In this document: positions 1-64,000 of the stretch, in pieces
Position numbering within the stretch: the stretch's first letter is position 1
How the letters are laid out: each line of letters begins with the position of its first letter
Assembly: GCA_021817785.1 (NCBI GenBank)
Contig: JAKAFY010000007.1
Coordinates: forward strand, 127-64,126
Reading direction: 5' to 3'
DNA: 64,000 nt
Source of the DNA: a bacterium
Lineage (GTDB): Bacteria; Patescibacteriota; Microgenomatia; UBA10105; UBA927
Translations under genes and position numbers: made by a program
The notes under the pieces: generated by a model
Database searches by the model: none
Told to the model about the DNA's origin: nothing
What the model saw: only the letters and a program-made list of their open reading frames with translations

Positions 1-53
1 CCTTTGATTTTGATCTGACATTCTGGAATTTTTTCTTATTTCTTCTCATCTAT

Positions 54-1163
54 ATGATATTCAGGAATCGTCATGCGTTCAAAAAAATACCCGTGTATAT
101 CAGCGATGTGTTCCTTATGTGCTTTGTCATATCATTGATTCCTTCAACATTATTCTCTCAGCATCCAAATCTATCCGTTTTGGGATTTATAGAAATAATA
201 TGCATGGTGCTCCTCTACTTGATTACTCGCGTTATTGGGTCTTATGTGGTCTGGAACATGATCTCTCTTATCGTATCGTTTCAGCTTATATTTGAAGGCT
301 TCCTAAGTCTCTCCCAATTTCTCATAAAAGGTCCGCTGGGACTGGCTATAGAAAGCGTGGGGGGCTTACTCTCACAATCAAATAACATTGAGTACGCTAT
401 CGAACAAGTAGGATTTTTCCGGTCCCGAGGAACGTTTGATAATTCAAACTCTCTCGGGACGTTTGCCGCCTGCTTGCTTCCATATATATCTATTCTGTTG
501 ATATATAAGCGCAATACAACGATAGAAAAAATCATATATTCACTGGGCGTACTGGCGGGCATAACCGCGGTTATTGTCAGTGGCAGCAGAACTTCTTTTT
601 TTGTCACCGCAGCATTTTTTACAGGAATATTTTATGTTCAGAGACGTGCGGCAGTATCATACCTACGAACGGGTGTTCTGACCAAAGTAGTAATAGTGAG
701 TTTATTTGTTGCCTCGCTACCGACAATTATTGTCCCGCGGGTAACGCAGCTTTATATTACGCTTCAGCCTGGCGGAGGTCTCACATTCCGCACGGACCTC
801 ATACGATACGCTATCCAGATGCTACGGGTAAACGTTATTGGTGTTGGGTTAGGAATGTTTCCCGTCGTGCTGTTCCGCTCTATCGGCACGTTTTTTTCTT
901 TTCCGACTGAGCCACATAATCTCTTCGCCCAGATCGCTGCGGAGGGTGGGTTTTGGGCTCTCGTGTTCTTTTGTCTCTTTCTGCTAACTGCGTTCATTCC
1001 ATATATAAAAAAGGCGTTGTGTACGTCTCGAGACAACAACCCGTATCAGACGGCTGCTGCGGCCTCTCTGTTTTCCATACTCATCGTGTCCAATGCTTAT
1101 CCATTTTTACTTCGCTCGAGCATCTTCCCATACTTTTGGGCGCTTCTGGCTGCGATAGTATAG
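54..1163 (+). CDS. Polytopic membrane protein with Wzy_C-like (O-antigen ligase/polymerase) features. Possibly 5'-partial, since the N-terminus already reads like mid-protein TM helices at the window edge.
   Basis: Many hydrophobic helices. A 'SGSRTSFF' motif resembles the Wzy_C SRxx signature. A long periplasmic loop follows. Confidence 0.4.
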   Translation: MIFRNRHAFKKIPVYISDVFLMCFVISLIPSTLFSQHPNLSVLGFIEIICMVLLYLITRVIGSYVVWNMISLIVSFQLIFEGFLSLSQFLIKGPLGLAIESVGGLLSQSNNIEYAIEQVGFFRSRGTFDNSNSLGTFAACLLPYISILLIYKRNTTIEKIIYSLGVLAGITAVIVSGSRTSFFVTAAFFTGIFYVQRRAAVSYLRTGVLTKVVIVSLFVASLPTIIVPRVTQLYITLQPGGGLTFRTDLIRYAIQMLRVNVIGVGLGMFPVVLFRSIGTFFSFPTEPHNLFAQIAAEGGFWALVFFCLFLLTAFIPYIKKALCTSRDNNPYQTAAAASLFSILIVSNAYPFLLRSSIFPYFWALLAAIV

Positions 1164-1184
1164 AAGCGTTATAATAAATCGATT

Positions 1185-2030
1185 ATGAATGCAGTGCTTC
1201 GACGTGCCAAAGTTTTACTAAAGAACATTACAGTCCTAGATCTTGTTGTCGGCGTAAGCATTGTCGCGGTCATACTTTTTTTCCTTATCTATTTTCCCAA
1301 AAAAAGTGCCTGGACGACTATAGAAATTAAATTACGATCCCCATACACGTCATTTAGTCCAAATGAGCAGCTGGCCGGGGCTCCATATTTTTGGCAGACC
1401 GCAACGATTAAGCCCGGAGATGCCCAGCTGGATTCAAGTGGCCAGCAGATTGCTGTAGTAGAGTCTGTCCATGGATGGGGTGACATCACAACAGAAACGT
1501 GGGTCACGATAAAAATACGGACGAACACTGATAAATCAAGTGTCCTTCAATTCAATTACCAGAACGTTTTTATAGGCTCTACTATAAAACTGCAAATCAG
1601 CAACTATACACTTGAGGGAATTGTGACACGTATCGGAGGCGTGGATAATAGACCGAAAGAGGAAAAAGTAATAAAAGCCCGACTCATCGATCCAAACAAC
1701 AAAAATTATGAAACATTTGGCGTGTCACCATGGGTTGCCGCAGCCCCACATGCTGGAGACAAGATGGTTGCGCCCGATGGCGACACCATTGCAGAAATAC
1801 AGTCCGTCGATGTCCAGGACGCCGATAGGACGGTCGTTACCTCAGATGGACGGGTCCTTGTCCAAAAAGATCCCTTAAGAAAAGACGTGTATCTTACGGT
1901 AAAGCTAGCAACGGCCAAAACAGATCATATTAACTATTTCCTAGATGACTATCCTGTGAAAATAGATGCCGAAATACCCCTATATTTCCCCACATATAAA
2001 ATAATCCCGAGAATTACGGATATTCTTTAA
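1185..2030 (+). CDS. Hypothetical protein with an N-terminal TM anchor, likely extracytoplasmic.
   Basis: Long ORF with an N-terminal hydrophobic helix (LVVGVSIVAVILFFLIYF). No recognisable catalytic motif. Confidence 0.3.
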   Translation: MNAVLRRAKVLLKNITVLDLVVGVSIVAVILFFLIYFPKKSAWTTIEIKLRSPYTSFSPNEQLAGAPYFWQTATIKPGDAQLDSSGQQIAVVESVHGWGDITTETWVTIKIRTNTDKSSVLQFNYQNVFIGSTIKLQISNYTLEGIVTRIGGVDNRPKEEKVIKARLIDPNNKNYETFGVSPWVAAAPHAGDKMVAPDGDTIAEIQSVDVQDADRTVVTSDGRVLVQKDPLRKDVYLTVKLATAKTDHINYFLDDYPVKIDAEIPLYFPTYKIIPRITDIL

Positions 2031-3124
2031 GAAAGTAGCGCGTCTATAAATTGTTTTTGCTTGGCAGAGTGAAAATGTTTCAGTACATATTCCTGAGCCT
2101 TTCGTCCCATCCGCGATGCTCTCTCGGGATTGTCTAATAATTGCCTTATTTTGCGTATCATTTCTCCTTGGCTGTTGGTCACATATCCCGTTTTTCCATC
2201 AATCACAACTTCTTGCGCTCCCGGAAAATTGTTTATCACGGACGGAACCCCGCACATAGCAGCTTCCAACACCACGTTTGGCATGCCTTCGATTTCTGAC
2301 GGCAACACCAATATTTTTGACCGCCTAAGATATTTCTCAACTGATAAGGAGAAGGGGAATACTATGACGTTTTTCGTTAATTTCATGCGTAGTATTTCCT
2401 GATGAATTGCGTCAGCAAGATCTCCTTCTCCAAGCAGTGCCATGCGCATGTTGACATTCGATTTCCGCATATAATTAACTAAGTTAAGAAGTGACTGAGT
2501 ATTTTTCTCTCGATCAAATCGTCCTACATAAATTAAATCATATAATGAAGCCTTCTTATGTTCGACAGGAAACAGGGTCCAATTCGAAATGACCGCAATC
2601 GTGTTTGGTGCTACATGGAAATGTTCAACCAAATCTTTTTTTACCGCTTCGCTTGGTGCAATAATCAGATCAGCTACTCTGTAGCATGTTCGTATCCAGA
2701 GGGCGAGCCACTGCCGACGCCTGATAATTAAAAAATTGGTAAGAAGTACTCCATCATTAAATACCAAATAATACTTAATCCAAAACATAAACTTTCTGAT
2801 GATCGCAAGTGCAATAGTAAGCGGGGGCAGGAATGTCAACACAACAGCCGGCTTCACCCTAGCCAATGTCCAGGCTATCCAAAAGAAAAATCCGAAAGGG
2901 GGGCGATACGTGAGATGGGCATGCGGATAGACCAATACGCGCACATTTTTGACTCCCTGTAATACCAAGCTGAATCCTTTCTTATCGTCAGAGCGCAACA
3001 ATATCAACACACGATGATTCGCCTTGGATTTCGATATATCTAACGCTATGTCGCGAATACGCTTTTGAATTCCGCCGATTCCCAAATTCCAAAATATAAT
3101 ACAAAGGGTAGTGTTCTCATTCAT
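2027..3124 (-). CDS. Glycosyltransferase, GT4 (GT-B fold) family.
   Basis: C-terminal 'EGMPNVVLEAAMCGVPSV' matches the E-x7-E nucleotide-sugar binding motif of GT4 enzymes. 'NLGIGGIQKRI' at the N-terminus. Confidence 0.8.
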   Translation of the reverse strand: MNENTTLCIIFWNLGIGGIQKRIRDIALDISKSKANHRVLILLRSDDKKGFSLVLQGVKNVRVLVYPHAHLTYRPPFGFFFWIAWTLARVKPAVVLTFLPPLTIALAIIRKFMFWIKYYLVFNDGVLLTNFLIIRRRQWLALWIRTCYRVADLIIAPSEAVKKDLVEHFHVAPNTIAVISNWTLFPVEHKKASLYDLIYVGRFDREKNTQSLLNLVNYMRKSNVNMRMALLGEGDLADAIHQEILRMKLTKNVIVFPFSLSVEKYLRRSKILVLPSEIEGMPNVVLEAAMCGVPSVINNFPGAQEVVIDGKTGYVTNSQGEMIRKIRQLLDNPERASRMGRKAQEYVLKHFHSAKQKQFIDALLS

Positions 3125-4275
3125 ACAAGTAGGGCGGTCGTATAGCGTTCGATGGCACTCCTTCCAAATAATTTGGTCACGTACGCATGCGCATTATTTC
3201 CAAGTTTATTTCTTACTGTGCGGTTTTTAAGTAATTTCAGTATATTTTGCTCCATGTCTACCATTGAATTGCAGATATATCCGGTTACTCCATGAATGAT
3301 AATTTCGGGTGCTCCGGGAAAATTAGTTACCACGCTTGGTAGATAATACGCCCCCGCCTCTATCAATGATACAGGCATCCCTTCATTTACCGTCGTCATT
3401 ATATATATTTTCGACTGCTGATAATATGGAGCTATCTCTGGATGGAATCCGTGAATAATGACGTGCTTTTCTAAATTATGTGCCCGTATAAATGACCGCA
3501 TCATCTGCTCGTCTTTTCCTTTCCCTATGAGACATAGTGTGATGGAGGGATATACGTATTTTAGACGATCAACAAGGTATAATAACGCTATCAAGTTTTT
3601 TTCTTTGGCAAATCTTCCCGCAAATAACAAATCATATCGTTTACGCTGAATCCGAACTTCTTTAATAAGCGTCCAATTGGGGACAACACAAAGAAGGCGT
3701 TTCGGAATATGATAGTGTTTGATAAGGTCTTTTTTACAAGCAACACTCGGGACAAGTATTCGATATGCAAGCCTATAACACAGCGCGATGCTCACGTTCC
3801 ATATCAACGGCGGCCTCTTGTTTAACTTTACATAATTTGATGTAAGAACGTTTTCACCCAGAACAAGCTTTGTTTTATATTGAAGCAATATAATTCGCAT
3901 GACCGCTATTATGATAGATAACTGATCCAGGAATGTTAGGCAAACATCAGGACGGATTCTTATAAATTGTGTGCCGAGCCAATAAATGAAATGAAAGGAT
4001 TTTATCAGACGGGTTTTACTTTGATACGGATGGTAGATGACGCGCGCCTGAGTATTTTGTTGAATCTCTTTTACCCATATACTTACATCCATATTTTTAA
4101 CAACTAAATATACTTCCCAGGATGGGCGCGTCCTCTGTATGTGGATAAGCATATCTCGAAGTAATTTTTGAATCCCTCCGATGTCCATGTTCCAAATAAC
4201 AATCATGAGTCGTTTTTTATTCATATAGTTATGTTGCGCCTTTGTAGCCATGCACCTAAAATAAGCATGTTCCAA
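3121..4275 (-). CDS. Glycosyltransferase, GT4 family (paralog of the upstream gene).
   Basis: 'EGMPVSLIEAGAYYLPSVV' GT4 motif. N-terminal 'NMDIGGIQKLL' parallels the neighbouring gene. Its stop overlaps the previous gene's start, suggesting an operon. Confidence 0.75.
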   Translation of the reverse strand: MEHAYFRCMATKAQHNYMNKKRLMIVIWNMDIGGIQKLLRDMLIHIQRTRPSWEVYLVVKNMDVSIWVKEIQQNTQARVIYHPYQSKTRLIKSFHFIYWLGTQFIRIRPDVCLTFLDQLSIIIAVMRIILLQYKTKLVLGENVLTSNYVKLNKRPPLIWNVSIALCYRLAYRILVPSVACKKDLIKHYHIPKRLLCVVPNWTLIKEVRIQRKRYDLLFAGRFAKEKNLIALLYLVDRLKYVYPSITLCLIGKGKDEQMMRSFIRAHNLEKHVIIHGFHPEIAPYYQQSKIYIMTTVNEGMPVSLIEAGAYYLPSVVTNFPGAPEIIIHGVTGYICNSMVDMEQNILKLLKNRTVRNKLGNNAHAYVTKLFGRSAIERYTTALLV

Positions 4276-6011
4276 ATTTTATCCGCATGATCCGCCCGAC
4301 GCGCAATATGATCGTCAACAATCGAGGCATAATACTTCGTATGTAATGCTGGCGCATATTCATTAATATATTCAACCGACATGCGAGCATACTCACTAAG
4401 TTCACCTGAGAGCCAGTCACGAAGCGGCACGGAAAATCCGTGTTTTGGTCTCCACACAAACCACCAGGGAAAATATTTGGAGGCAACCTGTTTCAATAGA
4501 TACTTTCCCTGCAACCACTTTACTTTCTGACTGTCCGACAAATTCAATGCAAAATTAATAATATCCGTATCCACATAGGGAGCACGGGATTCTAAATTGT
4601 ATGCCATCGTACTTTTATCCGCTTTCATAAATAGCTGCTCGCTCAGGTACCCGCGATAATCGGACAGTTGCATGCGAAGCAAAAAATCAGAAACACGGGG
4701 GAAATAGATTTGCCTATCATGAGCATCTTGACCCGTAAACAATTTTCTTCGTTCAGCCTGAGTCCATATGCGCTGGGTACAATACCGCTGTTCCAACGTT
4801 TGATACACTTGTTGAAACCGATGTGGAGCTGTTGCTCTCGCAAGCAAAAGTGCCGGGCCAAAAATGGTCATTCTGTTTCTTACATACTCTATGACCATTT
4901 GCCGCACATATCGGGTATAGCCCCCAAATAATTCATCGGCTCCTTCGCCGGTAAGCACCACCTTGACTGATTTTCGCGCCTCTTTAGAAAGAAGCAGCGT
5001 GGGAAGTATTGCAGGATCGGATACCGGTTCATCAATATAGGAACCTAAGTTATCAAGAAATGGGCGAATGGATTCTGCGGTACATAACACTTCCGTGTGG
5101 TGCGTGCCCAACATCTTTGCAGCATATCGGGCAAATAGAGATTCATCATTTCGTGCATACCCAGGAAACGATACGGAATAGGTACGCAAATTGGGAGAAT
5201 ATTGGGATGCAAAATATGCAATCAATGCAGAATCGATGCCCCCACTGATAAAACATCCAACGGGCACATCGGCCAACATTCTTGCGTGAACTGACCGTTC
5301 AAGTAAAACGCGCAGGTGCTGACGGTAGTTTGTTTTCTCTGATTTGGATACAACGAAGGGGGGATTCCAATATGTGTCACGCTTTGCCACACGATAACGC
5401 TTGTTATAGATAAGGTATTCTGACGCCAATACTTTTTTTATACGCTTTACAAGCGTTTCATGACCGTATATATACCCTTTTGACATATACTGGGCCAGAG
5501 AGTGCGGCCGGATTTTTGGGCGGTCTACAAAGGGAAGAAGCGCTTTCATTTCAGATGAAAACGCAAACACATCATCTGTTTGAATATAATAAAGCGGCTT
5601 TTCGCCGGACTTGTCCCTGGCCAATATTAATACCTGCCGTTTCGTGTCGTAAATACTTAATGCGAACATTCCCTCTAACATGGAAAATGCTGCCGCGCCA
5701 TACAGATCATAAAGAGGGAGTATGACATACGCATCAAGCCCGTCTGGCAATGCAATGTTTCTGCGCTTTAACGCGTTCCGAAGATCTAAATGATTATAGA
5801 TTTCCCCGTTATATAACAGAACATATTGTTTATACCTGACCGGATACAATCCGCGACGCATATCAACAATGGCCAACCTATTCATACCCATATGAGTCTG
5901 TTGATCTACGTATATCGCGCGCTCATCGCGCCCACGATGCTCTATGGCCTCGAGCATCTGCACGAGCAATTTTTTATTCTTTTTACCAAAAAATCCGACG
6001 ATACCACACAT
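4221..6011 (-). CDS. asnB: Asparagine synthase (glutamine-hydrolysing), class II amidotransferase.
   Basis: N-terminal 'MCGIVGFFG' has the Cys2 nucleophile. A PP-loop 'SGGIDSALIA' is present. Length ~600 aa. asnB paralogs are common in glycan clusters. Confidence 0.85.
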   Translation of the reverse strand: MCGIVGFFGKKNKKLLVQMLEAIEHRGRDERAIYVDQQTHMGMNRLAIVDMRRGLYPVRYKQYVLLYNGEIYNHLDLRNALKRRNIALPDGLDAYVILPLYDLYGAAAFSMLEGMFALSIYDTKRQVLILARDKSGEKPLYYIQTDDVFAFSSEMKALLPFVDRPKIRPHSLAQYMSKGYIYGHETLVKRIKKVLASEYLIYNKRYRVAKRDTYWNPPFVVSKSEKTNYRQHLRVLLERSVHARMLADVPVGCFISGGIDSALIAYFASQYSPNLRTYSVSFPGYARNDESLFARYAAKMLGTHHTEVLCTAESIRPFLDNLGSYIDEPVSDPAILPTLLLSKEARKSVKVVLTGEGADELFGGYTRYVRQMVIEYVRNRMTIFGPALLLARATAPHRFQQVYQTLEQRYCTQRIWTQAERRKLFTGQDAHDRQIYFPRVSDFLLRMQLSDYRGYLSEQLFMKADKSTMAYNLESRAPYVDTDIINFALNLSDSQKVKWLQGKYLLKQVASKYFPWWFVWRPKHGFSVPLRDWLSGELSEYARMSVEYINEYAPALHTKYYASIVDDHIARRADHADKIWNMLILGAWLQRRNITI

Positions 6012-6085
6012 ATATTTAATAGGCAGGCGTAATTATAAATAACCTAGCTATAGTATACTAACGGGATATTGTTGTGTAGTTCATT

Positions 6086-9000
6086 ATGAAAATGCGTATC
6101 GTTTTTTTGTTGATTTGTCTATGTGTCGTTAGTTGCGGTTTTATCGCGTTACGCGCTTTTTTAGTCTTTCAGGGGTCAGCAGGATGGATACAGTCATGGA
6201 AATCACCCATAGCAATCCACAAAAGTTTGCCGTTAGAATTCGGTGGTTTTACCCCCGCAGGAAACTCTTTATATCTAAGTCTCGAGAATGGAAATTTTTA
6301 TCGAGTAAGCCAGAAAGGAGACGCGCAGTGGTCCTTTAGCATGCAAGACTACACCATTTACCCGCCGGCATTTGATGGAAACGTTGTGTATATTTCAAGC
6401 TTTGATGGGAGACTGTATGCCCTTGACAGGCGCACGGGCAAAGAGCTGTGGCGGTTTACGACACCGGATTATCTCAAAGCAGATACAGAGCCGCGCATTT
6501 CCGAAGGCCTTGTATATTTCGGTAGCAGGAACGGGACATTCTATGCGCTAAACAAGAATACGGGAAAGGTTGTCTGGCAATTTATCACAACCCCCATAGA
6601 CCGTGCTCATTATACCCCCGGAGAAACGATCATTCACTTCGGCCGTTTTTCAGTTGATGATACTGCTGTGTATATAAACAGTGCGACAAATAATACTCTG
6701 TATGCACTCGATAAAACGACCGGAACTATTAAGTGGCGTTTGTCAGATTATGGGTTCGCATACCTACGGCCTCGTATATTCGCTAACAGCGTGTCTATCT
6801 GGAACGACAGGGGAGAATATATTCTTTTGGACAAACGGTCGGGGACACAACTTTTTAAAATACGGGCCTCACCAGATCATCTCGCAAGCGACACGCACTA
6901 TACCTATATCATATTGGGCACTTTGATAAGTGCCATAAACAATAACAATGGTCAACGGATATGGACACGTCAGGATCCTTATACACCACAAAGCGTTCAC
7001 GTCATACAAGATGGCAATGTCTCGTTCATAAGTGACCATAACGGAGCGACATATTTATCGATTCTAGACGGTTCGTCCGGTCGTGTACTCTGGCTTGTTC
7101 CCACCGGTGTGAGTGATATTAAAAACGTTATAAACAACAATGGTCTCATGTATGTGCTTGGAGGCGCCAAACAATGTGCTTGGTTTTCCAATACTGGAAA
7201 GGTGGCATGGTGTACCACCATCCCAAATAGTACCGGCGAGTCATATTTTCATCCGTCTGGTATATATGTCATTTCCAAAGACGGCCAGGTGCTCCGTATT
7301 ACTGATGTCGATACAAAATCCGGCAATATTCTCTGGCAATACGCCTCTGACATCATCCATCCGGATTATATTAGAGAATTGGGTGGCGACATCTACTTTT
7401 TGACCAGAGACCGTTTGCGTGTTGTAAAAATTAATCACGCGGCCGCTGGTGGACAGATCAGCACTCAACAATTACAAAAGCGCTTCCAGTTCCAATCGTA
7501 TATTTCATTTTTTGCCGGTCTATGGAAACGCGTGCAGACTCGGATTATCCCGATACCGACATTGGGGCGCCGCGCGTTTACAATAACAGAGCCTGAACAA
7601 ATCATAAAACAGAATCATGTGGCCGAGTTAACGTTTTCTCGGGATGACATCGACTATAAAAATGCGCAACATGACGTAAATATCAGGGTGACGTTTACCG
7701 GACCAAATGAGACTGTCTATACTGTCTCCGGCTTCTATTTTGATAAAAACACCTGGAAAGTTCGCTTTATTCCCGGATCCACTGGCGATTGGCAATGGAA
7801 GGCGACAATAAAAGATTCGTCATATACACAGACTGATCGGGGTAACTTTCACTCAATCAGTTCGACTGCAGACGGATTTCTTTCTATATCCTCGGTCAAT
7901 CCTCACCTGTTTACGATTGATTATAAAACCGAGTTTTATCCCATTGGGATGCAAGATTGCATCCGGGATGAAAATCAGGATGGCGACCCTCTCGAGCAAT
8001 GGTTTCCTGGCATAAAAAAGGCACCACCCGTCAACCCTGTGTCATTACCCGCATATTCGATGAATGATTATTTATCTCTCTATCGAGAGAGCGGAGTTAA
8101 TCTTTGGCGCTGGGGAGCAGGAAATTGTGCACAGACACTGTGGAAGGAGCTCTCACCAGACGGGAATAGATACGCACTCAATGAAGGATATTATACCGAT
8201 ATGTTATTCGAGAGTTTGAAACGCCATGGATATCATATTTGGATGAGTCTATTTAGCTTTACTATGCCGTTTAACCAACATAGTCAGCCGGGTCAGCGGG
8301 CGATACTTAAAGACTATCTTGATTATGTCGTGGCCCGCTATGGCGCCTATGTCGACGTTTGGGAATTAGCCAATGAAATAGACCTGACAGACGCAGAAAT
8401 ACGCTATATGTCCACATATATCCGCTCGATTGATCCATATCACCACCCCATTACCACAAGTTGGCAGCGCCCCAACAATACATATATAGACATCAACTCG
8501 CTTCATTGGTATGACACGGGGTGCAATATACATTGTGATATAAATATTGACTCACAGATTAATCCTTATAAAGAACTTGGTAAACCAACGGTATTTAGCG
8601 AAATAGGGAATCGTGATGCAAACTGGGATGCTACGTCTGCTGACAGATTACGAATACTCCTGTGGATTGGTTTCATGAAAAACATATCCATGATCTATTG
8701 GAACACTGCGACGAGCTATTATGTAAATCCGCAGGGCACGTCAAATATATATCTGGGCCCAACCGAAAGAGAGTATGTGTCTGTGTTTAGCCGTCTTATA
8801 AAGAGCGCCGGTATTCATGCTACACAACTAGACATATCTTCTTCAACAATGGGCGTAAATATATTCAGTCAATTAACTTCAAGTCATTTGCTTATCTATC
8901 TCTATCGAGGCACAACATCATCCTCTGCACAATCTGCCTCGTTTTATACAGTTCTCCCTTTCTCGGGAAACGGACAGTGGATCGATCCAAAAAGTGGGCG

Positions 9001-9097
9001 TGTAATCAAAAGCATTGATATCGTGTCTGGCAATCAAACGATTACCTCTCCGTCGTTTTCCTCAGATCTTGTATTTAAATTGTCCGCTACTCACTAG
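6086..9097 (+). CDS. Secreted 1003-aa protein. The N-terminal half is a PQQ-like beta-propeller; the C-terminal half is a GH5-like (TIM-barrel) glycoside hydrolase-like domain.
   Basis: Signal-like N-terminus. Repeated 'G.LYALD..TG...W' PQQ-repeat motifs (e.g. LYALDRRTGKELWRF, FYALNKNTGKVVWQF, LYALDKTTGTIKWRL). 'WELANEIDL' and 'VFSEIGN' resemble the GH5 acid/base NEP and nucleophile motifs. Confidence 0.5.
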   Translation: MKMRIVFLLICLCVVSCGFIALRAFLVFQGSAGWIQSWKSPIAIHKSLPLEFGGFTPAGNSLYLSLENGNFYRVSQKGDAQWSFSMQDYTIYPPAFDGNVVYISSFDGRLYALDRRTGKELWRFTTPDYLKADTEPRISEGLVYFGSRNGTFYALNKNTGKVVWQFITTPIDRAHYTPGETIIHFGRFSVDDTAVYINSATNNTLYALDKTTGTIKWRLSDYGFAYLRPRIFANSVSIWNDRGEYILLDKRSGTQLFKIRASPDHLASDTHYTYIILGTLISAINNNNGQRIWTRQDPYTPQSVHVIQDGNVSFISDHNGATYLSILDGSSGRVLWLVPTGVSDIKNVINNNGLMYVLGGAKQCAWFSNTGKVAWCTTIPNSTGESYFHPSGIYVISKDGQVLRITDVDTKSGNILWQYASDIIHPDYIRELGGDIYFLTRDRLRVVKINHAAAGGQISTQQLQKRFQFQSYISFFAGLWKRVQTRIIPIPTLGRRAFTITEPEQIIKQNHVAELTFSRDDIDYKNAQHDVNIRVTFTGPNETVYTVSGFYFDKNTWKVRFIPGSTGDWQWKATIKDSSYTQTDRGNFHSISSTADGFLSISSVNPHLFTIDYKTEFYPIGMQDCIRDENQDGDPLEQWFPGIKKAPPVNPVSLPAYSMNDYLSLYRESGVNLWRWGAGNCAQTLWKELSPDGNRYALNEGYYTDMLFESLKRHGYHIWMSLFSFTMPFNQHSQPGQRAILKDYLDYVVARYGAYVDVWELANEIDLTDAEIRYMSTYIRSIDPYHHPITTSWQRPNNTYIDINSLHWYDTGCNIHCDINIDSQINPYKELGKPTVFSEIGNRDANWDATSADRLRILLWIGFMKNISMIYWNTATSYYVNPQGTSNIYLGPTEREYVSVFSRLIKSAGIHATQLDISSSTMGVNIFSQLTSSHLLIYLYRGTTSSSAQSASFYTVLPFSGNGQWIDPKSGRVIKSIDIVSGNQTITSPSFSSDLVFKLSATH

Positions 9098-9114
9098 TCG
9101 AAATCGATATAAAT

Positions 9115-10524
9115 CTATTCAACGCTAACGTGCCATTTACACGTCTTTTCGTATAACAATCCTTGAGGCGAACACACATTTGTGGCCCCCGTGCTTTGGC
9201 TATTTCCTGTTATGGTGACATATTTTTGTACTGCATTTTTATTCTCTCTTATACATTGAGTGCCTCGACCATCTAATGTTGAGGAGCAAGAAAATTGAAG
9301 GCTTGTATTTCCAGTGAATTGGTTGTCGTTTAGTAAATATACGAGTGCTTCCTGATATTCCGATCGCCCATCAAGGTAATATCCGACATACGACTGCGCA
9401 TGTGACTGTAACCATGAAATTAGCGCGTCATCTCCAACATAATCCGCTTTCCAGTACTGCATTCGGCCCAATGTGGCACCAAACGAGAAGGGTGTTGTGC
9501 AGCAGACAAGAATTGCAAAAAATATCATACTTGTAAGTTTATTGCTTTCTGCAACATCGTTAAAAGACACAATAAGTAGACACATAGATACCAAAAAGGT
9601 GGGCAATAAATAGTATGCCTGTATATTTTGTATTGTGAATATCGGAATTAGTCCAAATAACAACAATAACGTAGGTACGAGGAACTCTCGGTGGTTTGCT
9701 AGCTTATTGCGAACGACATACACCACCAAAACAATCATACTCAACATGAATGGGACGAACTGACTTACGTATTGCCAAAAAATTTTTCCTATAACGAAAC
9801 CATGCGCCGGACTGACTACAAGAGACGACGGATAGGAACCGTGAGTAGACAACGCTAAAAAGAGGCGCGGGAACAACATACACGCGTATGTTATAAACAG
9901 AACCGATACTGCCAACAAATATCCTCGCTTATGATCGACCCATAGAGCATAAATGAACACCGGGAGATAATAAATAAATGTTTCCTTCGTAAGACACCCA
10001 AGTAGCAACGTTACAAAAAGAAAAAAATAATAACGGCGTATATACAACACCAGTGACAGCACCAAACATATCCCCAATATGGTTTCAGAAACACCAAGTC
10101 TCCAAAAGGAATCCACGGTAATCGGACTGATAAAATAGCAGGCCACAATTGGAAAAACGAGAAGCTTTCGCTTGGATAATGTGAGTGTAGTTAGGATTGT
10201 AAATCCCACCATGACCCCATAAACTTCAAAATAACATCGCCCGATGTACCCACACGCTCGCGACAAAGGAATGCGGACCAGGTAGTGTAATGGCCAAAAC
10301 CTATTGGGTTCAACGATATAACTTGATATATTTGCAAGTGAATTGCTCTTATAATTAACAGTTTCTGCAATATCCAACAAGCTTGGGTACGTGTGCGTTA
10401 ATTGCGGGGAGATAAAAGCTATGCCAAAAACAATGCTTAATACAATAACCAATAAATTTTCCCTCAACCGCAATATGTTTCGATTTGCTTTCATTGGTGT
10501 CTTCTTAATAGTTGCTGCAACCAT
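9115..10524 (-). CDS. Polytopic integral membrane protein, possibly a GT-C fold glycosyltransferase (ArnT/PMT-like). The true start is probably internal (MKANR...).
   Basis: About 10 or more predicted TM helices, then a C-terminal soluble domain. Its 5' end overlaps the divergent ORF at 10391, so the start is uncertain. Confidence 0.35.
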   Translation of the reverse strand: MVAATIKKTPMKANRNILRLRENLLVIVLSIVFGIAFISPQLTHTYPSLLDIAETVNYKSNSLANISSYIVEPNRFWPLHYLVRIPLSRACGYIGRCYFEVYGVMVGFTILTTLTLSKRKLLVFPIVACYFISPITVDSFWRLGVSETILGICLVLSLVLYIRRYYFFLFVTLLLGCLTKETFIYYLPVFIYALWVDHKRGYLLAVSVLFITYACMLFPRLFLALSTHGSYPSSLVVSPAHGFVIGKIFWQYVSQFVPFMLSMIVLVVYVVRNKLANHREFLVPTLLLLFGLIPIFTIQNIQAYYLLPTFLVSMCLLIVSFNDVAESNKLTSMIFFAILVCCTTPFSFGATLGRMQYWKADYVGDDALISWLQSHAQSYVGYYLDGRSEYQEALVYLLNDNQFTGNTSLQFSCSSTLDGRGTQCIRENKNAVQKYVTITGNSQSTGATNVCSPQGLLYEKTCKWHVSVE

Positions 10525-11749
10525 GCTCTATGCTCAAGCTTTCCGAGGCTCTTTTATACATCCTGACGAATTGGACACGCTGAGCAGAGCATCTACGTTC
10601 ACGACGGTTCCGCTAAATTTCGCTGATTCAAAATGGCGATCGATCACTGCAATTGATCAGCCTCTTTTATCTTATTATGTCTATGGAATAGCAAAAATAC
10701 TAGGGGAAACGATCCGTTTAGGTCGAAACCAAGAATGCACACCCAATCCAAATACACGGAATTATAAACCTTTATCCAAATATGTCATGCCATATCAATT
10801 CACAACTCCCAGTGAACTATCAAAGCCCATTCTTTGTATGATGACCCCGCTCTTCTCTATGAGACTAGTTGCCGTTCTCTTTAGCGTGATGACTCTCGGC
10901 ATCGTAATTATAATCGGTATGTTTATCGACAATGTCGTTACTGGTCTCCTCGCGGCTACACTATACTTGACCAACCCTGCATTCTTAACTTGTATGGTCC
11001 GGGCGATGGGGGACCCAATCCTTATCTTTTTTATGACGATCCACGTCTTCTTATCCATACTTATCGCAATGCGCTTTTTCAAACACACGTCAGTCGCTGT
11101 CCCAATTCTGGCCATTTTAAGTGGTATTGTGTCGGGGCTGGCGATGTCGACAAAATTAAATGGAGCATTATTGCTTATATCATTTTGGCTTGTTATTGCG
11201 GTTTTATATGAAAAACGGATAATAGCCGACGCTCTACAGGTTATTGTTGCTCTTGCAATTTCCCTTGTAACAACCTTCTGTATATTTTTCTTTCTTAATC
11301 CCTATTTATGGACCTCGCCGCTACAGAACTTCAATATCATGGTCGATTATCGCCTTAAAACGATAGCGTACCAATCAAAACTTTCCAGCAACCCTGCGCT
11401 ATCAACCATATCCGATCGTATTTCGCACGTCATTATAAATATCTTATTACCAAAGGGGGACTACACCACATTTCACAATAGCGCGCTTCCATTTGATATT
11501 GTATTTTTTTGCTTTGGTCTCTATATCCTTATCCGCATGGCAGTCAGATCCCGAGCGAGGGGGTCCATGGCGCTGCTGTTTCTTGTATGGGCATTCCCCA
11601 TAATTACAATCACAACCACCATGCTAGCTATCGATTGGGATCGATACTATCTTCCCATTATCCTTATCATAAAAATAATTCAGGCGGTCGGAATAACGCA
11701 CTTTTTTTCCTATATTTTTCGCTTACTAAAACCATGGAGACGCGTATGA
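10391..11749 (+). CDS. Polytopic integral membrane protein, GT-C-like. The start is probably downstream, near 10475 (MFRFAFIG...).
   Basis: Multiple TM helices and a long first extracytoplasmic loop. The annotated 5' end overlaps the divergent gene. Confidence 0.35.
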   Translation: MCVNCGEIKAMPKTMLNTITNKFSLNRNMFRFAFIGVFLIVAATMLYAQAFRGSFIHPDELDTLSRASTFTTVPLNFADSKWRSITAIDQPLLSYYVYGIAKILGETIRLGRNQECTPNPNTRNYKPLSKYVMPYQFTTPSELSKPILCMMTPLFSMRLVAVLFSVMTLGIVIIIGMFIDNVVTGLLAATLYLTNPAFLTCMVRAMGDPILIFFMTIHVFLSILIAMRFFKHTSVAVPILAILSGIVSGLAMSTKLNGALLLISFWLVIAVLYEKRIIADALQVIVALAISLVTTFCIFFFLNPYLWTSPLQNFNIMVDYRLKTIAYQSKLSSNPALSTISDRISHVIINILLPKGDYTTFHNSALPFDIVFFCFGLYILIRMAVRSRARGSMALLFLVWAFPIITITTTMLAIDWDRYYLPIILIIKIIQAVGITHFFSYIFRLLKPWRRV

Positions 11750-11769
11750 TATGATCCAAACACATTTAT

Positions 11770-12741
11770 ATGACTATTATCGTCACGGGGGCTGCGGGTT
11801 TTATCGGAAGCAATATCTGTAGCACCATGCTGCGTTCATCGGACAATTCGGTCATTATTGGCATAGATAATTATAATCCATATTATTCAAGTGCTATAAA
11901 AAAGCGCCGTATTACAGAGCTCTCCAAGCACAAACGATTTGTCTTTGTGCAATCGTCTTTTGACAATATAAGGACATTGGCGCGCATACGGTCAAAGTTT
12001 AAACCAACTATTCTTGTGCATACCGCCTCAGAGGTAGGGGTTCGTAACGGGGAGAATAACCCGCTGACCTATGTAAAAACGAACGTGATGGGGACGGCCA
12101 CGCTTTTAGAGACGATTGGGAACTATGTACACCATATCGTGCTATTAAGCTCGTCATCCGTTTATGGAAATTCCTCTCTGCCGTTTTCTGAAAATAATTC
12201 GCTCCATCCGACTTCCGTTTACGGCACAACGAAAGCGTGTATGGAATCGTATGCAGTGAATTACTACGCCCGATACGGCACTCCGACCACCATCATCCGC
12301 CCGTTTAGTGTATATGGGCCGGACGGGAGACCGGACATGCTACCGATGAAATTATTAATGGCAAGCGCGCTAGGGCGACCCATCATCGTGTCTGGCCGCG
12401 AGACGAAAAGAGACTGGACGTATATTGATGACGTCGCGTCAGCAATAGCGCTGGTTACAAACCAGCCAAATCATCTGCAACGCGTCAATATTGGTTTTGG
12501 CGAGCCGCTTTCTAACGCTCATGTCCTTCGCAAGGCAAGTGCGATCATAAAAACTTTTGGGTATCATCTCGAGTATTCGTTCTCAAAACAAAATCCAATC
12601 GAGGCGATCACTACATGGGCCGATACCACGAGGTTACGTGAGAAGTATGATGTAAAAATCATCACTCCTTTCGAGCTCGGTTTTCAACAGACCGCCCGAT
12701 TCTTTTTTTCACATCTGAATCTATATGCCAAAATCGATTAA
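11770..12741 (+). CDS. NAD-dependent epimerase/dehydratase (UDP-sugar 4-epimerase-like, short-chain dehydrogenase/reductase fold).
   Basis: N-terminal Rossmann 'IIVTGAAGFIGSN'. A catalytic 'YGTTK' (YxxxK) is present. Length ~320 aa. Confidence 0.8.
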   Translation: MTIIVTGAAGFIGSNICSTMLRSSDNSVIIGIDNYNPYYSSAIKKRRITELSKHKRFVFVQSSFDNIRTLARIRSKFKPTILVHTASEVGVRNGENNPLTYVKTNVMGTATLLETIGNYVHHIVLLSSSSVYGNSSLPFSENNSLHPTSVYGTTKACMESYAVNYYARYGTPTTIIRPFSVYGPDGRPDMLPMKLLMASALGRPIIVSGRETKRDWTYIDDVASAIALVTNQPNHLQRVNIGFGEPLSNAHVLRKASAIIKTFGYHLEYSFSKQNPIEAITTWADTTRLREKYDVKIITPFELGFQQTARFFFSHLNLYAKID

Positions 12742-13195
12742 TCCAATAAAACTATGTCTTATCTCGTCCCGGGGTGGACATCTGTACCAAATGTATTTAT
12801 TAAAAAAGTGGTGGGTAAAATATGAGCGATTCTGGATTTCTGGTCAGGGGGAGGACATAAATTACCTTCTGAAGAAGGAAATAATTTATCGCGGGTTTTT
12901 TCCTGAATCAAGAAATGCCATAAATGCAATTCGGAATTTTATGTACGGATTCATAATCTTGGCACGGGAAAAGCCGACACTGATTGCGAGTTTTGGTGCG
13001 GGCATCGCTCCACCAATTTTTTTGGCTGCCAAATTATTACGCATTCCTTTTGTGTTCGTCGACTCGATCAGCTTCGTGCAATACCCAAGTCTTTCCGCAC
13101 GAATCGCTGCGTTTTTTAGGGGCGTCGTCCTCGTCCAACACGAACATATGACGCGTGTGGTTAGCGGGGCACATTATTGGGGGAGTGTTATATGA
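12725..13195 (+). CDS. Alg14-like glycosyltransferase accessory subunit (Cps14F/EpsF-like).
   Basis: 'LISSRGGHLYQM' matches the Alg14 SGGH motif. Size ~155 aa. Its end overlaps the next gene. Confidence 0.6.
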   Translation: MPKSINPIKLCLISSRGGHLYQMYLLKKWWVKYERFWISGQGEDINYLLKKEIIYRGFFPESRNAINAIRNFMYGFIILAREKPTLIASFGAGIAPPIFLAAKLLRIPFVFVDSISFVQYPSLSARIAAFFRGVVLVQHEHMTRVVSGAHYWGSVI

Positions 13196-13695
13196 TTTTC
13201 TGTACAATAGGCACGACGGACTTCATTTTTCCGAGACTTATCCAGGCGCTTGATGCATCTCTTATAGGACAGACGGAATTATTAATACTGCAGGGAAACG
13301 CGGGGACATATCAATTACGATATACTCACGTGCGATCATTTCACGAGCTTCCATTTCATAAAATGATTTATTATATGTCGCGGGCACGGGCTATTGTGTC
13401 TCACGCCGGCGCGGGAACCTTGTTAATGGCTCTTCAATACACAAAAACCAAACCCTTTGTCGTCCCGCGTCTTGCAAAATTCCATGAACACGTAGACAAT
13501 CACCAATTATTCTTTTCGGAATACATGCATTCTCGGGGACTTGTTGTCGGAAATTTTACGGACAATCTTCTGGTTCATAACCTGCGTACATATCTTCGCA
13601 ATCCTCCGCAACAGAGGGGATATCGGCGGGGCGTTCACATTGAACCACTTATACATGGTCTTGATTCATTAATCCATAATCCCAAGCACGACTAA
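13177..13695 (+). CDS. Alg13-like glycosyltransferase catalytic subunit (GT28 C-terminal domain; Cps14G-like).
   Basis: 'MIFCTIGTTDF' resembles the Alg13 'VFVTVGTT.F' start. It is paired and translationally coupled with the Alg14-like gene. Confidence 0.6.
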   Translation: MGECYMIFCTIGTTDFIFPRLIQALDASLIGQTELLILQGNAGTYQLRYTHVRSFHELPFHKMIYYMSRARAIVSHAGAGTLLMALQYTKTKPFVVPRLAKFHEHVDNHQLFFSEYMHSRGLVVGNFTDNLLVHNLRTYLRNPPQQRGYRRGVHIEPLIHGLDSLIHNPKHD

Positions 13696-15722
13696 AGCGC
13701 AAAAGGGATACCTCGTATTTTTTCGGCAAGAGATCCGGCGGGTTTTAACCCTTGACGAAGCGCGGCAGAACAATCACTTCGCAAAGACTCCGCGCTCAAG
13801 CATTCCGTAAGAATGCTTTTTGAAACCTCCTTATTTGAAAGATCATAAAAATATAAGCTTGCAAGCTCGATACGAAAATAGCTCCATTGCGGGGCCATCT
13901 TCCACGCAAGTAGCCATAGTTCACGAGTTTTTTCCGGATTTGTCTGTACCACCGCCAAACCCAATAAATAATATATCTTTGCGAAGTATTCTCCCGGTTT
14001 TTCGGACCCGTTTATATACTGAAAGACGTTTTTTGTGAGAAATGGTTTCACTGATGGATCCAAAAGGATGGTGCTTTTGTCTGTAATACCGGCTAATGTG
14101 CGCGCGGTGACCTCGGTGTCCCCGCTCATTAGCAACGGAGAAATGTAGTCTATGACTAGTTTTATGTTTTGCGGGTCGTCGCTAACTGCTCGTTCAAACA
14201 TCACGCGAGACTGTTGCGGCGTGGTTTTTTGTGTCGCTTTTGCAAGCGCAAACAATATCTGCGGATTGTCTTTATGAAAATAGAGCGCCTCTAGTACCCG
14301 CCGCTTGGAAATGGGGCGTGTTGACGAATTTTCTATCATGGCAAGTGTGTATGTCGCGTCGAACGGAGCATAATCAAACGCCAAATTATTTTGTCGACCA
14401 ATCGTTATATAAAATGAACTAATAATCCATAACATATAAAATGTTCCCACAATAACCAGTGGTACAATCACCGAAATGTCGTTGTCTTGGGTTTCCGGGT
14501 TTGCTTTAGCATTTACTCCGGACAGCAATCCCAACCCGGCCCAAAACAAATACGAGGTGATTAAGAAATCAAATACAAATTCTATAGTTCCATACAAAAA
14601 TATCAGTGTCACACCCAACAACAAAGCTCGCTCAATGTGTTTATTCTTCCCGCCAACAACTCCCGATAAGTACATTGCTCGCGCCTGCGTCGACAGCAAC
14701 CATATATATATCGCAAGGCCAACAAGCCCGCTTTCTGCGCCTATTTCCAGCACTTGGCTATGCGCGAACCATGAAGACTTTCCCCAGCCGCGCTGCAACC
14801 GAGTCGACACTAATGAAAATGTTCCCGGCCCGTGACCAAATAGCGGCTTTTCTTGTATTGCTACTGCCGCTTGCCTCCAATATTCAATTCTGCTTTTGAT
14901 ATCCAGCGGGCGTAAAATAATAGAATTAATAGCTGTTGGCAGTAGATTCAGTTTTACAAACCAAAGGCCAATAAGAAGAATCGCCAGCAAAGAACTTGCA
15001 CCTAATGCTATGCTCCTGGATCTCGCCGTTCCTTTCAGCCGTGTATGCACTACTTCCCAAACCACGTACAAGATGACCAATATCCATGCGCCCCTAGCGC
15101 GCGTAAAGAAAAGAAGTAATAAAAACGGTATAAGAGTGCCCCATCGGAAAAATACGTTATTTTTGATTTTGACAATTGCGTAAAATACAATGGGCGTCAC
15201 AAATACAAGAAGGTCTGCAAAATGACTGTGTCCATAGTTTAAGGCTACAAGATTCATGGAGGGGATCATGTCGCGCAGCCAGGGAGTAAGTGGTATTGCG
15301 ACAAACACTACAGCTGCTAGTCCGACAAATATGCAGGTCATCGTGACAAATTGCCTCAATATATATTCCGTTGCGATTGCATAAAACAACCGATAAACCA
15401 GATATCCGCACAAAAATATAACCATCCATGATATAGAATATCCAACGCTGTCGGACATCATCGAAGACACTAGGGTTACTCCAAAATACGCCATCCATGG
15501 AAGCAATAACCAACGAGGTGGTTGTCTGTGTCTTTTTTGCTGAAACAGCTGTGTCAGCCACATAACTACCACTATAGAAACACCAAATATCGCAATAACG
15601 GCCTGCTTTCCGTCTCCCAAAAATAATCCAAGAAACAAAAGTGAAAAAAACAATACAACCAAACCGAATCCGCCTTGATTTTGCCGTTGCATGTGTATTC
15701 CGTTTTTCTCAGTTAATTCCAT
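13692..15722 (-). CDS. Large membrane protein with a Wzy_C-like (O-antigen ligase/polymerase) core and a C-terminal TPR-like soluble domain.
   Basis: About 10 or more TM helices. 'FFTRARGAWILV' matches the Wzy_C SRGAW-type motif. The C-terminal ~250 aa are helical-repeat (TPR-like) sequence. Confidence 0.5.
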   Translation of the reverse strand: MELTEKNGIHMQRQNQGGFGLVVLFFSLLFLGLFLGDGKQAVIAIFGVSIVVVMWLTQLFQQKRHRQPPRWLLLPWMAYFGVTLVSSMMSDSVGYSISWMVIFLCGYLVYRLFYAIATEYILRQFVTMTCIFVGLAAVVFVAIPLTPWLRDMIPSMNLVALNYGHSHFADLLVFVTPIVFYAIVKIKNNVFFRWGTLIPFLLLLFFTRARGAWILVILYVVWEVVHTRLKGTARSRSIALGASSLLAILLIGLWFVKLNLLPTAINSIILRPLDIKSRIEYWRQAAVAIQEKPLFGHGPGTFSLVSTRLQRGWGKSSWFAHSQVLEIGAESGLVGLAIYIWLLSTQARAMYLSGVVGGKNKHIERALLLGVTLIFLYGTIEFVFDFLITSYLFWAGLGLLSGVNAKANPETQDNDISVIVPLVIVGTFYMLWIISSFYITIGRQNNLAFDYAPFDATYTLAMIENSSTRPISKRRVLEALYFHKDNPQILFALAKATQKTTPQQSRVMFERAVSDDPQNIKLVIDYISPLLMSGDTEVTARTLAGITDKSTILLDPSVKPFLTKNVFQYINGSEKPGEYFAKIYYLLGLAVVQTNPEKTRELWLLAWKMAPQWSYFRIELASLYFYDLSNKEVSKSILTECLSAESLRSDCSAALRQGLKPAGSLAEKIRGIPFAL

Positions 15723-15740
15723 GGTGGTATACTGTCAAAA

Positions 15741-16757
15741 CTAAAACATAGCCGCCCAAATATTCATGGCTTTTGTCAGGCGTCTAAAATATTTGGTTTC
15801 GGGAAATGCGCCGGCGCTTGCAAGTTCCCTATAGCAACGGGTGGTTGCGTGTGTTGAAAACGATAGACTGGTGATAGTCTGCCATAGTTGTTCGTTTACG
15901 CCCATTGCGCGTTTTTCTTTTATCAAGTTTTTTTTGGGGTCGGATGCTTTTTTGTGCTCGACAAACGGAGACCCGTTAACGACTGCAACACCCAAATGAT
16001 CAAGGATTTTTTTGGCAAATATGCCGGCCCAAATGTCGTCATACCGGTCAAATCCCCACGCTCCCCCCTGGGGATCTTTGCCCATGAGGGGAAAATACAT
16101 AAGCGGGGTAATTTCGCGGGTAAATGCCAGATTCATCGAGCTCATCGGGAAATAATATCCGAACGGAATGTATTGGCGAAGCGGGGGGTAAGCGGCGACG
16201 TTTACGTTGCCTATCGCAAGCTGTGTTTTGGCATCCATATCCATCTTGTTTGACCACAATCCGTGGCTTATGCCCACCCGGTGAACATTGCGTGTGTCAT
16301 AAGGAAATCCGCGGGTGTACATATAGTCGGGGTGGGGGAACGTGGCAAACCAACTGCTCGGCGCTTTACTTGCTAAATTGTCGAGGTGTTTTTGAACAAA
16401 CCTTTTTTCTGCGGGAAAACAGTCGTCGTCCAGGGTAATAATGACGTCCGCTCCTTTTTGATAGGCTTTCCAAAATCCATATGAGCGTATTCCTGCGTTC
16501 TGGCGGGGGAAAATCCACTCGTTGGCGCCAAAATCGTTGCGGATGTCTTTCCAGGTGTAATGGTCGATGGATAAAAACCCCCTTGTCGGGGCTTGTATTT
16601 CTTTTTCCTTATGATCTTCCACAATGATAAGGTGGCAATCTTCAAATTCTCCGCGCCAGGCTTCTAAAAAATCGAGCGTTCTGATGGTGGGAATAACCAC
16701 ATAAATGTTCATGTCCATCACTATATCATAGAATTTCCCGCGCATCATGCTTGACAA
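15741..16757 (-). CDS. GT75 / reversibly-glycosylated-polypeptide (RGP, UDP-arabinopyranose mutase-like) family glycosyltransferase homolog.
   Basis: 'VVIPTIR' N-terminus and 'ITLDDDCFPA' (DDD/DxD motif) as in the RGP family. Soluble, ~338 aa. Confidence 0.4.
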   Translation of the reverse strand: MSSMMRGKFYDIVMDMNIYVVIPTIRTLDFLEAWRGEFEDCHLIIVEDHKEKEIQAPTRGFLSIDHYTWKDIRNDFGANEWIFPRQNAGIRSYGFWKAYQKGADVIITLDDDCFPAEKRFVQKHLDNLASKAPSSWFATFPHPDYMYTRGFPYDTRNVHRVGISHGLWSNKMDMDAKTQLAIGNVNVAAYPPLRQYIPFGYYFPMSSMNLAFTREITPLMYFPLMGKDPQGGAWGFDRYDDIWAGIFAKKILDHLGVAVVNGSPFVEHKKASDPKKNLIKEKRAMGVNEQLWQTITSLSFSTHATTRCYRELASAGAFPETKYFRRLTKAMNIWAAMF

Positions 16758-16778
16758 AATAGATGCCTATGATTACTA

Positions 16779-16796
16779 TGTGGAAAAGTTATCCAC
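16779..16796. promoter_or_regulatory. Inverted pair of DnaA-box-like 9-mers (TGTGGAAAA / TTATCCACA) upstream of dnaA.
   Basis: The sequence is atgTGTGGAAAAgTTATCCACAc. The second 9-mer is a perfect consensus DnaA box, at 16788-16796. It lies about 20 bp upstream of the dnaA start. Confidence 0.5.
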
Positions 16797-16816
16797 ACTT
16801 CTTCTGCCCCTAATTT

Positions 16817-18184
16817 ATGGATCTAACGCGGCTTTGGAAATCGGTGCTATCGGAAATCGAGTTGTCTGTTTCAAAGGCAACGTATCAGACGCATTTTGCG
16901 CATTCGTTACTGCTTTCGTTGGACGCCGACGTCGCTTCTATCGGTTTTCCGAGCCCCCTCATGCGGACGCTTGCAGAAACGCGGTATTACAGCCTCATAA
17001 AGAACATCCTGGATCACAAAACAGCTACAAACACGAGTCTGGTGTTTTCCGTGCTGCCAAAAAAAGAGCCGAGTGAGCGGGACGCCGGCCCGCTTTTTGC
17101 GCAAACGATAGATGCCGGCCCCAACACAACGGTGCTTGCCAAAAAATTGCATATCAACGCGGAGCTTACGTTTGACAACTTTGCCGTGTCGACGACAAAC
17201 CAACTTGCGTATGCGGCTGCCACTGCCATCGCTAAAGGTCCGGGTACATCCTATAATCCGCTTTTTTTGTACGGCGGTGTGGGCGTGGGAAAAACCCACC
17301 TTATGCACGCCGTTGCAAACGCGTTGCTTTCAAAAAAGACGTCGCTTCGGGTGGTCTACTGCATGGGAGAGGAGTTTTTAAATGAAATCATCGAGTCTAT
17401 CCAGATGCGCACAACCCGTCAGTTTAAACAAAAGTACAGAAGCGCGGAGCTTCTGATGGTAGACGACGTACAGTTTATTGCAGGCAAACAAACGGCGCAG
17501 GAAGAATTTTTTCACACGTTCAACGCCGTGCTTCGTGAAGGGGGACAGGTATTATTAACGTCTGACCGCCCGCCGCATGAAATTTCAAGGCTGGAAGACC
17601 GCCTGCGCAGCCGCTTTGAGGGCGGGCTTATTGTCGACATATCCCCTCCGGGCTTTGAACTCCGCGCGGCTATCGTCAACATCAAATCAAAAGCGCTTGG
17701 ACTTACTATTCCGTCGGACTGCGCACAGCTTATTGCTGCAAATGTTGTCGACGCCCGGGCCATCGAGGGGTTTCTCCGGCGGCTTACCAGCGAGCTGGCA
17801 ACAAAAACGCAACCCGTGACCCTGGAACTTATTTCAGGGCTCTTAAACATGAAGGCGGTTGTGGCAAACCACGCAGAGACAAGTAGGCGGGTGTCTCCCC
17901 AGGAGCTATTAGAGGCGGTTTCTTCCTATTTTGATATCAAAACCACACAAATGAAGGGACCCAAGCGCGACCGGCCCATTGCGCGGCCGCGACAGCTATA
18001 TATGTATCTGGCAAAAACAGAGCTCGGCCTGACGTATGATGACATTGGCGGCTCGCTCGGGGGAAGAGACCATACGACGATTATGCACGGCGTGGAGACA
18101 ATAACCCAGGAACTGTCCACAAATGAGTCGTTGCGGCAGGCGGTGGCGGGGATAAAACAAAAGCTATGGGCCGCCGCGTTGTAA
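16817..18184 (+). CDS. dnaA: Chromosomal replication initiator protein DnaA.
   Basis: Walker A 'GGVGVGKTHLMHAV'. AAA+ box 'LLMVDDVQF'. C-terminal DNA-binding helix 'GGRDHTTIMHG'. Confidence 0.95.
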   Translation: MDLTRLWKSVLSEIELSVSKATYQTHFAHSLLLSLDADVASIGFPSPLMRTLAETRYYSLIKNILDHKTATNTSLVFSVLPKKEPSERDAGPLFAQTIDAGPNTTVLAKKLHINAELTFDNFAVSTTNQLAYAAATAIAKGPGTSYNPLFLYGGVGVGKTHLMHAVANALLSKKTSLRVVYCMGEEFLNEIIESIQMRTTRQFKQKYRSAELLMVDDVQFIAGKQTAQEEFFHTFNAVLREGGQVLLTSDRPPHEISRLEDRLRSRFEGGLIVDISPPGFELRAAIVNIKSKALGLTIPSDCAQLIAANVVDARAIEGFLRRLTSELATKTQPVTLELISGLLNMKAVVANHAETSRRVSPQELLEAVSSYFDIKTTQMKGPKRDRPIARPRQLYMYLAKTELGLTYDDIGGSLGGRDHTTIMHGVETITQELSTNESLRQAVAGIKQKLWAAAL

Positions 18185-18361
18185 GCTTTTCCACTTATCC
18201 ACAACTCGCGTACTTTTATCCACAAATATATCCACCCGCTTTGCGTTGCTTTGTCTGGGTTATCCACAGCCCAAAACGGCCATTTATCCCGTCATTGACA
18301 CGCAGACACAAAAACCATACACTTTTCCACGCATAATTCTATCTACTACTGCTTTTGGTAT
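18185..18361. promoter_or_regulatory. Putative oriC: a DnaA-box cluster in the dnaA-dnaN intergenic region.
   Basis: Perfect TTATCCACA at 18195-18203, 18216-18224 and 18260-18268. Degenerate boxes (TTTTCCAC, ATATCCACC, TTTATCCC). An AT-rich tract (cataattctatctactactgcttttggtatatg) lies just before dnaN. Confidence 0.7.
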
Positions 18362-19471
18362 ATGAATATAAAATTACTTCAGGAGAATCTGTTACGGTCG
18401 TTAACAAAAGTGTCCAGAACCGTCCCTACACACCCACAACTTCCCATATTACAAAACGTTAAACTGGTCGCAAAAAAGGACGGGCTAGAAATAACCGCGA
18501 CAAACATGGAAACGACGGAAACCGTATGGGTTGGCGGCAAAGTGGAGAAAGAAGGGGAAGCATGCGTTGCTGCACGAACCCTGTTTGAATTTGTCGCGTC
18601 TCTTCCAGCGGAAACCGCCCAAATTATTTTAAAAGAAGAATCACTTTTTCTGTCCTGCGGAGGGTTTCAGGCAACACTTCCTACCGTTTCTTCGTCTGAA
18701 TTTCCTCCGACGCCGCTTTTAGACGAGAAGGCTGCCGGCTCTATAGATAAGGAGGTTCTAGAAAAAGCGCTTGCAAGCGTGCTTTTCTCTGCTGCGACAG
18801 ACGAGGGTCGACCGCTTCTTACCGGCGTTAAAATCATTGCAGATGGAGAGCACACACAACTTGTCGCCACAGATGGGTATCGGCTCTCGGTAAAAAAGGT
18901 AGCCATTACTATACAAAACCTTTCAGGAGTTATCGTTCCCGCACGCGCGCTTTCTGAGGTGGTTAAACTTGGAACGGAAGAAAAAGAAGAAAAAACGATA
19001 CATGTAGGAATAGCAGGAGAAAAACAAGCGGGATTTATCGTCGGAGAAACAACACTGCTTACCCGGCTCTTGGACGGGGAGTATCCCAACTTCGAGCGCA
19101 TTATCCCTAAAACGTTTACGACCCGGGCGCTTATCGAAAAAGAACCGTTTCTACGCGCGGTACGCTCTGCCGCGATATTTGCCAGAGACAATGCAAACAT
19201 TGTCCGATTGAACCTGGATAAGCAAAAAATTACCGTATCCGCAAATGCCCCACAGGTTGGAGAAAACAAAGTAGAACTCGAAGCAAAAATCGACGGGGAT
19301 GGGGGAGAGATCGCCTTTAACAGCAGATTCTTGATTGATTTTCTTACCAACTTTCCCGAGGAGGAATTCTTGTTTGAAATGACTGGCGCACTAAACTCCG
19401 GCGTGTTTAAGCCGGTGAAAGACGATGCATATCTTCATATCATCATGCCCGTACGCGTGACCGGCTCATAG
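18362..19471 (+). CDS. dnaN: DNA polymerase III beta sliding clamp.
   Basis: 'MNIKLLQENLLRSL' is a typical DnaN start. Three-domain length (~370 aa). Sits immediately after dnaA and oriC. Confidence 0.9.
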   Translation: MNIKLLQENLLRSLTKVSRTVPTHPQLPILQNVKLVAKKDGLEITATNMETTETVWVGGKVEKEGEACVAARTLFEFVASLPAETAQIILKEESLFLSCGGFQATLPTVSSSEFPPTPLLDEKAAGSIDKEVLEKALASVLFSAATDEGRPLLTGVKIIADGEHTQLVATDGYRLSVKKVAITIQNLSGVIVPARALSEVVKLGTEEKEEKTIHVGIAGEKQAGFIVGETTLLTRLLDGEYPNFERIIPKTFTTRALIEKEPFLRAVRSAAIFARDNANIVRLNLDKQKITVSANAPQVGENKVELEAKIDGDGGEIAFNSRFLIDFLTNFPEEEFLFEMTGALNSGVFKPVKDDAYLHIIMPVRVTGS

Positions 19472-19472
19472 T

Positions 19473-20474
19473 CTACGGGATAGCAGAAACGATAGTCGTC
19501 GTGTCAATGGGGCCGGGAATCTCCTGAACAGATGATGTCCCCCTGAAAACGTACACAGGAACAAGGCTTGGAAGCGCGGGGGAGTAAAAAAATCCCAAAG
19601 CAGCGGACCGGACCTGAACCGATTGTAATATCGCAGGATTGAGATATGCCACCGAATATTCTGTCGGCGTCGCACTGGAAAGCACCCCCTCGTTGTTTTG
19701 TAAACGACCAACCGCCTCATCATAAGAGATAACCGCAATATCCTCATTGCTCTTTCGAATCGTGGGGAAAACATACCCGCCGAGCTCAACGAGGCGGTTG
19801 GCTCCGTCAAAACGCGCTGAATATGCCGGGGAATCTGCGTCGCCGACATACACGCGGTATCCATCGAGGGAAACTCCATAATCTATTTGGGCCACCGTTG
19901 CGCCATTTGCGTTGCTTGTGGCGTTTGGATCAGTTCCTTGAGGATTCATGAATTGATATGTAGGGGAAGATAATACAAGCGGTTTCGGTAACACATCAAG
20001 CGTTTGCAATTTTGCCAACGTTGCCTGTTGGTAGTATATGGTGTTTTGTGAGATGCGAGCGCCAGACAACGTCGCCTCTTCGTAAGAAAAGTAAAGCGGG
20101 TTATCTGAAACAATAAGGGATTTTGGGCCGTCCGTCGTGCTTAGGTATGCCCCCCTAGACCCATGAATTGTTTCGTTTTGACCAGACACACCCAGTACAA
20201 AAGAAAACCGATTAAATACACTCTGGGTCGTGTTCGCTTGATTGATCGCATAATACGGTAATCGAGCGGGAAAAGACTCGTTGGTAACATTAACGCTGTA
20301 GGAGATTGCCCCCGTGTTTACCGGGCGAGACAGTTGGTTGACACTAATTGTCGGAACAACACGCAAGGGGGGCATCACCGCGGCTTTTTGGGTCGATTGA
20401 CTCGTATATCCAATCATTGCAAGCGCGAGGATAATTATGAAGATGAGTGCAGGCAGTATATATCGTTTATTCAT
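19473..20474 (-). CDS. Hypothetical extracytoplasmic protein with an N-terminal TM anchor. It is the last gene of the minus-strand T4SS-like operon.
   Basis: N-terminal 'ILPALIFIIILALAMIGY' helix. Ser/Thr/Asn-rich beta-type sequence. Co-directional and nearly abutting the M23 gene. Confidence 0.3.
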   Translation of the reverse strand: MNKRYILPALIFIIILALAMIGYTSQSTQKAAVMPPLRVVPTISVNQLSRPVNTGAISYSVNVTNESFPARLPYYAINQANTTQSVFNRFSFVLGVSGQNETIHGSRGAYLSTTDGPKSLIVSDNPLYFSYEEATLSGARISQNTIYYQQATLAKLQTLDVLPKPLVLSSPTYQFMNPQGTDPNATSNANGATVAQIDYGVSLDGYRVYVGDADSPAYSARFDGANRLVELGGYVFPTIRKSNEDIAVISYDEAVGRLQNNEGVLSSATPTEYSVAYLNPAILQSVQVRSAALGFFYSPALPSLVPVYVFRGTSSVQEIPGPIDTTTIVSAIP

Positions 20475-20477
20475 ACA

Positions 20478-22658
20478 TTATGGACAGCCCGGGGGGAGTG
20501 ACATTGGTACATTCTGATTTTCCCCCTGGTACCCAAAGTGTAAATGAGTTCCATATCCAAGACCACAGTTGTTTTTGATGCATCCATATGTATAGCCTGT
20601 CGTGTCAACCCATCCGATGACGTCGCCCGCTTTTATAACAATTGGTTGCCCCTTGGCAGCCACCACCTCGCTGGACACATCAAGCAAATGGGCATAGTTG
20701 GTACAAAACGTTTTTCCGCTCGTTGGGTTGGTGCCGATGAGTACAACATTGTTTCCATAACTTGCATATTTATATTGATTCGGCCCGTAGAAATTATCAT
20801 ATGAAACAACATACCCATCTTGAGCAGCCAAGACGGGGGTTTTTTGATCTGCCCCAAAGTCATACGCATTTAAGTTACGGTGCGACCCATTGGGATCGAA
20901 CGGGCGCTGGGTTATAGGCGCATGCACCGGGCACACACTTATTGTAGCAGGGGGCGGGGGAGGACCGTTCCATTCGCAGCTAAACGTAGTGGCGGCTATG
21001 TTTTCATTGATGACGTTAAATTCATTTACTGCCTTATCGTAAAGAGAGGTAAGCAGCGTTCCTACTTTTGAAGCATACCCCATTTGGGGCATATTAAACG
21101 ACGATGGAAAGATAAAAAGAATGGTAATCGTGGCGACAACGACGATCGCGATAAAAAGCGGCAAATCTTCAAATATTGACGTTGGTGCCAAAGACGAACG
21201 GCGCGACCGCTGCAGCTCGTTTGAAATGCGCGGACTCGTGAATATAAATGACGTTGCCCCATCAACCGCGCCTGAAAGCGCATCGCCCAAACGGTCACCG
21301 AAAAATCCGAGCGACGGGAAAGGGAGCCAAGGAATTCTAAAAGGCGCACCGCCCTTATTATATTGATCTATCCGCCGCCGGGCGAATATTTCCCATGGGG
21401 ACATATTAGCAGGAAGAAAGCCGTACCCTTTTGGGGCATTGGCGCTCGCACGCGCCAGCTCGAAATAGTCAAGTAATCGGTCTTTTGACGCGTCGAACAA
21501 CGAAGGATCCAACGGGCCGCGAAAAACGGTGGAAAAAACATCGCCAAAAACAGACCCCGCTCCCGCAGTCTGAGGTTTCTCGCTGAGAGACTTTGAAAGA
21601 CCCTGAGATATTTGGGTGAACAATGCAGAATGAACGAACGTCTCTCCGAGCCGGTCCGTCAGCTGTTGCGTGTTTGTCAAAAGCGTCCGCAGTGTACCGT
21701 TTACCTTTTCTTTGTACACCATCTCCCGTAATGGTTCGCCGACCAGCGACAATATGCCATCTGCCGCCTGCTGTAATCCTTTTGTGACCCCCTTGGCGTT
21801 GCCGGGGGAGAGGAACCCATTTGTCGAGTGGCCCGCCGCCCGCGGCTGTTCCAGCGACTCGGCAACCTGTGCAAGTTTTACGCCGCGGACAAGCGCTTCA
21901 GAGCGCTGATTTTCAGGAGCGTTGAGCACAATGTCTGCCAACACGTCAGGCCGCCCAAGATCGAGATGCTCATAAATAGACTCTGCTATGTCACGCTCTG
22001 TTTTAGTTGCCGCTGCAGCCGCCGAAAAATACTCGTCATGCCCCGCGATGGATTCCCGAATGATGGTTTTTAGTCGTACCCGCTGATCAGGCAAAAGCGA
22101 ATCTCCGCTTAGTTCTTCACTGGACGCCGCCATCATTTCTGCAAATCGTTCTTTGGTTTGTGCTGGTGTCCCTTCTTTCGCCGCTTGCATTAATGACTGG
22201 TCGACGACAGACGACACCTGTTTCTCGGAAACCGTCGGCGTGAACGCGCTGTATTTGGATACCAGATCGTGTATAAATGCGCGCCGCTTGTCTGTGTACG
22301 GCGCAAGCTTTGTCCGCGCATACTCCCGGGAACGTGAAAGCGCTGTGGTGCGCAGAAACGCGGTGTCTTTGATTTCTTTTTCTTTCAGCAGGGAGTCCGG
22401 CTCGCTCGCCTGAAAGCTCGGAAGATCACGCAATTTCATACGGGTTTCCGAAAATATATGCTTCAGCGCCCCGACAAGCTCTTCGTCGCCTTGTAGCGCC
22501 GCCTCAGATAATCGACCGCTTTGCGAAGAAAGCGACTCCCGAAGATATGCATACTGCTGACTTGCGGAAATTGCCTCCTGCGGCGTGATGGCGCCGCGCT
22601 CGATATCGGAAAGCAGATTGTCAGTAAATTCCAAAAGTGTCTGAGGAGAATTTGCCAT
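20478..22658 (-). CDS. Bitopic 726-aa protein. It has an N-terminal ~500-aa alpha-helical cytoplasmic domain, a central TM helix, and a C-terminal M23 (LytM-type) metallopeptidase domain.
   Basis: TM 'LPLFIAIVVVATITILFIF'. M23 motifs 'HRNLNAYDFGA' (HxxxD) and 'GTHLHFGYQ' (HxH) near the C-terminus. Immediately downstream of virB4. Confidence 0.6.
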   Translation of the reverse strand: MANSPQTLLEFTDNLLSDIERGAITPQEAISASQQYAYLRESLSSQSGRLSEAALQGDEELVGALKHIFSETRMKLRDLPSFQASEPDSLLKEKEIKDTAFLRTTALSRSREYARTKLAPYTDKRRAFIHDLVSKYSAFTPTVSEKQVSSVVDQSLMQAAKEGTPAQTKERFAEMMAASSEELSGDSLLPDQRVRLKTIIRESIAGHDEYFSAAAAATKTERDIAESIYEHLDLGRPDVLADIVLNAPENQRSEALVRGVKLAQVAESLEQPRAAGHSTNGFLSPGNAKGVTKGLQQAADGILSLVGEPLREMVYKEKVNGTLRTLLTNTQQLTDRLGETFVHSALFTQISQGLSKSLSEKPQTAGAGSVFGDVFSTVFRGPLDPSLFDASKDRLLDYFELARASANAPKGYGFLPANMSPWEIFARRRIDQYNKGGAPFRIPWLPFPSLGFFGDRLGDALSGAVDGATSFIFTSPRISNELQRSRRSSLAPTSIFEDLPLFIAIVVVATITILFIFPSSFNMPQMGYASKVGTLLTSLYDKAVNEFNVINENIAATTFSCEWNGPPPPPATISVCPVHAPITQRPFDPNGSHRNLNAYDFGADQKTPVLAAQDGYVVSYDNFYGPNQYKYASYGNNVVLIGTNPTSGKTFCTNYAHLLDVSSEVVAAKGQPIVIKAGDVIGWVDTTGYTYGCIKNNCGLGYGTHLHFGYQGENQNVPMSLPPGCP

Positions 22659-22663
22659 ACGCG

Positions 22664-24625
22664 TTATGTACTACTTTTTGTATTACCAACTGCTTCTACC
22701 GTAAACATCGGACGATTTGATCTTGGGAGGGTGGGTGGAGCCGTCAGCTCGGGAGCCGAAGACAGAGATGGCGGCTTTTTTGACGGCAGTTCCTGCATTG
22801 TCGGCACGGAAGACTGTTGTACGGCGGGGGTAGTCGGTTTCACCGTTTCCTGTGGACGCGTCGTGGCAAGCGCATGTTCTTCAGGGCTTGATACAACGCG
22901 CATTGCCGCGTGTGCGGGGCCTGCAAAAAACAACCCCTCTCCGATATCGGCCGCAAGCAGCAAATGTTTTTCCCCTTCAGATAAATAAAATACGTCGGCG
23001 ATTTTATCTATAGCCGCCGAAGATTGCTTAAGGAGAATCTGCATACTGCTGTTTTGGATAATCGCCTTTCCCATCTCCGTAGCCATAAAATCTTCCACGT
23101 CCTGGGTAATGGTGGTAAGTCCGAGATAATATTTTCTGGCCCGCTTGGCAATGCTATAGAGAAATTGCGCGGAATCCGGATATTTCATGAGATACCACGC
23201 CTCATCGACAATGAGGAGTCTTTTGCGCTTGTCATTTCTGATTTTGTTCCAGATAAAGTCCAGGATAAGATACATGGCAATGGGTCGGAGTTCATCTTCC
23301 AGATCCCGGATGGAAAAAACGGTCAGTTGATTTCGGATAGCTACGTTGGTTTGTTGGTCAAATATGCCGACTAAACTGCCCCGGACAAACTTTTCTATGC
23401 GGTCCGCCAACCCCTTGGCGAGGGGTTCTTCCATGCCGACAAGCGTTTTATACAGATCTTCCATAAGGGGAGGTTCTTTTGCGTGTGTAGTAGGATCCGG
23501 GGTGATGCCTTTCTGTTTGTATGTGAGGATAAGCGCGCGATCCAGTAATGCGTCCTCCGTCGGGGTAAGTTTGCCCATGACGACGCGGAAAAACCCATGG
23601 AGCGATAATATTTTTTGGCTGAGCTCGCTTTCTTCTCCGGCGGCATTACCAAGAAGGGCTAAGTCAAAGGGGTTTAGTTTCGTAACGGATCCGAAGCGAA
23701 ACCGGATATATTCGCCTCCCAGTGCATGAGTGACAGATTCATATTCATTCTCAGGGTCGATGATAATAACTTCCGTATCGAACATGAGAGAACGCATAAC
23801 CTCGAGTTTTACCATGTAGCTTTTACCGCCACCGGATTTTCCGAACACAACGGAGTTGGCATTTTCCAGCGTAAAACGGTCAAAGATAATTAAGCTGTCA
23901 TTGTGTTCATTCATGCCATATAAGATGCCCTCGTTTGCCGTAAGTTCGCTGGTGGTGAATGGGAAGGTGGTCGCAAGCGACGTGGTATCCATGTTTCTGG
24001 TGACGAGCAGCCGGTCTCTTCCCATGGGAAGCGTGGTTTTTAGCCCTTCCTCCATTTGTAAAATGGCTTTTTTGGTGACGATAAGCAGAGAGCCGAGTGT
24101 CGCCTCCACTTGCTTTGTCGCTTTGTCCAGGTCCTCTTTTGTTTTTGCGGGGATCGTAACATAGAGGCCAAACTGGAAAAATCGTTCCGACCCTTTTGCT
24201 AATTCCTGCTGCAGGGCAAGGGCGTCTTCTAGTGCCACCTGGATAGACGGCTCGATAACGCGGCCGCGTTTCAGGTCAGATTGTATGGTGGCCTCCATTT
24301 CCCCGACCTTGCGTTTCAGGTTTTCCAGTATTTCTTCGCTCCGCGTAGGGTAGATGTACATGGAAATATCCAACGTATGGTTAAACGACACAAGGGGTTC
24401 TAGCCAGTTGGCGGAGACGAATCTTGGATACCCCGCGACAAACAACGTCCGGTAATACCAGTCACCGACCTTTAGTAAATCAAAGTCCACTTCGATAGCA
24501 GGAGGCGCAATGATGTCCGTGACGACTAGCGGGCCGTCAATCGGCTTGGTCCGTGGGGACGGCCCCTCTGGCATGGGATTGATAAATTTTTTGAAAAGCG
24601 CCGCAATATCCGTATTATTTGCCAT
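22664..24625 (-). CDS. virB4: VirB4/TrbE/CagE-family type IV secretion ATPase.
   Basis: Walker A 'FGKSGGGKSYMVK'. Walker B 'RKRLLIVDEAWYLM'. ~650 aa with a VirB4-like C-terminal ATPase region. Confidence 0.85.
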   Translation of the reverse strand: MANNTDIAALFKKFINPMPEGPSPRTKPIDGPLVVTDIIAPPAIEVDFDLLKVGDWYYRTLFVAGYPRFVSANWLEPLVSFNHTLDISMYIYPTRSEEILENLKRKVGEMEATIQSDLKRGRVIEPSIQVALEDALALQQELAKGSERFFQFGLYVTIPAKTKEDLDKATKQVEATLGSLLIVTKKAILQMEEGLKTTLPMGRDRLLVTRNMDTTSLATTFPFTTSELTANEGILYGMNEHNDSLIIFDRFTLENANSVVFGKSGGGKSYMVKLEVMRSLMFDTEVIIIDPENEYESVTHALGGEYIRFRFGSVTKLNPFDLALLGNAAGEESELSQKILSLHGFFRVVMGKLTPTEDALLDRALILTYKQKGITPDPTTHAKEPPLMEDLYKTLVGMEEPLAKGLADRIEKFVRGSLVGIFDQQTNVAIRNQLTVFSIRDLEDELRPIAMYLILDFIWNKIRNDKRKRLLIVDEAWYLMKYPDSAQFLYSIAKRARKYYLGLTTITQDVEDFMATEMGKAIIQNSSMQILLKQSSAAIDKIADVFYLSEGEKHLLLAADIGEGLFFAGPAHAAMRVVSSPEEHALATTRPQETVKPTTPAVQQSSVPTMQELPSKKPPSLSSAPELTAPPTLPRSNRPMFTVEAVGNTKSST

Positions 24626-25325
24626 GAGATTCCTTTCCGAATTCCAGAGCGCTCATGTCCGGAGCGGTTGCCCCCGGGTTATATAAACTGAACAGAAATT
24701 TCACGAGCTGTTCTGTCGTAAGTTGCGTAGCATGGAGGCCCACGCGCGCCAGCAAACGGACGATATGATCCCGTTTTGGGAGCAGGCCCATCTGCGCGCG
24801 CTCGTAGATATATGATTTTTCATACGGAAGGCCCGTTTTTTTGGTCCCCAACAGCATGGAGGGGGAGGCGCCCAGTTCAAGGTTGGAGAAGGGAATGACG
24901 ATGTAAAACTTTTTGTCTAACACGTCCTTTTCCTTCACCATGGATGCCACAAACGCTCGGTATCCGTGGATGCTTTTGGTAAGCTGCGGATTTTTTTGCC
25001 GCGCCTCCTGATCTTCGAGAAGTTTTAAATATGCGGAGATATCTTTATGCTTGGTCTGGATGATGATTTGTATGGGAAACGATAGAGAATTAAGCAGCCC
25101 TGCATACGAGTAAATGATGGCGTCCTGTTCTTTTTCGGAAAGCAGGCCGAAATTAACGGCCGTTGTAGCAATGACGAGGGAAACGGATCCGTCCGCAAAC
25201 AATATCATGTCGTGGTCGATATCGGAAATTTCAGTAAACGATTGTGTAGACGCTCTGATGGGCACGATAGGTTGTGTCATAGGCTGTGTGTTACATGGTA
25301 TTTTTCCCGAAAATTTCCTGCGCAA
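24615..25325 (-). CDS. Hypothetical soluble protein in the T4SS-like operon, between the Pro-rich membrane protein and virB4.
   Basis: Its stop overlaps the virB4 start. No TM segments and no recognisable motif. Confidence 0.3.
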   Translation of the reverse strand: MRRKFSGKIPCNTQPMTQPIVPIRASTQSFTEISDIDHDMILFADGSVSLVIATTAVNFGLLSEKEQDAIIYSYAGLLNSLSFPIQIIIQTKHKDISAYLKLLEDQEARQKNPQLTKSIHGYRAFVASMVKEKDVLDKKFYIVIPFSNLELGASPSMLLGTKKTGLPYEKSYIYERAQMGLLPKRDHIVRLLARVGLHATQLTTEQLVKFLFSLYNPGATAPDMSALEFGKESHGK

Positions 25326-26682
25326 GCTTTTCCCGGGTGAGCTGTTTTTGACTCTTCGCGATAATTTCCAGGGCGGGGACGACCGCGCCGTTTAATGTGA
25401 TTTGTACCCGGGAAAAGGTGAATCTGCCCCGCGGGTCCTCAATTTCGACAAAATATGTGCCTGACCCCAGCGGGGTGGATGCGGCAAATTGCCCCAACTT
25501 GTTTGTTTTAAGTGCACGCATGGGTATGCCCTCTGCATTGGTGACCGTGACCAGGATGCCGGGGAGCTGATTGCCTGCATCGTCTTTTGCAAGGCCGGTA
25601 ATGACGTTGGCCACGTTCGTCAATCGCGGAAGCCCGACTTTGGTCGCCGCATCTTGGGTGTTTATCACTCGAACGGTAGATTTTTCCTGTTTCTCCTGCG
25701 GGGGAGCCGTTCCGGTTTTTGGTGCCGACCCATCTTCTGGCACGGCCGTTGCCGCACTACCCGGTTGCCCGCGGGAAAGCAGCTGCCGTTTAAGGTTGAC
25801 CAACTCATCCTCCATGGCGGAACGCTGTTGCAATACGTCAGTCAGCTGCTGCTGCAGTTCAAGTACCCGGTCAGCAGTTACATTTTTTGTCGAAAGTTGT
25901 TCTTGCAGTGTCTTAAGCGATGATTCGAGGTCTGCCATCTTCTGTTGTGTGGCGGCAGCATCGGAAATTTGTTGTTGCTGCGGCTTTGGCATTGTGGGAA
26001 CGGATGGCGTCGGTTTTATACCGGTAACACTTGGGATTGGTGCTTGAGGAATCATGCGCGCCGCTGTCTGTTGATGGACTGGTGCCGGGCGCTGTGATGG
26101 CCCCCAAAGCTCCGCAAGCCATGCCCACGGAGATGACGAAGAGCGCGTGGTAGACGTGAGTGCCTGCGCTTTTTGTGGTGAAGATGCTGGCGTCTGAAAA
26201 ATTCCGGAAAGCACTGTTTTTGTAGCGTCAGACTTAGTCGCTGCCACCCCCGGAACAGCCGGTCTCGGAATGGGGGTAGGCTGGTGCTGGGGTGGAGCGG
26301 GAGTCGCCTGTGGGCGCGCTGCGACAGGCTCCGCTTTTGGCACTTCTTTTATCCAAATATATTGGGTCGGGTTATAGATGCTTTTGAAAAACGAAAATAC
26401 CCATACGTCCATTGGACGCTCTTCGACGGGAATAAACGCAAACCCAACTCCCAGGAACGCAAATGCAAACGCAAGCGGCCACGTGAGGATAAACGGCAAA
26501 GGCAGGCGGTAGGCCAAAAAGGCCAGGATCGCTCCGGCGCACAAGTACCCGAATTGTTTAAGGGTCATGTCGCCGATTAAGCGGAATTGAAACGTGGTGA
26601 CGTTTTGTGGCACGGGGTGCTGTTCCATACTATATATGATTGTAAAGGGAAAAAAATACATGTTCAATAGCACAAAGCGCAT
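25291..26682 (-). CDS. Bitopic/polytopic membrane protein. It has 2-3 N-terminal TM helices, a Pro/Gln-rich linker, a coiled coil and a C-terminal globular domain. Its architecture resembles VirB10/TcpC.
   Basis: N-terminal helices (LCAGAILAFLAYRL; LAFAFAFLGVGFAFI). 'PQATPAPPQHQPTPIPRPAVPG...' proline-rich tract. A coiled-coil segment (LESSLKTLQEQLSTK...). It is the first gene of the minus-strand operon. Confidence 0.3.
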   Translation of the reverse strand: MRFVLLNMYFFPFTIIYSMEQHPVPQNVTTFQFRLIGDMTLKQFGYLCAGAILAFLAYRLPLPFILTWPLAFAFAFLGVGFAFIPVEERPMDVWVFSFFKSIYNPTQYIWIKEVPKAEPVAARPQATPAPPQHQPTPIPRPAVPGVAATKSDATKTVLSGIFQTPASSPQKAQALTSTTRSSSSPWAWLAELWGPSQRPAPVHQQTAARMIPQAPIPSVTGIKPTPSVPTMPKPQQQQISDAAATQQKMADLESSLKTLQEQLSTKNVTADRVLELQQQLTDVLQQRSAMEDELVNLKRQLLSRGQPGSAATAVPEDGSAPKTGTAPPQEKQEKSTVRVINTQDAATKVGLPRLTNVANVITGLAKDDAGNQLPGILVTVTNAEGIPMRALKTNKLGQFAASTPLGSGTYFVEIEDPRGRFTFSRVQITLNGAVVPALEIIAKSQKQLTREKLAQEIFGKNTM

Positions 26683-26688
26683 CAGGAC

Positions 26689-26718
26689 CGTGAAAACTCT
26701 ACTTTTATAGTTTTCACG
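26689..26718. promoter_or_regulatory. Perfect 10-bp inverted repeat (CGTGAAAACT-N10-AGTTTTCACG) in the divergent intergenic region between the two T4SS-like operons. Putative operator.
   Basis: Read directly from the sequence: 26689-26698 is the reverse complement of 26709-26718. It lies between the divergently transcribed 25291..26682(-) and 26772..28949(+). Confidence 0.3.
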
Positions 26719-26771
26719 AAACCCCGGAAGCTCTCAGGGTTGCCCACAGAAATTGTGATAAGATAGAAGCC

Positions 26772-28949
26772 ATGAATGCATCTCCGCTGGAGTGCCTGGA
26801 GGTTGTCGGGAATAGATTAAGTGAGGAAACGCCGCTTGCGATGGAACAGGTGTTTGCCGCATTTGCCAATGTACGACGGGAGGCACTGTGGCGCAGGATT
26901 TTTTGGCCGGGGAGGGTACAATACGCAAGTTTCGAAATAGCGGTGATGAACGGGCAGATCCATTTTTTTATCGTTATCCCGGCTCATCTCCGGAATTTTA
27001 TCGAAGGGCAGCTGACGGCGCAATATCCTCGAGTGGTTATTACGCCGATTGTTGATTATCTTCCGTCATTTTTTAGTCGGCCACATGCGATAGCAAGACT
27101 TCGGATGTGGAGCAGTTTTTATTACCCGCTTAAAACCTACGAGGACGTTAAAGACGTTGACTTATTGTCGGCGGTGTTGGGGCAGCTGGCAAAGTTGCCA
27201 GCTAATCAGGCCGTATCCATACAATTTCGGGTAACTCCGGCCGGGCGAGGGTGGCAGGCGCAGGCTGCGCACGTCATCGCACAGGGCGTTCCTGACCCGA
27301 ATTCTCAGTACGGCCGTACGCGTCAGCACCCCGATAGCAGAATTATCGAAACAAAACTAAGCGCCAGCGGATTACGGACAGGTATTCGCATAGTGGCAGC
27401 CGCATCAAGTGAATCTGAGGCATTTGACGTGCTAACGCGCGTTTCAGGATCATTCGGTGTGTATACGTTGGGAGGGGGGAATAGTTTGTTTCAGCCGCGC
27501 ACGTTTGTGTGGCAGAGAGATAGGCTTACCCGATCCATACTTAAACGTGGTATTTATCTTACGCCCCGAACGCACGTACTAAACACCAAAGAGCTTGCAT
27601 CATTGTGGCATCCTCCCGGCATGTCTCTTGCAACCGTAAAAAACATCCAGTGGGGGCGGGGCCTTTTGGGAGAGCCGCCGCAAAACCTGCCGGTGGCTAC
27701 CGACAATGAGGAGGAGCGGAAAACGATCAACTTTTTCGCAAAATGCGAATGGCGCAACCAACAGGTGACATTTGGGATCAAGCAGGCAGACAGGAGGAAG
27801 CACCTTTATATTATCGGAAAAACCGGCACCGGAAAATCCACGACGATTGCCAACATGGCTATAAATGATATGAAAAACGGCTCAGGCATGGCCATAATCG
27901 ATCCGCACGGGGATTTGTCAGAAATACTGCTGCAGTACATTCCCTCCAACCGCATTAATGATGTGGCCTATCTGGATCCGTCGGACAGTGAACATCCGTT
28001 TCACTTAAATCCCCTGGAAGTGAAAAACCCGACCTATCGAGAATTAGTGGCAAGCGGCATCGTATCGATATTTTACAAGCTGTATCACATGAGTTGGGGA
28101 CCCAGGTTGGAATATATATTGCGAAACACAATTCTCACGCTCACCCTGGTGCCGCAATCCACGTTCCTGGATATCCCGGAGCTGCTTACCAACGAACTGT
28201 TCCGACAGAAAATTGTGGATCGGTTGGAAGACCGGGTGCTCAAAAATTTTTGGGTGAACGAATTTAATAAATTTACCCCCCGGCTTCATAGTGAGTCAAC
28301 ATCCCCGATACTCAACAAAGTCGGACAATTTTTATCGTCACAGACCATCCGAAATATCGTGGGACATCCCACGTCAACGATCGATTTGGAAACCATGATG
28401 AACGAAGGTAAAATCGTTATCATGAACCTGTCCCAGGGAAAGCTGGGGGAGGATAATAGCGCATTGTTAGGCGCCATGATGATTACCAAGATGCAGTTGG
28501 CCGCGATGAACCGCGTATATCTTGCCGAAGATGAGCGGCGGGATTTTTATCTGTACGTCGACGAATTCCAAAACTTTGCGACGCAGTCATTTATCAAAAT
28601 TCTGTCGGAAGCGCGAAAATACCGCCTCAACCTCATTTTAGCCAACCAGTATATCGGCCAGATTGACGAGGACGTACAAAAGGCAATTTTCGGCAACGCC
28701 GGCTCGCTTGTGTCGTTTGGTGTCGGTGCGGCAGACGCGCGGCTTTTGACGCATGAGTTCGGCAGCAAATATGAGGAGCAGGAATTAGTGGGACTTGGCA
28801 ACTACCAGATCATATTGAAACTTGCGATCGATAATCAGACGTCTCTTCCGTTTTCCGCCATGACGCTTCCGTTGCCCAGGTCCCGTAACGAACACCGGGA
28901 CACCGTTATCCGCGTTTCTCGCGAACGGTATACAAAAAAGGTACAATAA
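26772..28949 (+). CDS. virD4: VirD4/TraG/TraD-like coupling ATPase (FtsK/HerA superfamily) lacking an obvious N-terminal TM domain.
   Basis: Walker A 'IIGKTGTGKSTT'. Walker B 'FYLYVDEFQNF'. ~725 aa. Divergent from the virB4 operon. Confidence 0.65.
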   Translation: MNASPLECLEVVGNRLSEETPLAMEQVFAAFANVRREALWRRIFWPGRVQYASFEIAVMNGQIHFFIVIPAHLRNFIEGQLTAQYPRVVITPIVDYLPSFFSRPHAIARLRMWSSFYYPLKTYEDVKDVDLLSAVLGQLAKLPANQAVSIQFRVTPAGRGWQAQAAHVIAQGVPDPNSQYGRTRQHPDSRIIETKLSASGLRTGIRIVAAASSESEAFDVLTRVSGSFGVYTLGGGNSLFQPRTFVWQRDRLTRSILKRGIYLTPRTHVLNTKELASLWHPPGMSLATVKNIQWGRGLLGEPPQNLPVATDNEEERKTINFFAKCEWRNQQVTFGIKQADRRKHLYIIGKTGTGKSTTIANMAINDMKNGSGMAIIDPHGDLSEILLQYIPSNRINDVAYLDPSDSEHPFHLNPLEVKNPTYRELVASGIVSIFYKLYHMSWGPRLEYILRNTILTLTLVPQSTFLDIPELLTNELFRQKIVDRLEDRVLKNFWVNEFNKFTPRLHSESTSPILNKVGQFLSSQTIRNIVGHPTSTIDLETMMNEGKIVIMNLSQGKLGEDNSALLGAMMITKMQLAAMNRVYLAEDERRDFYLYVDEFQNFATQSFIKILSEARKYRLNLILANQYIGQIDEDVQKAIFGNAGSLVSFGVGAADARLLTHEFGSKYEEQELVGLGNYQIILKLAIDNQTSLPFSAMTLPLPRSRNEHRDTVIRVSRERYTKKVQ

Positions 28950-29509
28950 TGCCCATGAACGTCGGCTTGCTTGGCGGAGCGTTTAACCCGCCACATAACG
29001 GGCACTTACTTATTGCGCAACAGGTTCTGGATTTTGCCGGCATGGATGAGGTGTGGTTTTTGCCCAATTATGGTCAAATTCCCCCCAAGCCGGTAGCGCC
29101 GGTAGCTGACCGTCTCGCCATGGTGAATCTCTTGCAATTGCCGCGGACACGGATTTCTACGATTGAAATAGACCAAAAGCTTGATGGTGATACGATCAAT
29201 CTGCTTCCGTTCCTTCCGAAAGAACATCAATTTCATTTCATTATCGGTTCCGATCAGCTTCCCACGTTTCATCTGTGGGGAGAATGGAAAAAATTGCTGC
29301 AACAGATGCCCTTTTTGATTTTCCCCCGGTACGGGTTTCCTAACGAGCCCCTGTACGGAAATATGCGCGTTGTCACAAGCGATATATTGGTGGGAAGTAA
29401 TCTGTCCTCAACAAAGATACGGAAAAGAGTCCAAAAAGGACTGCCGATAGATCACTTTGTTCCCCGGAAAATCGCTTCCTATATCAGCAGCCACGCTCTT
29501 TATCGGTAA
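28949..29509 (+). CDS. nadD: Nicotinate-nucleotide adenylyltransferase.
   Basis: 'GGAFNPPHNGHL' matches the (H/T)xGH nucleotidyltransferase motif. ~186 aa. Confidence 0.8.
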   Translation: MPMNVGLLGGAFNPPHNGHLLIAQQVLDFAGMDEVWFLPNYGQIPPKPVAPVADRLAMVNLLQLPRTRISTIEIDQKLDGDTINLLPFLPKEHQFHFIIGSDQLPTFHLWGEWKKLLQQMPFLIFPRYGFPNEPLYGNMRVVTSDILVGSNLSSTKIRKRVQKGLPIDHFVPRKIASYISSHALYR

Positions 29510-29578
29510 CTCCCTTGTTGTTGTCTTTCGGACACGATAGAATAATACCAGACGCGCAACAAAGCGCGTCCGTATGCT

Positions 29579-32500
29579 ATGGCCAATGAAGAACTATTTA
29601 AACGGTTAAGCGAAGCTGCAAAAAAAGCTGCCGCACCAAACAGTGAGCAGGCTCATCCGCAGCAGTCCACGGAAGCTACCAAGGCGGACCTTCCGAAGGA
29701 AAGCGCAACAGCTCCAGACACCTCCGGGGTCATAGACGTGGCAAAAGAAAAATTGGCGGAATTTGCCCAAAAACTCCGAGGATCCGTTCCCGAGGCAGCA
29801 AAGAGAATTGTCGGAAGCGACGAATCGGATTTGCCAAAAGATGCCCGCGTGTTTAGCATCGTAGAATCGCTTCTGGCTGTTGATGAGTCCCAGCTATCTG
29901 ATCCTGTTTTTATGCGCGGCGTGGGAGAAAAGCTGGTGGGACTTATCCAGGAAACGGGGTATACCAGCGCAACCGGTCGCGAAGCGGAAAAATACCTGCG
30001 GCGCATCGTTGCAGAAAATCCAAGTCTTGCGGATTTGCGTCTCCGGGCCATGCCGGAAATATCCGGTGGATCAGGTCTTTCTGAAGACAGAGAAGACGAA
30101 CCCGCAAAACAGTCTCGAGATCCCGAGCTTAGCCAAGAGGTTGAGCATCTTTATAATGCGGAACAAGACGTGGATATCAAAGACACGCCTCTTGCACAGG
30201 ATCTGCAGGACTTACAGTATCGGTTCCGAGTCGATCCGGGAGCCGCATACGACACCCGGCTTACCGATGAGGCGGTGCGCCGTATGGTGGAAAAAGGGCG
30301 CAAAGAAGGCATGGACCCTACTACGGTACAAAAGGCTGTAGAACGGGTGCGCTATTTTGAACGGTTTACGGATCTTCGGATGCAAAAACACCAAGAAAAA
30401 CTTCGTGGAGGTCGAGTGGTAGCGTGGAGTGAAATTAAGGGATCGTCCCCTAATCCCGAACTGCATCATGATGATGACGTTTTTCCGGACTTCCGGTATA
30501 TTCCGGCGGCTGAAGTGGAAACGATTATTAAAGGAGATGGTGGAGAGGCGGAGTGGTATTTTAATTTTATTGATCAAATTTACTCGCTTGGCCGTGAAGA
30601 AACACGTCCGACGCTTACGCAGGATCAGCGGTTTCAGGAGTTTAAAGATTTTCTTACATGGAAATATGGGAGCGAGTATCACCTTGCGGTGCAGCTGTAT
30701 CAAAAACATTGGGACAGCCGCGGGCAATTTGAGTATGCGGTCAAAGGACTCATGTATAACCCGGGAGACGTCAAGGACCGACTGAAGGCGATGTCACTAT
30801 TACAAGGGGCTGACCTTGACCACCTCTATAAAAATTTTGACCACTCGAACGAAGCATATAGTCTGTACGAGCATGTCATGTTTGAGCTCATGGCAGAAAA
30901 GCGCGGGAAATATGGAGAGGCGCTGAAATACCTTCGGGAAGACATCAACTGGAACGGAAAACAGATGAAGCGTGAAGACGTACTCAAAGAGCTGAAAGCA
31001 AAGCAGCGCGAAGAAGGGTATGATCCGGAAAAAGGAAAAACGGAGACGTCACTTTCGGTCGCGGATCAACGGCTCATGCATGAAATTCAGCAACAAATGG
31101 ATCTGGCTTCCGAGGGTGTTATGTTGTGGGATGACGACGTCCAAAGCTTTACCGAACTTCATATTACACTTTCCAAACTCCGGAATGCCAGAGAGGATTT
31201 ATTAAAGAAAAAAGGTGAGGGAGCGGTACTTTCCGAGAGTGAACAGGATCAACTGCATGAGGTGGATCGTTTATACCAAATATATTCGCACCGCGAAGAG
31301 ATGCTCAACGAAAATTTTACACAGGAGCTTATTCAGACCCGCGGATTATCACCGGTGGACATTGAAGTACGTAAACGCCTGGTAGAGTATATGAAGTCAC
31401 AAACCGGCAAAGAGCCGGCGGAGTATGAGGTGCGCATGGCACTGTGGGCTGCGCGCACCGCCATGATAGGAAGCGGCCGCATGGCCATGATTGGCTCGAT
31501 GATGTCGATCCCGCCATCTCAGGAATATCACGCGGCAAGCGGCAAAGATGTCATGCGCGCCCCCGCCTTTGAAGACTTGCAACGCATATTTAATCCGGAG
31601 ACATTCGCTTCCCGGTTTAATATTGGCGGAGAGATGGGGGTTACGGCCAGAGGAATACTGCGGCAAAACCTGTTACGGACCAAAGGCATTACGATGAAAG
31701 ATCCCGGCTGGTTTAAGAAAACAAGCGGATGGATAGGCGAGAAATTTAAGTTAACCAAAACACCGGAATGGAAAAACGCCCATGCGCATTCTCACGACAA
31801 ACAACAACAGGCGGCCATGGAAGCATGGGAGTTTGCAGAGGATGCGACCGGCATATCGTTTAGCGAATTGCTCGGACCCAGCTTTATGGCCTCTGGAGGA
31901 TTTTACGATGGCACCGCGTGGCGGTTGGAGAAAGGGATTGCTGATGAACTACGAAATAAGATGCTAGATATGAGAAAATTGCCGGAAAACGCAGCGCTAT
32001 TGGATAATCAGGCATTATCCATACAGCTTCTCACTGCGGGGAATGCAGCCGAGCGCCGGCCGATTCTCGATCGCATGCTCCGAAGAAACCCCTCGAAATT
32101 CCTTGAACTTCTTGAAGAGGACACAGAAAAGATCCTCATTAAACATAATGTAACGCATGAAGAGTGGAAGAAGTTTAAAGAAGCTCTTTCGTTGGCCGAG
32201 CTTAAGATGGCCCACGAGAAAGAATGGCAATTTGCCCGTGTCGATCTGGGGGAGAAAAAAGACTTTGATGCGTTGGTAGCCCCGTATCTTAAAATGCTCG
32301 ATGTTGAACCCGGAAGAACCGAAAGTTTCCGCGCGGTGCTCACTGATTTGCAGGCAGAAGTGTATCGGAGCCGCAAGGTGGAGGCAGCAAGCGGCGTATT
32401 CCGGAACAAAATGGATGCCATAGCCCAGCTTAAGATGCCTCTTACCATGAGTCTTACCGACATGGACTGGAAGGAATCAAACTTTTATCAGTTAGGAACT

Positions 32501-33199
32501 GTTGCAATGCATCGCCGTATTCGTGATGTGGGGAGCCAGATGCGCGCACGCGATGCCATGCTTGAATTTATGTCCAACTCCGAAATGTTGCTTTCCCCCA
32601 ATGATCCGACGGAGTCATTGAAGAAACTCATGGAAATCCGTACGGCGATTATCGACTACTCCGGACCGGAAGCTGCGGAAAATACCGTAAAAGAAATGGC
32701 ACGCGTGCTTATCGAAATGAATAGACATCGGAATTTATGGACGATCGGCATGGTTCCCGGCTTAACCACCGCAGGAAAGATGTTCGCGGAGGTGGATTTC
32801 CGGCCGCTAAAGGATAGTTGGGCCACGGCCCCACTACGACTTATTATGGGGGGAGATCGTTGGCGCAAATTGATAGACGAAAAGATAGCGCACTTGCCGC
32901 ACTCTGTAGCAGAGAAGATTTCGTATTCTCTGCGGTATACAGGAGCACACGGAAATGCATGGGACGAACGGAAAATCGAAGAAGTGTTAGTTACCATGCA
33001 TGATATGGGCATGTTTATTCACCATCCTGAATACGTTCAAGACCTGAGGAGAGAATTTCATGCGAAATTGGGAGATCGGTGGCTGGCAATGGCGAGAACG
33101 TACTGGTGGGTTATTGTGCTGGCAACAGTAGCAATTGCCGCAGAACAGTCTATAGAAGAACAGAAATCTGGCGGTGGTGGCGGAGGCGCGCACCATTAA
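29579..33199 (+). CDS. Giant (1206 aa), highly charged, alpha-helical protein. It has a single C-terminal hydrophobic anchor and a Gly-rich tail. No signal peptide and no recognisable domain.
   Basis: Uninterrupted ORF. Lys/Glu/Asp-rich throughout. The C-terminus reads 'WWVIVLATVAIAAEQSIEEQKSGGGGGGAHH'. Co-oriented with virD4 and nadD, and convergent on the VirB6-like gene. Confidence 0.5.
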   Translation: MANEELFKRLSEAAKKAAAPNSEQAHPQQSTEATKADLPKESATAPDTSGVIDVAKEKLAEFAQKLRGSVPEAAKRIVGSDESDLPKDARVFSIVESLLAVDESQLSDPVFMRGVGEKLVGLIQETGYTSATGREAEKYLRRIVAENPSLADLRLRAMPEISGGSGLSEDREDEPAKQSRDPELSQEVEHLYNAEQDVDIKDTPLAQDLQDLQYRFRVDPGAAYDTRLTDEAVRRMVEKGRKEGMDPTTVQKAVERVRYFERFTDLRMQKHQEKLRGGRVVAWSEIKGSSPNPELHHDDDVFPDFRYIPAAEVETIIKGDGGEAEWYFNFIDQIYSLGREETRPTLTQDQRFQEFKDFLTWKYGSEYHLAVQLYQKHWDSRGQFEYAVKGLMYNPGDVKDRLKAMSLLQGADLDHLYKNFDHSNEAYSLYEHVMFELMAEKRGKYGEALKYLREDINWNGKQMKREDVLKELKAKQREEGYDPEKGKTETSLSVADQRLMHEIQQQMDLASEGVMLWDDDVQSFTELHITLSKLRNAREDLLKKKGEGAVLSESEQDQLHEVDRLYQIYSHREEMLNENFTQELIQTRGLSPVDIEVRKRLVEYMKSQTGKEPAEYEVRMALWAARTAMIGSGRMAMIGSMMSIPPSQEYHAASGKDVMRAPAFEDLQRIFNPETFASRFNIGGEMGVTARGILRQNLLRTKGITMKDPGWFKKTSGWIGEKFKLTKTPEWKNAHAHSHDKQQQAAMEAWEFAEDATGISFSELLGPSFMASGGFYDGTAWRLEKGIADELRNKMLDMRKLPENAALLDNQALSIQLLTAGNAAERRPILDRMLRRNPSKFLELLEEDTEKILIKHNVTHEEWKKFKEALSLAELKMAHEKEWQFARVDLGEKKDFDALVAPYLKMLDVEPGRTESFRAVLTDLQAEVYRSRKVEAASGVFRNKMDAIAQLKMPLTMSLTDMDWKESNFYQLGTVAMHRRIRDVGSQMRARDAMLEFMSNSEMLLSPNDPTESLKKLMEIRTAIIDYSGPEAAENTVKEMARVLIEMNRHRNLWTIGMVPGLTTAGKMFAEVDFRPLKDSWATAPLRLIMGGDRWRKLIDEKIAHLPHSVAEKISYSLRYTGAHGNAWDERKIEEVLVTMHDMGMFIHHPEYVQDLRREFHAKLGDRWLAMARTYWWVIVLATVAIAAEQSIEEQKSGGGGGGAHH

Positions 33200-33200
33200 G

Positions 33201-34823
33201 CTAATGCCCGCCCTCTCCTCCTCCGGTGAGGCCACCAAACCCCTTTTGTGAGCCTTCGCGTATCGTTTGCATCGGAGATCGCGCATCCGGCTTGTGCCGA
33301 ATTGAGCTTGCGATAAATGAACCCTGATACCATAGTTGTGTAAGTTGACCAACGCCAGACCCCAGAGGTCCGATAACCGCCCCGACCCCTCCAGGGATAA
33401 ATGGTTCCGCCTTCAGCGCCTTTTTGATGCTGCCAACAATATTCGGGATGACGAGAAGCATCCCAAGTCCGATAAATCCGGCCATGCCCGTAACCCCTCC
33501 GCCGCTTGATAAAAGTGGCGGAGCCCATATTTTTTCCGCGTTGGTTTGCGAAGTAAGAAATCCCGCCACCAGAAGAAGTACTGCGGTGAGGGGAAACACG
33601 ATAATATTTGCGGTCAGCCATCGAAACCAGCTACTGAATGAATTGGTGCCCGGGATGGCCTCCAGCATGAGCTGGAATGGTGAAAATAACAGAGAAATAA
33701 TAATATTGATATATGCGTCCACAAGCATAAAAATCAGACGGATAATTCCAAAGATTAAAACGATAAGAACGATAAGAAGAAGCAGGACCGGACCGTTTGT
33801 AAGTCCGACGGCTATGGCGGAAGCCTTTCCACCGCCTCCGATTAAGTAGGTGAGGACCCCCTGTACGACCATTGCAGTTCCAACCTGACCTGGAGTGAGA
33901 TTGCCTATCAAAAGTCTGCCAATATCATCAAGCGCCTGGAATCCGCTTGCGAAAAAGAATCGGAGCGTTCCCCATATGCCGCCATTCAATAATGTATTAA
34001 CGACCTGCGGAGTAGAGGTAGACGTGGTTGTAAACGACGGAAGCCACGTGGCCGGGCTTAATAAATTTGGATTCCACAGCCAGCTTGCCCCGGCGTTCAC
34101 GAGGGATCCAAGCGATCCATCGGGTGTGGCTCCGATGATGAGCCCGGCGGCGAGAACAATGATAAGGTACATAAGGTCAATCATAAGTCCCACGATTGCA
34201 TATGAAAATGTGACGAGAAGAAGTGCGATGACCACCCTGGGGATAGCATTTTGCACGGTTACAACTGTTTTGGGATCGATTTTTTTTCTAAACATGACCA
34301 TAAAACCGATAATGATGAGAATAACGGCAAGAAGTGCATAAGCGACGTTACGAAACGCTTTCCAAATGGGGAGCAGTACGCTAAGTCCGGAAAAACCGAT
34401 GCCCTGCGCATACGTTTGTTTGGGCATAAATCCGAGTGTCTCTCCAAGATCGCGGATGGCGAACGCAGTTGTCGCAGGGGGAGTGGTATAAAGCGCAAGC
34501 GTAACACTTGAAAGCCCGGCAAGCGCACTGTGACTATATGCGGCTTTTGCAGGACATCCTCCGACGAAATAGGCTCCGGCTATGCTAATAGTGTCCTGAA
34601 ACATGTAATTGTTATTGGACGAAGCCTGTGGCGTTGTTCCCTCGGCACACGCACCCATGATGCTGTAAATAATGCCCACCATGGAATTATTTTGTGTCGC
34701 AATATTTCCTCCCTCAAGACCAAGAGGAGTGGGATCTTCTGCGCGGACGGAGGTGGGAAATGCAAAAAAAACGGTTACGCCAATGAGAAGAGGAAGAATC
34801 AACAATAGGACAGCACGTTTCAT
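33201..34823 (-). CDS. VirB6/TrbL-like polytopic inner-membrane channel protein.
   Basis: Signal peptide (MKRAVLLLILPLLIGVTVFFAFPTSVRA). A ~130-aa extracytoplasmic region, then 5 or more TM helices, and a Gly-rich C-terminal tail. Located directly downstream of the pilin array. Confidence 0.45.
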   Translation of the reverse strand: MKRAVLLLILPLLIGVTVFFAFPTSVRAEDPTPLGLEGGNIATQNNSMVGIIYSIMGACAEGTTPQASSNNNYMFQDTISIAGAYFVGGCPAKAAYSHSALAGLSSVTLALYTTPPATTAFAIRDLGETLGFMPKQTYAQGIGFSGLSVLLPIWKAFRNVAYALLAVILIIIGFMVMFRKKIDPKTVVTVQNAIPRVVIALLLVTFSYAIVGLMIDLMYLIIVLAAGLIIGATPDGSLGSLVNAGASWLWNPNLLSPATWLPSFTTTSTSTPQVVNTLLNGGIWGTLRFFFASGFQALDDIGRLLIGNLTPGQVGTAMVVQGVLTYLIGGGGKASAIAVGLTNGPVLLLLIVLIVLIFGIIRLIFMLVDAYINIIISLLFSPFQLMLEAIPGTNSFSSWFRWLTANIIVFPLTAVLLLVAGFLTSQTNAEKIWAPPLLSSGGGVTGMAGFIGLGMLLVIPNIVGSIKKALKAEPFIPGGVGAVIGPLGSGVGQLTQLWYQGSFIASSIRHKPDARSPMQTIREGSQKGFGGLTGGGEGGH

Positions 34824-34877
34824 ATAGTCATTATCCAGAATTACATAGCGAGAGTCAATTCGGGGATAATTTGGAAT

Positions 34878-35174
34878 TTAATTTACCGGTATGGAAAACG
34901 TTGTAACATTGACGCCCGTAAATTGTTGAATGGTAAGTATTATAAGGTACGCAATAGACATAATGGCGAGACCGATGATGGCTTGGGTAATCGTGCCTCG
35001 CGCCGTTTCCAGTTTCTTGGGGTCACCTCCGGAAAACAGAAAATTATATCCGCCCACCAAAAGCATGATAAACAATGCTACCGCCCCTAAGCCGATAACT
35101 GCCCGAACGATTCCTTCAAAAAGGGGGACAAGACATTGAATAGTTGCGGCCCCGTCAATTGCGCAATTGTTCAT
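34878..35174 (-). CDS. VirB2/TrbC-like pilin paralog 1.
   Basis: Two hydrophobic helices flank a conserved core 'GGYNFLFSGGDPKKLETARGTITQAIIGLAIM'. Confidence 0.55.
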   Translation of the reverse strand: MNNCAIDGAATIQCLVPLFEGIVRAVIGLGAVALFIMLLVGGYNFLFSGGDPKKLETARGTITQAIIGLAIMSIAYLIILTIQQFTGVNVTTFSIPVN

Positions 35175-35225
35175 ATGACATCATTATCTCGTATTTCTTC
35201 AGAAGGGACAAGCAATCGATAATGA

Positions 35226-35564
35226 TTAGTATGGTTTCGGGAAGTTTATAGACCCGCCGATGATCTGTACGCCCAGGAAGTTCTGGACGAGCGTCATGAT
35301 GGCCCATGCGGATCCTACGATGATGAGTCCGACAATAGCGTGGGTAATTTTGTTGCGGGCTTCTTCCATGCCGGCTTTATCTCCGCCGGAGGTGATCCAT
35401 TTAATGCCGCCTAAGACAAGGTAGAGAAATGCCAAAAGAGCGGCAATAATCAGTGTTGTGCCGACCAATGCACTAATCAGTTGGCCAAGATCCGTGATCT
35501 TAATCGTGTCCGGCTGTTTCAGATTTAATGATGCCTGTGCGTAAACTGTTTCTATAAGTGCCAT
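35226..35564 (-). CDS. VirB2/TrbC-like pilin paralog 2.
   Basis: Core 'GGIKWITSGGDKAGMEEARNKITHAIVGLIIVGSAWAIMTLV'. N-terminal 'YAQAS'. Confidence 0.55.
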   Translation of the reverse strand: MALIETVYAQASLNLKQPDTIKITDLGQLISALVGTTLIIAALLAFLYLVLGGIKWITSGGDKAGMEEARNKITHAIVGLIIVGSAWAIMTLVQNFLGVQIIGGSINFPKPY

Positions 35565-35676
35565 AGGTTTCCTCCGTCAAATCAATCTTTATTATATCCT
35601 ATACCCCATTCTTGCGCAAATTTGTCGGCCTTGTCAACACCGAGCTTTATCAAGCAGCGACACGGGAAACAAATCG

Positions 35677-36024
35677 CTATTGGCCCATGGTCGGCAGATG
35701 CAAGTTCGGGAAATCGATACCCAAAAATCCGCCCACAAGCGTCATGATTGCCCATATGGCTCCCACGATAATAAGCCCGATAATGGCATTGGTAATCTCA
35801 TCCCGTGCGGCCTGGAGCTTCGCCTTGTCTCCGCCCGAGGTAATCCAGTTAAATCCGCCGAGCAACAGATACATAAATGCGACGACGAACGAAAAAATGA
35901 CAAACGCGCCGATAAAGTTCGAAATAAGGGATCCGATGGCAGATGAGCCGTCCGCGTTGCCGCCGCCACCCAATGAGCTCGGAAGTACCGGGTTGGTTAT
36001 TTGTGCGAGCGCGTGCGTTATCAT
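35677..36024 (-). CDS. VirB2/TrbC-like pilin paralog 3.
   Basis: Core 'GGFNWITSGGDKAKLQAARDEITNAIIGLIIVGAIWAIMTLV'. N-terminal 'HALAQI'. Confidence 0.55.
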   Translation of the reverse strand: MITHALAQITNPVLPSSLGGGGNADGSSAIGSLISNFIGAFVIFSFVVAFMYLLLGGFNWITSGGDKAKLQAARDEITNAIIGLIIVGAIWAIMTLVGGFLGIDFPNLHLPTMGQ

Positions 36025-36029
36025 ATCGG

Positions 36030-36404
36030 TTATTGATTCGGACTAAGCCGGTTAATCAGATCTCCAGGACTGGAAATAGTAAAGTCAACGCCAAAAAATG
36101 TCCCGGCAAGCGCTAATATAGCCCACGCGGCAACCACAACAATAAGCCCGATAAATGCGTTGGTCAGTTTATCGCGGGCGGTTTGCAGCTTTGCCTTATC
36201 GCCGCCGGCGGAAATCCAGCTGAATCCGCCAATCAAAAACTGGATAAGAAACCAAATCCCTGCGGCGATCGTCATGAGGCCAACGACTGAGGAGATTATT
36301 TTTGTTATCCCCATGAGCCCGGAGGTTCCGTCGCTGCTGTTGGCGAATGGCCCGAGGCCTGCGCCACCGATTTGACCGAGCGGTACTTGTGCTAAAGGTT
36401 TCAT
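36030..36404 (-). CDS. VirB2/TrbC-like pilin paralog 4.
   Basis: Core 'GGFSWISAGGDKAKLQTARDKLTNAFIGLIVVVAAWAILALA'. N-terminal 'MKPLAQV'. Confidence 0.55.
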   Translation of the reverse strand: MKPLAQVPLGQIGGAGLGPFANSSDGTSGLMGITKIISSVVGLMTIAAGIWFLIQFLIGGFSWISAGGDKAKLQTARDKLTNAFIGLIVVVAAWAILALAGTFFGVDFTISSPGDLINRLSPNQ

Positions 36405-36405
36405 A

Positions 36406-36759
36406 CTATTGCGGGCCGTAGATTACCGGATTTAGGATCGAGAATCCCGGTCCGAAAATGAGATAGCCAAACAGTGACGCGATGGCAAACGATGCCACCA
36501 TGATGACCAGCCCCATAAGTGACTGCCATATGCGGGACCACGCCTTTTCCAGTTTTTTGCTGTCGCCTCCCGCATTGATGTATTCAAATCCGGCGATGAG
36601 AAAGTTAAATAATGCGTATATGCCAGCCACAACAAACAACAAACGGATAATGTTGGTGATAAACAGCCCAACTCCGCCCAGATTGCCATAGCTGGTGCCC
36701 ATGAGCGGACTCTGAACCGTTCCGAAAATCGGTGCGACGTCTACAGCAAGTACTTTCAT
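36406..36759 (-). CDS. VirB2/TrbC-like pilin paralog 5 (the most divergent).
   Basis: Core 'AGFEYINAGGDSKKLEKAWSRIWQSLMGLVIMVASFAIASLFG'. Confidence 0.5.
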   Translation of the reverse strand: MKVLAVDVAPIFGTVQSPLMGTSYGNLGGVGLFITNIIRLLFVVAGIYALFNFLIAGFEYINAGGDSKKLEKAWSRIWQSLMGLVIMVASFAIASLFGYLIFGPGFSILNPVIYGPQ

Positions 36760-36765
36760 AAAACG

Positions 36766-37074
36766 TTAAAATCCCAGTAATTTTTGACCGGTGATGACAC
36801 TGATAATTTGTACGATCCAAAATGACCCGAATACTACAAGCAATCCGATAACCGCGCCCGTTATCGCGGCTTTGCCCTGTTCCGCTTTTTTGGCGTCGCC
36901 TGCGGCTACTATAACTTGAAAACCGCCGAAAATCAATAAAAAGAAGCTTATAAGACTGGCAAAAACAAACGCATTCCGGACGATTGCGGTGACCAACGGG
37001 CCAAAGGACGTGAGTCCCGGGTTCGGGGCGAGATTTGCAATATCTATAGAGTCCGCAAGCACTTTTTCGATCAT
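36766..37074 (-). CDS. VirB2/TrbC-like pilin paralog 6. The start is placed at the internal Met (MIEKVL...) of the longer 36766..37224 ORF.
   Basis: Core 'GGFQVIVAAGDAKKAEQGKAAITGAVIGLLVVFGSFWIVQII'. The longer ORF would run into the divergent sigma-factor promoter region. Confidence 0.45.
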   Translation of the reverse strand: MIEKVLADSIDIANLAPNPGLTSFGPLVTAIVRNAFVFASLISFFLLIFGGFQVIVAAGDAKKAEQGKAAITGAVIGLLVVFGSFWIVQIISVITGQKLLGF

Positions 37075-37092
37075 GTAGCCAGTGTAGGGAAT

Positions 37093-37674
37093 TTGAGGCG
37101 GGCAGTCAATTATGCTATAGTCATACGTTGTCTCATGGATGATACAACGCTTATCAAACGATTGTTTGCCCACGACCGGAAATCCGTCTCCGCGTTTTAT
37201 CACGAATACGCCCCGCAATTGCACCGATTTATCCTGGGACGCGTTGCATTTTCCCAGGATGCAGAAGAGATTTTACAGGATACCCTGTTTGCATTTTTGG
37301 AAGGCCTTCGGGATTTTCAGGGGAAAAGCAGTATCCGGACATATCTGTTTTCCATTTGTCAGCACAAAATAATCGACTACTATCGCCGGAAGAAAATAAA
37401 GCATCTGGTGTTTTCCCAGGTTCCGCAGCTTGAAATGCTGGTATCTCCGCTGATGGGGCCCGAGGCATCACTCGATGAAAAGCTGGTAAAAGAGAAAATC
37501 CAGAAAGTACTTTCCCGGATTGCCCCTGTATACCGCCAGGTGCTGGTACTCAAATATCTGGAGCAGGTGCCGGTTGAGGAAATTGCCCAAAAACTTTCCA
37601 TATCGTTTAAAAGTGCGGAGTCACGGCTTTTCCGTGCCCGAAAAAATTTCGTGGAGCTGTTTTTGTCTATCTAA
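37093..37674 (+). CDS. RNA polymerase sigma-70 factor, ECF subfamily.
   Basis: Region 2 'LQDTLFAFLEGLRDF...YLFSICQHKIIDYYRRK'. Region 4 'YRQVLVLKYLEQVPVEEIAQKLSISFKSAESRLFRARKNF'. ~190 aa. Confidence 0.85.
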   Translation: MRRAVNYAIVIRCLMDDTTLIKRLFAHDRKSVSAFYHEYAPQLHRFILGRVAFSQDAEEILQDTLFAFLEGLRDFQGKSSIRTYLFSICQHKIIDYYRRKKIKHLVFSQVPQLEMLVSPLMGPEASLDEKLVKEKIQKVLSRIAPVYRQVLVLKYLEQVPVEEIAQKLSISFKSAESRLFRARKNFVELFLSI

Positions 37675-37677
37675 CCT

Positions 37678-37908
37678 ATGAGCAGCATTGCCTATCAGCG
37701 GTTTATGAAACGATGGGAAGAAGTGACGGATTTGCCTCCTCAGTCCCTGGGGCCGCTGACCGGCGTATACAAATGGTGCACGAAACGGTTTAAAGTCATG
37801 CCGTGGCCGTGGTTTATCGGCGTCAGCATCGTCATTGCGATAGGGATATATATCATATTGGGATCCGCCATTTCGTATCTTGTCACGTTGCTCCAGAGGG
37901 GGTTTTAG
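37678..37908 (+). CDS. Small single-TM protein directly downstream of the ECF sigma. Candidate anti-sigma factor.
   Basis: 76 aa with a C-terminal TM 'WPWFIGVSIVIAIGIYIILGSAI'. Four bp downstream of the sigma stop. Its position is the only functional evidence. Confidence 0.3.
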   Translation: MSSIAYQRFMKRWEEVTDLPPQSLGPLTGVYKWCTKRFKVMPWPWFIGVSIVIAIGIYIILGSAISYLVTLLQRGF

Positions 37909-37961
37909 CACTCGCCACCCCGTTCGCGCAGGTTTTATCCACCAATTACGACTACCTAAGT

Positions 37962-38585
37962 ATGGACGTTCTAACGGCGCTCGTCGTGGGGGGGATTGGT
38001 TTCGGCAGGACCGCTATCGGGCTGGTCACGCGGCCCTATGAAACCTATCGCCGGATAGTCAGCTATAGCAGGATTAGTGAGTTGGTGTTTGTCGGGCTTT
38101 TCGCGGGCATCTATTTTGCGTTTGCAAGCATGGTGAAGGGGGCCGCCTTCCGTCCGTTTCTTTTTACGCGCCAATTTATCGTTTTGTATGCGGCGGCTGC
38201 GGGGGGCTACGGTATCGCCATTGGCTCTCTGTGGTTGGCAGGTGTAGTGCTACGGGCCACGTTTCATCTGCGTGCGCTGTTTCTTGCGTGGGGATATACA
38301 TTACTGCCGACGGTTGCATGGTTTTTGGCAACCTCGCTTCTGTATGTGATCCTTCCTCCTCCGCGGACCACCAGCACGCTGGGTATCGCTTTCAGCATAT
38401 TGTTTTTGATATTTAGCGCGACGCTGTTTTGGTGGAAAATGATGCTGTCCTACCTTACGCTCCGTTTTGTGTTTAAATTTGATTTATCCCGCATCGGGAT
38501 GGCAAGTATGATCGTACTTCCGATTATGGCTGCCTATAGCGTACTCATGTACTACTGGGGCATATTTAAAATTCCGTTTTTATGA
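37962..38585 (+). CDS. Hypothetical polytopic membrane protein. The start is taken at the internal Met of ORF 37803..38585.
   Basis: Five or more hydrophobic helices. Its stop overlaps the HMG-CoA reductase start. Confidence 0.3.
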   Translation: MDVLTALVVGGIGFGRTAIGLVTRPYETYRRIVSYSRISELVFVGLFAGIYFAFASMVKGAAFRPFLFTRQFIVLYAAAAGGYGIAIGSLWLAGVVLRATFHLRALFLAWGYTLLPTVAWFLATSLLYVILPPPRTTSTLGIAFSILFLIFSATLFWWKMMLSYLTLRFVFKFDLSRIGMASMIVLPIMAAYSVLMYYWGIFKIPFL

Positions 38586-39748
38586 ACATACGCCAATATA
38601 CAAGTATTGCCGATCGCAGAAACGCGTTAGAAAAAATGACGGGGACATCGTTTTCCCACATCGGATCATATTCGCTGGATGAAAAAACAGCCTCATCCAG
38701 GCATTGTGAAAATATGATTGGGGTGACCCAGGTGCCGATGGGAGTTGCGGGCCCGCTTTATATAACTCATGTATCGGGGAATACCGGTCATGAATATTAT
38801 ATCCCGCTGTCTACGACAGAAGGGGCGTTAGTTGCGTCCGTCAATCGCGGCTGTAAAGCAATTACCGAATGCGGTGGCGCGGTTACAGACAGTCACGCCG
38901 TGGGAGCGACACGGGGACCGGTGTTTAGAGTAAAAAACCTTCAAGAAAGCCGCCGTCTGTATGAATATGTAAAGACGCATAAACGTGCGCTTGAAGAGGT
39001 GGCATCAAAAACGTCGCATCATTTAACGCTCCATAATATATTGACGCGCGGAGTAGGTCGATATCGATATATCCGGTTTGTGTTTGATACGCAGGATGCC
39101 ATGGGAATGAACATGGTCACGATAGCCTCTGAGGCAATCGCTGCATACATAGAGCGAGAAACCGGCATAGCGTGCCTTGCCGTCGCGGGCAATTTTGATA
39201 TTGATAAAAAACCGGCGTGGTTAAACTTTATTGAAAATCGGGGAACAAAAGCATGGGCAGAAGTTACCATCCCGAAGCATATCCTGAAGAACGTGCTTAA
39301 AACGACGGCACGGGACATATATGACGTGTGGCTTGCCAAATGCATGATTGGAAGTGCTATGAGCGGATCCATGGGATTTAATGCGCAGTACGCCAACATC
39401 GTGGCCGCCATGTTTTTGGCAACCGGCCAGGACCTGGGGCATATTGGCGAGGGAAGCATGGGAATAACAACTGCGGAGGTGGTCGATAATCATGATCTGT
39501 ATATCAGCGTGTATCTGCCGGATCTCATGGTGGGCACCGTGGGCGGGGGGACTGCGCTTGCAACACAAGAAGAGGCGCTACGCCTCTTGGGAATTGCCGG
39601 CGGCAAAGACGGGAGTCATGCGGCTGTATTTGCCGAAATTATCGGAGCCGCTGTGTTGGCCGGGGAAATCTCACTGCTCGCGTCCCTTTCTCAGGGGACA
39701 TTGGCAAAAGCCCATGAAGTTTTGGCCCGAGGAGGGAAACGCCCATGA
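38582..39748 (+). CDS. Hydroxymethylglutaryl-CoA reductase (class I-like, archaeal/eukaryotic-type catalytic domain).
   Basis: 'DAMGMNMVT' HMGR signature, plus 'GTVGGGT'. ~388 aa. Confidence 0.85.
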   Translation: MNIRQYTSIADRRNALEKMTGTSFSHIGSYSLDEKTASSRHCENMIGVTQVPMGVAGPLYITHVSGNTGHEYYIPLSTTEGALVASVNRGCKAITECGGAVTDSHAVGATRGPVFRVKNLQESRRLYEYVKTHKRALEEVASKTSHHLTLHNILTRGVGRYRYIRFVFDTQDAMGMNMVTIASEAIAAYIERETGIACLAVAGNFDIDKKPAWLNFIENRGTKAWAEVTIPKHILKNVLKTTARDIYDVWLAKCMIGSAMSGSMGFNAQYANIVAAMFLATGQDLGHIGEGSMGITTAEVVDNHDLYISVYLPDLMVGTVGGGTALATQEEALRLLGIAGGKDGSHAAVFAEIIGAAVLAGEISLLASLSQGTLAKAHEVLARGGKRP

Positions 39749-40788
39749 TCGGTATCGTTTCCTACGGAACATATATCCCGTGGTATCGGCTAAAACTAGC
39801 TGACGTTGCGGCGGTGTGGAAAAAAGATCATCGCGAAATTATCCCGTCACTGGGGGTCGAAGAAAAAGCGGTTCCCGCGTCGGATGAAGACGCCGTAACA
39901 ATTGCCCTAGAAGCGGCACGGCAGAGCCTTACTGATTTTCCCGGGGCGTCGACGGATATCGATGTGTTGTTTGTAGGAAGCGAAAGCCATCCGTATGCGG
40001 TAAACCCCACCTCAACGATTGTGGGCGAGCTGCTTGGCATGGGCCACCATTATTTGGCTGCCGACATGGAATTTGCGTGTAAAGCGGGAACCGCCGGCAT
40101 GGTCGCCATAGCCGGTATGGTTGCTGCAGGACACGCACGGTATGGATTGGCAATTGGTGCCGATACGGCGCAAAGCAAGCCGCATGACGCGCTGGAATAT
40201 ACCTCGGCGGCAGCTGGCGCTGCATATCTTTTGGGAAGCGAACATATCGCCGTGCGGCTCCTTGGAGATACGTCGTATTCTTCTGACACTCCCGATTTTT
40301 GGCGTCGTGACGGAATACGGTATCCCTCACATGCAGGCAGATTTACCGGGGAACCTGCATATTTTACCCACGTGATGGGTGCGGCGACCCGCATGCTGGA
40401 AATGACCAATATGAAACCGTCTGACTTCGATTGGTGCGTATTCCACATGCCAAACGGTAAATTTCCCCGGGCCGCAGCAAAACGGTTAGGGTTCACCGCT
40501 TCCCAGCTTGCGCCGTCGCTTACGGTGGATTCCATAGGGAATCCGTACTCTGCCTCTGCAATGTTGGGGCTAGCTGCGGTGCTTGATGTAGCCAAGCCGG
40601 GCCAGAAGATTTTTATGGTGTCGTATGGGTCCGGTGCCGGAAGCGATGCGTTTGTGTGGGAGACGACGGAAGAGTTAGTCAAACGTCAAAAGGTAAAAGT
40701 AAAAAATAACGCATTGGTACGGCAACAAATCGAGAATAAAACATATATCAGTTATGTTCAATATTTAAAACAGACACACAAAATTTAA
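39745..40788 (+). CDS. Hydroxymethylglutaryl-CoA synthase, archaeal type.
   Basis: 'MIGIVSYGTYIPWYRL' is the typical archaeal-type HMGS N-terminus. Thiolase-fold length ~347 aa. Confidence 0.85.
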   Translation: MIGIVSYGTYIPWYRLKLADVAAVWKKDHREIIPSLGVEEKAVPASDEDAVTIALEAARQSLTDFPGASTDIDVLFVGSESHPYAVNPTSTIVGELLGMGHHYLAADMEFACKAGTAGMVAIAGMVAAGHARYGLAIGADTAQSKPHDALEYTSAAAGAAYLLGSEHIAVRLLGDTSYSSDTPDFWRRDGIRYPSHAGRFTGEPAYFTHVMGAATRMLEMTNMKPSDFDWCVFHMPNGKFPRAAAKRLGFTASQLAPSLTVDSIGNPYSASAMLGLAAVLDVAKPGQKIFMVSYGSGAGSDAFVWETTEELVKRQKVKVKNNALVRQQIENKTYISYVQYLKQTHKI

Positions 40789-40823
40789 AGAATGCAGGGT
40801 GAGAGATGGGGGCTCGTACAGCG

Positions 40824-40862
40824 CTCTAAACTCTAAACTCTAAACTCTAAACTCTAAACTCT
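40824..40862. repeat. Heptanucleotide tandem repeat (CTCTAAA)x5.6 immediately abutting the thiolase start codon.
   Basis: Read directly from the sequence: gcgCTCTAAACTCTAAACTCTAAACTCTAAACTCTAAACTCTatg. Confidence 0.9.
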
Positions 40863-42002
40863 ATGCATATTTATGTAACCGGTGCCGCGACAACAAAATT
40901 TGGAGAGCTATGGAGCGCATCTCCTCGGGGGCTTGCTCGGCAAGCGGTGTTCGGTGCGTTAAAGGATGCCGGGCTTGAAGCGAAACGCGTACAGGCACTT
41001 TTCGTCGGCAACATGCTTTCCGGGATGCTTGGCGGGCAGGAGCACCTGGGAGCATTTTTTGCCGAAGAGCTGGGACTTACGGTTCCTGCTTTTAAAATAG
41101 AAGGCGCGTGTGCGTCCGGCGGGTTGGCCGTACATAATGCGGTTAACAGCCTCTTAAGCGGTCAGTATGAGACGGTCGTCGTGCTCGGCATAGAAAAAAT
41201 GACAGATCATAAACCTGAGGACGTCGCAACGGCGTTAATGGGTGCAGGAAGCGAAGATGAGCGGTTGGCCGGCGCTACGTTTCCCGGACTCTATGCCATG
41301 ATAGCGAGGGCACATATGCAACAGTTTGGCACGACAGAAGAAGACATGGCAGCAGTTGCGGTTAAAAATCATTATCATGCGACGCTTAACCCCAACGCAC
41401 AGTTCCATGCCGAAATAACCGTCGAAGCGGTTATGAAAAGCAGTAAAATTGCGGACCCCTTAAAATTATTGGACTGTTCGCCTATTTCGGACGGGGCCGC
41501 AGCTATTGTGCTGAGTACAAAACGATCTCCCCACAGCGTCGAGGTCGCAGCATCCGTGGTTGCAACTGATACATTGGGACTTGCACAGAGAAAAAGCCTT
41601 ACGCAACTTGCCGCAACGAAGCAAGCTGCGCAAAAAGCCTATACATTGGCCGGGATACTCCCCGAAGACGTCGACGCCTCCGAAGTTCATGATTGTTTTA
41701 CTATTGCAGAAATACTAGCCGCGGAAGACCTGGGTTTTTTTGCAAAAGGGAACGCGGCAGCGGCGATTAGGAAAGGGAAAACAACACTGGGTACATCAAC
41801 GGGTGTTGTCTTAAATCCCTCCGGAGGACTCAAGGGGTGCGGACATCCCGTGGGGGCCACAGGAGTGAAGCAAATCGCCGAATTGGTAGAACAACTGCGC
41901 GGAAACGCCGGGAAACGACAAGTACACGATGCCCGGGTGGGATTGGCACACAATGTCGGCGGTAGCGGAGCGACAGCGGTTATACATATTTTAAAAACAT
42001 AA
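40863..42002 (+). CDS. Acetyl-CoA acetyltransferase (thiolase), archaeal-type. Partner of HMGS/DUF35.
   Basis: 'MHIYVTGAATTKFGE' N-terminus. Catalytic-Cys context 'EGACASGG'. C-terminal 'GHPVGATG'. Confidence 0.85.
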   Translation: MHIYVTGAATTKFGELWSASPRGLARQAVFGALKDAGLEAKRVQALFVGNMLSGMLGGQEHLGAFFAEELGLTVPAFKIEGACASGGLAVHNAVNSLLSGQYETVVVLGIEKMTDHKPEDVATALMGAGSEDERLAGATFPGLYAMIARAHMQQFGTTEEDMAAVAVKNHYHATLNPNAQFHAEITVEAVMKSSKIADPLKLLDCSPISDGAAAIVLSTKRSPHSVEVAASVVATDTLGLAQRKSLTQLAATKQAAQKAYTLAGILPEDVDASEVHDCFTIAEILAAEDLGFFAKGNAAAAIRKGKTTLGTSTGVVLNPSGGLKGCGHPVGATGVKQIAELVEQLRGNAGKRQVHDARVGLAHNVGGSGATAVIHILKT

Positions 42003-42120
42003 TATGCCAGGTAGTAGAGTTTCGACACGCTATTTTCATTGCGCATCGAATAGATTACCTGAACATATAGAATAGGTATGAAAAGAAAGGAGATCGAAAT
42101 TTTCACCGCGTAAAAACGCA

Positions 42121-42444
42121 ATGGTCGAAATTTCACTACCTGGTATGCAAAGTCCGGTCAAAATTTGGCGGAATCAGAAGAATATTGCGCAACTTCTCGG
42201 GAAAACCGGAACAATCGTTTCGTGGACGCTCATCCGCGTGCCGCCCGGCGACTTTATGGACCAGGCACCGTACCCTGTGGTATTAGCGGAGTTAGAAGAC
42301 GGAAAACGCATAGAGGCGCAATTGGTGGATTGGAAAGACACACATCTTGCATTCGGTACAAAGGTAAAAACAGTTATCCGCTGCGTCATGCGTCCGGATG
42401 CTGATGGAGTGATACCCTATGGCATAAAAGTGAAACCCATTTAG
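42121..42444 (+). CDS. DUF35 OB-fold protein (scaffold of the thiolase/HMG-CoA synthase complex).
   Basis: 107-aa OB-fold-type sequence directly downstream of the thiolase, as in archaeal operons. 'VSWTLIRVPPG...VVLAELEDGKRIEAQL'. Confidence 0.55.
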   Translation: MVEISLPGMQSPVKIWRNQKNIAQLLGKTGTIVSWTLIRVPPGDFMDQAPYPVVLAELEDGKRIEAQLVDWKDTHLAFGTKVKTVIRCVMRPDADGVIPYGIKVKPI

Positions 42445-42479
42445 GGTTTCATCCCGAGTTTATCGCAGGATCTTACTTT

Positions 42480-43421
42480 ATGAAAAAAGTTACCGTTTCC
42501 GTTCCGGGAAAAATCCATCTCATGGGCGAACATGCCGTCGTGTATGGCAAGCCGGCATTGTTATCTGCTATAGATTTGCGGCTTTCTGTATCCATAGAGC
42601 CTTCCGAAACCTTTGAAATTATTTCCAGTGAGCCAACGGATCATGCGAAGTATGCCGTAGATTTTTTGTTAGACCACATGAAAGTAAAAAAGGATCCATT
42701 GGTGAAAATTACGATCGAATCGGAAATTCCCGCAGGGTTTCACCTCGGCTCCTCCGCGGCGGTCGCCGTAGGGTTATCCGGAGCGATGACATATTTTTTC
42801 AAAAACTTATGGAACCCCATACGGATCAATGAATTGGCGTATCAAATCGAAAAAAAGCAGCACGGCAACCCATCCGGCGGTGATAACACGACCATAACCA
42901 TGGGCGGATTTATCTGGTTCCGGAAGGAATTGGAATTTTTGAAAAGCATCTGGCAGCTTCCATTTAAACCCCACCCGTCGCTTAACCATTTTTTCCTTAT
43001 CAAAACCAAACGCCCATCCGAAACGACCGGAGAAATGGTGGCGCTCGTACGTGCGCGATACACAAAAGAACAAAAGAAAATGGAAGCGCTTTTCAATCGT
43101 AATGAAACTCAGGTGAAGCGGGTGGCTGTTGCCCTGAAAGAGGGAAATGAAAAGGAACTCCTCGACGCGATTCAGGTAGGCGAGTCAACCCTGGAGGGTA
43201 TGGGGGTGGTAAGCCAAATAGTGCAGTCGCTTATTCGTGAAATTGAAAAGAGCGGGGGTGCGGCAAAAATATTAGGAGGCGGGGGAGTGAAAGACGGAGT
43301 AGGGTTTTTATTGTGCTACCATCATGAACCAAAGCGCATCGCTGCATTGTGTAAAGCGCATGAATACACAACGCAATCAATTATTCTTGGCGAAGAAGGG
43401 ATTCGTCTGGAACAACGATGA
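42480..43421 (+). CDS. Mevalonate kinase (GHMP kinase).
   Basis: 'PGKIHLMGEHAVVYGKPAL' plus the GHMP ATP motif 'GFHLGSSAAVAVG'. Confidence 0.75.
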   Translation: MKKVTVSVPGKIHLMGEHAVVYGKPALLSAIDLRLSVSIEPSETFEIISSEPTDHAKYAVDFLLDHMKVKKDPLVKITIESEIPAGFHLGSSAAVAVGLSGAMTYFFKNLWNPIRINELAYQIEKKQHGNPSGGDNTTITMGGFIWFRKELEFLKSIWQLPFKPHPSLNHFFLIKTKRPSETTGEMVALVRARYTKEQKKMEALFNRNETQVKRVAVALKEGNEKELLDAIQVGESTLEGMGVVSQIVQSLIREIEKSGGAAKILGGGGVKDGVGFLLCYHHEPKRIAALCKAHEYTTQSIILGEEGIRLEQR

Positions 43422-44887
43422 ACATTACCGTCTCAGCTCCGGGAAAACTTATGATATTTGGCGAGCACGCCGTCGTGTATGACCGGCCGTGTCTGGTGAC
43501 CGCGGTTGATCAGCGCATGCGGGCCACGGTCGAACTTACAGATGATAACGCATTTCATCTCGATGCTCCCGAGGTCAATGTCTCGGGGTATAAGCGGCCG
43601 ATGACAGAGTTAGGAACAGGGGATATACCCAAAGGCGCAAAATTTGTGGAAATCGCAGTCAAAAATTTTATTGAAAAATATCCTTTTTCCTCCGGAATAC
43701 AGATCGTCACCGCTTCAGATTTTTCTTCCCTATTCGGATTCGGGTCGTCGTCTGCTTCAACAGTGTGTGTGCTGAAAGCACTCTCGGAGCTTACCGGAAA
43801 AATACTGGACAACAAGGCGTTATTTGACCTCGCCTACAAAACCGTGTTGGATGTGCAGGGAAAAGGATCCGGATTTGATGTGGCAGCGGCAATCTACGGC
43901 GGGACACTCTATTTTGTAACGGGAGGAAACATCATAGAGCCCTTGCAGGTTGACACGATGCCGCTCGTAATCGGATACACCGGGGTAAAAGCAGACACGG
44001 TAACGCTCATGACGGCTGTTGCAGAAAAAATGAAGGCGCAGCCGGAACGGGTGGGCAGGATTTATGACGCGATTGCCAAACTTACGGAAGAGGCAAAAAC
44101 AAAACTATTGGAAGGAGACTGGGAACGGGTAGGAAGACTTATGGACTTTAACCAGGATTATCTTCGTGATGTGGGAGTCAGCTCGGAAATCTTAGAAGCA
44201 CTTATATCGGCAGCAAAGTCGGCCGGAGCGTTTGGCGCGAAATTGTCAGGAGCAGGGGGAGGGGATTGTATGATTTCCGTAACGCCGGACCACAGCAGGC
44301 CGAACGTGGAAGCGGCGATTGAAGCGGCTGGTGGACAAGTTATCCACATAGCAGCAAATGCCCCCGGCGTGCGCGTTGAGACCGATGACCAAAACGAACT
44401 ATTTGTCGTTGTCGACGAAAACGATCATGTCGTGGGACATAAAACGCGTCAGGAATGCAATCATAATCCGGCCCTGATTCACCGGGCGGTTGAATTACTG
44501 ATTTTTGATTCACACGGACGGGTCTTGTTGCAGAAACGCAGCATGACCAAAGATACGCGGCCGGGCTTTTGGTCAACGTCTGTTGGTGGACACGTCGGAA
44601 AAGATGAATCATATGAAACGGCGATGCGGCGGGAACTTCAGGAAGAATTGGGAATACAGATTCCTATTGTCTACGTCAGTAAACAAATCGTGCATTTTAC
44701 AGAGGAAACTGAGATGGAAGCATTATTTACGGCCACATACGACGGACCATTCCACACCAATCCGCAGGAAATGGATGAGGTAAAATTTTTTGATAAACGG
44801 GAAATTGTATTCGGACTCGCAACAAATAAACTCCAGCTGACAGAAGCGGCACTGCAAAATCTGAAAACGATGGGAGTATTGTCATGA
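43418..44887 (+). CDS. Fusion protein: N-terminal GHMP kinase (phosphomevalonate-kinase-like) fused to a C-terminal type-1 (Nudix) isopentenyl-diphosphate isomerase.
   Basis: N-terminus 'PGKLMIFGEHAVVYDRPCL' and 'GFGSSSASTV' (GHMP). C-terminus 'HRAVELLIFDSHGRVLLQKRS...WSTSVGGHVGKDESYETAMRRELQEELGI' (Nudix/IDI-1 box). Confidence 0.7.
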   Translation: MNITVSAPGKLMIFGEHAVVYDRPCLVTAVDQRMRATVELTDDNAFHLDAPEVNVSGYKRPMTELGTGDIPKGAKFVEIAVKNFIEKYPFSSGIQIVTASDFSSLFGFGSSSASTVCVLKALSELTGKILDNKALFDLAYKTVLDVQGKGSGFDVAAAIYGGTLYFVTGGNIIEPLQVDTMPLVIGYTGVKADTVTLMTAVAEKMKAQPERVGRIYDAIAKLTEEAKTKLLEGDWERVGRLMDFNQDYLRDVGVSSEILEALISAAKSAGAFGAKLSGAGGGDCMISVTPDHSRPNVEAAIEAAGGQVIHIAANAPGVRVETDDQNELFVVVDENDHVVGHKTRQECNHNPALIHRAVELLIFDSHGRVLLQKRSMTKDTRPGFWSTSVGGHVGKDESYETAMRRELQEELGIQIPIVYVSKQIVHFTEETEMEALFTATYDGPFHTNPQEMDEVKFFDKREIVFGLATNKLQLTEAALQNLKTMGVLS

Positions 44888-45864
44888 AAGCAACGGCTGT
44901 GGCTCCCGCAAACATAGCATTTATTAAATATTGGGGCAGGACCGATGCGGCGCTACGTTTGCCGGCAAACGCGTCTATATCCATGAACCTGTCCGCATCT
45001 ATTACTACGACGACGGTGGAATTTTCTGATGCATTGTCCCAAGACACTATCGAATTATTAGAGCCGGGAGGGTTTAGTGAGAAAGAAATACGGCGCGTTG
45101 TACGTCAGTTAGATGTTGTACGAAACAAAGCGCGTACTCGGGTATTTGCCCGTGTGGCGACCAAAAATACATTTCCGAAATCAACGGGTGCCGCATCTTC
45201 GGCATCCGGATTTGCAGCGCTTACGGTTGCTGCCGCGTCTGCCCTAGGATTATCCCTATCGGAAAAAGAGTTGACCATTCTTGCGCGCGTGGGGAGCGGG
45301 TCTGCCTGCAGGAGTATTCCGGATGGATTTGTAAAATGGGAGGGGGGAGATAGTGCGTCATCATTCGCCCACTCCCTGTATCCTGCTTCATACTGGGATA
45401 TTCGTGATGTTTTGGCGATTGTCGGCAGTACCGGAAAAGATGTTTCTTCAACTGCCGGTCACGATTCTGTGCGTACCAGCCCATATTTTTTACGCAGATT
45501 AGACGCAGTAGCCGGAAGAATCACGCGTATAGAACAGGCACTGAAGGATAAAAATTTTCAGATGCTCGGAACGGTTATTGAAGAAGATTGTCTGGATATG
45601 CATCACGTGATGCAGACCCAGGTGCCGCCGCTTCTCTATTGGAGTGACGCCACACGCATGCTTATGGACGCGGTCCGGAATTGGCGCACAAACGGAATTC
45701 CCGTATACTTTACCATTGATGCCGGTCCGAATGTGCACCTTATTTGCGAAGGGAAGGATGAGGACAGGGTTCTTGACGCTATAAAAGCCGTAAGCGGGGT
45801 AGAAAATGTGATTTTAAACAAGCCAGCGGGGGGCGCAAGAATTAGTACCAAACACCTATTTTAG
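44884..45864 (+). CDS. Diphosphomevalonate decarboxylase.
   Basis: 'APANIAFIKYWGR' MVD N-terminal signature. 'GSGSACRS'. ~326 aa. Confidence 0.85.
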   Translation: MKATAVAPANIAFIKYWGRTDAALRLPANASISMNLSASITTTTVEFSDALSQDTIELLEPGGFSEKEIRRVVRQLDVVRNKARTRVFARVATKNTFPKSTGAASSASGFAALTVAAASALGLSLSEKELTILARVGSGSACRSIPDGFVKWEGGDSASSFAHSLYPASYWDIRDVLAIVGSTGKDVSSTAGHDSVRTSPYFLRRLDAVAGRITRIEQALKDKNFQMLGTVIEEDCLDMHHVMQTQVPPLLYWSDATRMLMDAVRNWRTNGIPVYFTIDAGPNVHLICEGKDEDRVLDAIKAVSGVENVILNKPAGGARISTKHLF

Positions 45865-45898
45865 GTGATCTAGGATACCTAGGTTACCTAAGTGACCT

Positions 45899-46582
45899 AT
45901 GAAAAAGATAAACATACCTCAGCATATAGCCATCATCATGGATGGAAACCGTCGCTGGGCCAAAGAACACGGTTTATCCGTGCTCGCGGGGCATCAGAAG
46001 GTCGCAGATGAGGTGTTGGAGCCATTAGTGGAGCATGCGGCCGTCCGCGGGGTTCACTATCTAACGTTTTGGGCATTTTCTACGGAAAACTGGAAGCGGA
46101 ATGCCGCAGAAGTCGAAGGTATCATGCGGATTTTCCGCCACGTCATCCGTAAGCGGTGGGCAAGGTTGCATGAAAAAGGCGTGCGGGTGCGGGTCATCGG
46201 GGACGTATCAAAATTCGCTCCCGATATACAGGAATCTCTCCGAAAAGTAACAGAACAAACAAAAGATAACAAAAAAATTACAGCGGTATTCGCGTTAAAT
46301 TACGGAGGGCGAAATGAAATTCTCCGTGCCATACAACAGATCGCACATCCGGAAGCACTTACGGAAGAAGATTTTTCCGGACTTCTCGATACGTCCGGCA
46401 TACCGGATCCGGATTTGATTATCAGAACGAGCGGGGAACAGCGATTATCCGGATTTTTGCCCTGGCAGGGGGTGTATAGCGAATTATATTTTCCGCCGTT
46501 TCATATGCCGGATTTCACACCGGAACGGTTAGATGAAGCGATACTGGAATACCAACAGCGGCAGCGCCGGTTTGGAAAATAG
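45899..46582 (+). CDS. uppS: Undecaprenyl diphosphate synthase (cis-prenyltransferase).
   Basis: 'HIAIIMDGNRRWAKE' and 'YLTFWAFSTENWKR' cis-IPPS motifs. Confidence 0.9.
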   Translation: MKKINIPQHIAIIMDGNRRWAKEHGLSVLAGHQKVADEVLEPLVEHAAVRGVHYLTFWAFSTENWKRNAAEVEGIMRIFRHVIRKRWARLHEKGVRVRVIGDVSKFAPDIQESLRKVTEQTKDNKKITAVFALNYGGRNEILRAIQQIAHPEALTEEDFSGLLDTSGIPDPDLIIRTSGEQRLSGFLPWQGVYSELYFPPFHMPDFTPERLDEAILEYQQRQRRFGK

Positions 46583-46918
46583 TTATTGGCCGAAGATCGC
46601 GCCAATGCTGCTTTGCCAGCCGAAGATTATCCCTGCAATCTGCACGATCCAGAACGCGGCGAATATGATAAGGAATCCAATGATCGCATTGGTCAGAGTA
46701 GCCTTTCCCTTTTCCATTTTTTTTGGGTCCCCGGCTGAGGTCATAAGCGTAAATCCGCTTGCGATAATCATCAGAAGGAGTCCTATCCCGGCAAATCCGA
46801 AGATGTATGAAAGCGACTGGCCGATGATGGTTCCGATAGTGGCATTTGCAAACGCAAAATTTTGTGGTCCCTGGATAGTATAATCACCAATAGAAAAAGA
46901 TTGCGCGAGTAATTTCAT
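46583..46918 (-). CDS. VirB2/TrbC-like pilin paralog 7 (remote copy).
   Basis: Core 'SGFTLMTSAGDPKKMEKGKATLTNAIIGFLIIFAAFWIVQIAG'. N-terminal 'MKLLAQS'. Confidence 0.5.
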   Translation of the reverse strand: MKLLAQSFSIGDYTIQGPQNFAFANATIGTIIGQSLSYIFGFAGIGLLLMIIASGFTLMTSAGDPKKMEKGKATLTNAIIGFLIIFAAFWIVQIAGIIFGWQSSIGAIFGQ

Positions 46919-47418
46919 AGCCCAGATTTCCCCCCGCCAAATCCCGGCAGAGTTAATATGTCAACTCCGATGAGTTTGAGGAGAAATACCGAAAAAATGA
47001 TAAGAAGCAATCCGGAAATTGCAGCAGTCATAAGTTCTTTGGCGGCGTGCAGCTTTTCCGGATTGCCGGTACTGGTAATTGTCTGAAATCCTGAAAATAA
47101 AATAAGCAAAAACGCAACACCGCCCCCTATGCTCGTACCAATTTGGATAAACGACTGAAGAAAGTCGTTGAGTGATGAACCCGTGCCGCCGCCTCTACCA
47201 AGACAGCCCACCGCGGTCCACGCGCCGCCCGAGTTAAAACAGCCAGTGCAATCGCTTTGAGCGGATCCAGAGAGAGATTTACACGTATTTTGGCCCACCG
47301 AGGTTGGAGCGTCCGCCAAAACATTTAAAGCAGTAAATGTCTCATGCATGGCAGGCAAGCCCAAAAAAAGGCCCAAGCTGAAAAAAAATAAATATAGCGA
47401 CAGAACAGCCCGTTTCAT
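46915..47418 (-). CDS. Pilin-like protein with a signal peptide and a Cys-rich N-terminal extension (paralog 8; possible minor/tip pilin). The start is taken at the internal Met (MKRAVL...) of ORF 46915..47496.
   Basis: Signal peptide 'MKRAVLSLYLFFFSLGLFLGLPAM'. Four Cys in 'CKSLSGSAQSDCTGCFNSGGAWTAVGC'. C-terminal core 'SGFQTITSTGNPEKLHAAKELMTAAISGLLLIIF'. Confidence 0.45.
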   Translation of the reverse strand: MKRAVLSLYLFFFSLGLFLGLPAMHETFTALNVLADAPTSVGQNTCKSLSGSAQSDCTGCFNSGGAWTAVGCLGRGGGTGSSLNDFLQSFIQIGTSIGGGVAFLLILFSGFQTITSTGNPEKLHAAKELMTAAISGLLLIIFSVFLLKLIGVDILTLPGFGGGKSGL

Positions 47419-47507
47419 GTGCTTTAAGTGTAGCAAATTTGACAGGATAAGAAAAGAAGCCCGAGGACCCTCAGGTGATTGTTTGGTCTGGTACAATGGA
47501 ATGACTC

Positions 47508-49250
47508 ATGAAGTATTTCCGCCTGTTTAGTATTGGTATATTCCTCCTGTTCGTTGCGTTTACCGGCGCATCATACGTTCACGCACAAGAATGCGATCCG
47601 TCATGTGGCGATCCTGGTGAATGTACTCAAAAAATGGCTGTTTGCCAAAAGTCATTGGACATGATGAGCAATGCAGTTGCACCACACATAGAAGCACTTA
47701 AGAAAATGGAAGCTGATTTAGCATCGTTTCAGCTAAAATTACAGAGTATCCAGGCCGATTTGGCCCGAGAAGCAATAGCCATCGCATTAGGAGAGAAGGA
47801 AATGAGTCAATTGTTAGAGTTAGCATATAGACGAGTTGGTGTTCTATATAGAAGAACAGTGACGTATAATCCACTACTTCCATTTTTGACATCAACAAAC
47901 GTAGGTTCAGTTCTCCGGGCATTCACCTACCAACAAGCCGTTATTAATGATGATAAAAAAGCAATTGTTCAAACGGCTCTTTCTCTAAAAGATTTAGGTG
48001 ATCGTAAAACTAAACTTGAGCAGCAGCAAACCACCTTTATCGCATTAAAAGCAGACACCGATGCGCGCGCCGCAAAGGTTCGAAAATTGGTTGCAGATGC
48101 AACCGCATATGAAAATAAGCTTTCAGGCATTATCGCAACTTTGTCTGCAAAGCAACAATCCTTCTTGGCTCAAAAACTTGCGGGATTAGGCATCCCGCTG
48201 TTTGCCATAAGCGGCGGGGGGTGTTCGAGTGATCTGACCAATGGGAAAAACCCCGGGTTCTCCGGCGGATTCGGATTTTTCAGCTACGGCGTGCCCAACC
48301 GCGTAGGACTTAACCAATACGGAGCCTGGGGTAGGGCAAAAGCAGGACAGGATTATGAAACGATTCTGCGCGCGTACTATAACTTTGATTCGATAGACGG
48401 CGTGGATACGGGCACCCAAATAAAAGTGGACGGCTATGGGAATTATTCGCTTGAGGATTATGTAAAGCGCGTGTACGAGGTGCCGGACTCCTGGGCGGAT
48501 AATAATCTTGCCGCGCTCAAAGCACAAGCTATAGCCGTCAGAAGCTATGTTCTGGCATACACCAACAACGGACAGGGATCGATCTGCACGACCCAGCAAT
48601 GCCAGGTGTTTCAGCCCAACCCAAAAGGAGGCAACTGGGATGCGGCCGTCAATGCCACGGCGGGGAAAGTCATGCGGCAGGGTGGGCAGCCCATCAAGGC
48701 ATATTTTTCTTCAACACACGGCGGATATATTTATAGCACCGGAGATTTGCAGGGGTGGTCGTCAACGCCGTATACCAAGCGCGGAATTGATGCGAGCGGG
48801 CCAATAAACAGCTTTGCGGACTTGCAAAGCAAAGCATATGACCGGGATAGTCCATGGTTCTATTGTGATTGGGGAGGGAGAAGCCAGTATGGCGGTACCG
48901 CGTGGTTAAAACCCGACGAAGTCGCAGACATCGTCAATGTACTGCTTTTAGCCAAGCAGGATAGCTCCGCACAAAACCACCTTACCCAGACGGATAAACC
49001 CAATCCCGACGGAACGGACACATGGGATGCATCCACAGTGCGAGCTAAATTGGGAAGCCTTGCCTATACTTCCATATCAAGTATTTCCGTGAGTGCGGAT
49101 TTCAGCACCGGAAGAACCACCTCTGTATCCGTGTCCGGGGACGGGAAAAGCAACACCTTTGACGGCAACGACTTTAAAACATATTTCAACCTGCGGGCGC
49201 CTGCCAATATTCAGATCGTCGGTCCACTCTATAACGTTGAAAGAAAATAG
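47508..49250 (+). CDS. SpoIID/LytB-family protein (peptidoglycan lytic transglycosylase/amidase enhancer-like) with an N-terminal coiled-coil region.
   Basis: 'LKAQAIAVRSYVLAYT' and 'AYFSSTHGGY' SpoIID motifs. N-terminal signal/TM and coiled coil. Confidence 0.65.
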   Translation: MKYFRLFSIGIFLLFVAFTGASYVHAQECDPSCGDPGECTQKMAVCQKSLDMMSNAVAPHIEALKKMEADLASFQLKLQSIQADLAREAIAIALGEKEMSQLLELAYRRVGVLYRRTVTYNPLLPFLTSTNVGSVLRAFTYQQAVINDDKKAIVQTALSLKDLGDRKTKLEQQQTTFIALKADTDARAAKVRKLVADATAYENKLSGIIATLSAKQQSFLAQKLAGLGIPLFAISGGGCSSDLTNGKNPGFSGGFGFFSYGVPNRVGLNQYGAWGRAKAGQDYETILRAYYNFDSIDGVDTGTQIKVDGYGNYSLEDYVKRVYEVPDSWADNNLAALKAQAIAVRSYVLAYTNNGQGSICTTQQCQVFQPNPKGGNWDAAVNATAGKVMRQGGQPIKAYFSSTHGGYIYSTGDLQGWSSTPYTKRGIDASGPINSFADLQSKAYDRDSPWFYCDWGGRSQYGGTAWLKPDEVADIVNVLLLAKQDSSAQNHLTQTDKPNPDGTDTWDASTVRAKLGSLAYTSISSISVSADFSTGRTTSVSVSGDGKSNTFDGNDFKTYFNLRAPANIQIVGPLYNVERK

Positions 49251-49270
49251 ACGGTGGCGTACAATACGTT

Positions 49271-49912
49271 TTGATGCCTACGATTTTTCGGCAAATCGAA
49301 GAAACGCCCACCCCCACGCGGAGTCTGCCGACGTCCCCGATAAAACGAAAAACGATCATGACACCGCTGACGTGTTATGCGGTAAGCCCAGAAGGTGTAC
49401 GCTTTGAAACGCAGGAACAGGAAGAAAATGTCATTCTGTTTTTGCGGCAACACATTATCGTACTTATTCCCGGGGTGTTGCTCGTGACGGCGCTTCTGGT
49501 GACGCCATTGTTTGTCGTGCCGTTTCTGTTGCGATTTCTGACGCTTCCCGTCGCAGTTCCCACCCGGTATTTTGTCGTGGGGACGGCATTTTGGTATGTG
49601 ATGACGTTTGGCGTGGCGATCATGACCTTTTTGCGCTGGTATTACAACATATATATCGTGACAAACAAACGGATCGTGGATATCGATTTTCTGCACCTTT
49701 TATACAAGGAATTTTCTGAAGCACGGCTCGACAAAGTACAGGACCTGAGTTTTAAAAGCGGCGGGATTTTTGCTGCATTTTTCGATTACGGAGATGTCAA
49801 TGTTGAGACTGCCGGAGAAACACCGAACATAGAATTTGATGCAGTACCCAAACCAGCGAAAGTGGTGGAAACCATCAGCGAATTATTGGAACACGCAAAC
49901 GAGAAAGGGTAA
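49271..49912 (+). CDS. Membrane protein with a bacterial PH (bPH_2, YdbS/YdbT-like) domain.
   Basis: Two TM helices, then 'YYNIYIVTNKRIVDIDF...', typical of membrane-flanked bPH domains. Confidence 0.45.
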   Translation: MMPTIFRQIEETPTPTRSLPTSPIKRKTIMTPLTCYAVSPEGVRFETQEQEENVILFLRQHIIVLIPGVLLVTALLVTPLFVVPFLLRFLTLPVAVPTRYFVVGTAFWYVMTFGVAIMTFLRWYYNIYIVTNKRIVDIDFLHLLYKEFSEARLDKVQDLSFKSGGIFAAFFDYGDVNVETAGETPNIEFDAVPKPAKVVETISELLEHANEKG

Positions 49913-49915
49913 TAT

Positions 49916-50134
49916 ATGACCGGAGATATTACGAGTTTGTTATTTTTAGTAGTAAAAGGGCTTGTCATATTTGGATTGGGACTATACATCATCTTTGCCT
50001 TTGTGATCTTGCGACAGGAACAGCTCATGTCGCACGTTCTGGAGGAGTCGTTTGAGCCGGTGCTCCGGCTGGTGTCCGTTTTCCACTTTATCGCATCCAT
50101 CGCCGTATTTCTTATGGCGATCATTCTCCTCTAA
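49916..50134 (+). CDS. Small two-TM membrane protein.
   Basis: 72 aa with two hydrophobic helices, tightly linked to the upstream gene. Confidence 0.25.
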   Translation: MTGDITSLLFLVVKGLVIFGLGLYIIFAFVILRQEQLMSHVLEESFEPVLRLVSVFHFIASIAVFLMAIILL

Positions 50135-50167
50135 CCTTCATTTTAGTGATACGATAATGAAAGCTCT

Positions 50168-52018
50168 ATGATTGTGCACCCTATCGTCGCGTCTGTGGTG
50201 GGTCAGGTAACCGATACCCGGTGGGGTCAGGTATTGCAAACCCCGCACGCCTATGGGGTAGTGGAGATGTATACTCCAAACGGCTATGCCCGGGAGCGGG
50301 GAATTGCGGTGCTCACGGAATTAACAAACGCCTTTGCCTCCCCTCCGGTGTCTTTGGGCGGACTGACGGAAATTGCAGACCGGGTGATGCGGGACGACAT
50401 CGTAAGCCTCGTGCTCTTGGTCCCCGTCGGCTCGACGCTCTACATGGTATCGCGGGGGAACGGTAAAGTGTACCTCAAACGGGGAGAACAGCTTGCAATA
50501 CTGCTTACGCAGTCACAGTCGCTTTCCGGCGATGCACGCGTGGGAGACGTGCTGATTGTTGCGACCGCAGGATTTGTTCAGACGCTTTCTTCGGACGAGA
50601 TTATTAGCGTATTTGACCATCTGACGCCTTCTGAGGTGGCGGAAAAATTAACAATGCGCCTGCACGAAAAAGAAGGCGGTGAAGGGGGAGCGGCGCTTAT
50701 TTTCCAGGTGGGAGAGGTTGCCCCGGACGAAGAACTGGAAGAGGAAAAGAAACTCGACGAAGTCATGGTCCGTCCATCCCCGACTGCGCCGCCGATGTTG
50801 CTGCATCGGGCAAAGGCGGTTGGACGGCGCGTAACGACGCTGAAACAGCGGATACTACTCCGAAAAATAGCTGCAATGATCAGAAAACATCCCGCGTTTT
50901 CCGTACAGCGGGTGGTTACGATTATTGTGGTTTCGTTATTTCTTCTCAGCGTCGTACTGGGCATACGGCATCAACAGCTTGCGGGCACCCGCAGTGCCCT
51001 TACGGAAACACTGACAGAAGCACAACATGCGTTTGATGAGGGGATGGCGCTTCTGGACCTTAATCCGGTGAAAGGAAGGGATCGTTTGAATCAGGCCAAG
51101 GATTTGCTTGCCCCGGTCGTGTCCAAAAAACTCCAATCTGCTGACGGGCAAAAAGCAAATAAACTCTATGCGGAGGTGGTCGATAATCTTACCAGGTCGA
51201 TGCACATCACCAAAGTGACACCGTCGGTGTTTTACGATGTGTCGCTTTTGAAACAGGGGGCGGCGGCCACCGAGCTATCCTTATTTGAAGACACGATGGG
51301 TGTGTTGGATATGAATGGCAAGACCGTGTTTGCGGTAGGCGCATCGTCAAAAAGCGGCAGCGTAGTAGGCGGCGGGGATACGCTTACCAAAGTATCACAT
51401 ATCGCCGTATATGGAGATAAAGTATACGTATGGACGCAGAACGGCATTTCTATGATCCGCCTGTCTGATCAGAAGACTGTCCCCAACGTCATCCCGGCAT
51501 CTTCCGAGTGGGGAACGATTTCCCAAATGGTTGCATTTGGCGGGAACTTGTATCTTCTGGATACCCAAAAAAGCCGGATTTGGAAATATGTCGCCACCGA
51601 CAAAGGCCTGCCTGCCGGCAGGCAGGGATTCAGCGAACTGTTTGAGTATCTAAACCCCGATACGCTGCCCGACCTTTCCAAAACCACCAATATGGCCATA
51701 GACGGTTCCGTATGGCTGGGGACGACCACCGGAACTATCATGCGGTTTACGTCCGGCAAGGAAAACCCGTATGTCATGCAGGGCGCCGATACGCCGCTCG
51801 GCGCCAATCTGGAAGTTTCGACGGATGACAGCACAAAAATGGTATATGTCTTGGATGCTGATCATCACCGGGTCGTCGTCTTTGACAAAGACGGGTTGTA
51901 CATGTCCCAGTATGTGTGGGAAAATACGCTCCGCGTCACCGAGATTGCTGCGTCAGAAAGCCTTCATACGTTATTTTTGCTGGCGGACGGCAAGCTGTAC
52001 AGTGTGACGCTGCAATAA
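50168..52018 (+). CDS. Hypothetical bitopic protein (616 aa) with an N-terminal cytoplasmic domain, a TM helix and a large extracytoplasmic beta-rich domain.
   Basis: Long ORF. TM 'VVTIIVVSLFLLSVVLGI' near residue 270. No recognised motif. Confidence 0.3.
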   Translation: MIVHPIVASVVGQVTDTRWGQVLQTPHAYGVVEMYTPNGYARERGIAVLTELTNAFASPPVSLGGLTEIADRVMRDDIVSLVLLVPVGSTLYMVSRGNGKVYLKRGEQLAILLTQSQSLSGDARVGDVLIVATAGFVQTLSSDEIISVFDHLTPSEVAEKLTMRLHEKEGGEGGAALIFQVGEVAPDEELEEEKKLDEVMVRPSPTAPPMLLHRAKAVGRRVTTLKQRILLRKIAAMIRKHPAFSVQRVVTIIVVSLFLLSVVLGIRHQQLAGTRSALTETLTEAQHAFDEGMALLDLNPVKGRDRLNQAKDLLAPVVSKKLQSADGQKANKLYAEVVDNLTRSMHITKVTPSVFYDVSLLKQGAAATELSLFEDTMGVLDMNGKTVFAVGASSKSGSVVGGGDTLTKVSHIAVYGDKVYVWTQNGISMIRLSDQKTVPNVIPASSEWGTISQMVAFGGNLYLLDTQKSRIWKYVATDKGLPAGRQGFSELFEYLNPDTLPDLSKTTNMAIDGSVWLGTTTGTIMRFTSGKENPYVMQGADTPLGANLEVSTDDSTKMVYVLDADHHRVVVFDKDGLYMSQYVWENTLRVTEIAASESLHTLFLLADGKLYSVTLQ

Positions 52019-52021
52019 CTT

Positions 52022-52465
52022 ATGAAGATTATCAACAGGAAAGCCACATTTGATTATGACATCACCGACCGTTTTGAAGCGGGTATCATCCTGACCGGTC
52101 CGGAGGTGAAATCCCTGCGAGGTGGACACGGGAAGCTCGAGGGAGCATTCGTCCGTCTGATCGGGGGCGAGGCGTATTTAGTTAACGCAGAGATATTTCC
52201 CTACGAGTTTGCCCGGTTGGAAAAATATGACGCCAGGCGAACCCGGAAGCTCCTGCTGCATAAAAAAGAGCTCATAAGTTTGAAGTCCAAAATGGACGGC
52301 GGGCATTTGACCCTGATCCCGCTTTCCTGGTATACTACAGGACGCCAATTGAAGCTGGAAGTAGGCTTGGCACGGGGAAAGAAACAATACGAAAAACGGG
52401 AGAAAAAGCGGAAAGAAGAGCAAAAAAAAGAGTTGGAACGGGAATTTCGGGGAAAGGTAAGATAA
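52022..52465 (+). CDS. smpB: SsrA-binding protein.
   Basis: 'ATFDYDITDRFEAGIILTGPEVKSLR' SmpB signature. Basic C-terminal tail. Confidence 0.9.
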   Translation: MKIINRKATFDYDITDRFEAGIILTGPEVKSLRGGHGKLEGAFVRLIGGEAYLVNAEIFPYEFARLEKYDARRTRKLLLHKKELISLKSKMDGGHLTLIPLSWYTTGRQLKLEVGLARGKKQYEKREKKRKEEQKKELEREFRGKVR

Positions 52466-52594
52466 GAAGGCCCGCCACATCTTACTTTGCGACTATTCAG
52501 TATTGTTCGTACACGTCGCAAAGAGCGATGGTTGGCGGACGTAAGAAACAGTAGCGCGTTCCGGTAGGAATCGGAACGGACAACTGTTTCTAAC

Positions 52595-53026
52595 GGGGAT
52601 GCATGATTCGACGGGAGACGCACGTTAACAGACCGCAAGCCGGCGATGACAAAAGAGCCGTAAAAATTTTGTTAAAATTATAGATGCTAAACCATCTAAA
52701 TTAGCACTCCGAAGGATGTTAGATAAAGCATACGCTGAACTAGCAGCTCTTCAGGGCGCTTTTGCTCGACCAGCAGAACTTGCATACGCAGGCTACGCAA
52801 ACTAAGAGCCATTGTGTGAGAATTATTTCTCGCGAGTTTCACACAGTGTAAACATAGCGGGGACGTCAGAGACATGATGATCGGCGTGTCTTGGAGCAAT
52901 TTTTCGATCAACCCTATAGAAAAGTATTTGTCCATTCTGTCTTTTCTATAGAACGAAATGGACTACGCTTGTAGACGTTTGTGACCTGTTCTTTCGGACC
53001 CGGGCTCATTACCCGGCATCTCCACA
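52595..53026 (+). ncRNA. ssrA: tmRNA (ssrA); the boundaries are approximate.
   Basis: The 5' end 'GGGGATGCATGATTCGACGGG' matches the conserved tmRNA 5' end 'GGGGCUGAUUCUGGAUUCGACGGG'. The 3' tRNA-like end 'GGACCCGGGCTCATTACCCGGCATCTCCA' has a T-arm and an acceptor complementary to the 5' end. An internal Ala-rich ORF ends 'GCAAACTAA GAGCC', similar to the E. coli 'TAA..CTTAGAGCC'. It lies directly downstream of smpB. Confidence 0.6.
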
Positions 53027-53147
53027 CTCCGCCCCGATAAAAATATCGGGGCTTCGCGTGGCAAGCCACATTAGACATCTGGGTGACCTTGTTTTTTGTG
53101 CGGAGTGTGTCCCGCGTAGTCCCATATTGAAGGGACGTAGTGGGACA

Positions 53148-53384
53148 ATGTATTACGTATATATTCTTCGAATATCTGATGCGTCTCTATATATTGGATA
53201 TTCTTCAGACTTAAAAAAACGGATACTGGCACATACATATAAGCAAGTTTCTTCAACGAAATATGCAAGGTCAGTAAAGTTGATTTGGTATGCAGCGTTT
53301 TATCTTCAATCTAATGCTATCGCATTTGAAAAATACTTGAAATCAAGTTCCGGTTTTGCCTTTCGAAATAAATATCTCATATGA
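53148..53384 (+). CDS. GIY-YIG nuclease domain protein (small, ~78 aa).
   Basis: 'MYYVYILRISDASLYIGYSSDLKKRILAH' matches the GIY-YIG motif. The longer ORF 53058..53384 overlaps the tmRNA 3' region. Confidence 0.6.
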   Translation: MYYVYILRISDASLYIGYSSDLKKRILAHTYKQVSSTKYARSVKLIWYAAFYLQSNAIAFEKYLKSSSGFAFRNKYLI

Positions 53385-54049
53385 ACCTTCTCGATATTCT
53401 TTTTCCAAAACGTTGTGTCGGCTGCGGCAGGATAGGGACGTATTTCTGTGAAAAGTGTCGCGGCAGGATCCGGTATATTGCCGCAAACGAGGCCATCTGC
53501 CCCATGTGTGGGCACTCCGCAATTGACGGAGCCACACACCCCGGATGCCGCACCAGGTATGGGCTAGACGGACTTACCAGTTTTTTCCGGTATGACGGCC
53601 CGATCAGAAAAGCCGTTCAATCGGTGAAATACCGGTTGATTACCGATCTCGTGACGGAATTTGTATCACTGGTCCCGCAATCATCGGTAGTAGACACTTC
53701 CGCAGCCGATTATTTCCTACCTATGCCGCTCCATGCCTCCCGCTTGAAATCCCGCGGGTTTAACCAGGCAGAGGTATTGGGGACGGCTTTTGCGGCACGA
53801 TTGCATATTCCGGTAGCTCTTGATATCCTCCGGCGAGTGAGGGCAACAGCGCCTCAGGTAGCGATGAAAACGAGAGAAGACCGGCTGAACAACATGAAAC
53901 ATGTATTTCAGGCCGCCAGGACAATCCAAAATGATCATATACTGCTTTTTGATGACGTCTTTACGACCGGAGCGACCATGAGAGCTGCCGCAAACGCGTT
54001 GAAACGAGCAGGAGCAAAATACATTTGGGCCGTCACGATGGCCCGATAA
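53381..54049 (+). CDS. comFC: ComF-family protein (ComFC-like phosphoribosyltransferase with an N-terminal zinc ribbon).
   Basis: 'CVGCGR...CEKCRGR...CPMCGH' Cys clusters. PRTase motif 'ILLFDDVFTTGATM'. Confidence 0.75.
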   Translation: MNLLDILFPKRCVGCGRIGTYFCEKCRGRIRYIAANEAICPMCGHSAIDGATHPGCRTRYGLDGLTSFFRYDGPIRKAVQSVKYRLITDLVTEFVSLVPQSSVVDTSAADYFLPMPLHASRLKSRGFNQAEVLGTAFAARLHIPVALDILRRVRATAPQVAMKTREDRLNNMKHVFQAARTIQNDHILLFDDVFTTGATMRAAANALKRAGAKYIWAVTMAR

Positions 54050-54052
54050 CCT

Positions 54053-54712
54053 ATGAATAAAAAAGTACATACCATTGCGATCATTGCCGGCGGCACGCCG
54101 CCGGACCGGTTTCTCCGTGATATACGGCATGCCGATCTGATCATAGGCGCAGATCGGGGAGCGCTTTGGCTTACTAAGCATGATATTCACCCAGATATTG
54201 CGATAGGAGATTTTGATTCGGTGACAATGCGGGAAAAATCGCAGATTGCAACATACGCAAAACGCATGCTGGTATATCCGCCCGAAAAAGATGCAACGGA
54301 TTTGGAACTGGCGATAGACGAGTCCGTAAAGCTGGCTCCGAAGACAGTGGTGATCTACGGAGCATTCGGGAGCAGGTTTGATCATTCATTGGCAGCGCTG
54401 CACATGCTTTTGAAGCTAGAGTCGCACAATATTTCAGGACAAATTGTGGATAACTTTAATAAAATATCCATTGTGCGACGTCAAATACGGATAAAACGAG
54501 ACGCAAAGTTCCAATACGTTTCTATCCTACCGATACAGTCCTCAGCGACCGTCTCATTGCGTGGGTTTTATTACAACCTTACTTGTGTACGTATAGAATC
54601 GGCTTCAACACGTGGAATCAGTAATGAAATCATTGCCGCGGACGCGTCGATACTAGTTCATAATGGCAAGATCGTTGTCATTCAGTCTGCAGATACTCCC
54701 ATGATTGGTTGA
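54053..54712 (+). CDS. Thiamine pyrophosphokinase.
   Basis: 'IAGGTPPD...IGADRGALWL...IGDFDSV' TPK motifs. ~219 aa. Confidence 0.7.
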   Translation: MNKKVHTIAIIAGGTPPDRFLRDIRHADLIIGADRGALWLTKHDIHPDIAIGDFDSVTMREKSQIATYAKRMLVYPPEKDATDLELAIDESVKLAPKTVVIYGAFGSRFDHSLAALHMLLKLESHNISGQIVDNFNKISIVRRQIRIKRDAKFQYVSILPIQSSATVSLRGFYYNLTCVRIESASTRGISNEIIAADASILVHNGKIVVIQSADTPMIG

Positions 54713-54745
54713 TAAGAAGGGTTTTGAAGCATATAATGAAGCTAT

Positions 54746-54831
54746 GGAGAGTGGGCCGGACGGTAAGGCACAGGTTTGCTAAACCTGCACCGCAGCAATG
54801 CGGTGAGTGGGTTCAACTCCCACACTCTCCG
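54746..54831 (+). tRNA. tRNA-Ser (anticodon GCU), class II. CCA not encoded.
   Basis: Hand fold: acceptor GGAGAGT/ACTCTCC; anticodon stem CAGGT/ACCTG with loop TTGCTAA; long variable arm; T-arm GTGGG-TTCAACT-CCCAC. Confidence 0.7.
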
Positions 54832-54832
54832 C

Positions 54833-55465
54833 ATGAAACGATATCTTTCCACGGAAATTGCACATATCAAGGATCAGCGGGAAAAATATAAATATTCATT
54901 TTCCTACCTGTCCCGTCTCTATAATATTCCTTCCTCTACCATCAGAAACTGGTGTGGTGACGGGTCTCTCTCCAAAGCAGAGGTGCTGCGCGCGTTCCAT
55001 GCCAGAAAACGGGAAGAGATAAAGTTGTCTGAAATTCCAATATCTACGGTGACGCGAATTTCATCAGATACCGCAAAACTTTATTCGGCACTTTTGTATT
55101 GGTGCGAGGGTTCAAAATATCCAGGATCAAATGCCATGAGCATGGCAAACAGCGATCCTGTGCTGCTTCGTACATTTGTGACGTTGCTCCGCAAAGGGTT
55201 TATTTTGGATGAACATAAATTTAGGATCCACTTGCAGATACATAGCAACCAAGATTATGAATACCTGAAGAAGTATTGGAGCGACCAACTCAAGGTGTCG
55301 GCAACCCAATTTATTCGGCCAACCATTACCGCTCCGGAAGGAAAAAAACATCACCCGGCGTATTATGGTACCTGCACGCTCAAATATCAGGATTACGCAC
55401 TTCAACTCAAACTCATTGGCATCTATGAAGATTTTGCGCGAAAGAATGGGTTATTTCATGGCTAG
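54833..55465 (+). CDS. Hypothetical protein with a putative HTH and weak LAGLIDADG-like features. It starts immediately after tRNA-Ser(GCU).
   Basis: 'YNIPSSTIRNWC' has HTH character. 'LLYWCEGSKYPGSNAMSMANSD...LLRTFVTLLRKGF' is weakly LAGLIDADG-like. The longer ORF 54776 start overlaps the tRNA. Confidence 0.3.
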   Translation: MKRYLSTEIAHIKDQREKYKYSFSYLSRLYNIPSSTIRNWCGDGSLSKAEVLRAFHARKREEIKLSEIPISTVTRISSDTAKLYSALLYWCEGSKYPGSNAMSMANSDPVLLRTFVTLLRKGFILDEHKFRIHLQIHSNQDYEYLKKYWSDQLKVSATQFIRPTITAPEGKKHHPAYYGTCTLKYQDYALQLKLIGIYEDFARKNGLFHG

Positions 55466-55486
55466 AATGATATAATGTGCTCATCT

Positions 55487-55571
55487 GGAGGGTGGGCAGG
55501 ACGGTAATGCGCGAGTCTTGAAAACTCGTGGGAGCAATCCCTAACAGGTTCGACCCCTGTATCCTCCGCCA
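55487..55571 (+). tRNA. tRNA-Ser (anticodon UGA), class II, with encoded CCA.
   Basis: Acceptor GGAGGGT/ATCCTCC followed by G-CCA. Anticodon stem CGAGT/ACTCG with loop CTTGAAA. Long variable arm. T-arm ACAGG-TTCGACC-CCTGT. Confidence 0.75.
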
Positions 55572-55637
55572 ATACAGGAAAACCTCTTGACAGATTAGCA
55601 CTCTGTGTATTAGACTGCTAATTGTAACAGAAGGGAG

Positions 55638-56075
55638 GTGATAGAGATGACGTTAGAAATTACCCCAAGGCCATTTTGGATGCTGCCATCTATGCCGTTT
55701 TCCGATTTTTGGAAAGATGCCGATGAATGGATGAGTACCCCGTGGACACAGAATGGTTTATCCGTCTACGAAGACCCGAAGCAAAAACAGGTACGCTTCG
55801 AAGCGGCCGTACCGGGAGTCGACCCCAAAGACATCGAGGTGACGTATGCAGATGGGAGCCTGTTCATCCGCGGCGAATCCAAGGAGGAACAAAAAAATGA
55901 CAAGACCACCATGTCACAGCACCGGTCATACTTCTATAAAGTGGCAGTGCCGGATACGGTCGACCAATCAGTCGAACCGGAGGCGACGTATAAACACGGT
56001 GTCATGACCGTCGCGTTTACGACATCTTCAAAGCCGCAACCAAAACAAATCCAGGTAAAGAGTATTGAGAAATAA
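55638..56075 (+). CDS. Hsp20/alpha-crystallin family small heat-shock protein.
   Basis: 'VRFEAAVPGVDPKDIEVTYADGSLFIRGE' alpha-crystallin domain. 145 aa. Confidence 0.85.
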   Translation: MIEMTLEITPRPFWMLPSMPFSDFWKDADEWMSTPWTQNGLSVYEDPKQKQVRFEAAVPGVDPKDIEVTYADGSLFIRGESKEEQKNDKTTMSQHRSYFYKVAVPDTVDQSVEPEATYKHGVMTVAFTTSSKPQPKQIQVKSIEK

Positions 56076-56094
56076 CGAAACAAGAGATGTATAT

Positions 56095-56127
56095 GGCATC
56101 CCCACTCCATTTGAGAGCGGGGGTGCC
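56095..56127 (+). terminator. GC-rich hairpin downstream of hsp20. Possible terminator, but the U-tract is weak.
   Basis: GGCATCCCC-N15-GGGGGTGCC is a 9-bp stem with one G-U pair. It starts 20 nt after the hsp20 stop and is followed by ATATCT. Confidence 0.3.
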
Positions 56128-56158
56128 ATATCTGGTAGAATACGGGGGTCGTGTCTTT

Positions 56159-56243
56159 GGAGGCGTCGCATAGCGGCTATTGCAACGGTTTACTAAACCG
56201 TCGACCGAAAGGTCTCGTGGGTTCGAGTCCCTCCGCCTCCGCC
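56159..56243 (+). tRNA. Class II tRNA-like gene. A hand fold gives anticodon ACU (Ser-type body), which is unusual. It may be an atypical tRNA or a pseudo-tRNA.
   Basis: Acceptor GGAGGCG/CGCCTCC followed by G-CC. D-stem GCA/TGC. Anticodon stem ACGGT/ACCGT with loop TTACTAA. 15-nt variable arm. T-arm GTGGG-TTCGAGT-CCCTC has one U-U mismatch. Confidence 0.4.
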
Positions 56244-56348
56244 TTCGCTTCGCCGTAGCTCGTAAGAGCGAAGGCGAGCAACTTCGAAGCTTCGGCGAGA
56301 CGCTGTCCGCTAGTAGCCCAACGAAGTCTTGGCGAAGTCGACTAGGTT

Positions 56349-56603
56349 ATGAATTATGTCTACATTATAAAATGTTCAGACGATCGAACCTACATTGGTT
56401 GCACCGACGATCTAAAGAATAGAATTGATCGTCATCAAAAAGGCAATGTTCCAGCAACAAAAGCAAGATTACCAATTAAACTTATTTCCTATTTCGCGTT
56501 TTCCAACAAATATATTGCATTTAACTTTGAAAGATATCTTAAATCTGGTTCCGGAAGAGCATTTTTAAAGAAGCATGATATTATTAAAAAGGAGGATTTA
56601 TGA
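56349..56603 (+). CDS. GIY-YIG nuclease domain protein.
   Basis: 'MNYVYIIKCSDDRTYIGCTDDLKNRIDRHQKGN' matches the GIY-YIG motif. 84 aa. Confidence 0.65.
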   Translation: MNYVYIIKCSDDRTYIGCTDDLKNRIDRHQKGNVPATKARLPIKLISYFAFSNKYIAFNFERYLKSGSGRAFLKKHDIIKKEDL

Positions 56604-56806
56604 AAAATGAGAATCTGTCAGTTTTGTTATCAAAAAGCTGGCATTTAATCCTATTAGCAGGATTAGTCGGTTACGTTATTGGTACCAGAGTTTTTCATAT
56701 AGGCGATGCGTCTTTAGTTGGGCTTGTAATTGGATTGTTTGCGATCGGAGTAATTTGGACCGGTTTAGTGGTCGGATTTCAAACCTCTCGAAACACAAAG
56801 AGATAA
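56600..56806 (+). CDS. Small two-TM membrane protein.
   Basis: 68 aa with two hydrophobic helices, overlapping the GIY-YIG stop. Confidence 0.25.
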   Translation: MKNENLSVLLSKSWHLILLAGLVGYVIGTRVFHIGDASLVGLVIGLFAIGVIWTGLVVGFQTSRNTKR

Positions 56807-56818
56807 GTTGTCTATCAA

Positions 56819-57316
56819 TTGGTCATAGATTTTAACACTGTTAATGATCCTTCGCATATGAAACCAGGTGTCGACTATATCGGGATATCGGTAGGCGCAC
56901 TCATCGTTAATGAGAAGGGCGAGATATTTTTGACGAAACGGGGAGAACGCGCAACCAACGAGCGGGGCACATGGGAAATCCCGGGAGGAAAAGTGCAGTT
57001 TGGCGAAACACTGCAGGATGCGGCGCGGCGGGAAATGAAAGAGGAGTATGGCGTCGATCTGATCCTTACGTATCAGTTTCCTGCTCAGGATCATCTGATC
57101 CCTGCGGAACAGCAGCACTGGGTACCCACAAGTTTCATCGCCCGAATAACGCAAGGGCAGACGCCAACGATTTTGGAACCCGATAAATGCAGCGCGATCG
57201 GCTGGTTTCGCCTTGATGCCCTCCCCGACCCTCTTTCGATCATCACGAAGCTTGATATCGAGATGTACCGGAAATTTCTTTCCGGCGCTGATCTATTTTC
57301 CATCAAAGCAAATTAG
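56819..57316 (+). CDS. NUDIX hydrolase.
   Basis: Nudix box 'GGKVQFGETLQDAARREMKEEYGV'. Confidence 0.8.
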   Translation: MVIDFNTVNDPSHMKPGVDYIGISVGALIVNEKGEIFLTKRGERATNERGTWEIPGGKVQFGETLQDAARREMKEEYGVDLILTYQFPAQDHLIPAEQQHWVPTSFIARITQGQTPTILEPDKCSAIGWFRLDALPDPLSIITKLDIEMYRKFLSGADLFSIKAN

Positions 57317-57330
57317 TCTATACTGATGGC

Positions 57331-57849
57331 ATGGAGACCGAAGGCAAAAAACGCAGTTCCGGAAATGAGGAAGTCTACGCGGAATGGTCCGCCCCATCAC
57401 GGTTATTTAAAAAGCGGGATCGGGAATATTTTGTCAATATTGCAGCCATCGTATTTCTTCTCTGCGTCATATTGGTATTTGCCCGGGAATTCGTGCTTAT
57501 TGCGACCGTGCTTTCCATCGTATTTTTGATTTACGTATTATCCACGGTGCCGCCGGAAGACGTAAAGCATCGGGTGACGAGTCTCGGGATAGAGAGCGCC
57601 GGGCATTTTTACCGCTGGGAAGAATTTGCGGACTTTTGGTTTGAAGAGCAGTGGGGGCAGGTCATGATGGTCGTGCGCCCGTATCTGTCTCCTCGGCTTA
57701 TTATTCTTCTGGGCGGAGAATCCAAGGCGCGCATACGTGAATTCGTCGCAAAACATATCCCGTTTCGCGAAGAGCCGGATCGTACATGGGTCGATAATGC
57801 CGCCCGCTGGATGAGTGAAAAAATTCCGCTGGAGAAGCCTCAAACCTAG
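57331..57849 (+). CDS. Hypothetical two-TM membrane protein.
   Basis: 172 aa with two adjacent TM helices (IAAIVFLLCVILVF / LIATVLSIVFLIYV). Confidence 0.3.
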   Translation: METEGKKRSSGNEEVYAEWSAPSRLFKKRDREYFVNIAAIVFLLCVILVFAREFVLIATVLSIVFLIYVLSTVPPEDVKHRVTSLGIESAGHFYRWEEFADFWFEEQWGQVMMVVRPYLSPRLIILLGGESKARIREFVAKHIPFREEPDRTWVDNAARWMSEKIPLEKPQT

Positions 57850-57887
57850 CCATACGCGGCAATCCATAGTACAATGACGTCTTGAAA

Positions 57888-57962
57888 GCTCCTGTAGTTC
57901 AATGGATAGAATAGGGGATTGCGGATCCTCTGATCGCAGTTCAACTCTGCGCGGGAGCGCCA
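57888..57962 (+). tRNA. tRNA-Arg-like (hand-folded anticodon GCG), with encoded CCA.
   Basis: Acceptor GCTCCTG/CGGGAGC followed by G-CCA. Anticodon stem GGGGA/TCCTC (one G-U pair) with loop TTGCGGA. T-arm CGCAG-TTCAACT-CTGCG. Its backbone is nearly identical to the tRNA at 61184. Confidence 0.55.
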
Positions 57963-58382
57963 ATGATTATGACCATAGCCGTCTGTGGAAGCCTCACGTT
58001 TTATAAAGAAATCCGGGAAGCCCAGAAAAAGCTGGAGGCATTAGGACACCGCGCGTTGGTACCCAAAAGTATCCGTCTCATAGAGGAGGAGGGATATATA
58101 AAGCCGAAAACGGTATCCGAGCGGTTGGCCGCGGAAGCGAAATATCACTTTATCAGCGAGCATTTTGCGAAAGTAGAACAGTCCGATGCCATACTAGTGG
58201 TGAATCCGGAAAATCACGGGATCCCCGGCTATATCGGCGGTAACACATTTCTGGAAATCGGAGTCGCATTTTATCTAAAAAAGAAGATCTATTTTCTCTA
58301 TGTCATACCGCATATGGCATATGAACTGGAATTGGCCTCTATGTATCCTACCGTTTTAGACGGTGACCTTTCCGCGATATAA
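57963..58382 (+). CDS. Nucleoside 2-deoxyribosyltransferase-like (NDT-superfamily, flavodoxin-like) small protein, paralog A.
   Basis: 'GIPGYIGGNTFLEIGVAFYLKKKIY' resembles the NDT catalytic-Glu region 'D.GT.FE.G.A'. N-terminal 'IAVCGS' Rossmann-like start. 139 aa. Confidence 0.4.
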   Translation: MIMTIAVCGSLTFYKEIREAQKKLEALGHRALVPKSIRLIEEEGYIKPKTVSERLAAEAKYHFISEHFAKVEQSDAILVVNPENHGIPGYIGGNTFLEIGVAFYLKKKIYFLYVIPHMAYELELASMYPTVLDGDLSAI

Positions 58383-58443
58383 TGTTCGCCTTACGGACGT
58401 ATTGCAGTATAATTGTTGGGCTTACCTGCCAGACGGCAGTCGG

Positions 58444-58535
58444 GGAAAGGTGCCGGAGCGGCTAAACGGCCAGGTCTCGAAAACCTTGGGGGCCAGGAAT
58501 GGCCCACGGGAGTTCAAATCTCCCCCTTTCCGCCA
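58444..58535 (+). tRNA. tRNA-Ser (anticodon CGA), class II, with encoded CCA.
   Basis: Acceptor GGAAAGG/CCTTTCC followed by G-CCA. 3-bp D-stem with a large loop. Anticodon loop CTCGAAA. Long variable arm. T-arm GGGAG-TTCAAAT-CTCCC. Confidence 0.75.
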
Positions 58536-58558
58536 TGGATGACGAAAAAAGGAAACGT

Positions 58559-58975
58559 ATGATCATAACAATTTGCGGCAGCATGCAGTTTCATAAGGAG
58601 ATGGGAGACGTCCGTGACACGCTGAAAGCGCGCGGATTTACCGTGTTTGTGCCGGGAGAGCTTACTGACCTGGATCACAATGAATACTATCAGCACTCGG
58701 ACGAAGAACGGATTACCGTAAAGATAGAATACGATTTTATAAGGGAACATTTCCGAAGGATTGAACAGGCGGAAGCGATTCTCATACTAAATTATGAGAA
58801 AAAGGGAGTCCCGGGCTATATCGGCGGAAATACCTTTTTGGAGATGGGCTACGCATTCGGGCTCGGCAAGAAAATTTATCTTCTGAATCCCATACCGGAT
58901 ATGGATTACAAAACAGAAATGCATGCGATCCAGCCCGTGATCCTCAATGGCGACCTTTCGAAAATTAATTCTTAA
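58559..58975 (+). CDS. Nucleoside 2-deoxyribosyltransferase-like small protein, paralog B. The start is taken at the internal Met matching paralog A.
   Basis: 'GVPGYIGGNTFLEMGYAFGLGKKIY'. Same architecture as 57963..58382. The longer ORF 58499 start overlaps the tRNA. Confidence 0.4.
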   Translation: MIITICGSMQFHKEMGDVRDTLKARGFTVFVPGELTDLDHNEYYQHSDEERITVKIEYDFIREHFRRIEQAEAILILNYEKKGVPGYIGGNTFLEMGYAFGLGKKIYLLNPIPDMDYKTEMHAIQPVILNGDLSKINS

Positions 58976-61044
58976 GGCTGTGTGTTCCGGCCGTCCTGTT
59001 TCTCTAGAAGGATAAGCGTTCGTTGCACCCTCCCCTTATCGTCGGTTATCACCAGTGACCCGCCGTTTATTCCTTTGAGGATAGTGTTTTTGGCCCGTTC
59101 CGCTCCTGACGTACCGTCATAGGTCGTCGTACTATACAGTCTTGAACAGCACTCAAAATAGTGAGTATTGGTGACCGCTCCCACGTCGACGACTCCGCTT
59201 CCGTAATTGACGCGGCCGTATGCGGGAGTCAACGTTACCCCGGAAAACGAGGTAAGCAGCTGTTTTTGCACTGTGTTCATCGGTGTTGGGGGAACGCCGA
59301 TCGGTACCGGCTGATCGGTCAGCGCATTTCCATGGATGCGCTGATGGAGATGGACGACGTTTATAGTGTGTTGAAATAATCCGGAAATATATGTGAGCAA
59401 TTCTGTTTCGCGGGACACGGTGATGCGCTGCGGCGTAATCCATATCATGTCGCCGGCGACATCTTCAGCGATCGGCTTTTTATCGCTGGCCAACAGTGAT
59501 CCGCGCCGCGCAGGATCAATCGTTGTTTTTAATTGACGGCCGACTCCGAACCCTGTAAATAAGAAAGACCAGTCCCAGGGAATTCTCCATCGCCCATCCT
59601 CCTTTAGTATGGGAATGTTGTGTGTTTCGGAAAACTGCCCCAGATTCCGCGTGGAATACGTTACGACGACCCGCATCGTTTGCGGTGAGACGAACCGATG
59701 CCAGGTCATGGGTTGTAGGCGGATATCGATAGATTCGATCTCCGCGTCGTTAAACGCCATAAGCGCAAACCGGTTAAATGCTACGATGCTCCATCGGGAT
59801 TTGCTGCCTGTCGTTATGTCCTGGTACATATCCTGAAAGAACATATGTTCCCAGTTGTACATAATTTGATGAGCTGTCGCCTCCGGCGTGGGAAACAGAA
59901 TCGGAACAGACGCCGTGATATTGACACAAATCAGAACACCGATCATCACAAGCGCCCAGCGCCTGGGAATGTGTGAGAGCGAATAGACGGCAAGAAGATA
60001 CAGGAGCGGAAGCAGCAAAACAAGATACCGCGTCCAAAACGGAATCACCTGGTATAAAAGCAGCGTATACCCTGCTATACATGCGATAATGATCCATTGG
60101 AAACTCCGTTGTTTGCCGCGTGCAATACGATATAATCCCATAAGGGCCGCGACGGATATGACTGTCCACGCCGGACTCCATTCCGGAGAATGTACCCAGG
60201 ATCGGTCGTAAATATTCTGATAGAAACCCGTCAAGAGATTGATGAATGCACTCCCCCAAGTTGGCACGAGATTGCTGTGCGTATAAAATGAAATAATCCA
60301 CTTTTGAGTTCGTATCCAATCGACCAATGTATGGCCGCCGATAAAATACGGTATATATGGGATAAGATACCCGACCGGAATACTTATACAATAGAGTATG
60401 GCAAGACGGATGTTTCGATATGTTTTCCAGATAGTAATGAAGCCGATGAGTATAAGTATCGGTGTTAGAATCGGAAATTTTATTCCAGAGAAACCACCGA
60501 GTACGAGTCCGGCAATTGCGGGAAGCCATCGTTTCCTTTTTCGTGCAGTAAGAAGGAGAAGAATAAACATTAAAAGAAAAAATGCCTGTAAGCTGTCGAG
60601 CATGGTACGAGGGAATTGACTGGTGATGAGCGGATCAGTGATAAAAAGCGTTGTTGCCGCGAGGGAGAGAAGTCTATTTTGTATCAGTAGCTGGCACAAC
60701 AGAAAAAACATGACAACTACAAGGCTCGTCGTAATAAATCCGTAAATATACCCGTTTCCGGTGGTAAGAATGCTTGCTCCGATAAGATATTTCCCGAGAG
60801 GGGGGACTTCTGCATTGTATCGTGTGGGGTCGTCGCCATGAATAAGTCGATACCCTTCATACAAATACAAACCGTCATCGCCGATTGTGCGAACAGAAAG
60901 AGGAAGAGCCCACTGTGAGTGTTCAAACTTATCTTTCCAATATGATGCATCAAATGAAGAAAAAAATAATGCCCGATTGCAAAACACAACCAGTGCAAGA
61001 TAGGAAAGACATACGGCAATAAATCCGCGGGTAATCCACCGCAT
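58972..61044 (-). CDS. Large polytopic membrane protein, GT-C fold (GT39/ArnT/PMT-like) glycosyltransferase candidate, with a C-terminal soluble domain.
   Basis: Ten or more TM helices in the first ~400 aa. An acidic 'GDDGLYLYEGYRL' motif in the first extracytoplasmic loop. A ~250-aa C-terminal beta-rich domain. Confidence 0.4.
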   Translation of the reverse strand: MRWITRGFIAVCLSYLALVVFCNRALFFSSFDASYWKDKFEHSQWALPLSVRTIGDDGLYLYEGYRLIHGDDPTRYNAEVPPLGKYLIGASILTTGNGYIYGFITTSLVVVMFFLLCQLLIQNRLLSLAATTLFITDPLITSQFPRTMLDSLQAFFLLMFILLLLTARKRKRWLPAIAGLVLGGFSGIKFPILTPILILIGFITIWKTYRNIRLAILYCISIPVGYLIPYIPYFIGGHTLVDWIRTQKWIISFYTHSNLVPTWGSAFINLLTGFYQNIYDRSWVHSPEWSPAWTVISVAALMGLYRIARGKQRSFQWIIIACIAGYTLLLYQVIPFWTRYLVLLLPLLYLLAVYSLSHIPRRWALVMIGVLICVNITASVPILFPTPEATAHQIMYNWEHMFFQDMYQDITTGSKSRWSIVAFNRFALMAFNDAEIESIDIRLQPMTWHRFVSPQTMRVVVTYSTRNLGQFSETHNIPILKEDGRWRIPWDWSFLFTGFGVGRQLKTTIDPARRGSLLASDKKPIAEDVAGDMIWITPQRITVSRETELLTYISGLFQHTINVVHLHQRIHGNALTDQPVPIGVPPTPMNTVQKQLLTSFSGVTLTPAYGRVNYGSGVVDVGAVTNTHYFECCSRLYSTTTYDGTSGAERAKNTILKGINGGSLVITDDKGRVQRTLILLEKQDGRNTQP

Positions 61045-61183
61045 ACGTACGTTATTGTAGCAGGAAGCTCCTGTGGGCGGTATAATACGTGCTACGCATC
61101 GGTAGTTTCGGCTGAAGGCCGATCAGCCCTTGGCTGACGGTGGTAGTGCATGTCGGCAGAGCATAGACGACTATGCGTTTTAA

Positions 61184-61255
61184 GCACCAGTAGTTCAATG
61201 GATAGAATGCGGCCCTCCGAAGGCTGTGATGACAGTTCAACTCTGTCCTGGTGCA
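61184..61255 (+). tRNA. tRNA-Arg (anticodon CCG). CCA not encoded.
   Basis: Acceptor GCACCAG/CTGGTGC followed by A. Anticodon stem CGGCC/GGCTG with loop CTCCGAA. T-arm GACAG-TTCAACT-CTGTC. Confidence 0.7.
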
Positions 61256-61265
61256 CAGTGTGGTA

Positions 61266-61910
61266 TTATTTTTTTTCTTTATGATGTGCCACTCCCTCCG
61301 GGGTGACAACTTGTGAGTCGATAACTTTTCCTTCAGTGTTGACCGACAGGATAAGCGCCTCGCCTTTTTCAATCGAAGATTCCACACCCGGAGTTCCCTG
61401 GTCGCCAGTTTTGAGGTAATGAAGGATCATGCCAATCACCTCATCGTGAGTTACGATGGCAATAGAGCCTGATTTATGTGATTCGAGAACGCGTTTGTAT
61501 TCTGATATAACGCGTTCATATGCGTGGGCAAGGGTTTCTCCATGTATATCCGGCGTCATCGGATTATCTGCAAAAAAATTTCCTTTTACCAAACCGAGTT
61601 CGGTAGCCGGTCTGTGGTCCCATTGCGGGGTACGTGCGCCGTTAAATTGCGCATCCGGTATGACCGGCGGATGACCCGGAAATTTTTCATGGAGAAGATT
61701 GGCGGTCTGGTACGCGCGTTCATATTGGCTGGAAAAAATAAGATCCGGGTGTATGCCCTGGTTCGCAAGATTTTCTGCCAGGCGGATACTCTGGTGCATA
61801 CCATGGGTGCTGAGGGGCTCATGCGGTCCGTAGATGCAGGGAACTCCGTGTCCTACGGCTAACGAATCCACACTTCCGTGGCGGATGAGAAGCACGGTCC
61901 TTCCCTCCAT
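61266..61910 (-). CDS. Histidine phosphatase superfamily protein (phosphoglycerate mutase/SixA-like).
   Basis: 'VLLIRHGSVD' RHG catalytic motif and 'THDEVIG'. 214 aa. Confidence 0.7.
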   Translation of the reverse strand: MEGRTVLLIRHGSVDSLAVGHGVPCIYGPHEPLSTHGMHQSIRLAENLANQGIHPDLIFSSQYERAYQTANLLHEKFPGHPPVIPDAQFNGARTPQWDHRPATELGLVKGNFFADNPMTPDIHGETLAHAYERVISEYKRVLESHKSGSIAIVTHDEVIGMILHYLKTGDQGTPGVESSIEKGEALILSVNTEGKVIDSQVVTPEGVAHHKEKK

Positions 61911-61960
61911 AATGGCTATATTATATCAAAACATATCAAGTTTTCTGGTATAATAGCCGT

Positions 61961-62554
61961 ATGGATAAAAGACAGCGGACCAACCTCATCTATGAAGCGG
62001 CAAATGTAAAGCGGATGCTCCGGACCGGGTGGCAACGATTGGGAGACAACGAAGAAGGCGTCGGGGAACATTCGTTTATGACAGCAGTCATTGCGTATCT
62101 TATAGCCCGCGAAATCAACGGCGAACAAAATGCCACACGGCACGTTTCCATGGAAAAAATTATGCTCATGAGCGTGTTCCATGATTTTCATGAGGGCCGA
62201 ACCGGAGAACTGGACAAAGTGGCCAAGCTGTATCTTACCAGATACGAGGAAAAGGCAAATCACGACATATTTAAAGGCGTGGATGATGAACTGCTGGCAC
62301 TTCTTACGGAATACGAATCCCGCCAAACGTTAGAAGCACAGGTGGTGTATGAGGCAAATGTCATCGCCTTTGGTGTGGAGTGCAAAATCCTCATGGAAAA
62401 AGGGAATACCCATGCCAAAGAATGGATGGATGCCAACTCGAAGCGCGTGCGGCTTCCGGAATCCGTGGGACTTATGGATTCCCTGGCAATCACCGATTCG
62501 CAGGATTGGTGGAAAGATATCCGAGAAGCGATCCACGAAGAGTTTGCAAAATGA
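61961..62554 (+). CDS. HD-domain phosphohydrolase (YfbR-like 5'-deoxynucleotidase).
   Basis: 'EHSFMTAVIAY...FHDFHEGRTGELD' is an H...HD...D metal-binding pattern. 197 aa. Confidence 0.65.
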   Translation: MDKRQRTNLIYEAANVKRMLRTGWQRLGDNEEGVGEHSFMTAVIAYLIAREINGEQNATRHVSMEKIMLMSVFHDFHEGRTGELDKVAKLYLTRYEEKANHDIFKGVDDELLALLTEYESRQTLEAQVVYEANVIAFGVECKILMEKGNTHAKEWMDANSKRVRLPESVGLMDSLAITDSQDWWKDIREAIHEEFAK

Positions 62555-63526
62555 TTACTCCCCCTGGCTAAAGAGAATAGCCGAGAGTTTTTTGGTAATC
62601 TGTCCGCTGGTTGCGATGATGACCCCGATGACGACCAAGGCGCTTCCCAATATATAGTTGACCGTAAACGCCTCTCCCAAGACCACACCATTGATGCCGA
62701 CGCCCACGACAAGTTGAAGATATTCTTTGAGAGATGCCGTAGAGGCGGATACGTGCTGTATCGCCCATTGAAACAGAAAGAACGTAATGACGGTAATGCC
62801 GATTGCCGCATAGATCATGGTGCCCAAATAGGTGGGTGTACGGAAGGCCGGAACCAAAAATGATTGATGGGTAACCAGGGCCGCGATCGCGGATCCGACG
62901 GTGCACGTAAACAAATTGATAGACGTCGAAACAATCGGTGAAAACGTCCCTTTGGAAAGGATATGCCGCGAATAGATGATATACATGGTCCAGCTCAACA
63001 GACTTCCTACCTCCAGGAGGTTGCCGGCAAGCGTCCCCCCGATGGCTTGCCCATGTACAATGATAGGCAAAAGGACAATATATAAAACACCGATAAGTCC
63101 CAGGACAATGCCAATAAGTTTTTGTCTTGACGGCGACTCATGAATCAGAAGGTACGAACACGCCGTTACGGTGATCGGTACCGCGGTGCCCAAGATAACC
63201 ATGGTGTTTGCGGTGGTGAGGGCAGCTCCCGTGTAATAAAACAAGACGTTTCCGGTGTTAAATAGCCCGAGAGGCAATAATTGCAGTAAATATCCTTTTG
63301 GTTTTTTGGCCATTACGAATAACGGGAGAAGGATAACTGACGCAATGCCAAACCGGTAAAAGGTAACCACAAATGGGTTGGTCTGCGCGACCAAAACTTT
63401 GGCAACCGAACTGGCACTTGCCCAGAGGCATGCCGCGATAATGATGGCAAGAAGCGCTTTTGTTTTTATCGTCATCGGGCTCATTATAGCATCCTGACCC
63501 GCCGAAAAGATGATATAATCACACAT
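62555..63526 (-). CDS. EamA/DMT-family transporter (10-TM drug/metabolite exporter).
   Basis: Two 5-TM EamA-like halves with Gly-rich helices (GLIGVLYIVLLPII; GINGVVLGEAF). Confidence 0.7.
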   Translation of the reverse strand: MCDYIIFSAGQDAIMSPMTIKTKALLAIIIAACLWASASSVAKVLVAQTNPFVVTFYRFGIASVILLPLFVMAKKPKGYLLQLLPLGLFNTGNVLFYYTGAALTTANTMVILGTAVPITVTACSYLLIHESPSRQKLIGIVLGLIGVLYIVLLPIIVHGQAIGGTLAGNLLEVGSLLSWTMYIIYSRHILSKGTFSPIVSTSINLFTCTVGSAIAALVTHQSFLVPAFRTPTYLGTMIYAAIGITVITFFLFQWAIQHVSASTASLKEYLQLVVGVGINGVVLGEAFTVNYILGSALVVIGVIIATSGQITKKLSAILFSQGE

Positions 63527-63791
63527 GTGTATGTGGTACGTGTATGTGATGCGGAGTCTACGGGATAAAAAGCTCTATATTGGGAAGACGTCAGATTTGA
63601 AAACACGTTTTAAGGTGCACAACGCAGGCGGTTCGTTAGCAACCAGATCGAGAAGACCGTTTGAGTTGGTTTATTACGAAGCGTTTGGTGATAAAACTGA
63701 CTACGGGAGGGAAGAGATATTTTTAAAGTCCGGTATTGGCAGAGAATCGTTGCATCACAGACTAGGACATACGTTACATAACGGTTTCTAA
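63525..63791 (+). CDS. GIY-YIG nuclease domain protein.
   Basis: 'WYVYVMRSLRDKKLYIGKTSDLKTRFKVHN' matches the GIY-YIG motif. 88 aa. Confidence 0.65.
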   Translation: MCMWYVYVMRSLRDKKLYIGKTSDLKTRFKVHNAGGSLATRSRRPFELVYYEAFGDKTDYGREEIFLKSGIGRESLHHRLGHTLHNGF

Positions 63792-63865
63792 TAGTTGGTC
63801 GCCTCTGACGGCGACCCACCCTATCGGTGGGTCGAATCGAATATGGCGACCCGCCTTTAGAGGCG

Positions 63866-63950
63866 GGAGGAGTGGCCCAGCGGCTACGGCATACGCTTGG
63901 AAAGCGTACGGGAGTAATCCCTCGCAGGTTCGAGTCCTGTCTCCTCCGCA
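63866..63950 (+). tRNA. tRNA-Ser (anticodon GGA), class II. CCA partly encoded.
   Basis: Acceptor GGAGGAG/CTCCTCC followed by G-CA. Anticodon stem TACGC/GCGTA with loop TTGGAAA. Long variable arm. T-arm CAGG-TTCGAGT-CCTG. Confidence 0.7.
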
Positions 63951-64000
63951 CTTCGACAAGCTCAGTACCTCTCGTGGGTACTATATGAACTGGTATACCT

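Follow-up and report, generated by a model that had tools for sequence, protein, structure and literature searches.

Type IV secretion systems (T4SSs) of the Patescibacteria (CPR) are known from a study of Southlakia epibionticum ML1, whose epibiotic growth requires both the locus SEML1_0006-0019 and its pilin array (Wang et al. 2023, Cell; PMC10633639), and from a phylum-wide description (Quinonero-Coronel et al. 2025, Microb Genom; PMC12102498), with a missing relaxase, pilin arrays, and proximity to dnaA/dnaN as reported features. T4CP-like ATPases of Patescibacteria are usually encoded far from virB4, with only 148 of 5,713 T4CPs lying near it, and that of Southlakia is dispensable (PMC12102498). 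Tubes at a parasite-host interface have been read as possible T4SS pili (bioRxiv 10.64898/2026.06.21.733656).

Here we describe a locus at positions 19473-37908 of a 64-kb stretch of DNA (the window) that is very probably a chromosomal Patescibacteria-type T4SS in a Candidatus Gottesmanbacteria (Microgenomatia) genome. We are similarly confident that its ancestor was a monoderm (MPF-FATA) conjugation machinery from which the DNA-processing module was lost. The direct evidence consists of gene content, homology, the absence of relaxase and integrase genes, origin proximity, and conserved synteny. A preliminary description had implied that the arrangement is novel; the finding is right, yet it is not new, because papers of 2023-2025 already describe the cluster and reach the same conclusions (PMC10633639, PMC12102498, PMC12857230). 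The small additions made here are fold support for the "missing" VirB6 of Microgenomatia and the recognition of the six pilins as apparently ancient, position-specific orthologues.

Gene content and organization of the locus

The genes named in the preliminary description are real and lie where it had placed them (Table 1). Its two-operon layout does not hold, however: there are three T4SS transcription units plus a sigma factor unit, and nadD lies inside the locus.

Table 1. Features of the T4SS locus and its surroundings (window coordinates)
Feature	Position	Strand	Profile support or remark
Replication-origin region	16779-18268		dnaA with DnaA boxes on either side
DnaA boxes, two further	16779, 16789 (span 16779-16797)		DnaA-box search
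dnaA	16817-18184	+	Pfam Bac_DnaA
DnaA boxes, perfect, TTATCCACA, n=3	18195, 18216, 18260 (span 18195-18268)		DnaA-box search
dnaN (DNA polymerase III beta clamp)	18362-19471	+	Pfam DNA_pol3_beta domains 1-3
333-aa bitopic protein	19473-20474	-	Final virB4-operon gene, 3 nt past M23 gene
726-aa M23 protein	20478-22658	-	Pfam Peptidase_M23, 39.7 bits (cut-off 28.7)
VirB4 ATPase	22664-24625	-	Pfam P-loop_TraG and AAA_10; NCBIfam conju_CD1110
TrsD/TraC-like protein	24615-25280	-	NCBIfam TrsD and VirB4_plasma (positions 104-280), both sub-threshold
PrgI/VirB3-like membrane protein	25291-26682	-	Pfam PrgI, 29.3 bits (cut-off 27)
T4CP-like (VirD4/TrwB-like) P-loop ATPase	26772-28949	+	Pfam TrwB_AAD_bind, 30.4 bits (cut-off 20.5); TraG-D_C; DUF87
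nadD (nicotinate-nucleotide adenylyltransferase)	28949-29509	+	TIGR00482, 122.8 bits (cut-off 112.45)
1206-aa all-alpha protein	29579-33199	+	Between nadD and VirB6-like gene
VirB6/DotA-like polytopic membrane protein	33201-34823	-	Closing gene of pilin operon
Six tandem VirB2-like pilin genes	34878-37074	-	PF18895 T4SS_pilin
Individual pilin genes	34878-35174, 35226-35564, 35677-36024, 36030-36404, 36406-36759, 36766-37074	-	Last gene call, 102 aa
ECF-type sigma factor	37135-37674	+	Pfam Sigma70_r2 and r4_2; TIGR02937, 85 bits (cut-off 42.9)
76-aa single-pass membrane protein	37678-37908	+	TM 47-65; directly 3' of sigma gene
Seventh, longer PF18895 pilin homologue	46915-47496	-	Pfam T4SS_pilin, 30.6 bits (cut-off 26.6)

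The virB4 operon is tightly coupled from the PrgI-like gene through the 333-aa gene, with gaps or overlaps of 3-11 nt. Its opening gene, which adjoins virB4 in 77 of 80 Microgenomatia loci, had been taken to encode a Pro-rich bitopic protein; the product is PrgI/VirB3-like and not bitopic, because two transmembrane segments are predicted, and its extension comprises a Pro-rich linker, a coiled coil, and a CarboxypepD_reg-like beta domain (a sub-threshold Pfam match). The TrsD/TraC-like gene overlaps virB4 by 11 nt and lies beside it in 78/80 loci; the ORF had been drawn at 24615-25325, the gene call is 221 aa, and there is a precomputed PF26593 TraC-like match. Its product is the counterpart of the VirB4 N-terminal domain, carried on a separate gene. 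VirB4 itself, recognized as such from the outset, scores 397.7 bits against conju_CD1110 (cut-off 325), covering profile positions 187-730 of 752, and its top solved-structure match is Thermoanaerobacter VirB4 (4ag5, 1e-46); it is thus of the monoderm CD1110/MPF-FATA type, lacking the usual N-terminal domain.

The 726-aa protein has, as described, an M23 metallopeptidase domain near its end (residues 597-716), preceded by a transmembrane segment (499-517) and an N-terminal domain of ~500 aa for which no known homology was found. Its SHxxLNAYD, YAHL, and HLH motifs are present in most of 18 homologues from related loci, and it is likely the cell-wall-opening enzyme of the system, in the role of VirB1. 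The 333-aa protein has an N-terminal transmembrane segment (residues 6-24) with the remainder predicted to be extracellular, and gave no match in Pfam and NCBIfam searches. Its family (107 clusters, nearly all ~330 aa) evolves fast, and the family profile weakly matches the cell-wall-binding repeats of C. difficile toxin A (E = 1e-4, positions 160-226); a role as VirB8-type scaffold or as surface/cell-wall-binding factor is possible.

Divergent from this operon is the T4CP-like ATPase gene, found in 35/80 loci, every one from the Gottesmanbacteria-like group. The proposed absence of a membrane anchor holds, in that transmembrane prediction finds no hydrophobic segment in it; a DUF8128 domain (precomputed match) occupies the N-terminus. 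NCBIfam gives weak matches to CedD, CD1115, and TraD, and the top PDB matches, TrwB and DotL, are confined to the P-loop region, to which the T4CP homology is mostly restricted. The ATPase may not be part of the secretion machine at all, given the usual distance of its Patescibacteria counterparts from virB4 and the dispensability of the Southlakia protein. The start codon of nadD, a housekeeping gene and no part of the T4SS, overlaps the ATPase stop codon by 1 nt. The 1206-aa protein that follows is clade-specific, with proteins of 1134-1405 aa at its conserved position in relatives. Only 41 homologues reach 46% identity to it, and they carry no Pfam domain; the family has numerous invariant residues. 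It had been called tail-anchored: a hydrophobic stretch is there (residues 1169-1187), but the label is uncertain because the stretch is short and C-terminal and a signal peptide is absent. AlphaFold2 gave a low-quality model (pLDDT 61, pTM 0.27), for which Foldseek returned no meaningful match.

The pilin operon ends with a 540-aa protein that had been called a VirB6/TrbL-like channel. HMM searches give no support to this call; its signal-like N-terminus, ~6 transmembrane segments, and position do. Its predicted fold is nearest to DotA and TrwI/VirB6 (model pLDDT 67, a medium value; Foldseek E-values not significant), so that by topology, position, and fold similarity it is likely a VirB6/DotA-like channel or stalk-base subunit. 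The six pilins stand as originally described, four exceeding the PF18895 cut-off and two falling just under it, and each has two predicted transmembrane helices and a conserved GG...GGD..K loop. They show position-specific orthology with five other genomes, evidence at the sequence level that they are ancient orthologues under purifying selection. A seventh pilin homologue lies 9 kb beyond the locus, divergent from a SpoIID-like gene (Pfam SpoIID). Profile searches thus bear out VirB4, the T4CP-like ATPase, the M23 peptidase, and the pilins, but not VirB6/TrbL, and two of the four ORFs formerly without assignment now have one (TrsD/TraC-like and PrgI/VirB3-like).

The ECF sigma factor, also correctly named at first, is encoded divergently from the pilin array and in the same orientation as the downstream Yip1-like and mevalonate genes, and its tie to the T4SS is therefore only positional. 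The gene is near the pilin array in 6/6 related contigs, with a polyprenyl synthase gene intervening before the pilins in one (L087). The 76-aa gene occupies the equivalent position in all six, and by position its product is a possible anti-sigma factor.

A chromosomal locus next to the replication origin

The claim of origin adjacency is well founded. The perfect DnaA box cluster lies ~1.2 kb from the start of the locus, the GC-skew minimum falls at ~16-18 kb of the window, and dnaN and the terminal gene of the virB4 operon are convergent, with stop codons 1 nt apart. The order PrgI-TrsD-VirB4 to dnaN-dnaA is conserved in 50 of 57 informative Microgenomatia loci, with dnaN ≤5.7 kb downstream of virB4, and in 6/6 Gottesmanbacteria-group contigs the identical order extends to the mevalonate operon.

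Could this nonetheless be an integrative conjugative element (ICE), ordinary or decaying, that sits beside dnaN by chance and whose relaxase and integrase lie beyond the window or were recently lost? The VirB4 family takes its name from conjugative transposon proteins (CD1110), the locus includes a T4CP-like ATPase, and GC content is lower left of dnaA (1-16 kb), a hint of local gene flux. However, domain scans of nearly all window ORFs of about ≥100 aa revealed no relaxase, integrase, transposase, VirB11, VirB9, or VirB10 domains, VirB7 was likewise not seen in the window, VirB5- and VirB8-type proteins were not recognized in the locus, and no att-like flanking repeats were found within the 64 kb, in agreement with the absences first reported. 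GC content is even from dnaA across the locus and further, and gene order from dnaN/dnaA to the mevalonate operon is constant although VirB4 is just 62-87% identical between genomes. The best 120 of 8000 scored VirB4 homologues are all ≥73% identical, and those with taxon names are all Patescibacteria/Gottesmanbacteria; such extreme conservation fits a core gene, as expected. Relaxases are moreover rare in Patescibacteria and seldom near virB4 (PMC12102498). The ICE explanation is thus largely refuted already, and we consider it extremely improbable. Rather, the lack of relaxase, integrase, and att repeats in the window, the nearby DnaA boxes, and the conserved order support vertical inheritance and the view, put forward initially, that the locus is chromosomal, core, and non-conjugative.

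Proposed function

The gene set suggests a mechanism in which the PrgI/VirB3-like protein, TrsD, and VirB4 would form a membrane ATPase platform, with the VirB6/DotA-like protein as channel or pilus base. The membrane-anchored M23 peptidase would open the cell wall locally, and the six distinct pilins would be extracted from the membrane and polymerized into a tube or pilus reaching a host cell; the T4CP-like ATPase may recruit or energize substrate. By analogy, the system most likely serves contact-dependent macromolecule exchange with a host cell in an epibiotic lifestyle, a function extrapolated to this Microgenomatia locus from one Saccharibacteria species. Import of host material and export of effectors are both possible, and plasmid or ICE transfer is unlikely, which upholds the earlier preference for a pilus, host-interaction, or uptake role.

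Two more specific roles can be considered. First, the system could be a DNA-uptake machine like Helicobacter ComB or archaeal Ced, in which the T4CP-like ATPase would act as translocation motor and imported DNA (or RNA), from a host or the environment, would supply nucleotides. The T4SS here lacks a relaxase and includes an ATPase of the FtsK/HerA/TrwB type, for which the Ced DNA-translocating ATPase CedD is the top NCBIfam match, while VirB4 has a weak match to CedB; these scores are, however, tiny fractions of the cut-offs (41.1 versus 600 for CedD; 51.7 versus 700 for CedB). Patescibacteria lack nucleotide synthesis, import of DNA or other macromolecules has been proposed (PMC12102498), RNA feeding is reported for a cultivated relative, and the window encodes nucleotide-salvage genes (nucleoside deoxyribosyltransferase-like, HD 5'-nucleotidase-like, and comF-like). 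Nonetheless, a ComEC-like channel is absent from the window, and in Southlakia the uptake that depends on comEC can be separated from the essential role of the T4SS, the authors favoring protein export or another role. We regard dedicated DNA uptake as a minor possibility.

Second, the pilus could attach to a host bacterium and the channel deliver proteins into or onto it, as in interbacterial or pathogen T4SSs. Wang et al. (PMC10633639) suggested protein export or an alternative role in Southlakia on the grounds that it lacks coupling and relaxase proteins, and multiple diverged pilins are also a feature of host-interacting T4SSs (PMC12102498); the conserved, cytoplasmic 1206-aa protein, whose gene shares a transcript with that of the T4CP-like ATPase, could serve as substrate or as chaperone platform. 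Effector, toxin, and immunity genes are not recognizable in the locus, however, and the pilins are no rapidly varying set; their orthology and purifying selection fit structural specialization better than antigenic variation. We regard a dedicated effector-export or adhesion system likewise as a minor possibility, and contact-dependent exchange in a broader sense remains our preferred reading.

Comparison with known systems

The closest relatives are the T4SSs of Southlakia epibionticum ML1 (PMC10633639) and of its phylum (PMC12102498), which share the MPF-FATA-related VirB4, a TrsD homologue, PrgI/VirB3, a VirB6-type protein, a cell-wall peptidase downstream of virB4, six divergent VirB2-like pilins, the absence of a relaxase, and a chromosomal position adjoining dnaA/dnaN. 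Unlike Southlakia, which has no T4CP-like ATPase in the locus, the Gottesmanbacteria group has its ATPase directly adjoining the virB4 operon. Other differences are the embedded nadD (plus nadE in some relatives) and ~1200-aa protein, the ECF sigma gene flanking the pilin array, and a VirB6-type protein that HMMs do not detect, VirB6 being scarce in Microgenomatia (PMC12102498). PrgI lies beside virB4 far more often here (see above) than the 22.6% given for detected Microgenomatia VirB3 homologues (PMC12102498), although the denominators differ.

Gram-negative VirB/VirD4 systems (MPF-T; R388 Trw, Agrobacterium VirB) differ in having an outer-membrane core (VirB7/9/10), VirB11, and recognizable VirB5 and VirB8, whereas the cell here is monoderm, and absence of VirB7/9/11 is the norm among monoderm systems (PMC12102498). 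The component set had also been held to differ from characterized Gram-positive T4SSs, which is only partly so: it is essentially that of monoderm MPF-FATA systems (pCF10 Prg/Pcf, pGO1 Trs, C. difficile CTn2 CD1110 family), with VirB4, PrgI/VirB3, TrsD, a VirB6-type channel, a membrane-anchored peptidoglycan hydrolase, and a T4CP-like ATPase, and no VirB7/9/10/11. In contrast to these systems, the locus lacks a relaxase, oriT, integrase, and PrgB-type adhesin, its hydrolase is an M23 peptidase rather than of the SLT+CHAP type, its T4CP has no membrane anchor, it is fixed in the chromosome and no mobile element, and it has VirB2-like pilins, which monoderm conjugation systems do not.

Genomic position of the locus

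Judging from its proteins, the window is part of a genome from the Microgenomatia, Candidatus Gottesmanbacteria group, within the Patescibacteria (CPR); assembly GCA_027424485.1 carries proteins 100% identical to those of the window. Both dnaA and dnaN were confirmed with Pfam, the spacer between them contains three perfect DnaA boxes, with two further boxes upstream of dnaA, and the cumulative GC skew turns at ~16 to 18 kb. [quoted passage not shown]

The locus is not a mobile element. The preliminary description had reported that relaxase, VirB11, VirB9, and VirB7 genes are absent, and this was borne out when nearly every window ORF of at least ~100 aa was scanned, with no relaxase, integrase, transposase, VirB11, or outer-membrane core domains found. 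The claim that integrases and element boundaries are lacking also stands, as a search for att-like repeats on either side yielded only short chance-level matches and the pilin paralogue repeat. From dnaA on, GC content stays even. A VirB4 profile retrieved 80 Microgenomatia loci (VirB4 59 to 87% identical), and PrgI-TrsD-VirB4 is kept in 77 to 78 of these. In 57 loci the available sequence continues for 9 kb or more past virB4 on its downstream side, and in 50 of these dnaN lies there within 5.7 kb (median gap, 3.2 kb), almost always convergent. All six Gottesmanbacteria-group contigs have one and the same gene order between the mevalonate operon and virB4. The synteny check beside dnaA/dnaN that had been suggested, together with the DnaA boxes, thus agrees with the description of a chromosomal, core locus next to the origin.

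Two familiar kinds of system were weighed and rejected. An integrative conjugative element or other conjugative T4SS would have a membrane-anchored coupling protein (T4CP), and the T4CP-like ATPase does have TrwB_AAD_bind and TraG-D_C domains; however, it is without a TM segment, and its similarity to its best PDB matches, TrwB and DotL, is limited to the P-loop. There is no MOB relaxase, integrase, or att repeat in the window, and the position is conserved across Microgenomatia. A Gram-negative VirB/D4 (MPF-T) T4SS would include the outer-membrane core VirB7/VirB9/VirB10 and VirB11, and neither Pfam nor NCBIfam detected any of these in the window. The missing VirB7, VirB9, and VirB11 had been regarded as distinctive; the absence is real, but it is simply the monoderm condition.

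Features of the T4SS locus and the adjacent replication genes (window coordinates)
Feature	Position	Strand	Basis or remarks
dnaA	16817-18184		Pfam
dnaN	18362-19471		Pfam
333-aa bitopic protein	19473-20474, end of virB4 operon	-	Fast-evolving, fixed-length family
726-aa protein	20478-22658, virB4 operon	-	One TM segment and C-terminal M23 peptidase
VirB4	22664-24625, virB4 operon	-	NCBIfam conju_CD1110, 397.7 (cut-off 325); PDB 4ag5 at 1e-46
TrsD/TraC-like	virB4 operon	-	NCBIfam TrsD, sub-threshold; precomputed PF26593 TraC-like match
PrgI/VirB3-like	First gene of virB4 operon (26682 to 19473)	-	Pfam PrgI, 29.3 bits (cut-off 27)
T4CP-like ATPase	26772-28949, start of plus-strand unit	+	TrwB_AAD_bind, TraG-D_C, DUF87, N-terminal DUF8128
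nadD	28949-29509	+	Housekeeping gene; start overlaps ATPase stop codon
1206-aa all-alpha protein	29579-33199, end of plus-strand unit	+	Relatives detectable in a narrow clade only
540-aa polytopic protein	33201-34823, second minus-strand unit (37074 to 33201), after pilins	-	TM prediction
Six pilins	34878-37074	-	PF18895
ECF sigma factor and 76-aa single-pass membrane protein	Divergent from pilins	+	Domain and TM prediction

The virB4 operon

Gaps or overlaps between neighbouring genes of the virB4 operon measure 3 to 11 nt throughout. In the PrgI/VirB3-like protein, two TM segments are combined with a Pro-rich linker, a coiled coil, and a CarboxypepD_reg-like domain, and the TrsD/TraC-like protein is in effect a detached VirB4 N-domain. 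On sequence grounds, VirB4 is placed in the Patescibacteria clade related to MPF-FATA; the 120 matches listed share at least 73% identity, and those named to a taxon are from Gottesmanbacteria or Patescibacteria. Most homologues of the 726-aa protein share its M23 His, Asp, and HxH motifs. For the 333-aa protein, an exhaustive HMMER search gave a family of 107 clusters, nearly all ~330 aa long, and the sole result of comparing the family profile with PDB is a weak toxin-A repeat match; Pfam searches with 49 members yielded nothing consistent, including no TcpC, VirB8, or PrgL signal.

Pilins and sigma factor

The six tandem VirB2-like pilins are 19 to 40% identical between themselves. Across five other genomes, pilins at the same position share 42 to 85% identity and those at different positions 14 to 45%, with the second pilin (35226-35564) the most conserved; this pilin is also the predicted major one. 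At the sequence level the identities are evidence for position-specific, non-redundant orthologues, and they speak for a separate structural role for each of the six rather than for rapid variation of an antigenic type. A seventh PF18895 homologue, which is longer (193 aa), is encoded 9 kb from the array, divergently from the gene for a SpoIID-like cell-wall protein of 580 aa (both within 46915-49250); together the two may represent a second module of pilin and wall remodelling.

The ECF sigma factor and 76-aa protein genes flank the pilin array in all six related contigs, and it is possible that this pair controls the system. Nonetheless, in one related contig the sigma gene is separated from the pilins by a polyprenyl synthase gene, and it is oriented as the isoprenoid genes are, so that regulation of the T4SS by the sigma factor is no more than a possibility and is not established. 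Downstream of the two genes are a Yip1-like gene and then a complete mevalonate operon; promoter and terminator scans were uninformative.

A candidate VirB6-type protein

The profile-HMM searches that had been proposed support VirB4, the T4CP domains, the M23 peptidase, and the pilins, but not the assignment of the 540-aa protein to VirB6/TrbL, for which Pfam, NCBIfam, Pfam searches with 36 family members, and comparison of the family profile with PDB sequences gave no sequence support. Fold comparison is the sole method to give a VirB6 signal: the fold of the protein model is closest to DotA and TrwI/VirB6, and Foldseek likewise puts these at the top, although its matches are not significant. 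From fold, position, and topology, we consider the protein to be probably VirB6-type. The assignment matters slightly because a phylum survey found VirB6 homologues to be scarce in Microgenomatia and suspects extreme divergence (PMC12102498). What our analysis adds is model-based, fold-level support for a putative VirB6/DotA-like protein in Microgenomatia, which could be the VirB6 subunit missed there by HMM surveys.

The genes for the 1206-aa and VirB6-like proteins are convergent, with stop codons 1 nt apart (33165-33240), and both proteins have conserved Gly-rich tails ending in His (family consensus ...GGGGH and ...TGGGxxxH). The idea that these C-termini encode a shared bidirectional terminator hairpin was dropped, the fold z-score of -1.27 against shuffles not being significant.

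The plus-strand unit

The T4CP-like ATPase gene lies beside the virB4 operon in 35 of the 80 Microgenomatia loci, all of them from the Gottesmanbacteria-like clade; phylum-wide, T4CP-like genes are mostly far from virB4 (PMC12102498). Some relatives carry an inserted nadE (NAD synthase) gene next to nadD, as in two contigs of the Gottesmanbacteria-group comparison (L084, 15213-16498; L086, 16522-17848). Because nadD starts on the ATPase stop codon and nadE accompanies it in relatives, NAD-salvage genes appear to be stably co-transcribed with the ATPase and ~1200-aa protein genes. A homologue search with the 1206-aa protein recovered 41 close relatives, none with domains; its AlphaFold2 model is poor (pLDDT, 61; pTM, 0.27) and, in Foldseek searches of PDB, gave only generic helical-repeat matches.

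Surrounding genes

Left of dnaA, window 1-16757 has a GC content of 0.41 to 0.45, compared with ~0.49 elsewhere, and is a cell-surface glycan cluster with two Wzy/O-antigen-ligase-like genes, two GT4 glycosyltransferases, an asparagine synthase, an epimerase, an Alg14/Alg13-like pair, a PMT-like gene, and a PQQ-propeller/glycosidase-like 1003-aa protein. Only its last gene, a reversibly-glycosylated-polypeptide homologue, recurs next to dnaA (6 of 80 loci), and the region therefore looks variable, and possibly acquired, where it abuts the origin. To the right, the complete mevalonate operon (38582-46582) encodes HMG-CoA reductase, HMG-CoA synthase, a thiolase with an OB-fold partner, mevalonate kinase, a GHMP kinase fused to a Nudix (IDI-like) domain, and diphosphomevalonate decarboxylase, followed by a putative undecaprenyl-diphosphate synthase-like gene recognised by eye (45899-46582); every related contig examined likewise has the operon beside its T4SS locus.

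Window 52022-64000 is dense in RNA genes. SmpB adjoins tmRNA (52595-53027), and ARAGORN predicts five tRNA-Ser and two tRNA-Arg genes, some with unusual anticodons (Ser-ACT, Arg-GCG); at the gathering score, Rfam does not recover the tRNA-Ser calls at 55487-55571 and 58444-58535. Two small GIY-YIG ORFs (53058-53384 and 56349-56603) are interspersed, and a 229-aa ORF (54776-55465) overlaps tRNA-Ser(GCT). Nucleotide-salvage-type genes also cluster here (53381-54049, 57963-58975, and 61961-62554), including a ComF-like phosphoribosyltransferase and an HD-domain 5'-deoxynucleotidase-like protein; a nucleoside 2-deoxyribosyltransferase-like ORF (58499-58975) has a weak Pfam match below the cut-off, and an adjacent look-alike (57963-58382) has no Pfam match. 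These genes fit an organism that scavenges nucleic-acid building blocks.

Proposed mechanism and function

In a plausible arrangement, an energising platform at the membrane would consist of the VirB3-like protein together with TrsD and VirB4, and the VirB6/DotA-like protein would be the channel or pilus base; local opening of the wall would fall to the anchored M23 peptidase. Pilins would be pulled from the membrane by VirB4 into a polymerised tube that contacts the host cell. Substrate could be fed in or received by the T4CP-like ATPase, perhaps in concert with the 1206-aa protein. Import of host nucleic acid and, alternatively, export of effectors or adhesion seem to us about equally probable, and both well above conjugation; the survey authors proposed import of DNA or other macromolecules (PMC12102498).

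A more specific proposal, which we put forward tentatively and think rather unlikely to hold as a whole, is that the Gottesmanbacteria-group T4SS contains undescribed parts, namely a divergent VirB6, six pilin roles, a cytoplasmic module, and possible ECF control. First, a hyper-divergent VirB6/DotA-like channel protein may be one such part, and would fill the Microgenomatia 'VirB6 gap'. Second, six anciently separated, position-specific pilin orthologues may build a pilus that is heteromeric or partitioned by function, and would then not serve antigenic variation. Third, the TM-less DUF8128 T4CP-like ATPase, translationally coupled nadD, and the ~1200-aa all-alpha protein may constitute a dedicated cytoplasmic module; if true, this clade could be using it as a platform of its own for recruiting or importing substrate.

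Comparison with known systems

The locus is an already known Patescibacteria T4SS; the preliminary description read a real feature correctly, but that interpretation was already in print. To our knowledge, the Patescibacteria T4SS is the only one reported to be essential for growth of its carrier bacterium, and the only monoderm T4SS with VirB2-like pilins. We regard it as among the most interesting unsolved secretion systems at present.

In Southlakia, Tn-seq showed the homologous locus at the chromosome start (SEML1_0006-0019), and likewise its pilin series, to be essential for epibiotic growth, and the authors noted its Gram-positive-like, relaxase-free composition; a requirement for host-dependent epibiotic growth has been demonstrated in Southlakia only (PMC10633639). 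The phylum survey described a monophyletic VirB4 clade related to MPF-FATA; it also described TrsD, PrgI, VirB6, and VirB2-like components, arrays of 2 to 11 pilins, notably in Microgenomatia and Saccharimonadia, the rarity of relaxases in Patescibacteria, and T4SS near dnaA/dnaN in Paceibacteria and Microgenomatia (PMC12102498). A 2025 review treats the Patescibacteria systems as newcomers to the T4SS superfamily, and a 2026 preprint reports tubular structures at the parasite-host interface that may be T4SS pili (bioRxiv 10.64898/2026.06.21.733656).

The window matches the Patescibacteria-clade T4SS in its VirB4, in TrsD and PrgI/VirB3 beside virB4, in its divergent PF18895 pilin array, in the absent relaxase, and in the chromosomal position adjacent to dnaA/dnaN. 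The survey found only 22.6% of detected Microgenomatia VirB3 homologues near virB4 (PMC12102498), whereas in our set PrgI adjoins TrsD-virB4 in nearly all Microgenomatia loci examined; the survey HMMs may have missed weakly scoring PrgI fusions. For structural or genetic follow-up we short-list the conserved genes of the 333-aa and 1206-aa proteins, along with the N-domain of the 726-aa protein. The window brings no new kind of system and is of low interest as a discovery, but as a clean, complete, and well-resolved Microgenomatia example with a few testable details it is of moderate interest.

Follow-up and report, generated by a model that had tools for sequence, protein, structure and literature searches.

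A family of large all-helical proteins paired with VirB6-like and pilin genes in a type IV secretion locus of Microgenomatia

Results

The gene and its surroundings

The window analysed here, a 64,000-nucleotide stretch of a Microgenomatia genome, contains the gene of a 1206-aa protein surrounded by genes that bear out an earlier note, made from the DNA letters alone, which had described a locus resembling a type IV secretion system (T4SS): a VirD4-like coupling ATPase, six PF18895 pilins, VirB4, a TrsD-like protein, PrgI and an M23 peptidase (Table 1). The open reading frame is real, with an ATG start and an N-terminus (MANEEL...) that is kept in homologs. The divergent operon codes for a PrgI/VirB3-like protein (463 aa), a TrsD-like protein (236 aa), VirB4 (653 aa), the M23 peptidase (726 aa) and an exported protein (333 aa). 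No transmembrane helix was found in the VirD4-like ATPase (Kyte-Doolittle 19-residue maximum, KD19, of 1.27); canonical coupling proteins (VirD4, TrwB, TraD) carry N-terminal transmembrane anchors.

As the note had stated, the stop codon of the gene (33197-33199) lies 1 nt away from that of a convergent 540-aa gene (33201-33203), which closes the pilin operon and whose product ends in GGLTGGGEGGH. The name “VirB6-pilin operon” given to this group is justified for the pilins by their PF18895 domains but finds no Pfam support for VirB6: the 540-aa protein gave no VirB6/TrbL match in Pfam and is a VirB6-like candidate only by its position and its approximately six hydrophobic segments. A shared bidirectional terminator hairpin was considered for the DNA encoding the Gly-rich tails of the two convergent proteins and rejected, its fold being no better than that of shuffled sequences (z -1.3) and the tails being kept even where the two genes are 159-217 nt apart.

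Upstream, the 69-bp spacer that follows the nadD-type gene contains a promoter-like motif, TTGTNN-17-TAGAAT, with both hexamer cores invariant in 12 orthologous loci. The genes of VirD4 and nadD do overlap, but with this conserved motif of its own the gene does not require the co-transcription with them that had been proposed; the presence of a nadD-type gene between VirD4 and the gene studied here also varies in other lineages. GCGC hairpins similar to the one preceding the ATG occur in most orthologous spacers but are not alignable, no consensus structure could be derived for the 5' UTR hairpin, and Rfam gave no match in or beside the gene.

Table 1. Features of the locus, with positions in the window
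Feature	Position	Strand	Remarks
Divergent T4SS operon	19473..26682	-	PrgI/VirB3-like, TrsD-like, VirB4, M23, exported protein
VirD4-like coupling ATPase, 725 aa	26772..28949	+	DUF87, TrwB_AAD_bind, TraG-D_C; Walker A at aa 349
nadD-type nucleotidyltransferase (cytidylyltransferase)	28949..29509	+	1-nt overlap with VirD4 stop
Promoter-like motif TTGTTG-17 nt-TAGAAT	29515..29543	+	in the nadD-target spacer; conserved in orthologs
GC-rich hairpin, 9 bp	29549..29572	+	between -10-like box and ATG
Target open reading frame	29579..33199	+	1206 aa plus stop, ATG start; belongs to an undescribed family of Patescibacteria (Microgenomatia)
N-terminal region, aa 1-299	29579..30475	+	variable across the family
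Conserved all-alpha core, aa ~300-1160	30476..33058	+	from broad alignments and predicted model
Hydrophobic helix TYWWVIVLATVAIAA, aa 1174-1188	33098..33142	+	Arg before; from family alignment
Tail EQSIEEQKSGGGGGGAHH, aa 1189-1206	33143..33196	+	acidic, Gly-rich, ends in His
Convergent VirB6-like candidate, 540 aa	33201..34823	-	polytopic: signal peptide and ~6 hydrophobic segments
Six T4SS pilin genes, PF18895	34878..37224	-	

A Patescibacterial family under strong purifying selection

Far from being the orphan without homology that it had been taken for, the protein has 41 full-length homologs at 46-100% identity, and a profile search of a library clustered at 50% identity retrieved 109 family representatives, mostly of 1130-1590 aa. 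All named members belong to the ultrasmall Patescibacteria (CPR; Gottesmanbacteria/Woesebacteria); we know of no cultured Gottesmanbacteria. Repeating the homolog search from a broad alignment added nothing to the 41 proteins. Our scan of 185,579 species genomes yielded 16 distinct loci, one per record, and the gene thus appears to be single-copy. Searching metagenomes with a degenerate DNA pattern for RKYWWVVP gave 18 loci, three of them true, and no relatives were found in viral contigs or plasmids. The family is not mentioned in a 2025 survey of Patescibacterial T4SS genes.

Within the close clade, identity is 60-83% for this protein, 66-89% for VirD4, 49-65% for the VirB6-like protein, 51-65% for PrgI and 36-52% for M23, which implies purifying selection over all 1,200 residues; the blocks YQKHWDSRG, NPGDVKDRLKAM and FNPE.FA.RF.IGG are invariant. 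Between clades, identity falls to 21-27% versus 61-81% for the ATPases, making this the most divergent gene of the locus. The divergence between lineages is step-like, from 72% to 24%, while the enzymes stay flat.

The protein is charged and, at a pI of 5.64 and a net charge of -31, only mildly acidic (D+E 16.5%, K+R 13.9%); it contains no Cys. In agreement with the lack of a signal peptide, its N-terminus is hydrophilic and without hydrophobic segment. The variable N-terminal region contains a MANEEL..AAKKAA helix, which only the close clade conserves. It further comprises a spacer rich in Pro, Glu and Gln, a small helical domain (aa ~81-160) and, at aa 161-178, an acidic linker of low model confidence; other family members have up to ~380 additional residues there. 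In the core, E665 and R979 are invariant in three of three broad alignments. Two of these alignments also show no variation at R669, R782 and P1060, which the third keeps at 90% or more. At least 90% conservation in one or more of these alignments is also seen for G513, S591, M659, N672, F676, F680, G687, G758, G773, W781, R836, R980, D983, Y1027, S1115 and G1122.

A confident all-helical model without fold relatives

With a deep alignment, AlphaFold2 predicted a confident, single-bodied, all-alpha model (pLDDT 88.8, pTM 0.80), in line with the helical nature that had been proposed from the sequence. With the 28 close homologs only, the model was poor (pLDDT 59) and its Foldseek search meaningless. 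Foldseek of the good model against PDB and BFVD gave no match at E <= 0.001. The best hits, to MukB (E 0.11, TM 0.05) and to a phage “nuclease” (E 0.018, TM ~0.1), were rejected because of TM values of about 0.1, and a karyopherin likeness scored no better (E 0.16-0.19, TM <= 0.1). An alpha-solenoid of the ARM, HEAT or TPR type was likewise discarded: TPR_14 remained short of the cut-off (E 0.046), and comparing 160-residue profile segments with each other in hhalign revealed no internal repeats (best probability 5%). Searches of Pfam, NCBIfam, PHROGs and PADLOC with the 1206-aa protein and 37 family members gave nothing meaningful, and neither did PDB sequence searches with narrow and broad profiles (best E 0.62). 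The family is undescribed, all-helical and without recognisable fold relatives, and the predicted model may represent a new protein fold.

Several known classes could be set aside on these data. Homology to SMC proteins or other housekeeping families had been named beforehand as the finding that would speak against a link with the T4SS; we looked for it and found no Walker A motif and no Pfam, NCBIfam or PDB-sequence match to SMC, MukB or partition proteins. A conjugative relaxase (MOB) does not fit either, since Pfam and NCBIfam detected no HUH, Rep_trans or PD-(D/E)xK domain in the protein or the 37 members and the model is all-alpha. VirB6/TrbL proteins, including the extended VirB6 type, are excluded by the single hydrophobic segment and the lack of a TrbL/VirB6 Pfam match.

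The near-invariant polar residues of the core (E665, R669, R782, R836, R979, R980, D983, Y1027 and S1115), the long invariant blocks, the very strong within-clade purifying selection and the location beside the coupling ATPase gene might point to catalysis or ligand binding in the processing or loading of T4SS cargo, as a functional replacement for a relaxase or accessory proteins. We consider this improbable: as the earlier note had observed, no catalytic motif or domain is recognised, be it in Pfam, NCBIfam, PADLOC or PHROGs; the HUH, Rep_trans, PD-(D/E)xK and P-loop signatures were not found; and no structure resembling the all-alpha fold turned up.

A lone, borderline hydrophobic helix at the C-terminus

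The protein ends in ...RTYWWVIVLATVAIAAEQSIEEQKSGGGGGGAHH*, a hydrophobic helix followed by the Gly/His tail already noticed. This layout, a single hydrophobic segment near the C-terminus of the tail-anchored type, is family-wide: in 104 of 104 members an uncharged run of 12-19 aa (median 15 aa; consensus R-K-Y-W-W-V-V-P-x-A-T-I-A-x-A) is followed by 6-21 residues, and no further hydrophobic segment (KD19 >= 1.6) lies upstream of the last 70 aa (0/103). The flanks of the helix carry a net charge of +1.6 on the N-terminal side and of -0.8 on the C-terminal side. In the tail, an EEEKK-like block is present family-wide, the His end in 71/104 members and the poly-Gly stretch in 40/104; the last ~35 residues, Glu-rich block included, are among the best-conserved stretches of the family. 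The proposed tail anchor thus holds as regards the lone C-terminal segment and the missing signal peptide, two features that, with the positive N-terminal flank and the distance from the end, recall C-tail-anchored membrane proteins. The strength of the anchor is borderline: the 1206-aa protein has an uncharged run of 15 aa and a KD19 of 1.64, only 14/104 members reach a KD19 of at least 1.6, and the summed Hessa delta-G over 19 residues has a median of +6.1 kcal/mol, so that, in contrast with C-tail-anchored proteins, the segment falls mostly below standard transmembrane thresholds. The helix could serve either to anchor the protein in the membrane or to dock it, and its sequence may lack the length and hydrophobicity to span a bilayer.

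Conserved pairing with the VirB6-like gene and co-varying rates

In all loci with downstream sequence (27/27), the gene faces a convergent gene for a polytopic VirB6-like protein of ~460-570 aa; the pilin array comes next wherever the contig extends, and this holds even at 21-27% identity of the target protein. Upstream, VirD4, nadD and nadE are variable: one locus (L018) is without nadD, and VirD4 was not detected in two others (L016 and L042). In relatives, the linkage is thus unbroken for the VirB6-like gene and variable for VirD4.

The whole 20-kb region (dnaA/dnaN, T4SS, nadD/nadE, mevalonate pathway), mevalonate genes included, keeps its order in these genomes, so that synteny alone is less informative than it seems. 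Together with the promoter-like motif of its own, this would be compatible with a membrane-associated protein that has a housekeeping task, such as organising the envelope or the membrane, and no part in secretion, and that lies beside the T4SS only through origin-proximal synteny. We compared pairwise distance matrices from 19 loci, controlling for the mean HMGR/HMGS/thiolase distance. The partial correlations with the target protein were high for pilin-112 (0.86), PrgI (0.84), VirB4 (0.77), TrsD (0.71), the VirB6-like protein (0.70), M23 (0.69) and pilin-124 (0.62), as against 0.35 for VirD4, 0.30 for nadD, 0.02 for HMGS and -0.37 for HMGR. Its distances hence follow the T4SS genes once housekeeping divergence is controlled. 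In addition, two loci with a differing upstream context (L041 and L042) still keep the VirB6-like partner, no similarity to any housekeeping family was found, and all named members are Patescibacteria, none of them in plasmids or viral contigs, which makes the housekeeping explanation improbable, slightly more so than the enzymatic one. The 27/27 pairing and the co-variation with T4SS machine genes strongly support the link to the T4SS first suspected from position. Invariant pairing with channel and pilin genes implies that the protein is probably a missing part or a cargo, and, judging from its sequence and context, it is probably a component or dedicated cargo of this MPF-FATA-like T4SS.

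Discussion

The earlier note left open a choice between a secreted substrate or effector and a cytoplasmic scaffold; we lean slightly to the scaffold. Our preferred reading, to which we attach a probability of roughly 40%, is that the protein serves the Microgenomatia T4SS as a cytoplasmic platform close to the membrane. Lacking a signal peptide, it would be synthesised in the cytoplasm, and it would fold into a single large all-alpha body of ~1,100 residues, free of repeats, that, according to the model, is unseen in PDB. Flanked by Arg/Lys on its N-terminal side and by an acidic block on its C-terminal side, the C-terminal helix probably keeps the protein on the cytoplasmic side of the membrane, where the platform would dock on the VirB6-like/VirB3-like core of the system. 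A further task of the platform may be to tether the VirD4-like ATPase, itself without transmembrane anchor. By analogy, such a role could be compared with that of the large hydrophilic alpha-helical domains of the “extended VirB6” proteins in the Saccharibacteria T4SS. Against the platform stand the shortness of the C-terminal helix (median 15 aa), the few members that reach KD19 1.6, and the positive Hessa values. The divergence between clades, with 21-27% identity where the ATPases keep 61-81%, is also unusual in a structural subunit of the core, and the weak co-variation with VirD4 (0.35) speaks against a tether dedicated to that ATPase. Among the best 120 of 629 VirB6-like homologs, none was fused to a target-like domain.

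Alternatively, and with somewhat less conviction, the protein might be the dedicated translocated substrate or “core effector” of a relaxase-less T4SS, with the ~35 C-terminal residues as secretion signal; once transferred, it would be held in the host membrane by its weakly hydrophobic helix. The strong conservation of these residues family-wide agrees with such a signal, and the helix falls short of the hydrophobicity of a normal transmembrane segment; effectors targeted to membranes have been reported to show reduced hydrophobicity. The Glu-rich block presumably resembles the Dot/Icm “E-block”, a likeness that we take as a lead only. Effectors are typically large, acidic and of novel fold, and the step-like divergence from 72% to 24% between lineages would fit host-specific adaptation. 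Moreover, Patescibacterial T4SSs are without relaxases and without known substrates, and the gene follows that of the coupling protein in most loci, which is the slot of the relaxase, a substrate, in conjugative systems (PMC12102498). However, the gene is present in every examined locus with this set of T4SS genes, at the same place and collinear over ~1,000 residues, whereas effectors usually differ in presence and position. Its within-clade conservation equals that of VirD4, its unbroken adjacency is with the VirB6-like gene and not with VirD4, and its distances covary with VirB4, PrgI and TrsD, three proteins that are not exposed to the host. There is also no signal model for Patescibacterial T4SSs. 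This reading is the main rival of the platform, and only somewhat less probable.

The ~1,200 residues under strong purifying selection, the confident model, the lack of relatives and the linkage with VirB6-like and pilin genes make this protein a concrete candidate for a missing structural part or cargo. Most speculatively, and in our opinion unlikely, this 140-kDa novel-fold family might be the long-sought protein cargo exported through the pilin-bearing, relaxase-less T4SS and anchored in the host membrane. If true, it would build or gate a conduit for the uptake of host material by the metabolically minimal epibiont, and its step-like divergence would record host switches. Across one major class of the CPR, the family is linked to the VirB6-like/pilin operon, and it offers a specific and testable handle on how Patescibacterial T4SSs work.

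Known systems offer partial parallels. Like conjugative relaxases, the protein is large and its gene adjoins that of the coupling protein, but it is all-alpha, without HUH, Rep_trans or nuclease domain. CagA of Helicobacter is a giant novel-fold T4SS effector of ~1,200 aa, largely helical and encoded in the T4SS locus; the protein shares with it the size, the helical nature, the absence of fold relatives and the encoding within the locus. It differs by its lack of similarity, its conserved C-terminal helix, fixed position, universal presence and clade conservation. The Dot/Icm coupling complex (DotM, DotN, IcmS/W, DotY/Z) provides cytoplasmic or membrane-proximal accessories that are, as would hold for the platform, encoded and at work beside a VirD4-family ATPase, but these adaptors are small, show no similarity in sequence or fold, and contrast with the weak VirD4 co-variation found here.

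The closest parallel comes from within the Patescibacteria, whose T4SSs have no relaxase and no known substrate and miss several canonical subunits. In the one genetically tractable member, Southlakia epibionticum, the T4SS is essential for epibiotic growth, and so are the VirB6-like/T4SS proteins SEML1_0011 (998 aa) and SEML1_0013 (1088 aa) (PMC10633639 Tables S1/S2), which contain ARM-like helical domains of 250-280 residues (PMC10633639; reviewed in PMC12857230). Our protein differs in being a separate 1206-aa chain with one C-terminal helix, not a fused domain of 250-280 aa, and in having no sequence repeats. By description, as opposed to sequence comparison, the two are alike: large helical modules coupled, physically or genetically, to the VirB6-like channel protein beside a six-gene pilin array, and essential in the one system tested, that of Southlakia.

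Genomic context and synteny

The gene for the 1206-aa protein lies in a Gram-positive/CPR-type type IV secretion system (T4SS) locus. PrgI (VirB3-like), TrsD-like, VirB4 (TraG P-loop) and M23 peptidase genes occupy the minus strand of the window; a VirD4-like ATPase and a nadD-type nucleotidyltransferase gene precede the gene on its own strand; downstream and convergent with it come a polytopic 540-aa protein, called VirB6-like for its position and hydrophobic segments, and six PF18895 pilins. The reading frame (1206 codons plus TAA) has exactly the coordinates claimed in the earlier note, and its stop codon indeed lies 1 nt from that of the opposing 540-aa gene. The T4SS is adjoined on one side by dnaA and dnaN and on the other by a full mevalonate pathway. 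The position of dnaA/dnaN and the cumulative GC skew minimum at ~16-18 kb indicate that the replication origin is probably there, in agreement with the published proximity of Patescibacterial T4SS loci to dnaA.

Coordinates of features in the window and, in the last line, in one distant homologous locus
Feature	Position	Strand	Remarks
dnaA/dnaN	16817-19471		probable replication origin
T4SS genes compared for joint divergence	19473-37224		compared with loci L001-L043
VirD4-like ATPase	26772-28949	+	
TTGTTG-17 nt-TAGAAT	29515-29543		promoter-like motif
Motif and hairpin region	29515-29572		9-bp GC-rich hairpin after the motif
1206-aa protein	29579-33199	+	
VirB6-like gene	33201-34823	-	
Gly/His tail of the VirB6-like protein	33201-33240	-	GGLTGGGEGGH
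ECF-type sigma-70 gene	37093-37674	+	regions 2 and 4; divergent from pilin array
Mevalonate cluster	38582-46582		complete, in a CPR genome: HMG-CoA reductase (HMGR), HMG-CoA synthase (HMGS), thiolase, two GHMP kinases (one NUDIX-fused), diphosphomevalonate decarboxylase, undecaprenyl-diphosphate synthase
tmRNA	52595-53027		433 nt against a 374-position model (Rfam; ARAGORN gave none)
tRNA genes	54746-63949		seven after the tmRNA, five different tRNA-Ser among them
tRNA-Ser	56159-56243		called with unusual anticodon ACT
HicA/HicB toxin-antitoxin pair	L041, 6073-6547		between VirB6-like gene and first pilin gene

Sixteen genome loci carrying homologs (L001-L016) keep the gene order M23-VirB4-TrsD-PrgI / VirD4-nadD-1206-aa protein / VirB6-like plus six pilins / Yip1-HMGR-HMGS-thiolase. 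The comparison also covered distant loci, on contigs of representatives 17-28% identical to the window protein, and three true matches of a metagenome pattern scan. Upstream, the arrangement differs between loci: nadD is often followed by an inserted nadE (L016, L017, L020, L043), nadD is absent from L018, where the gene directly follows VirD4, and no VirD4 was detected upstream of it in L016 or L042. Downstream, a convergent polytopic gene of 460-575 aa, homologous to the 540-aa gene, is present in all 27 loci with sequence there, and pilin genes follow it wherever the contig extends that far. The unbreakable adjacency is therefore that with the VirB6-like gene, not those with VirD4 or nadD.

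This bears on the claim that the gene is co-transcribed with VirD4 and nadD. These two overlap by one base and read-through from VirD4 is possible, but it is not required, as the 69-bp spacer after nadD holds the only TTGTTG-17 nt-TAGAAT motif of the 64-kb window. Since 12 orthologous spacers, variable elsewhere, all keep both hexamer cores unchanged, the gene probably has its own promoter. In L007 and L009, a -10-like TAGAAT box 6 nt from the ATG suggests a leaderless transcript. Most loci have a GC-rich hairpin in the spacer, and no consensus structure could be derived across the orthologous spacers. The ECF-type sigma gene keeps its position in the distant loci L017, L018, L020 and L043, and may thus be a regulator dedicated to the pilin/T4SS operon.

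A conserved protein family

While the earlier note described the sequence largely correctly, its label of "orphan" was wrong. A word-indexed search returned 41 full-length homologs (46-100% identity, all of 1185-1246 aa), 16 of them located in metagenome-assembled genomes (MAGs) when one genome of each species was scanned, and 1.84 billion cluster representatives, searched exhaustively with an HMMER profile, gave 109 matches at E <= 1e-3 and 78 at E <= 1e-30. Most of these are full-length (1130-1590 aa), with alignments that begin near residue 200 and run to the C-terminus. All organism-named members are Patescibacteria or Gottesmanbacteria, and none was found in viral contigs or plasmids. The MAGs bear the names Candidatus Gottesmanbacteria, Woesebacteria or Patescibacteria; some TPA bins (L002, L006, L007, L009, L013-L016) are titled "uncultured Gammaproteobacteria bacterium" despite a clearly Patescibacterial locus, which probably reflects mislabelling within the TPA binning project.

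Core residues E665 and R979 do not vary in any of the three broad alignments, and R669, R782 and P1060 are invariant in two of them, with at least 90% conservation in the third; G513, S591, M659, N672, F676, F680, G687, G758, G773, W781, R836, R980, D983, Y1027, S1115 and G1122 reach at least 90% in at least one. AlphaFold2 gave a poor model from 28 close homologs (pLDDT 59, pTM 0.28) and a confident one for residues 81-1206 from 80 sequences including distant representatives (pLDDT 88.8, pTM 0.80, 789 residues at 90 or above). The latter has some 60 helices besides four short hairpins, and its confidence drops nowhere but in an acidic linker (aa 161-178), in two loops and over the final eight residues. 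With its hydrophilic N-terminus (MANEELFKRLSEAAKKAA...), the protein has no signal peptide, as previously claimed; it lacks cysteine, and D+E (16.5%) exceeds K+R (13.9%), for a net charge of -31 and a pI of 5.64. Made in the cytoplasm and under strong constraint, it is an all-alpha protein with a single body. Of the features that define VirB6, relaxases and alpha-solenoid repeat proteins, it shows none of those tested. The same holds for SMC/MukB, SMC being the earlier note's example of a housekeeping family whose homology would refute its reading; that the protein is an unrelated housekeeping one is very improbable, less likely than a role as platform or substrate of the T4SS.

The C-terminus (...RTYWWVIVLATVAIAAEQSIEEQKSGGGGGGAHH) carries the sole hydrophobic element of the family. 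Among 104 full-length members it consists of 12-19 consecutive uncharged residues (median 15; consensus R-K-Y-W-W-V-V-P-x-A-T-I-A-x-A), 6-21 residues from the end, with a net charge of +1.6 before it and -0.8 after it, in an EEEKK-like block. The last residue is His in 71/104 members, and 40/104 have a poly-Gly stretch. The hydrophobic helix claimed earlier is thus conserved, but it is marginal by classical transmembrane criteria: a Kyte-Doolittle value (19-residue window) of at least 1.6 occurs in 14/104 members, and the median Hessa sum is +6 kcal/mol. Tail anchoring would therefore be plausible, but the run could just as well serve as a docking helix or as a secretion signal. The conserved motif, with its Glu-rich block and helix of reduced hydrophobicity, speaks for the main rival reading, that the protein is a dedicated substrate of the T4SS.

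The end of the VirB6-like protein is much like the GGGGGGAHH of the 1206-aa protein. Both Gly/His tails persist across the close Gottesmanbacteria clade (L001-L016), and that of the VirB6-like protein is mostly missing in distant lineages. That the two tails simply encode a common terminator hairpin is not supported (fold z -1.3 versus shuffles; tails persist at gaps of 159-217 nt).

Co-variation with the secretion machine

Fifteen loci encode a protein 60-83% identical to that of the window, one locus a protein at 46%, and the remaining loci proteins at 21-27%. Other genes of the same loci change much less (VirB4 73-88%, VirD4 61-89%, HMGR 57-68%, HMGS 67-84%). Within the close clade, the protein is as conserved as VirD4 and more so than PrgI, VirB6-like and M23; between clades, no other gene of the locus diverges as far. 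We compared all-against-all distance matrices for 19 loci after correcting for housekeeping divergence, taken as the mean for HMGR, HMGS and thiolase. The resulting partial r values with the 1206-aa protein, descriptive because locus pairs are not independent, were 0.86 for pilin-112, 0.84 for PrgI, 0.77 for VirB4, 0.71 for TrsD, 0.70 for VirB6-like, 0.69 for M23, 0.62 for pilin-124, 0.35 for VirD4, 0.30 for nadD, 0.02 for HMGS and -0.37 for HMGR. The association with the T4SS proposed earlier is thus real and robust, with a constant VirB6-like partner and machine-gene values of 0.62-0.86. The protein clearly has a common evolutionary history with the secretion-machine module, being coupled genetically and evolutionarily to the VirB6-like, PrgI, VirB4 and pilin genes.

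VirB4, TrsD, PrgI, VirB6-like, pilins, M23 and the 1206-aa protein diverge jointly, beyond the mevalonate enzymes; this suggests that the module evolves in discrete "types" within Microgenomatia, by host adaptation or module exchange.

A substrate would agree with the step-wise divergence between lineages and with the relaxase slot that the gene occupies. However, its fixed position in every locus examined, its VirD4-like conservation within the clade and its co-variation with cytoplasmic machine parts argue against that reading, which we consider rather unlikely. We tentatively prefer, with a probability of roughly 0.4, a membrane-proximal platform of the T4SS, which the C-terminal helix would attach to the VirB6-like/VirB3-like membrane core. 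The VirD4-like ATPase has no transmembrane helix (maximum 1.27 on the same Kyte-Doolittle scale), its usual membrane anchor being replaced by an N-terminal region of ~300 residues (DUF8128 in homologs); it may therefore need a tether, which makes a platform attractive. So does the essential T4SS of Southlakia epibionticum, whose "extended" VirB6-like proteins carry ARM-like helical domains (PMC10633639). An enzymatic factor that processes cargo is improbable, less likely than platform or substrate.

Comparison with known systems

The 2025 survey of Patescibacterial T4SS (PMC12102498) clustered virB4 neighbours and reported only homologs of known subunits, describing VirB6 as "scarce" in Microgenomatia and most T4CP genes as far from virB4. 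The family described here is mentioned neither in that survey nor in the 2023 Tn-seq study or the 2025 nomenclature review. The machine is of a known kind, an MPF-FATA-like T4SS with pilins; we classify the giant 1206-aa protein that it carries here as a component or cargo specific to this lineage and not described before.

What the first reader, a model, noticed from the sequence alone, without database searches (positions are those of the whole stretch)
34878..37074. Six tandem VirB2/TrbC-like pilin paralogs, plus two more at 46.6-47.4 kb, with a conserved core and hypervariable termini
Six consecutive small genes of 98-124 aa on the minus strand share an invariant core, roughly GGF.WI(T/S)(S/A)GGD(K/P)(K/A)K...AR..IT.A.IGL. 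The core is flanked by two hydrophobic helices. The N-terminal leaders differ but often contain an '(L/Y)AQ' motif that could mark a processing site. The C-terminal ~15-25 residues also differ. Two more paralogs lie 10 kb away at 46583..47418; one carries a signal peptide and a four-Cys N-terminal extension. Eight pilin paralogs in one genome region is unusual. It suggests structural, antigenic or functional diversification of the pilus subunit, for example major and minor pilins or host-specific variants.
Basis: seen in the sequence. Interest (0 to 1): 0.75.

Follow-up and report, generated by a model that had tools for sequence, protein, structure and literature searches.

The report
Patescibacteria secretion-system pilin gene array

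Summary
Eight minus-strand genes (six in tandem at 34878-37074, two at 46583-47418) are paralogs. All match Pfam PF18895 T4SS_pilin, and no other ORF in the window does. They lie in a chromosomal monoderm-type T4SS locus (VirB4, TrsD-like, PrgI/VirB3-like, coupling protein, M23 hydrolase) beside dnaA/dnaN. The closest relatives are Candidatus Gottesmanbacteria (Microgenomatia, Patescibacteria).

This kind of locus is published. PMC12102498 reports 441 arrays of 2-11 VirB2-like pilins, especially in Microgenomatia. PMC10633639 shows the pilin series is essential in Southlakia.

- "Unusual": 44 related loci carry a median of 7 copies.
- "Hypervariable termini": the tails are paralog-specific but conserved among orthologs, with dN/dS below 1.

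No sequence-level link to TrbC/VirB2 (PF04956) is detectable. The fold is a plain helical hairpin.

What I did not find in the papers read:
- Gene order P8-P7…P6-P5-P4-P3-P2-P1 is conserved one-to-one across about 60 species-level genomes.
- P2 is the best conserved copy and the only one with a conserved promoter-like element and Shine-Dalgarno site.
- All eight weakly match a Mycoplasma ICE "pilin-like" family.
- The conserved downstream 540-aa membrane protein is a candidate divergent VirB6.

The parts
36766..37074 (-). P6, first gene of the six-gene array (102 aa), PF18895-like hairpin protein
   Evidence: PF18895 E 2.6e-5, 24.6 bits, just under the gathering score. The start Met is conserved in about 90% of 52 orthologs. 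Always the first array position in related loci.
36406..36759 (-). P5 (117 aa)
   Evidence: PF18895 24.4 bits. Orthogroup-specific conserved C-tail FILNPxIYGP. Gap to P6 is a median of 5 nt.
36030..36404 (-). P4 (124 aa)
   Evidence: PF18895 34.6 bits. Conserved N-tail LGxIGGxGLGPFG.
35677..36024 (-). P3 (115 aa)
   Evidence: PF18895 31.6 bits. N-tail LAQIxNPVLP is conserved among 62 orthologs.
35591..35637 (-). Conserved composite promoter-like element in the P3-P2 spacer (TTGACA-N12-TTGCGCAAGAATG-N-TATAAT). A GGAGG Shine-Dalgarno site follows, 7 nt before the P2 ATG.
   Evidence: Promoter scan, 10 of 12 matches. The same composite motif is present in 35 of 54 orthologous spacers, essentially nowhere else in the loci, and once in the window.
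35226..35564 (-). P2 (112 aa), candidate major or most abundant subunit
   Evidence: Best PF18895 score, 41.9 bits. Orthologs are 61-89% identical, against 43-80% for the other copies. Core column identity 0.72-0.86. Core dN/dS 0.019. The only paralog with a conserved SD: a GGAGG, GGAG or AGGA motif in 44 of 57 orthologs. The AF2 model has helices 23-58 and 63-97.
34878..35174 (-). P1 (98 aa), last array gene, with two Cys in its short N-tail
   Evidence: PF18895 30.0 bits. C4 and C14 are the majority residue in roughly 60-70% of 57 orthologs.
46915..47418 (-). P8 (167 aa): signal peptide, 4-Cys extension, then pilin hairpin
   Evidence: PF18895 30.5 bits at residues 81-149. The four Cys are conserved in the four orthologs recovered. 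Same relative position in related loci.
46583..46918 (-). P7 (111 aa); its start overlaps the P8 stop by 4 nt
   Evidence: PF18895 41.3 bits. Orthologs always follow P8.
33201..34823 (-). Conserved polytopic membrane protein directly downstream of P1 (540-aa ORF, called as 533 aa). Candidate divergent VirB6.
   Evidence: Follows P1 in 39 of 44 loci. No Pfam or NCBIfam family. The top Foldseek PDB hit is TrwI/VirB6 (E 0.31), followed by DotA and further VirB6 chains, none significant; the model has pLDDT 62.
22664..24625 (-). VirB4-like ATPase
   Evidence: NCBIfam conju_CD1110, 397.7 bits against a cutoff of 325. Pfam P-loop_TraG and AAA_10.
24615..25325 (-). TrsD / VirB4 N-terminal-like protein (236 aa)
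   Evidence: NCBIfam VirB4_plasma positions 104-280, E 2.5e-8; TrsD E 3.1e-5. Both are below their cutoffs.
25291..26682 (-). PrgI (VirB3-like) family protein
   Evidence: Pfam PF12666, 29.3 bits against a cutoff of 27.
26772..28949 (+). VirD4-like coupling protein
   Evidence: Pfam TrwB_AAD_bind, TraG-D_C and DUF87. NCBIfam CD1115 family, sub-threshold.
20478..22658 (-). M23 peptidase-domain protein next to VirB4; possible cell-wall hydrolase of the system
   Evidence: Pfam PF01551 E 5.7e-10. The role is inferred from position only.
37093..37674 (+). ECF-type sigma factor transcribed divergently from P6; candidate regulator
   Evidence: Pfam Sigma70_r2 and r4_2. Same position in 40 of 44 loci. 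The regulatory link is inferred.

Best explanation
Shown: the eight genes are paralogous members of the PF18895 'T4SS_pilin' family. Each is a roughly 75-residue helix-loop-helix membrane hairpin with short, paralog-specific N- and C-tails. They lie in the chromosomal, monoderm-type (MPF-FATA-like) type IV secretion locus of a Gottesmanbacteria-like Patescibacterium, next to dnaA. This is the published 'VirB2-like pilin array' of Patescibacteria.

Also shown: the eight copies are eight separate orthogroups, kept one-to-one and in the same gene order across the lineage, under purifying selection.

Inferred mechanism:
- Each protein inserts into the membrane with the K/R-rich loop in the cytoplasm and both tails outside.
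- The VirB4 ATPase, together with the downstream VirB6-like platform, extracts and polymerises them into one heteromeric envelope-crossing filament or conduit.
- P2 is the abundant building block. The other seven serve as non-redundant minor, initiating, tip or adaptor subunits.
- P8, and the large fusion proteins seen in relatives, display extra extracellular domains.
- The structure would mediate host contact or transfer in an epibiotic lifestyle.
For: Family and context: PF18895 hits for all eight. All eight also match NCBIfam NF045849 'pilin-like conjugal transfer protein' (E 1.2e-9 to 6.5e-3, sub-threshold). VirB4, TrsD, PrgI, a coupling protein and an M23 peptidase lie within 10-14 kb, with dnaA and dnaN adjacent. 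The relatives are Gottesmanbacteria, Woesebacteria and Microgenomates.

Literature: arrays of 2-11 pilins, mean identity 25% and maximum 54%, abundant in Microgenomatia, with the T4SS near dnaA (PMC12102498). The pilin series is essential in S. epibionticum (PMC10633639; PMC12857230).

Non-redundancy: the best-hit order P8 P7 P6 P5 P4 P3 P2 P1 is complete in 46 loci and collinear in 12 truncated ones, out of 79. The whole neighbourhood is syntenic. Tails carry orthogroup-specific conserved motifs. dN/dS is 0.02-0.18 in the core and 0.06-0.42 in the tails. The longest DNA repeat among the copies is only 64-70% identical, so no recent gene conversion is visible.

Topology: the loop has 3-4 K/R (2 in P8) and the tails 0-2, apart from the four in P8's N-terminal region, which includes its signal peptide. 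The only copy with a long N-extension has a signal peptide, and the Cys residues lie in the N-tails. The AF2 model is a hairpin.

P2 as major subunit.
Against: No filament has been observed from any Patescibacteria T4SS in the papers I read. Monoderm T4SSs normally lack pili.

No sequence or profile similarity to bona fide VirB2 was found. Fold searches cannot separate this hairpin from hundreds of unrelated helical hairpins.

Promoter and SD motifs are consensus matches, not expression data. The VirB6 assignment of the 540-aa protein is not significant (E 0.31).

The dN/dS estimates rest on few pairs (2-28 per orthogroup), short regions, and dS near 0.9 for five of the six orthogroups.
Confidence: 0.6

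Rival explanations
1. Alternative major pilins for antigenic or host-range variation, which is the first reader's idea and the suggestion in PMC12102498. Each copy could build a homopolymeric pilus on its own, and the cell would switch between them to fit different hosts or evade recognition.
For: Low identity between copies, 24-55%. The parts predicted to be exposed (the tails) differ most between paralogs: column identity is 0.20 in the N-tail against 0.39 in the loop. There is precedent in Bartonella and Anaplasma, cited in PMC12102498.
Against: One-to-one orthology and fixed order hold across about 60 species-level genomes, with no copy-number turnover within Gottesmanbacteria. Tails are conserved within each orthogroup and have dN/dS below 1. 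No gene-conversion tracts are seen. Junctions between P6, P5, P4 and P3 are 3-5 nt, which implies co-translation rather than switching. The array is essential in Southlakia.
Confidence: 0.15
2. Membrane-resident parts of the secretion channel rather than a pilus. The hairpins would stay in the cytoplasmic membrane as a heteromeric ring or stalk around the VirB6-like and VirB3/VirB4 core and never form an extracellular fibre.
For: Monoderm MPF-FATA systems have no pilus (PMC12102498, PMC12857230). There is no detectable homology to true VirB2. The fold is a generic two-helix membrane hairpin. Eight fixed subunits would suit a defined complex.
Against: The only family-level matches are to models named pilin or pilin-like. 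P8 and the 600-1277-aa Cys-rich fusion proteins in Woesebacteria-like loci carry large secreted domains on the hairpin. That suits surface display, although it does not exclude a membrane anchor.
Confidence: 0.2
3. Generic small membrane proteins, such as holin-like proteins, that are alike only through hydrophobic composition and have no functional tie to the T4SS.
For: Weak Pfam hits to Phage_holin_3_6 (E 0.24-0.28), tetraspanin and various DUFs.
Against: Those hits are far below threshold. A conserved polar loop motif is shared by all eight. The family HMM finds no other membrane protein in the window. Synteny with T4SS genes is conserved across dozens of genomes.
Confidence: 0.03

Closest known systems
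VirB2-like pilin arrays of Patescibacteria T4SS (Quinonero-Coronel et al. 2025, PMC12102498; essential pilin series of Southlakia epibionticum, Wang et al. 2023, PMC10633639)
   Same: Same Pfam family (PF18895) and same tandem arrangement. The intra-array identity is equally low: here a maximum of 55%, against a reported maximum of 54%. Same T4SS partners (VirB4, TrsD, PrgI, coupling protein), same position near dnaA, and same class (Microgenomatia).
   Different: Nothing essential differs. This locus has 6+2 copies, split by a mevalonate-pathway block. I add that the copies are positionally conserved orthogroups, that P2 carries its own conserved promoter-like element and SD site, and that a candidate VirB6 follows the array. 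PMC12102498 reports VirB6 as scarce in Microgenomatia.
TrbC/VirB2 conjugative pilins of diderm T4SS (Pfam PF04956; T-pilus VirB2, PDB 8cue/8exh)
   Same: Small two-helix hairpin with a basic connecting loop and both termini predicted outside. Encoded with VirB4 and a coupling protein.
   Different: No sequence or profile similarity. No long cleavable leader in at least six of the eight. Monoderm host. Eight different copies instead of one major pilin. No VirB5 was recognised.
Mbov_0395 / MMCAP2_0565 'pilin-like conjugal transfer protein' of Mycoplasma ICEs (NCBIfam NF045849)
   Same: All eight paralogs align to nearly the full 80-position model (E 1.2e-9 to 6.5e-3). That family sits beside the Mycoplasma ICE VirB4 (Mbov_0397 family), which also matches this window's VirB4 and TrsD-like genes.
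   Different: All scores are below the curated 40-bit cutoff, so the eight are not members. Mycoplasma ICEs are mobile elements, and the family's copy number per element was not examined here. I could not fetch Mycoplasma sequences for a reciprocal test.
Multi-copy VirB2 paralogs of Bartonella and Anaplasma T4SS
   Same: Several divergent pilin genes lie in or near one T4SS locus.
   Different: Those are PF04956 proteins in diderm pathogens and are thought to vary for immune evasion (as cited in PMC12102498). Here the copies are ancient, ordered and under purifying selection.

Membership tests
Pfam PF18895 T4SS_pilin | HMM score at or above the gathering score (26.6 bits) | tested here: met
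   P1 30.0, P2 41.9, P3 31.6, P4 34.6, P7 41.3 and P8 30.5 bits are above it. P5 at 24.4 and P6 at 24.6 are just below, but both are significant (E about 3e-5) and are clear paralogs of the others.
Pfam PF18895 T4SS_pilin | Two hydrophobic helices joined by a short polar loop | tested here: met
   AF2 model of P2: helices 23-58 and 63-97, with pLDDT of 89-95 over most of the two helices. Hydropathy and charge by region for all eight.
Patescibacteria VirB2-like pilin array (PMC12102498) | [quoted passage not shown] | tested here: met
   Six consecutive genes plus an overlapping pair.
Patescibacteria VirB2-like pilin array (PMC12102498) | Located near virB4 and other MPF-FATA-type components, in a Patescibacteria genome | tested here: met
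   VirB4 (CD1110 family, above cutoff) lies 10 kb away with six genes between. TrsD-like, PrgI and coupling protein are present. The closest loci are Gottesmanbacteria, Woesebacteria and Microgenomates.
Patescibacteria VirB2-like pilin array (PMC12102498) | High divergence within the array (reported mean 25%, maximum 54%) | tested here: met
   Identity to P1 in the multiple alignment is 24-34%. Local BLASTP gives a mean of 36% and a maximum of 55%.
TrbC/VirB2 (Pfam PF04956) | Match to the family HMM or profile | tested here: not met
   No PF04956 hit at E<=1 for any of the eight. hhalign against 20 PF04956 VirB2 sequences gives probability 1.1-1.2%, and against the single VirB2 sequence 0.5%.
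TrbC/VirB2 (Pfam PF04956) | Long N-terminal leader removed by signal peptidase | tested here: not met
   Stop codons lie 2-6 codons upstream of the starts of P1-P5. The P6 start is fixed by its orthologs. P7 has no signal-like N-terminus as read from its ATG. Only P8 has a signal-peptide-like N-terminus.
TrbC/VirB2 (Pfam PF04956) | Structural match to solved conjugative pilins | tested here: inconclusive
TrbC/VirB2 (Pfam PF04956) | Polymerises into an extracellular pilus | not testable with these tools
   Needs microscopy or proteomics.
NCBIfam NF045849 Mbov_0395 pilin-like conjugal transfer protein | Score at or above the curated cutoff (40 bits) | tested here: not met
   All eight hit the model, but below the cutoff. 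The best E is 1.2e-9, P2 scores 25.5 bits, and P1 16.1 bits.
Holins (for example Pfam PF07332) | Match to a holin family HMM | tested here: not met
   Only E 0.24-0.28 and 11.7-11.9 bits against a cutoff of 28.4, for two of the eight.
VirB6/TrbL (for the downstream 540-aa protein) | Sequence or structural match to VirB6 | tested here: inconclusive
   No Pfam or NCBIfam hit. The top Foldseek hit is TrwI/VirB6 8rt9_F at E 0.31 and probability 0.72, and four further VirB6 chains are listed. None is significant, and the model has pLDDT 62.

The most novel reading that the evidence does not exclude
The eight copies are obligate, non-interchangeable subunits of a single heteromeric VirB2-like filament or conduit in a monoderm. 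Its gene order has been fixed since before Gottesmanbacteria and Woesebacteria diverged. P2 is the major subunit, and hairpin-anchored extracellular domains (P8, and the large fusions in relatives) act as tip or adhesin modules. The family would descend from the pilin-like protein of monoderm MPF-FATA elements (the Mycoplasma ICE family NF045849) rather than being borrowed from diderm VirB2, as PMC12102498 left open.
Probability: 0.3. Interest if true: 0.65.

Novelty: already known. Interest (0 to 1): 0.3.

Why it matters
The Patescibacteria T4SS is essential for the epibiotic lifestyle in the one species tested, yet its function is unknown (PMC11665869, PMC12857230). The pilin array is its oddest feature, because monoderm T4SSs normally have no pilus.

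This window adds no new kind of system. The comparative result does narrow the hypotheses. Fixed one-to-one orthology and purifying selection argue for a multi-subunit structure rather than antigenic variation. The data also nominate a major subunit (P2), a candidate VirB6 platform in a class where VirB6 was reported as scarce, and a possible monoderm origin of the pilin. Each of these can be tested in cultivable Saccharibacteria or by metatranscriptomics.

Tried and rejected
It was repeated with P2, P3 and P4.
- A profile of the eight against all PDB sequences gave only a designed helical repeat protein and a viral glycoprotein, so it was uninformative.
- hhalign against VirB2, as a single sequence and as a 20-sequence profile, showed no similarity. 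The suggested alignment was also topologically inconsistent.
- The afdb50 fold library was unavailable. PDB Foldseek was used for the 540-aa protein, and the result was suggestive but not significant.
- The bioRxiv 2026 paper on a 'novel pilus system in CPR' (PamA/PamB) describes an Ig-fold, donor-strand pilus and is unrelated.
- The holin reading was rejected.
- '(L/Y)AQ' as a signal-peptidase site was rejected because there is no room for a leader.
- Recent gene conversion was rejected: the best DNA repeat is 166 nt at 64-70% identity.
- The dN/dS analysis is limited. Only 2-28 ortholog pairs per orthogroup had dS below 1, and none did for P7 or P8.
Full report
**Observation**

The region 34878-37074 holds six consecutive minus-strand ORFs of 98, 112, 115, 124, 117 and 102 aa. 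Two more, of 111 and 167 aa, lie at 46583-47418. I name them in transcription order:
- P8 (46915-47418) and P7 (46583-46918)
- P6 (36766-37074), P5 (36406-36759), P4 (36030-36404), P3 (35677-36024), P2 (35226-35564), P1 (34878-35174)

All eight match Pfam PF18895 'T4SS_pilin' with E from 1.1e-10 to 3.1e-5. Six are above the gathering score; P5 and P6 miss it by 2 bits. An HMM built from the eight recovers exactly these eight among 840 six-frame ORFs of the window and nothing else at E<=10, although the window encodes many other membrane proteins. So the similarity is not mere hydrophobic composition.

In pairwise BLASTP, 27 of 28 pairs are significant, with a mean local identity of 36% and a maximum of 55% for P2-P3. 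The shared motif is the polar loop GGxxWITSGGDKxKLxxARxxITxAIIGL between two hydrophobic helices. Only three columns are strictly invariant, so 'invariant core' overstates it.

**Context and organism**

The array lies in a T4SS locus next to the replication origin genes dnaA (16817-18184) and dnaN (18362-19471). The locus contains:
- an M23-peptidase protein (20478-22658)
- a VirB4-like ATPase (22664-24625; NCBIfam CD1110 family, 398 bits against a cutoff of 325)
- a 236-aa TrsD / VirB4 N-terminal-like protein (24615-25325)
- a PrgI/VirB3-like protein (25291-26682)
- a VirD4-like coupling protein (26772-28949)
- a 1206-aa protein of unknown function (29579-33199)
- a 540-aa polytopic membrane protein (33201-34823)
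- the six pilin genes
- a divergently transcribed ECF sigma factor (37093-37674)

A scan of species-representative genomes with P2, P3 and P4 returned 79 loci. Those with informative titles are nearly all Candidatus Gottesmanbacteria, Woesebacteria, Microgenomates or 'Patescibacteria group', at 40-69% identity. An identical P2 protein exists in NCBI, ENA and Logan assemblies. The window therefore comes from a Gottesmanbacteria-like member of the class Microgenomatia in the Candidate Phyla Radiation.

**What is already known**

PMC12102498 (Microbial Genomics 2025) searched 3,035 Patescibacteria genomes with PF18895 and other pilin HMMs. It reports 441 'VirB2 arrays' of 2-11 pilin genes, in tandem or separated by one gene. 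[quoted passage not shown] Mean intra-array identity is 25% and the maximum 54%. The T4SS is MPF-FATA-like and often lies near dnaA.

PMC10633639 (Cell 2023) showed by Tn-seq that the series of predicted pilins in the T4SS cluster of Southlakia epibionticum is essential. A 2025 review calls them six structurally conserved, sequence-divergent VirB2-like pilins (PMC12857230).

The finding is thus one instance of a published kind of locus. Eight copies is not unusual for this lineage. In 44 related loci of at least 20 kb I count a median of 7 pilin ORFs, with a range of 3-11.

**Is it VirB2/TrbC?**

Not demonstrably.
- No paralog hits PF04956 at E<=1.
- A profile of the eight finds no solved pilin in the PDB.
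- I confirmed the A. tumefaciens VirB2 sequence against PDB 8cue, collected PF04956 homologues and aligned 20 of them. hhalign of that profile against the window profiles gives a probability of about 1%, with a topologically inconsistent alignment. The single VirB2 sequence gives 0.5%.
- The AF2 model of P2 (pLDDT 76, rising to 89-95 over most of the two helices) is a two-helix hairpin, residues 23-58 and 63-97.

The architecture is compatible with a VirB2-type pilin, but the fold is too simple to prove it. 'VirB2-like' therefore rests on the Pfam family name, the topology and the genomic company.

One further link emerged. All eight paralogs match NCBIfam NF045849, the 'Mbov_0395 family pilin-like conjugal transfer protein' of Mycoplasma ICEs, over nearly the whole model. 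E ranges from 1.2e-9 to 6.5e-3, and all scores are below the 40-bit cutoff. The Mycoplasma ICE VirB4 model also matches this locus's VirB4 and TrsD-like genes. PMC12102498 states that VirB2-like pilins are absent from MPF-FATA systems and left open a co-option from diderm systems. These hits suggest a pilin-like hairpin may be native to monoderm systems. I could not run the reciprocal test.

**Are the copies diversifying variants?**

The comparative data say no.
- Assigning every pilin ORF in the 79 loci to its best window paralog gives the same order, P8 P7 … P6 P5 P4 P3 P2 P1. The order is complete in 46 loci and collinear in 12 loci cut by contig ends. Most of the rest are collinear with extra copies, chiefly P2 duplicates in Woesebacteria-like genomes.
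- The surrounding genes are syntenic too: SpoIID-like, P8, P7, UppS, the mevalonate genes, a membrane protein, sigma, P6-P1, the 540-aa protein, the 1206-aa protein, the coupling protein, PrgI and VirB4.
- Woesebacteria-like loci lack the mevalonate block, so P8 and P7 sit about 1.5 kb from the array. The 'two more 10 kb away' therefore belong to the same ancestral locus.
- Within orthogroups the tails are less conserved than the core. Column identity is 0.32-0.47 for N-tails and 0.33-0.65 for C-tails, against 0.43-0.86 for the core.
- The tails still align with few gaps and carry orthogroup-specific motifs. Examples are P5 FILNPxIYGP, P2 QPxxIKITDIGQLISA and IIGGxxNFPKPY, P4 LGxIGGxGLGPFG, P3 LAQIxNPVLP, the two Cys of P1 and the four Cys of P8.
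- Nei-Gojobori dN/dS on ortholog pairs with dS below 1 gives 0.02-0.18 for the core and 0.06-0.42 for the tails. Selection is relaxed in the tails but still purifying. This rests on few pairs, short regions and dS near 0.9 for five of the six orthogroups.
- The best DNA-level repeat among the copies is 166 nt at 64-70% identity, so there is no sign of recent gene conversion.

I did not find positional orthology discussed in PMC12102498.

**Anatomy that points to a mechanism**

Each loop holds 3-4 Lys/Arg (2 in P8), while the tails hold 0-2, apart from P8's N-terminal region, whose four include two in its signal peptide. By the positive-inside rule the loop is cytoplasmic and both tails are outside, which is the membrane topology of conjugative pilins.

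Three further observations are consistent with that topology:
- The only copy with a long N-terminal extension (P8) has a signal peptide.
- The Cys residues lie in the N-tails.
- In Woesebacteria-like loci, 600-1277-aa secreted, Cys-rich proteins end in a pilin hairpin.

The junctions P6-P5, P5-P4 and P4-P3 are a median of 3-5 nt, which suggests translational coupling. P3-P2 and P2-P1 have spacers with medians of 85 and 73 nt.

The P3-P2 spacer carries a composite promoter-like element at window 35591-35637 on the minus strand: TTGACA-N12-TTGCGCAAGAATG…TATAAT. It reads as two overlapping sigma-70-type promoters and contains the palindrome TTGCGCAA. It is present in 35 of 54 orthologous spacers, essentially nowhere else in the loci, and once in the window.

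P2 is also the only paralog with a conserved Shine-Dalgarno site. A GGAGG, GGAG or AGGA motif occurs in 44 of 57 orthologs, against fewer than 15% of orthologs for the other copies. P2 is the most conserved orthogroup as well: 61-89% identity and core dN/dS of 0.019. I infer that P2 is the abundant subunit.

The 540-aa membrane protein follows P1 in 39 of 44 loci. It has no Pfam or NCBIfam family. Its top Foldseek PDB hit is the VirB6 homologue TrwI (E 0.31, probability 0.72), followed by DotA and further VirB6 chains. None is significant and the model is mediocre, so it is only a candidate for the divergent VirB6 that PMC12102498 reports as scarce in Microgenomatia.

**Best explanation and rivals**

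Shown: this is a PF18895 pilin-family array of the Patescibacteria chromosomal T4SS, made of eight ancient, ordered orthogroups under purifying selection.

Inferred (overall confidence 0.6): the eight are non-redundant subunits of one heteromeric filament or conduit, assembled from the membrane by VirB4 and a VirB6-like platform. P2 would be the major subunit, and the others would act as minor, initiating, tip or adaptor subunits used for host contact or transfer.

Rivals:
- Alternative major pilins for antigenic or host-range variation (0.15). This is disfavoured by the fixed orthology, the purifying selection and the tight coupling of the genes.
- A membrane-resident channel complex that never forms a fibre (0.2). 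This cannot be excluded without microscopy.
- Unrelated small membrane proteins or holins (0.03). This is rejected.

**Verdict**

The feature is real and correctly located. Its interpretation as pilin-family paralogs is right at the level of PF18895 and wrong in detail (VirB2/TrbC membership, rarity, hypervariability, leader motif). The phenomenon is already published, so novelty is 'already known' and interest is modest (0.3). The increments listed above are hypotheses worth testing in cultivable Saccharibacteria.

Noticed in passing
window 35591-35637 (-), with a GGAGG about 7 nt before the P2 ATG at 35564: A conserved composite promoter-like element (TTGACA-N12-TTGCGCAAGAATG-N-TATAAT, containing the palindrome TTGCGCAA) and a strong Shine-Dalgarno site lie only in front of P2. 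The motif is found in 35 of 54 orthologous spacers and once in the window.
   Followed up: yes
window 33201-34823 (-): A 540-aa polytopic membrane protein with no Pfam or NCBIfam family follows the pilin array in nearly all related loci. Its best structural hits are VirB6 (TrwI) and DotA, but none is significant. It may be the divergent VirB6 that the literature calls scarce in Microgenomatia.
   Followed up: partly
L065 2391-6221; L071 10633-13422; L073 8692-11565; L074 10477-13482; L075 6094-7881; L077 10495-13494: In Woesebacteria-like relatives, a 600-1277-aa secreted, Cys-rich protein ending in a pilin hairpin sits between P1 and the homologue of the 540-aa protein. It looks like a pilin-anchored extracellular domain. 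The window has no such fusion.
   Followed up: partly
all eight pilin genes (34878-37074, 46583-47418): All eight give sub-threshold, near full-length matches to NCBIfam NF045849, the 'Mbov_0395 family pilin-like conjugal transfer protein' of Mycoplasma ICEs. This hints that a pilin-like hairpin exists in monoderm MPF-FATA systems, contrary to the statement in PMC12102498.
   Followed up: partly
window 24615-25325 (-) and 22664-24625 (-): VirB4 appears to be split into a 236-aa TrsD / VirB4 N-terminal-like ORF and a 653-aa ATPase ORF that overlap by 11 nt.
   Followed up: partly
window 37093-37674 (+) and 37678-37908 (+): An ECF-type sigma factor is transcribed divergently from P6. It is followed by a 76-aa ORF with one hydrophobic segment, possibly an anti-sigma factor. 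The sigma gene holds this position in 40 of 44 related loci.
   Followed up: partly
window 38582-45864 (+): A complete mevalonate-pathway block separates P7/P8 from the array: HMG-CoA reductase, HMG-CoA synthase-like, thiolase, two GHMP kinases (one fused to NUDIX) and diphosphomevalonate decarboxylase, followed by UppS at 45899-46582. The block is present in most Gottesmanbacteria-like loci (HMG-CoA reductase, synthase and thiolase detected in 33 of 44). Its HMG-CoA genes and thiolase were not detected in any of the Woesebacteria-like loci (some keep the kinase or decarboxylase genes).
   Followed up: partly
window 54746-63949 (+): A cluster of seven tRNA genes includes five tRNA-Ser. One, at 56159-56243, is called with the unusual anticodon ACT by ARAGORN, and Rfam also supports it as a tRNA. 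A tmRNA lies at 52595-53027.
   Followed up: no
window 29579-33199 (+): A 1206-aa protein with no Pfam or NCBIfam match lies between the coupling protein and the 540-aa protein. A homologue was detected at this position in 18 of 44 related loci.
   Followed up: no
loci L001, L003, L004, L007 and many others: Many MAG records titled 'uncultured Gammaproteobacteria' or 'uncultured Pseudomonadales' ('binchicken' or 'SRP…_co' isolates) carry this Gottesmanbacteria-type locus with full synteny. Their organism labels look wrong.
   Followed up: no
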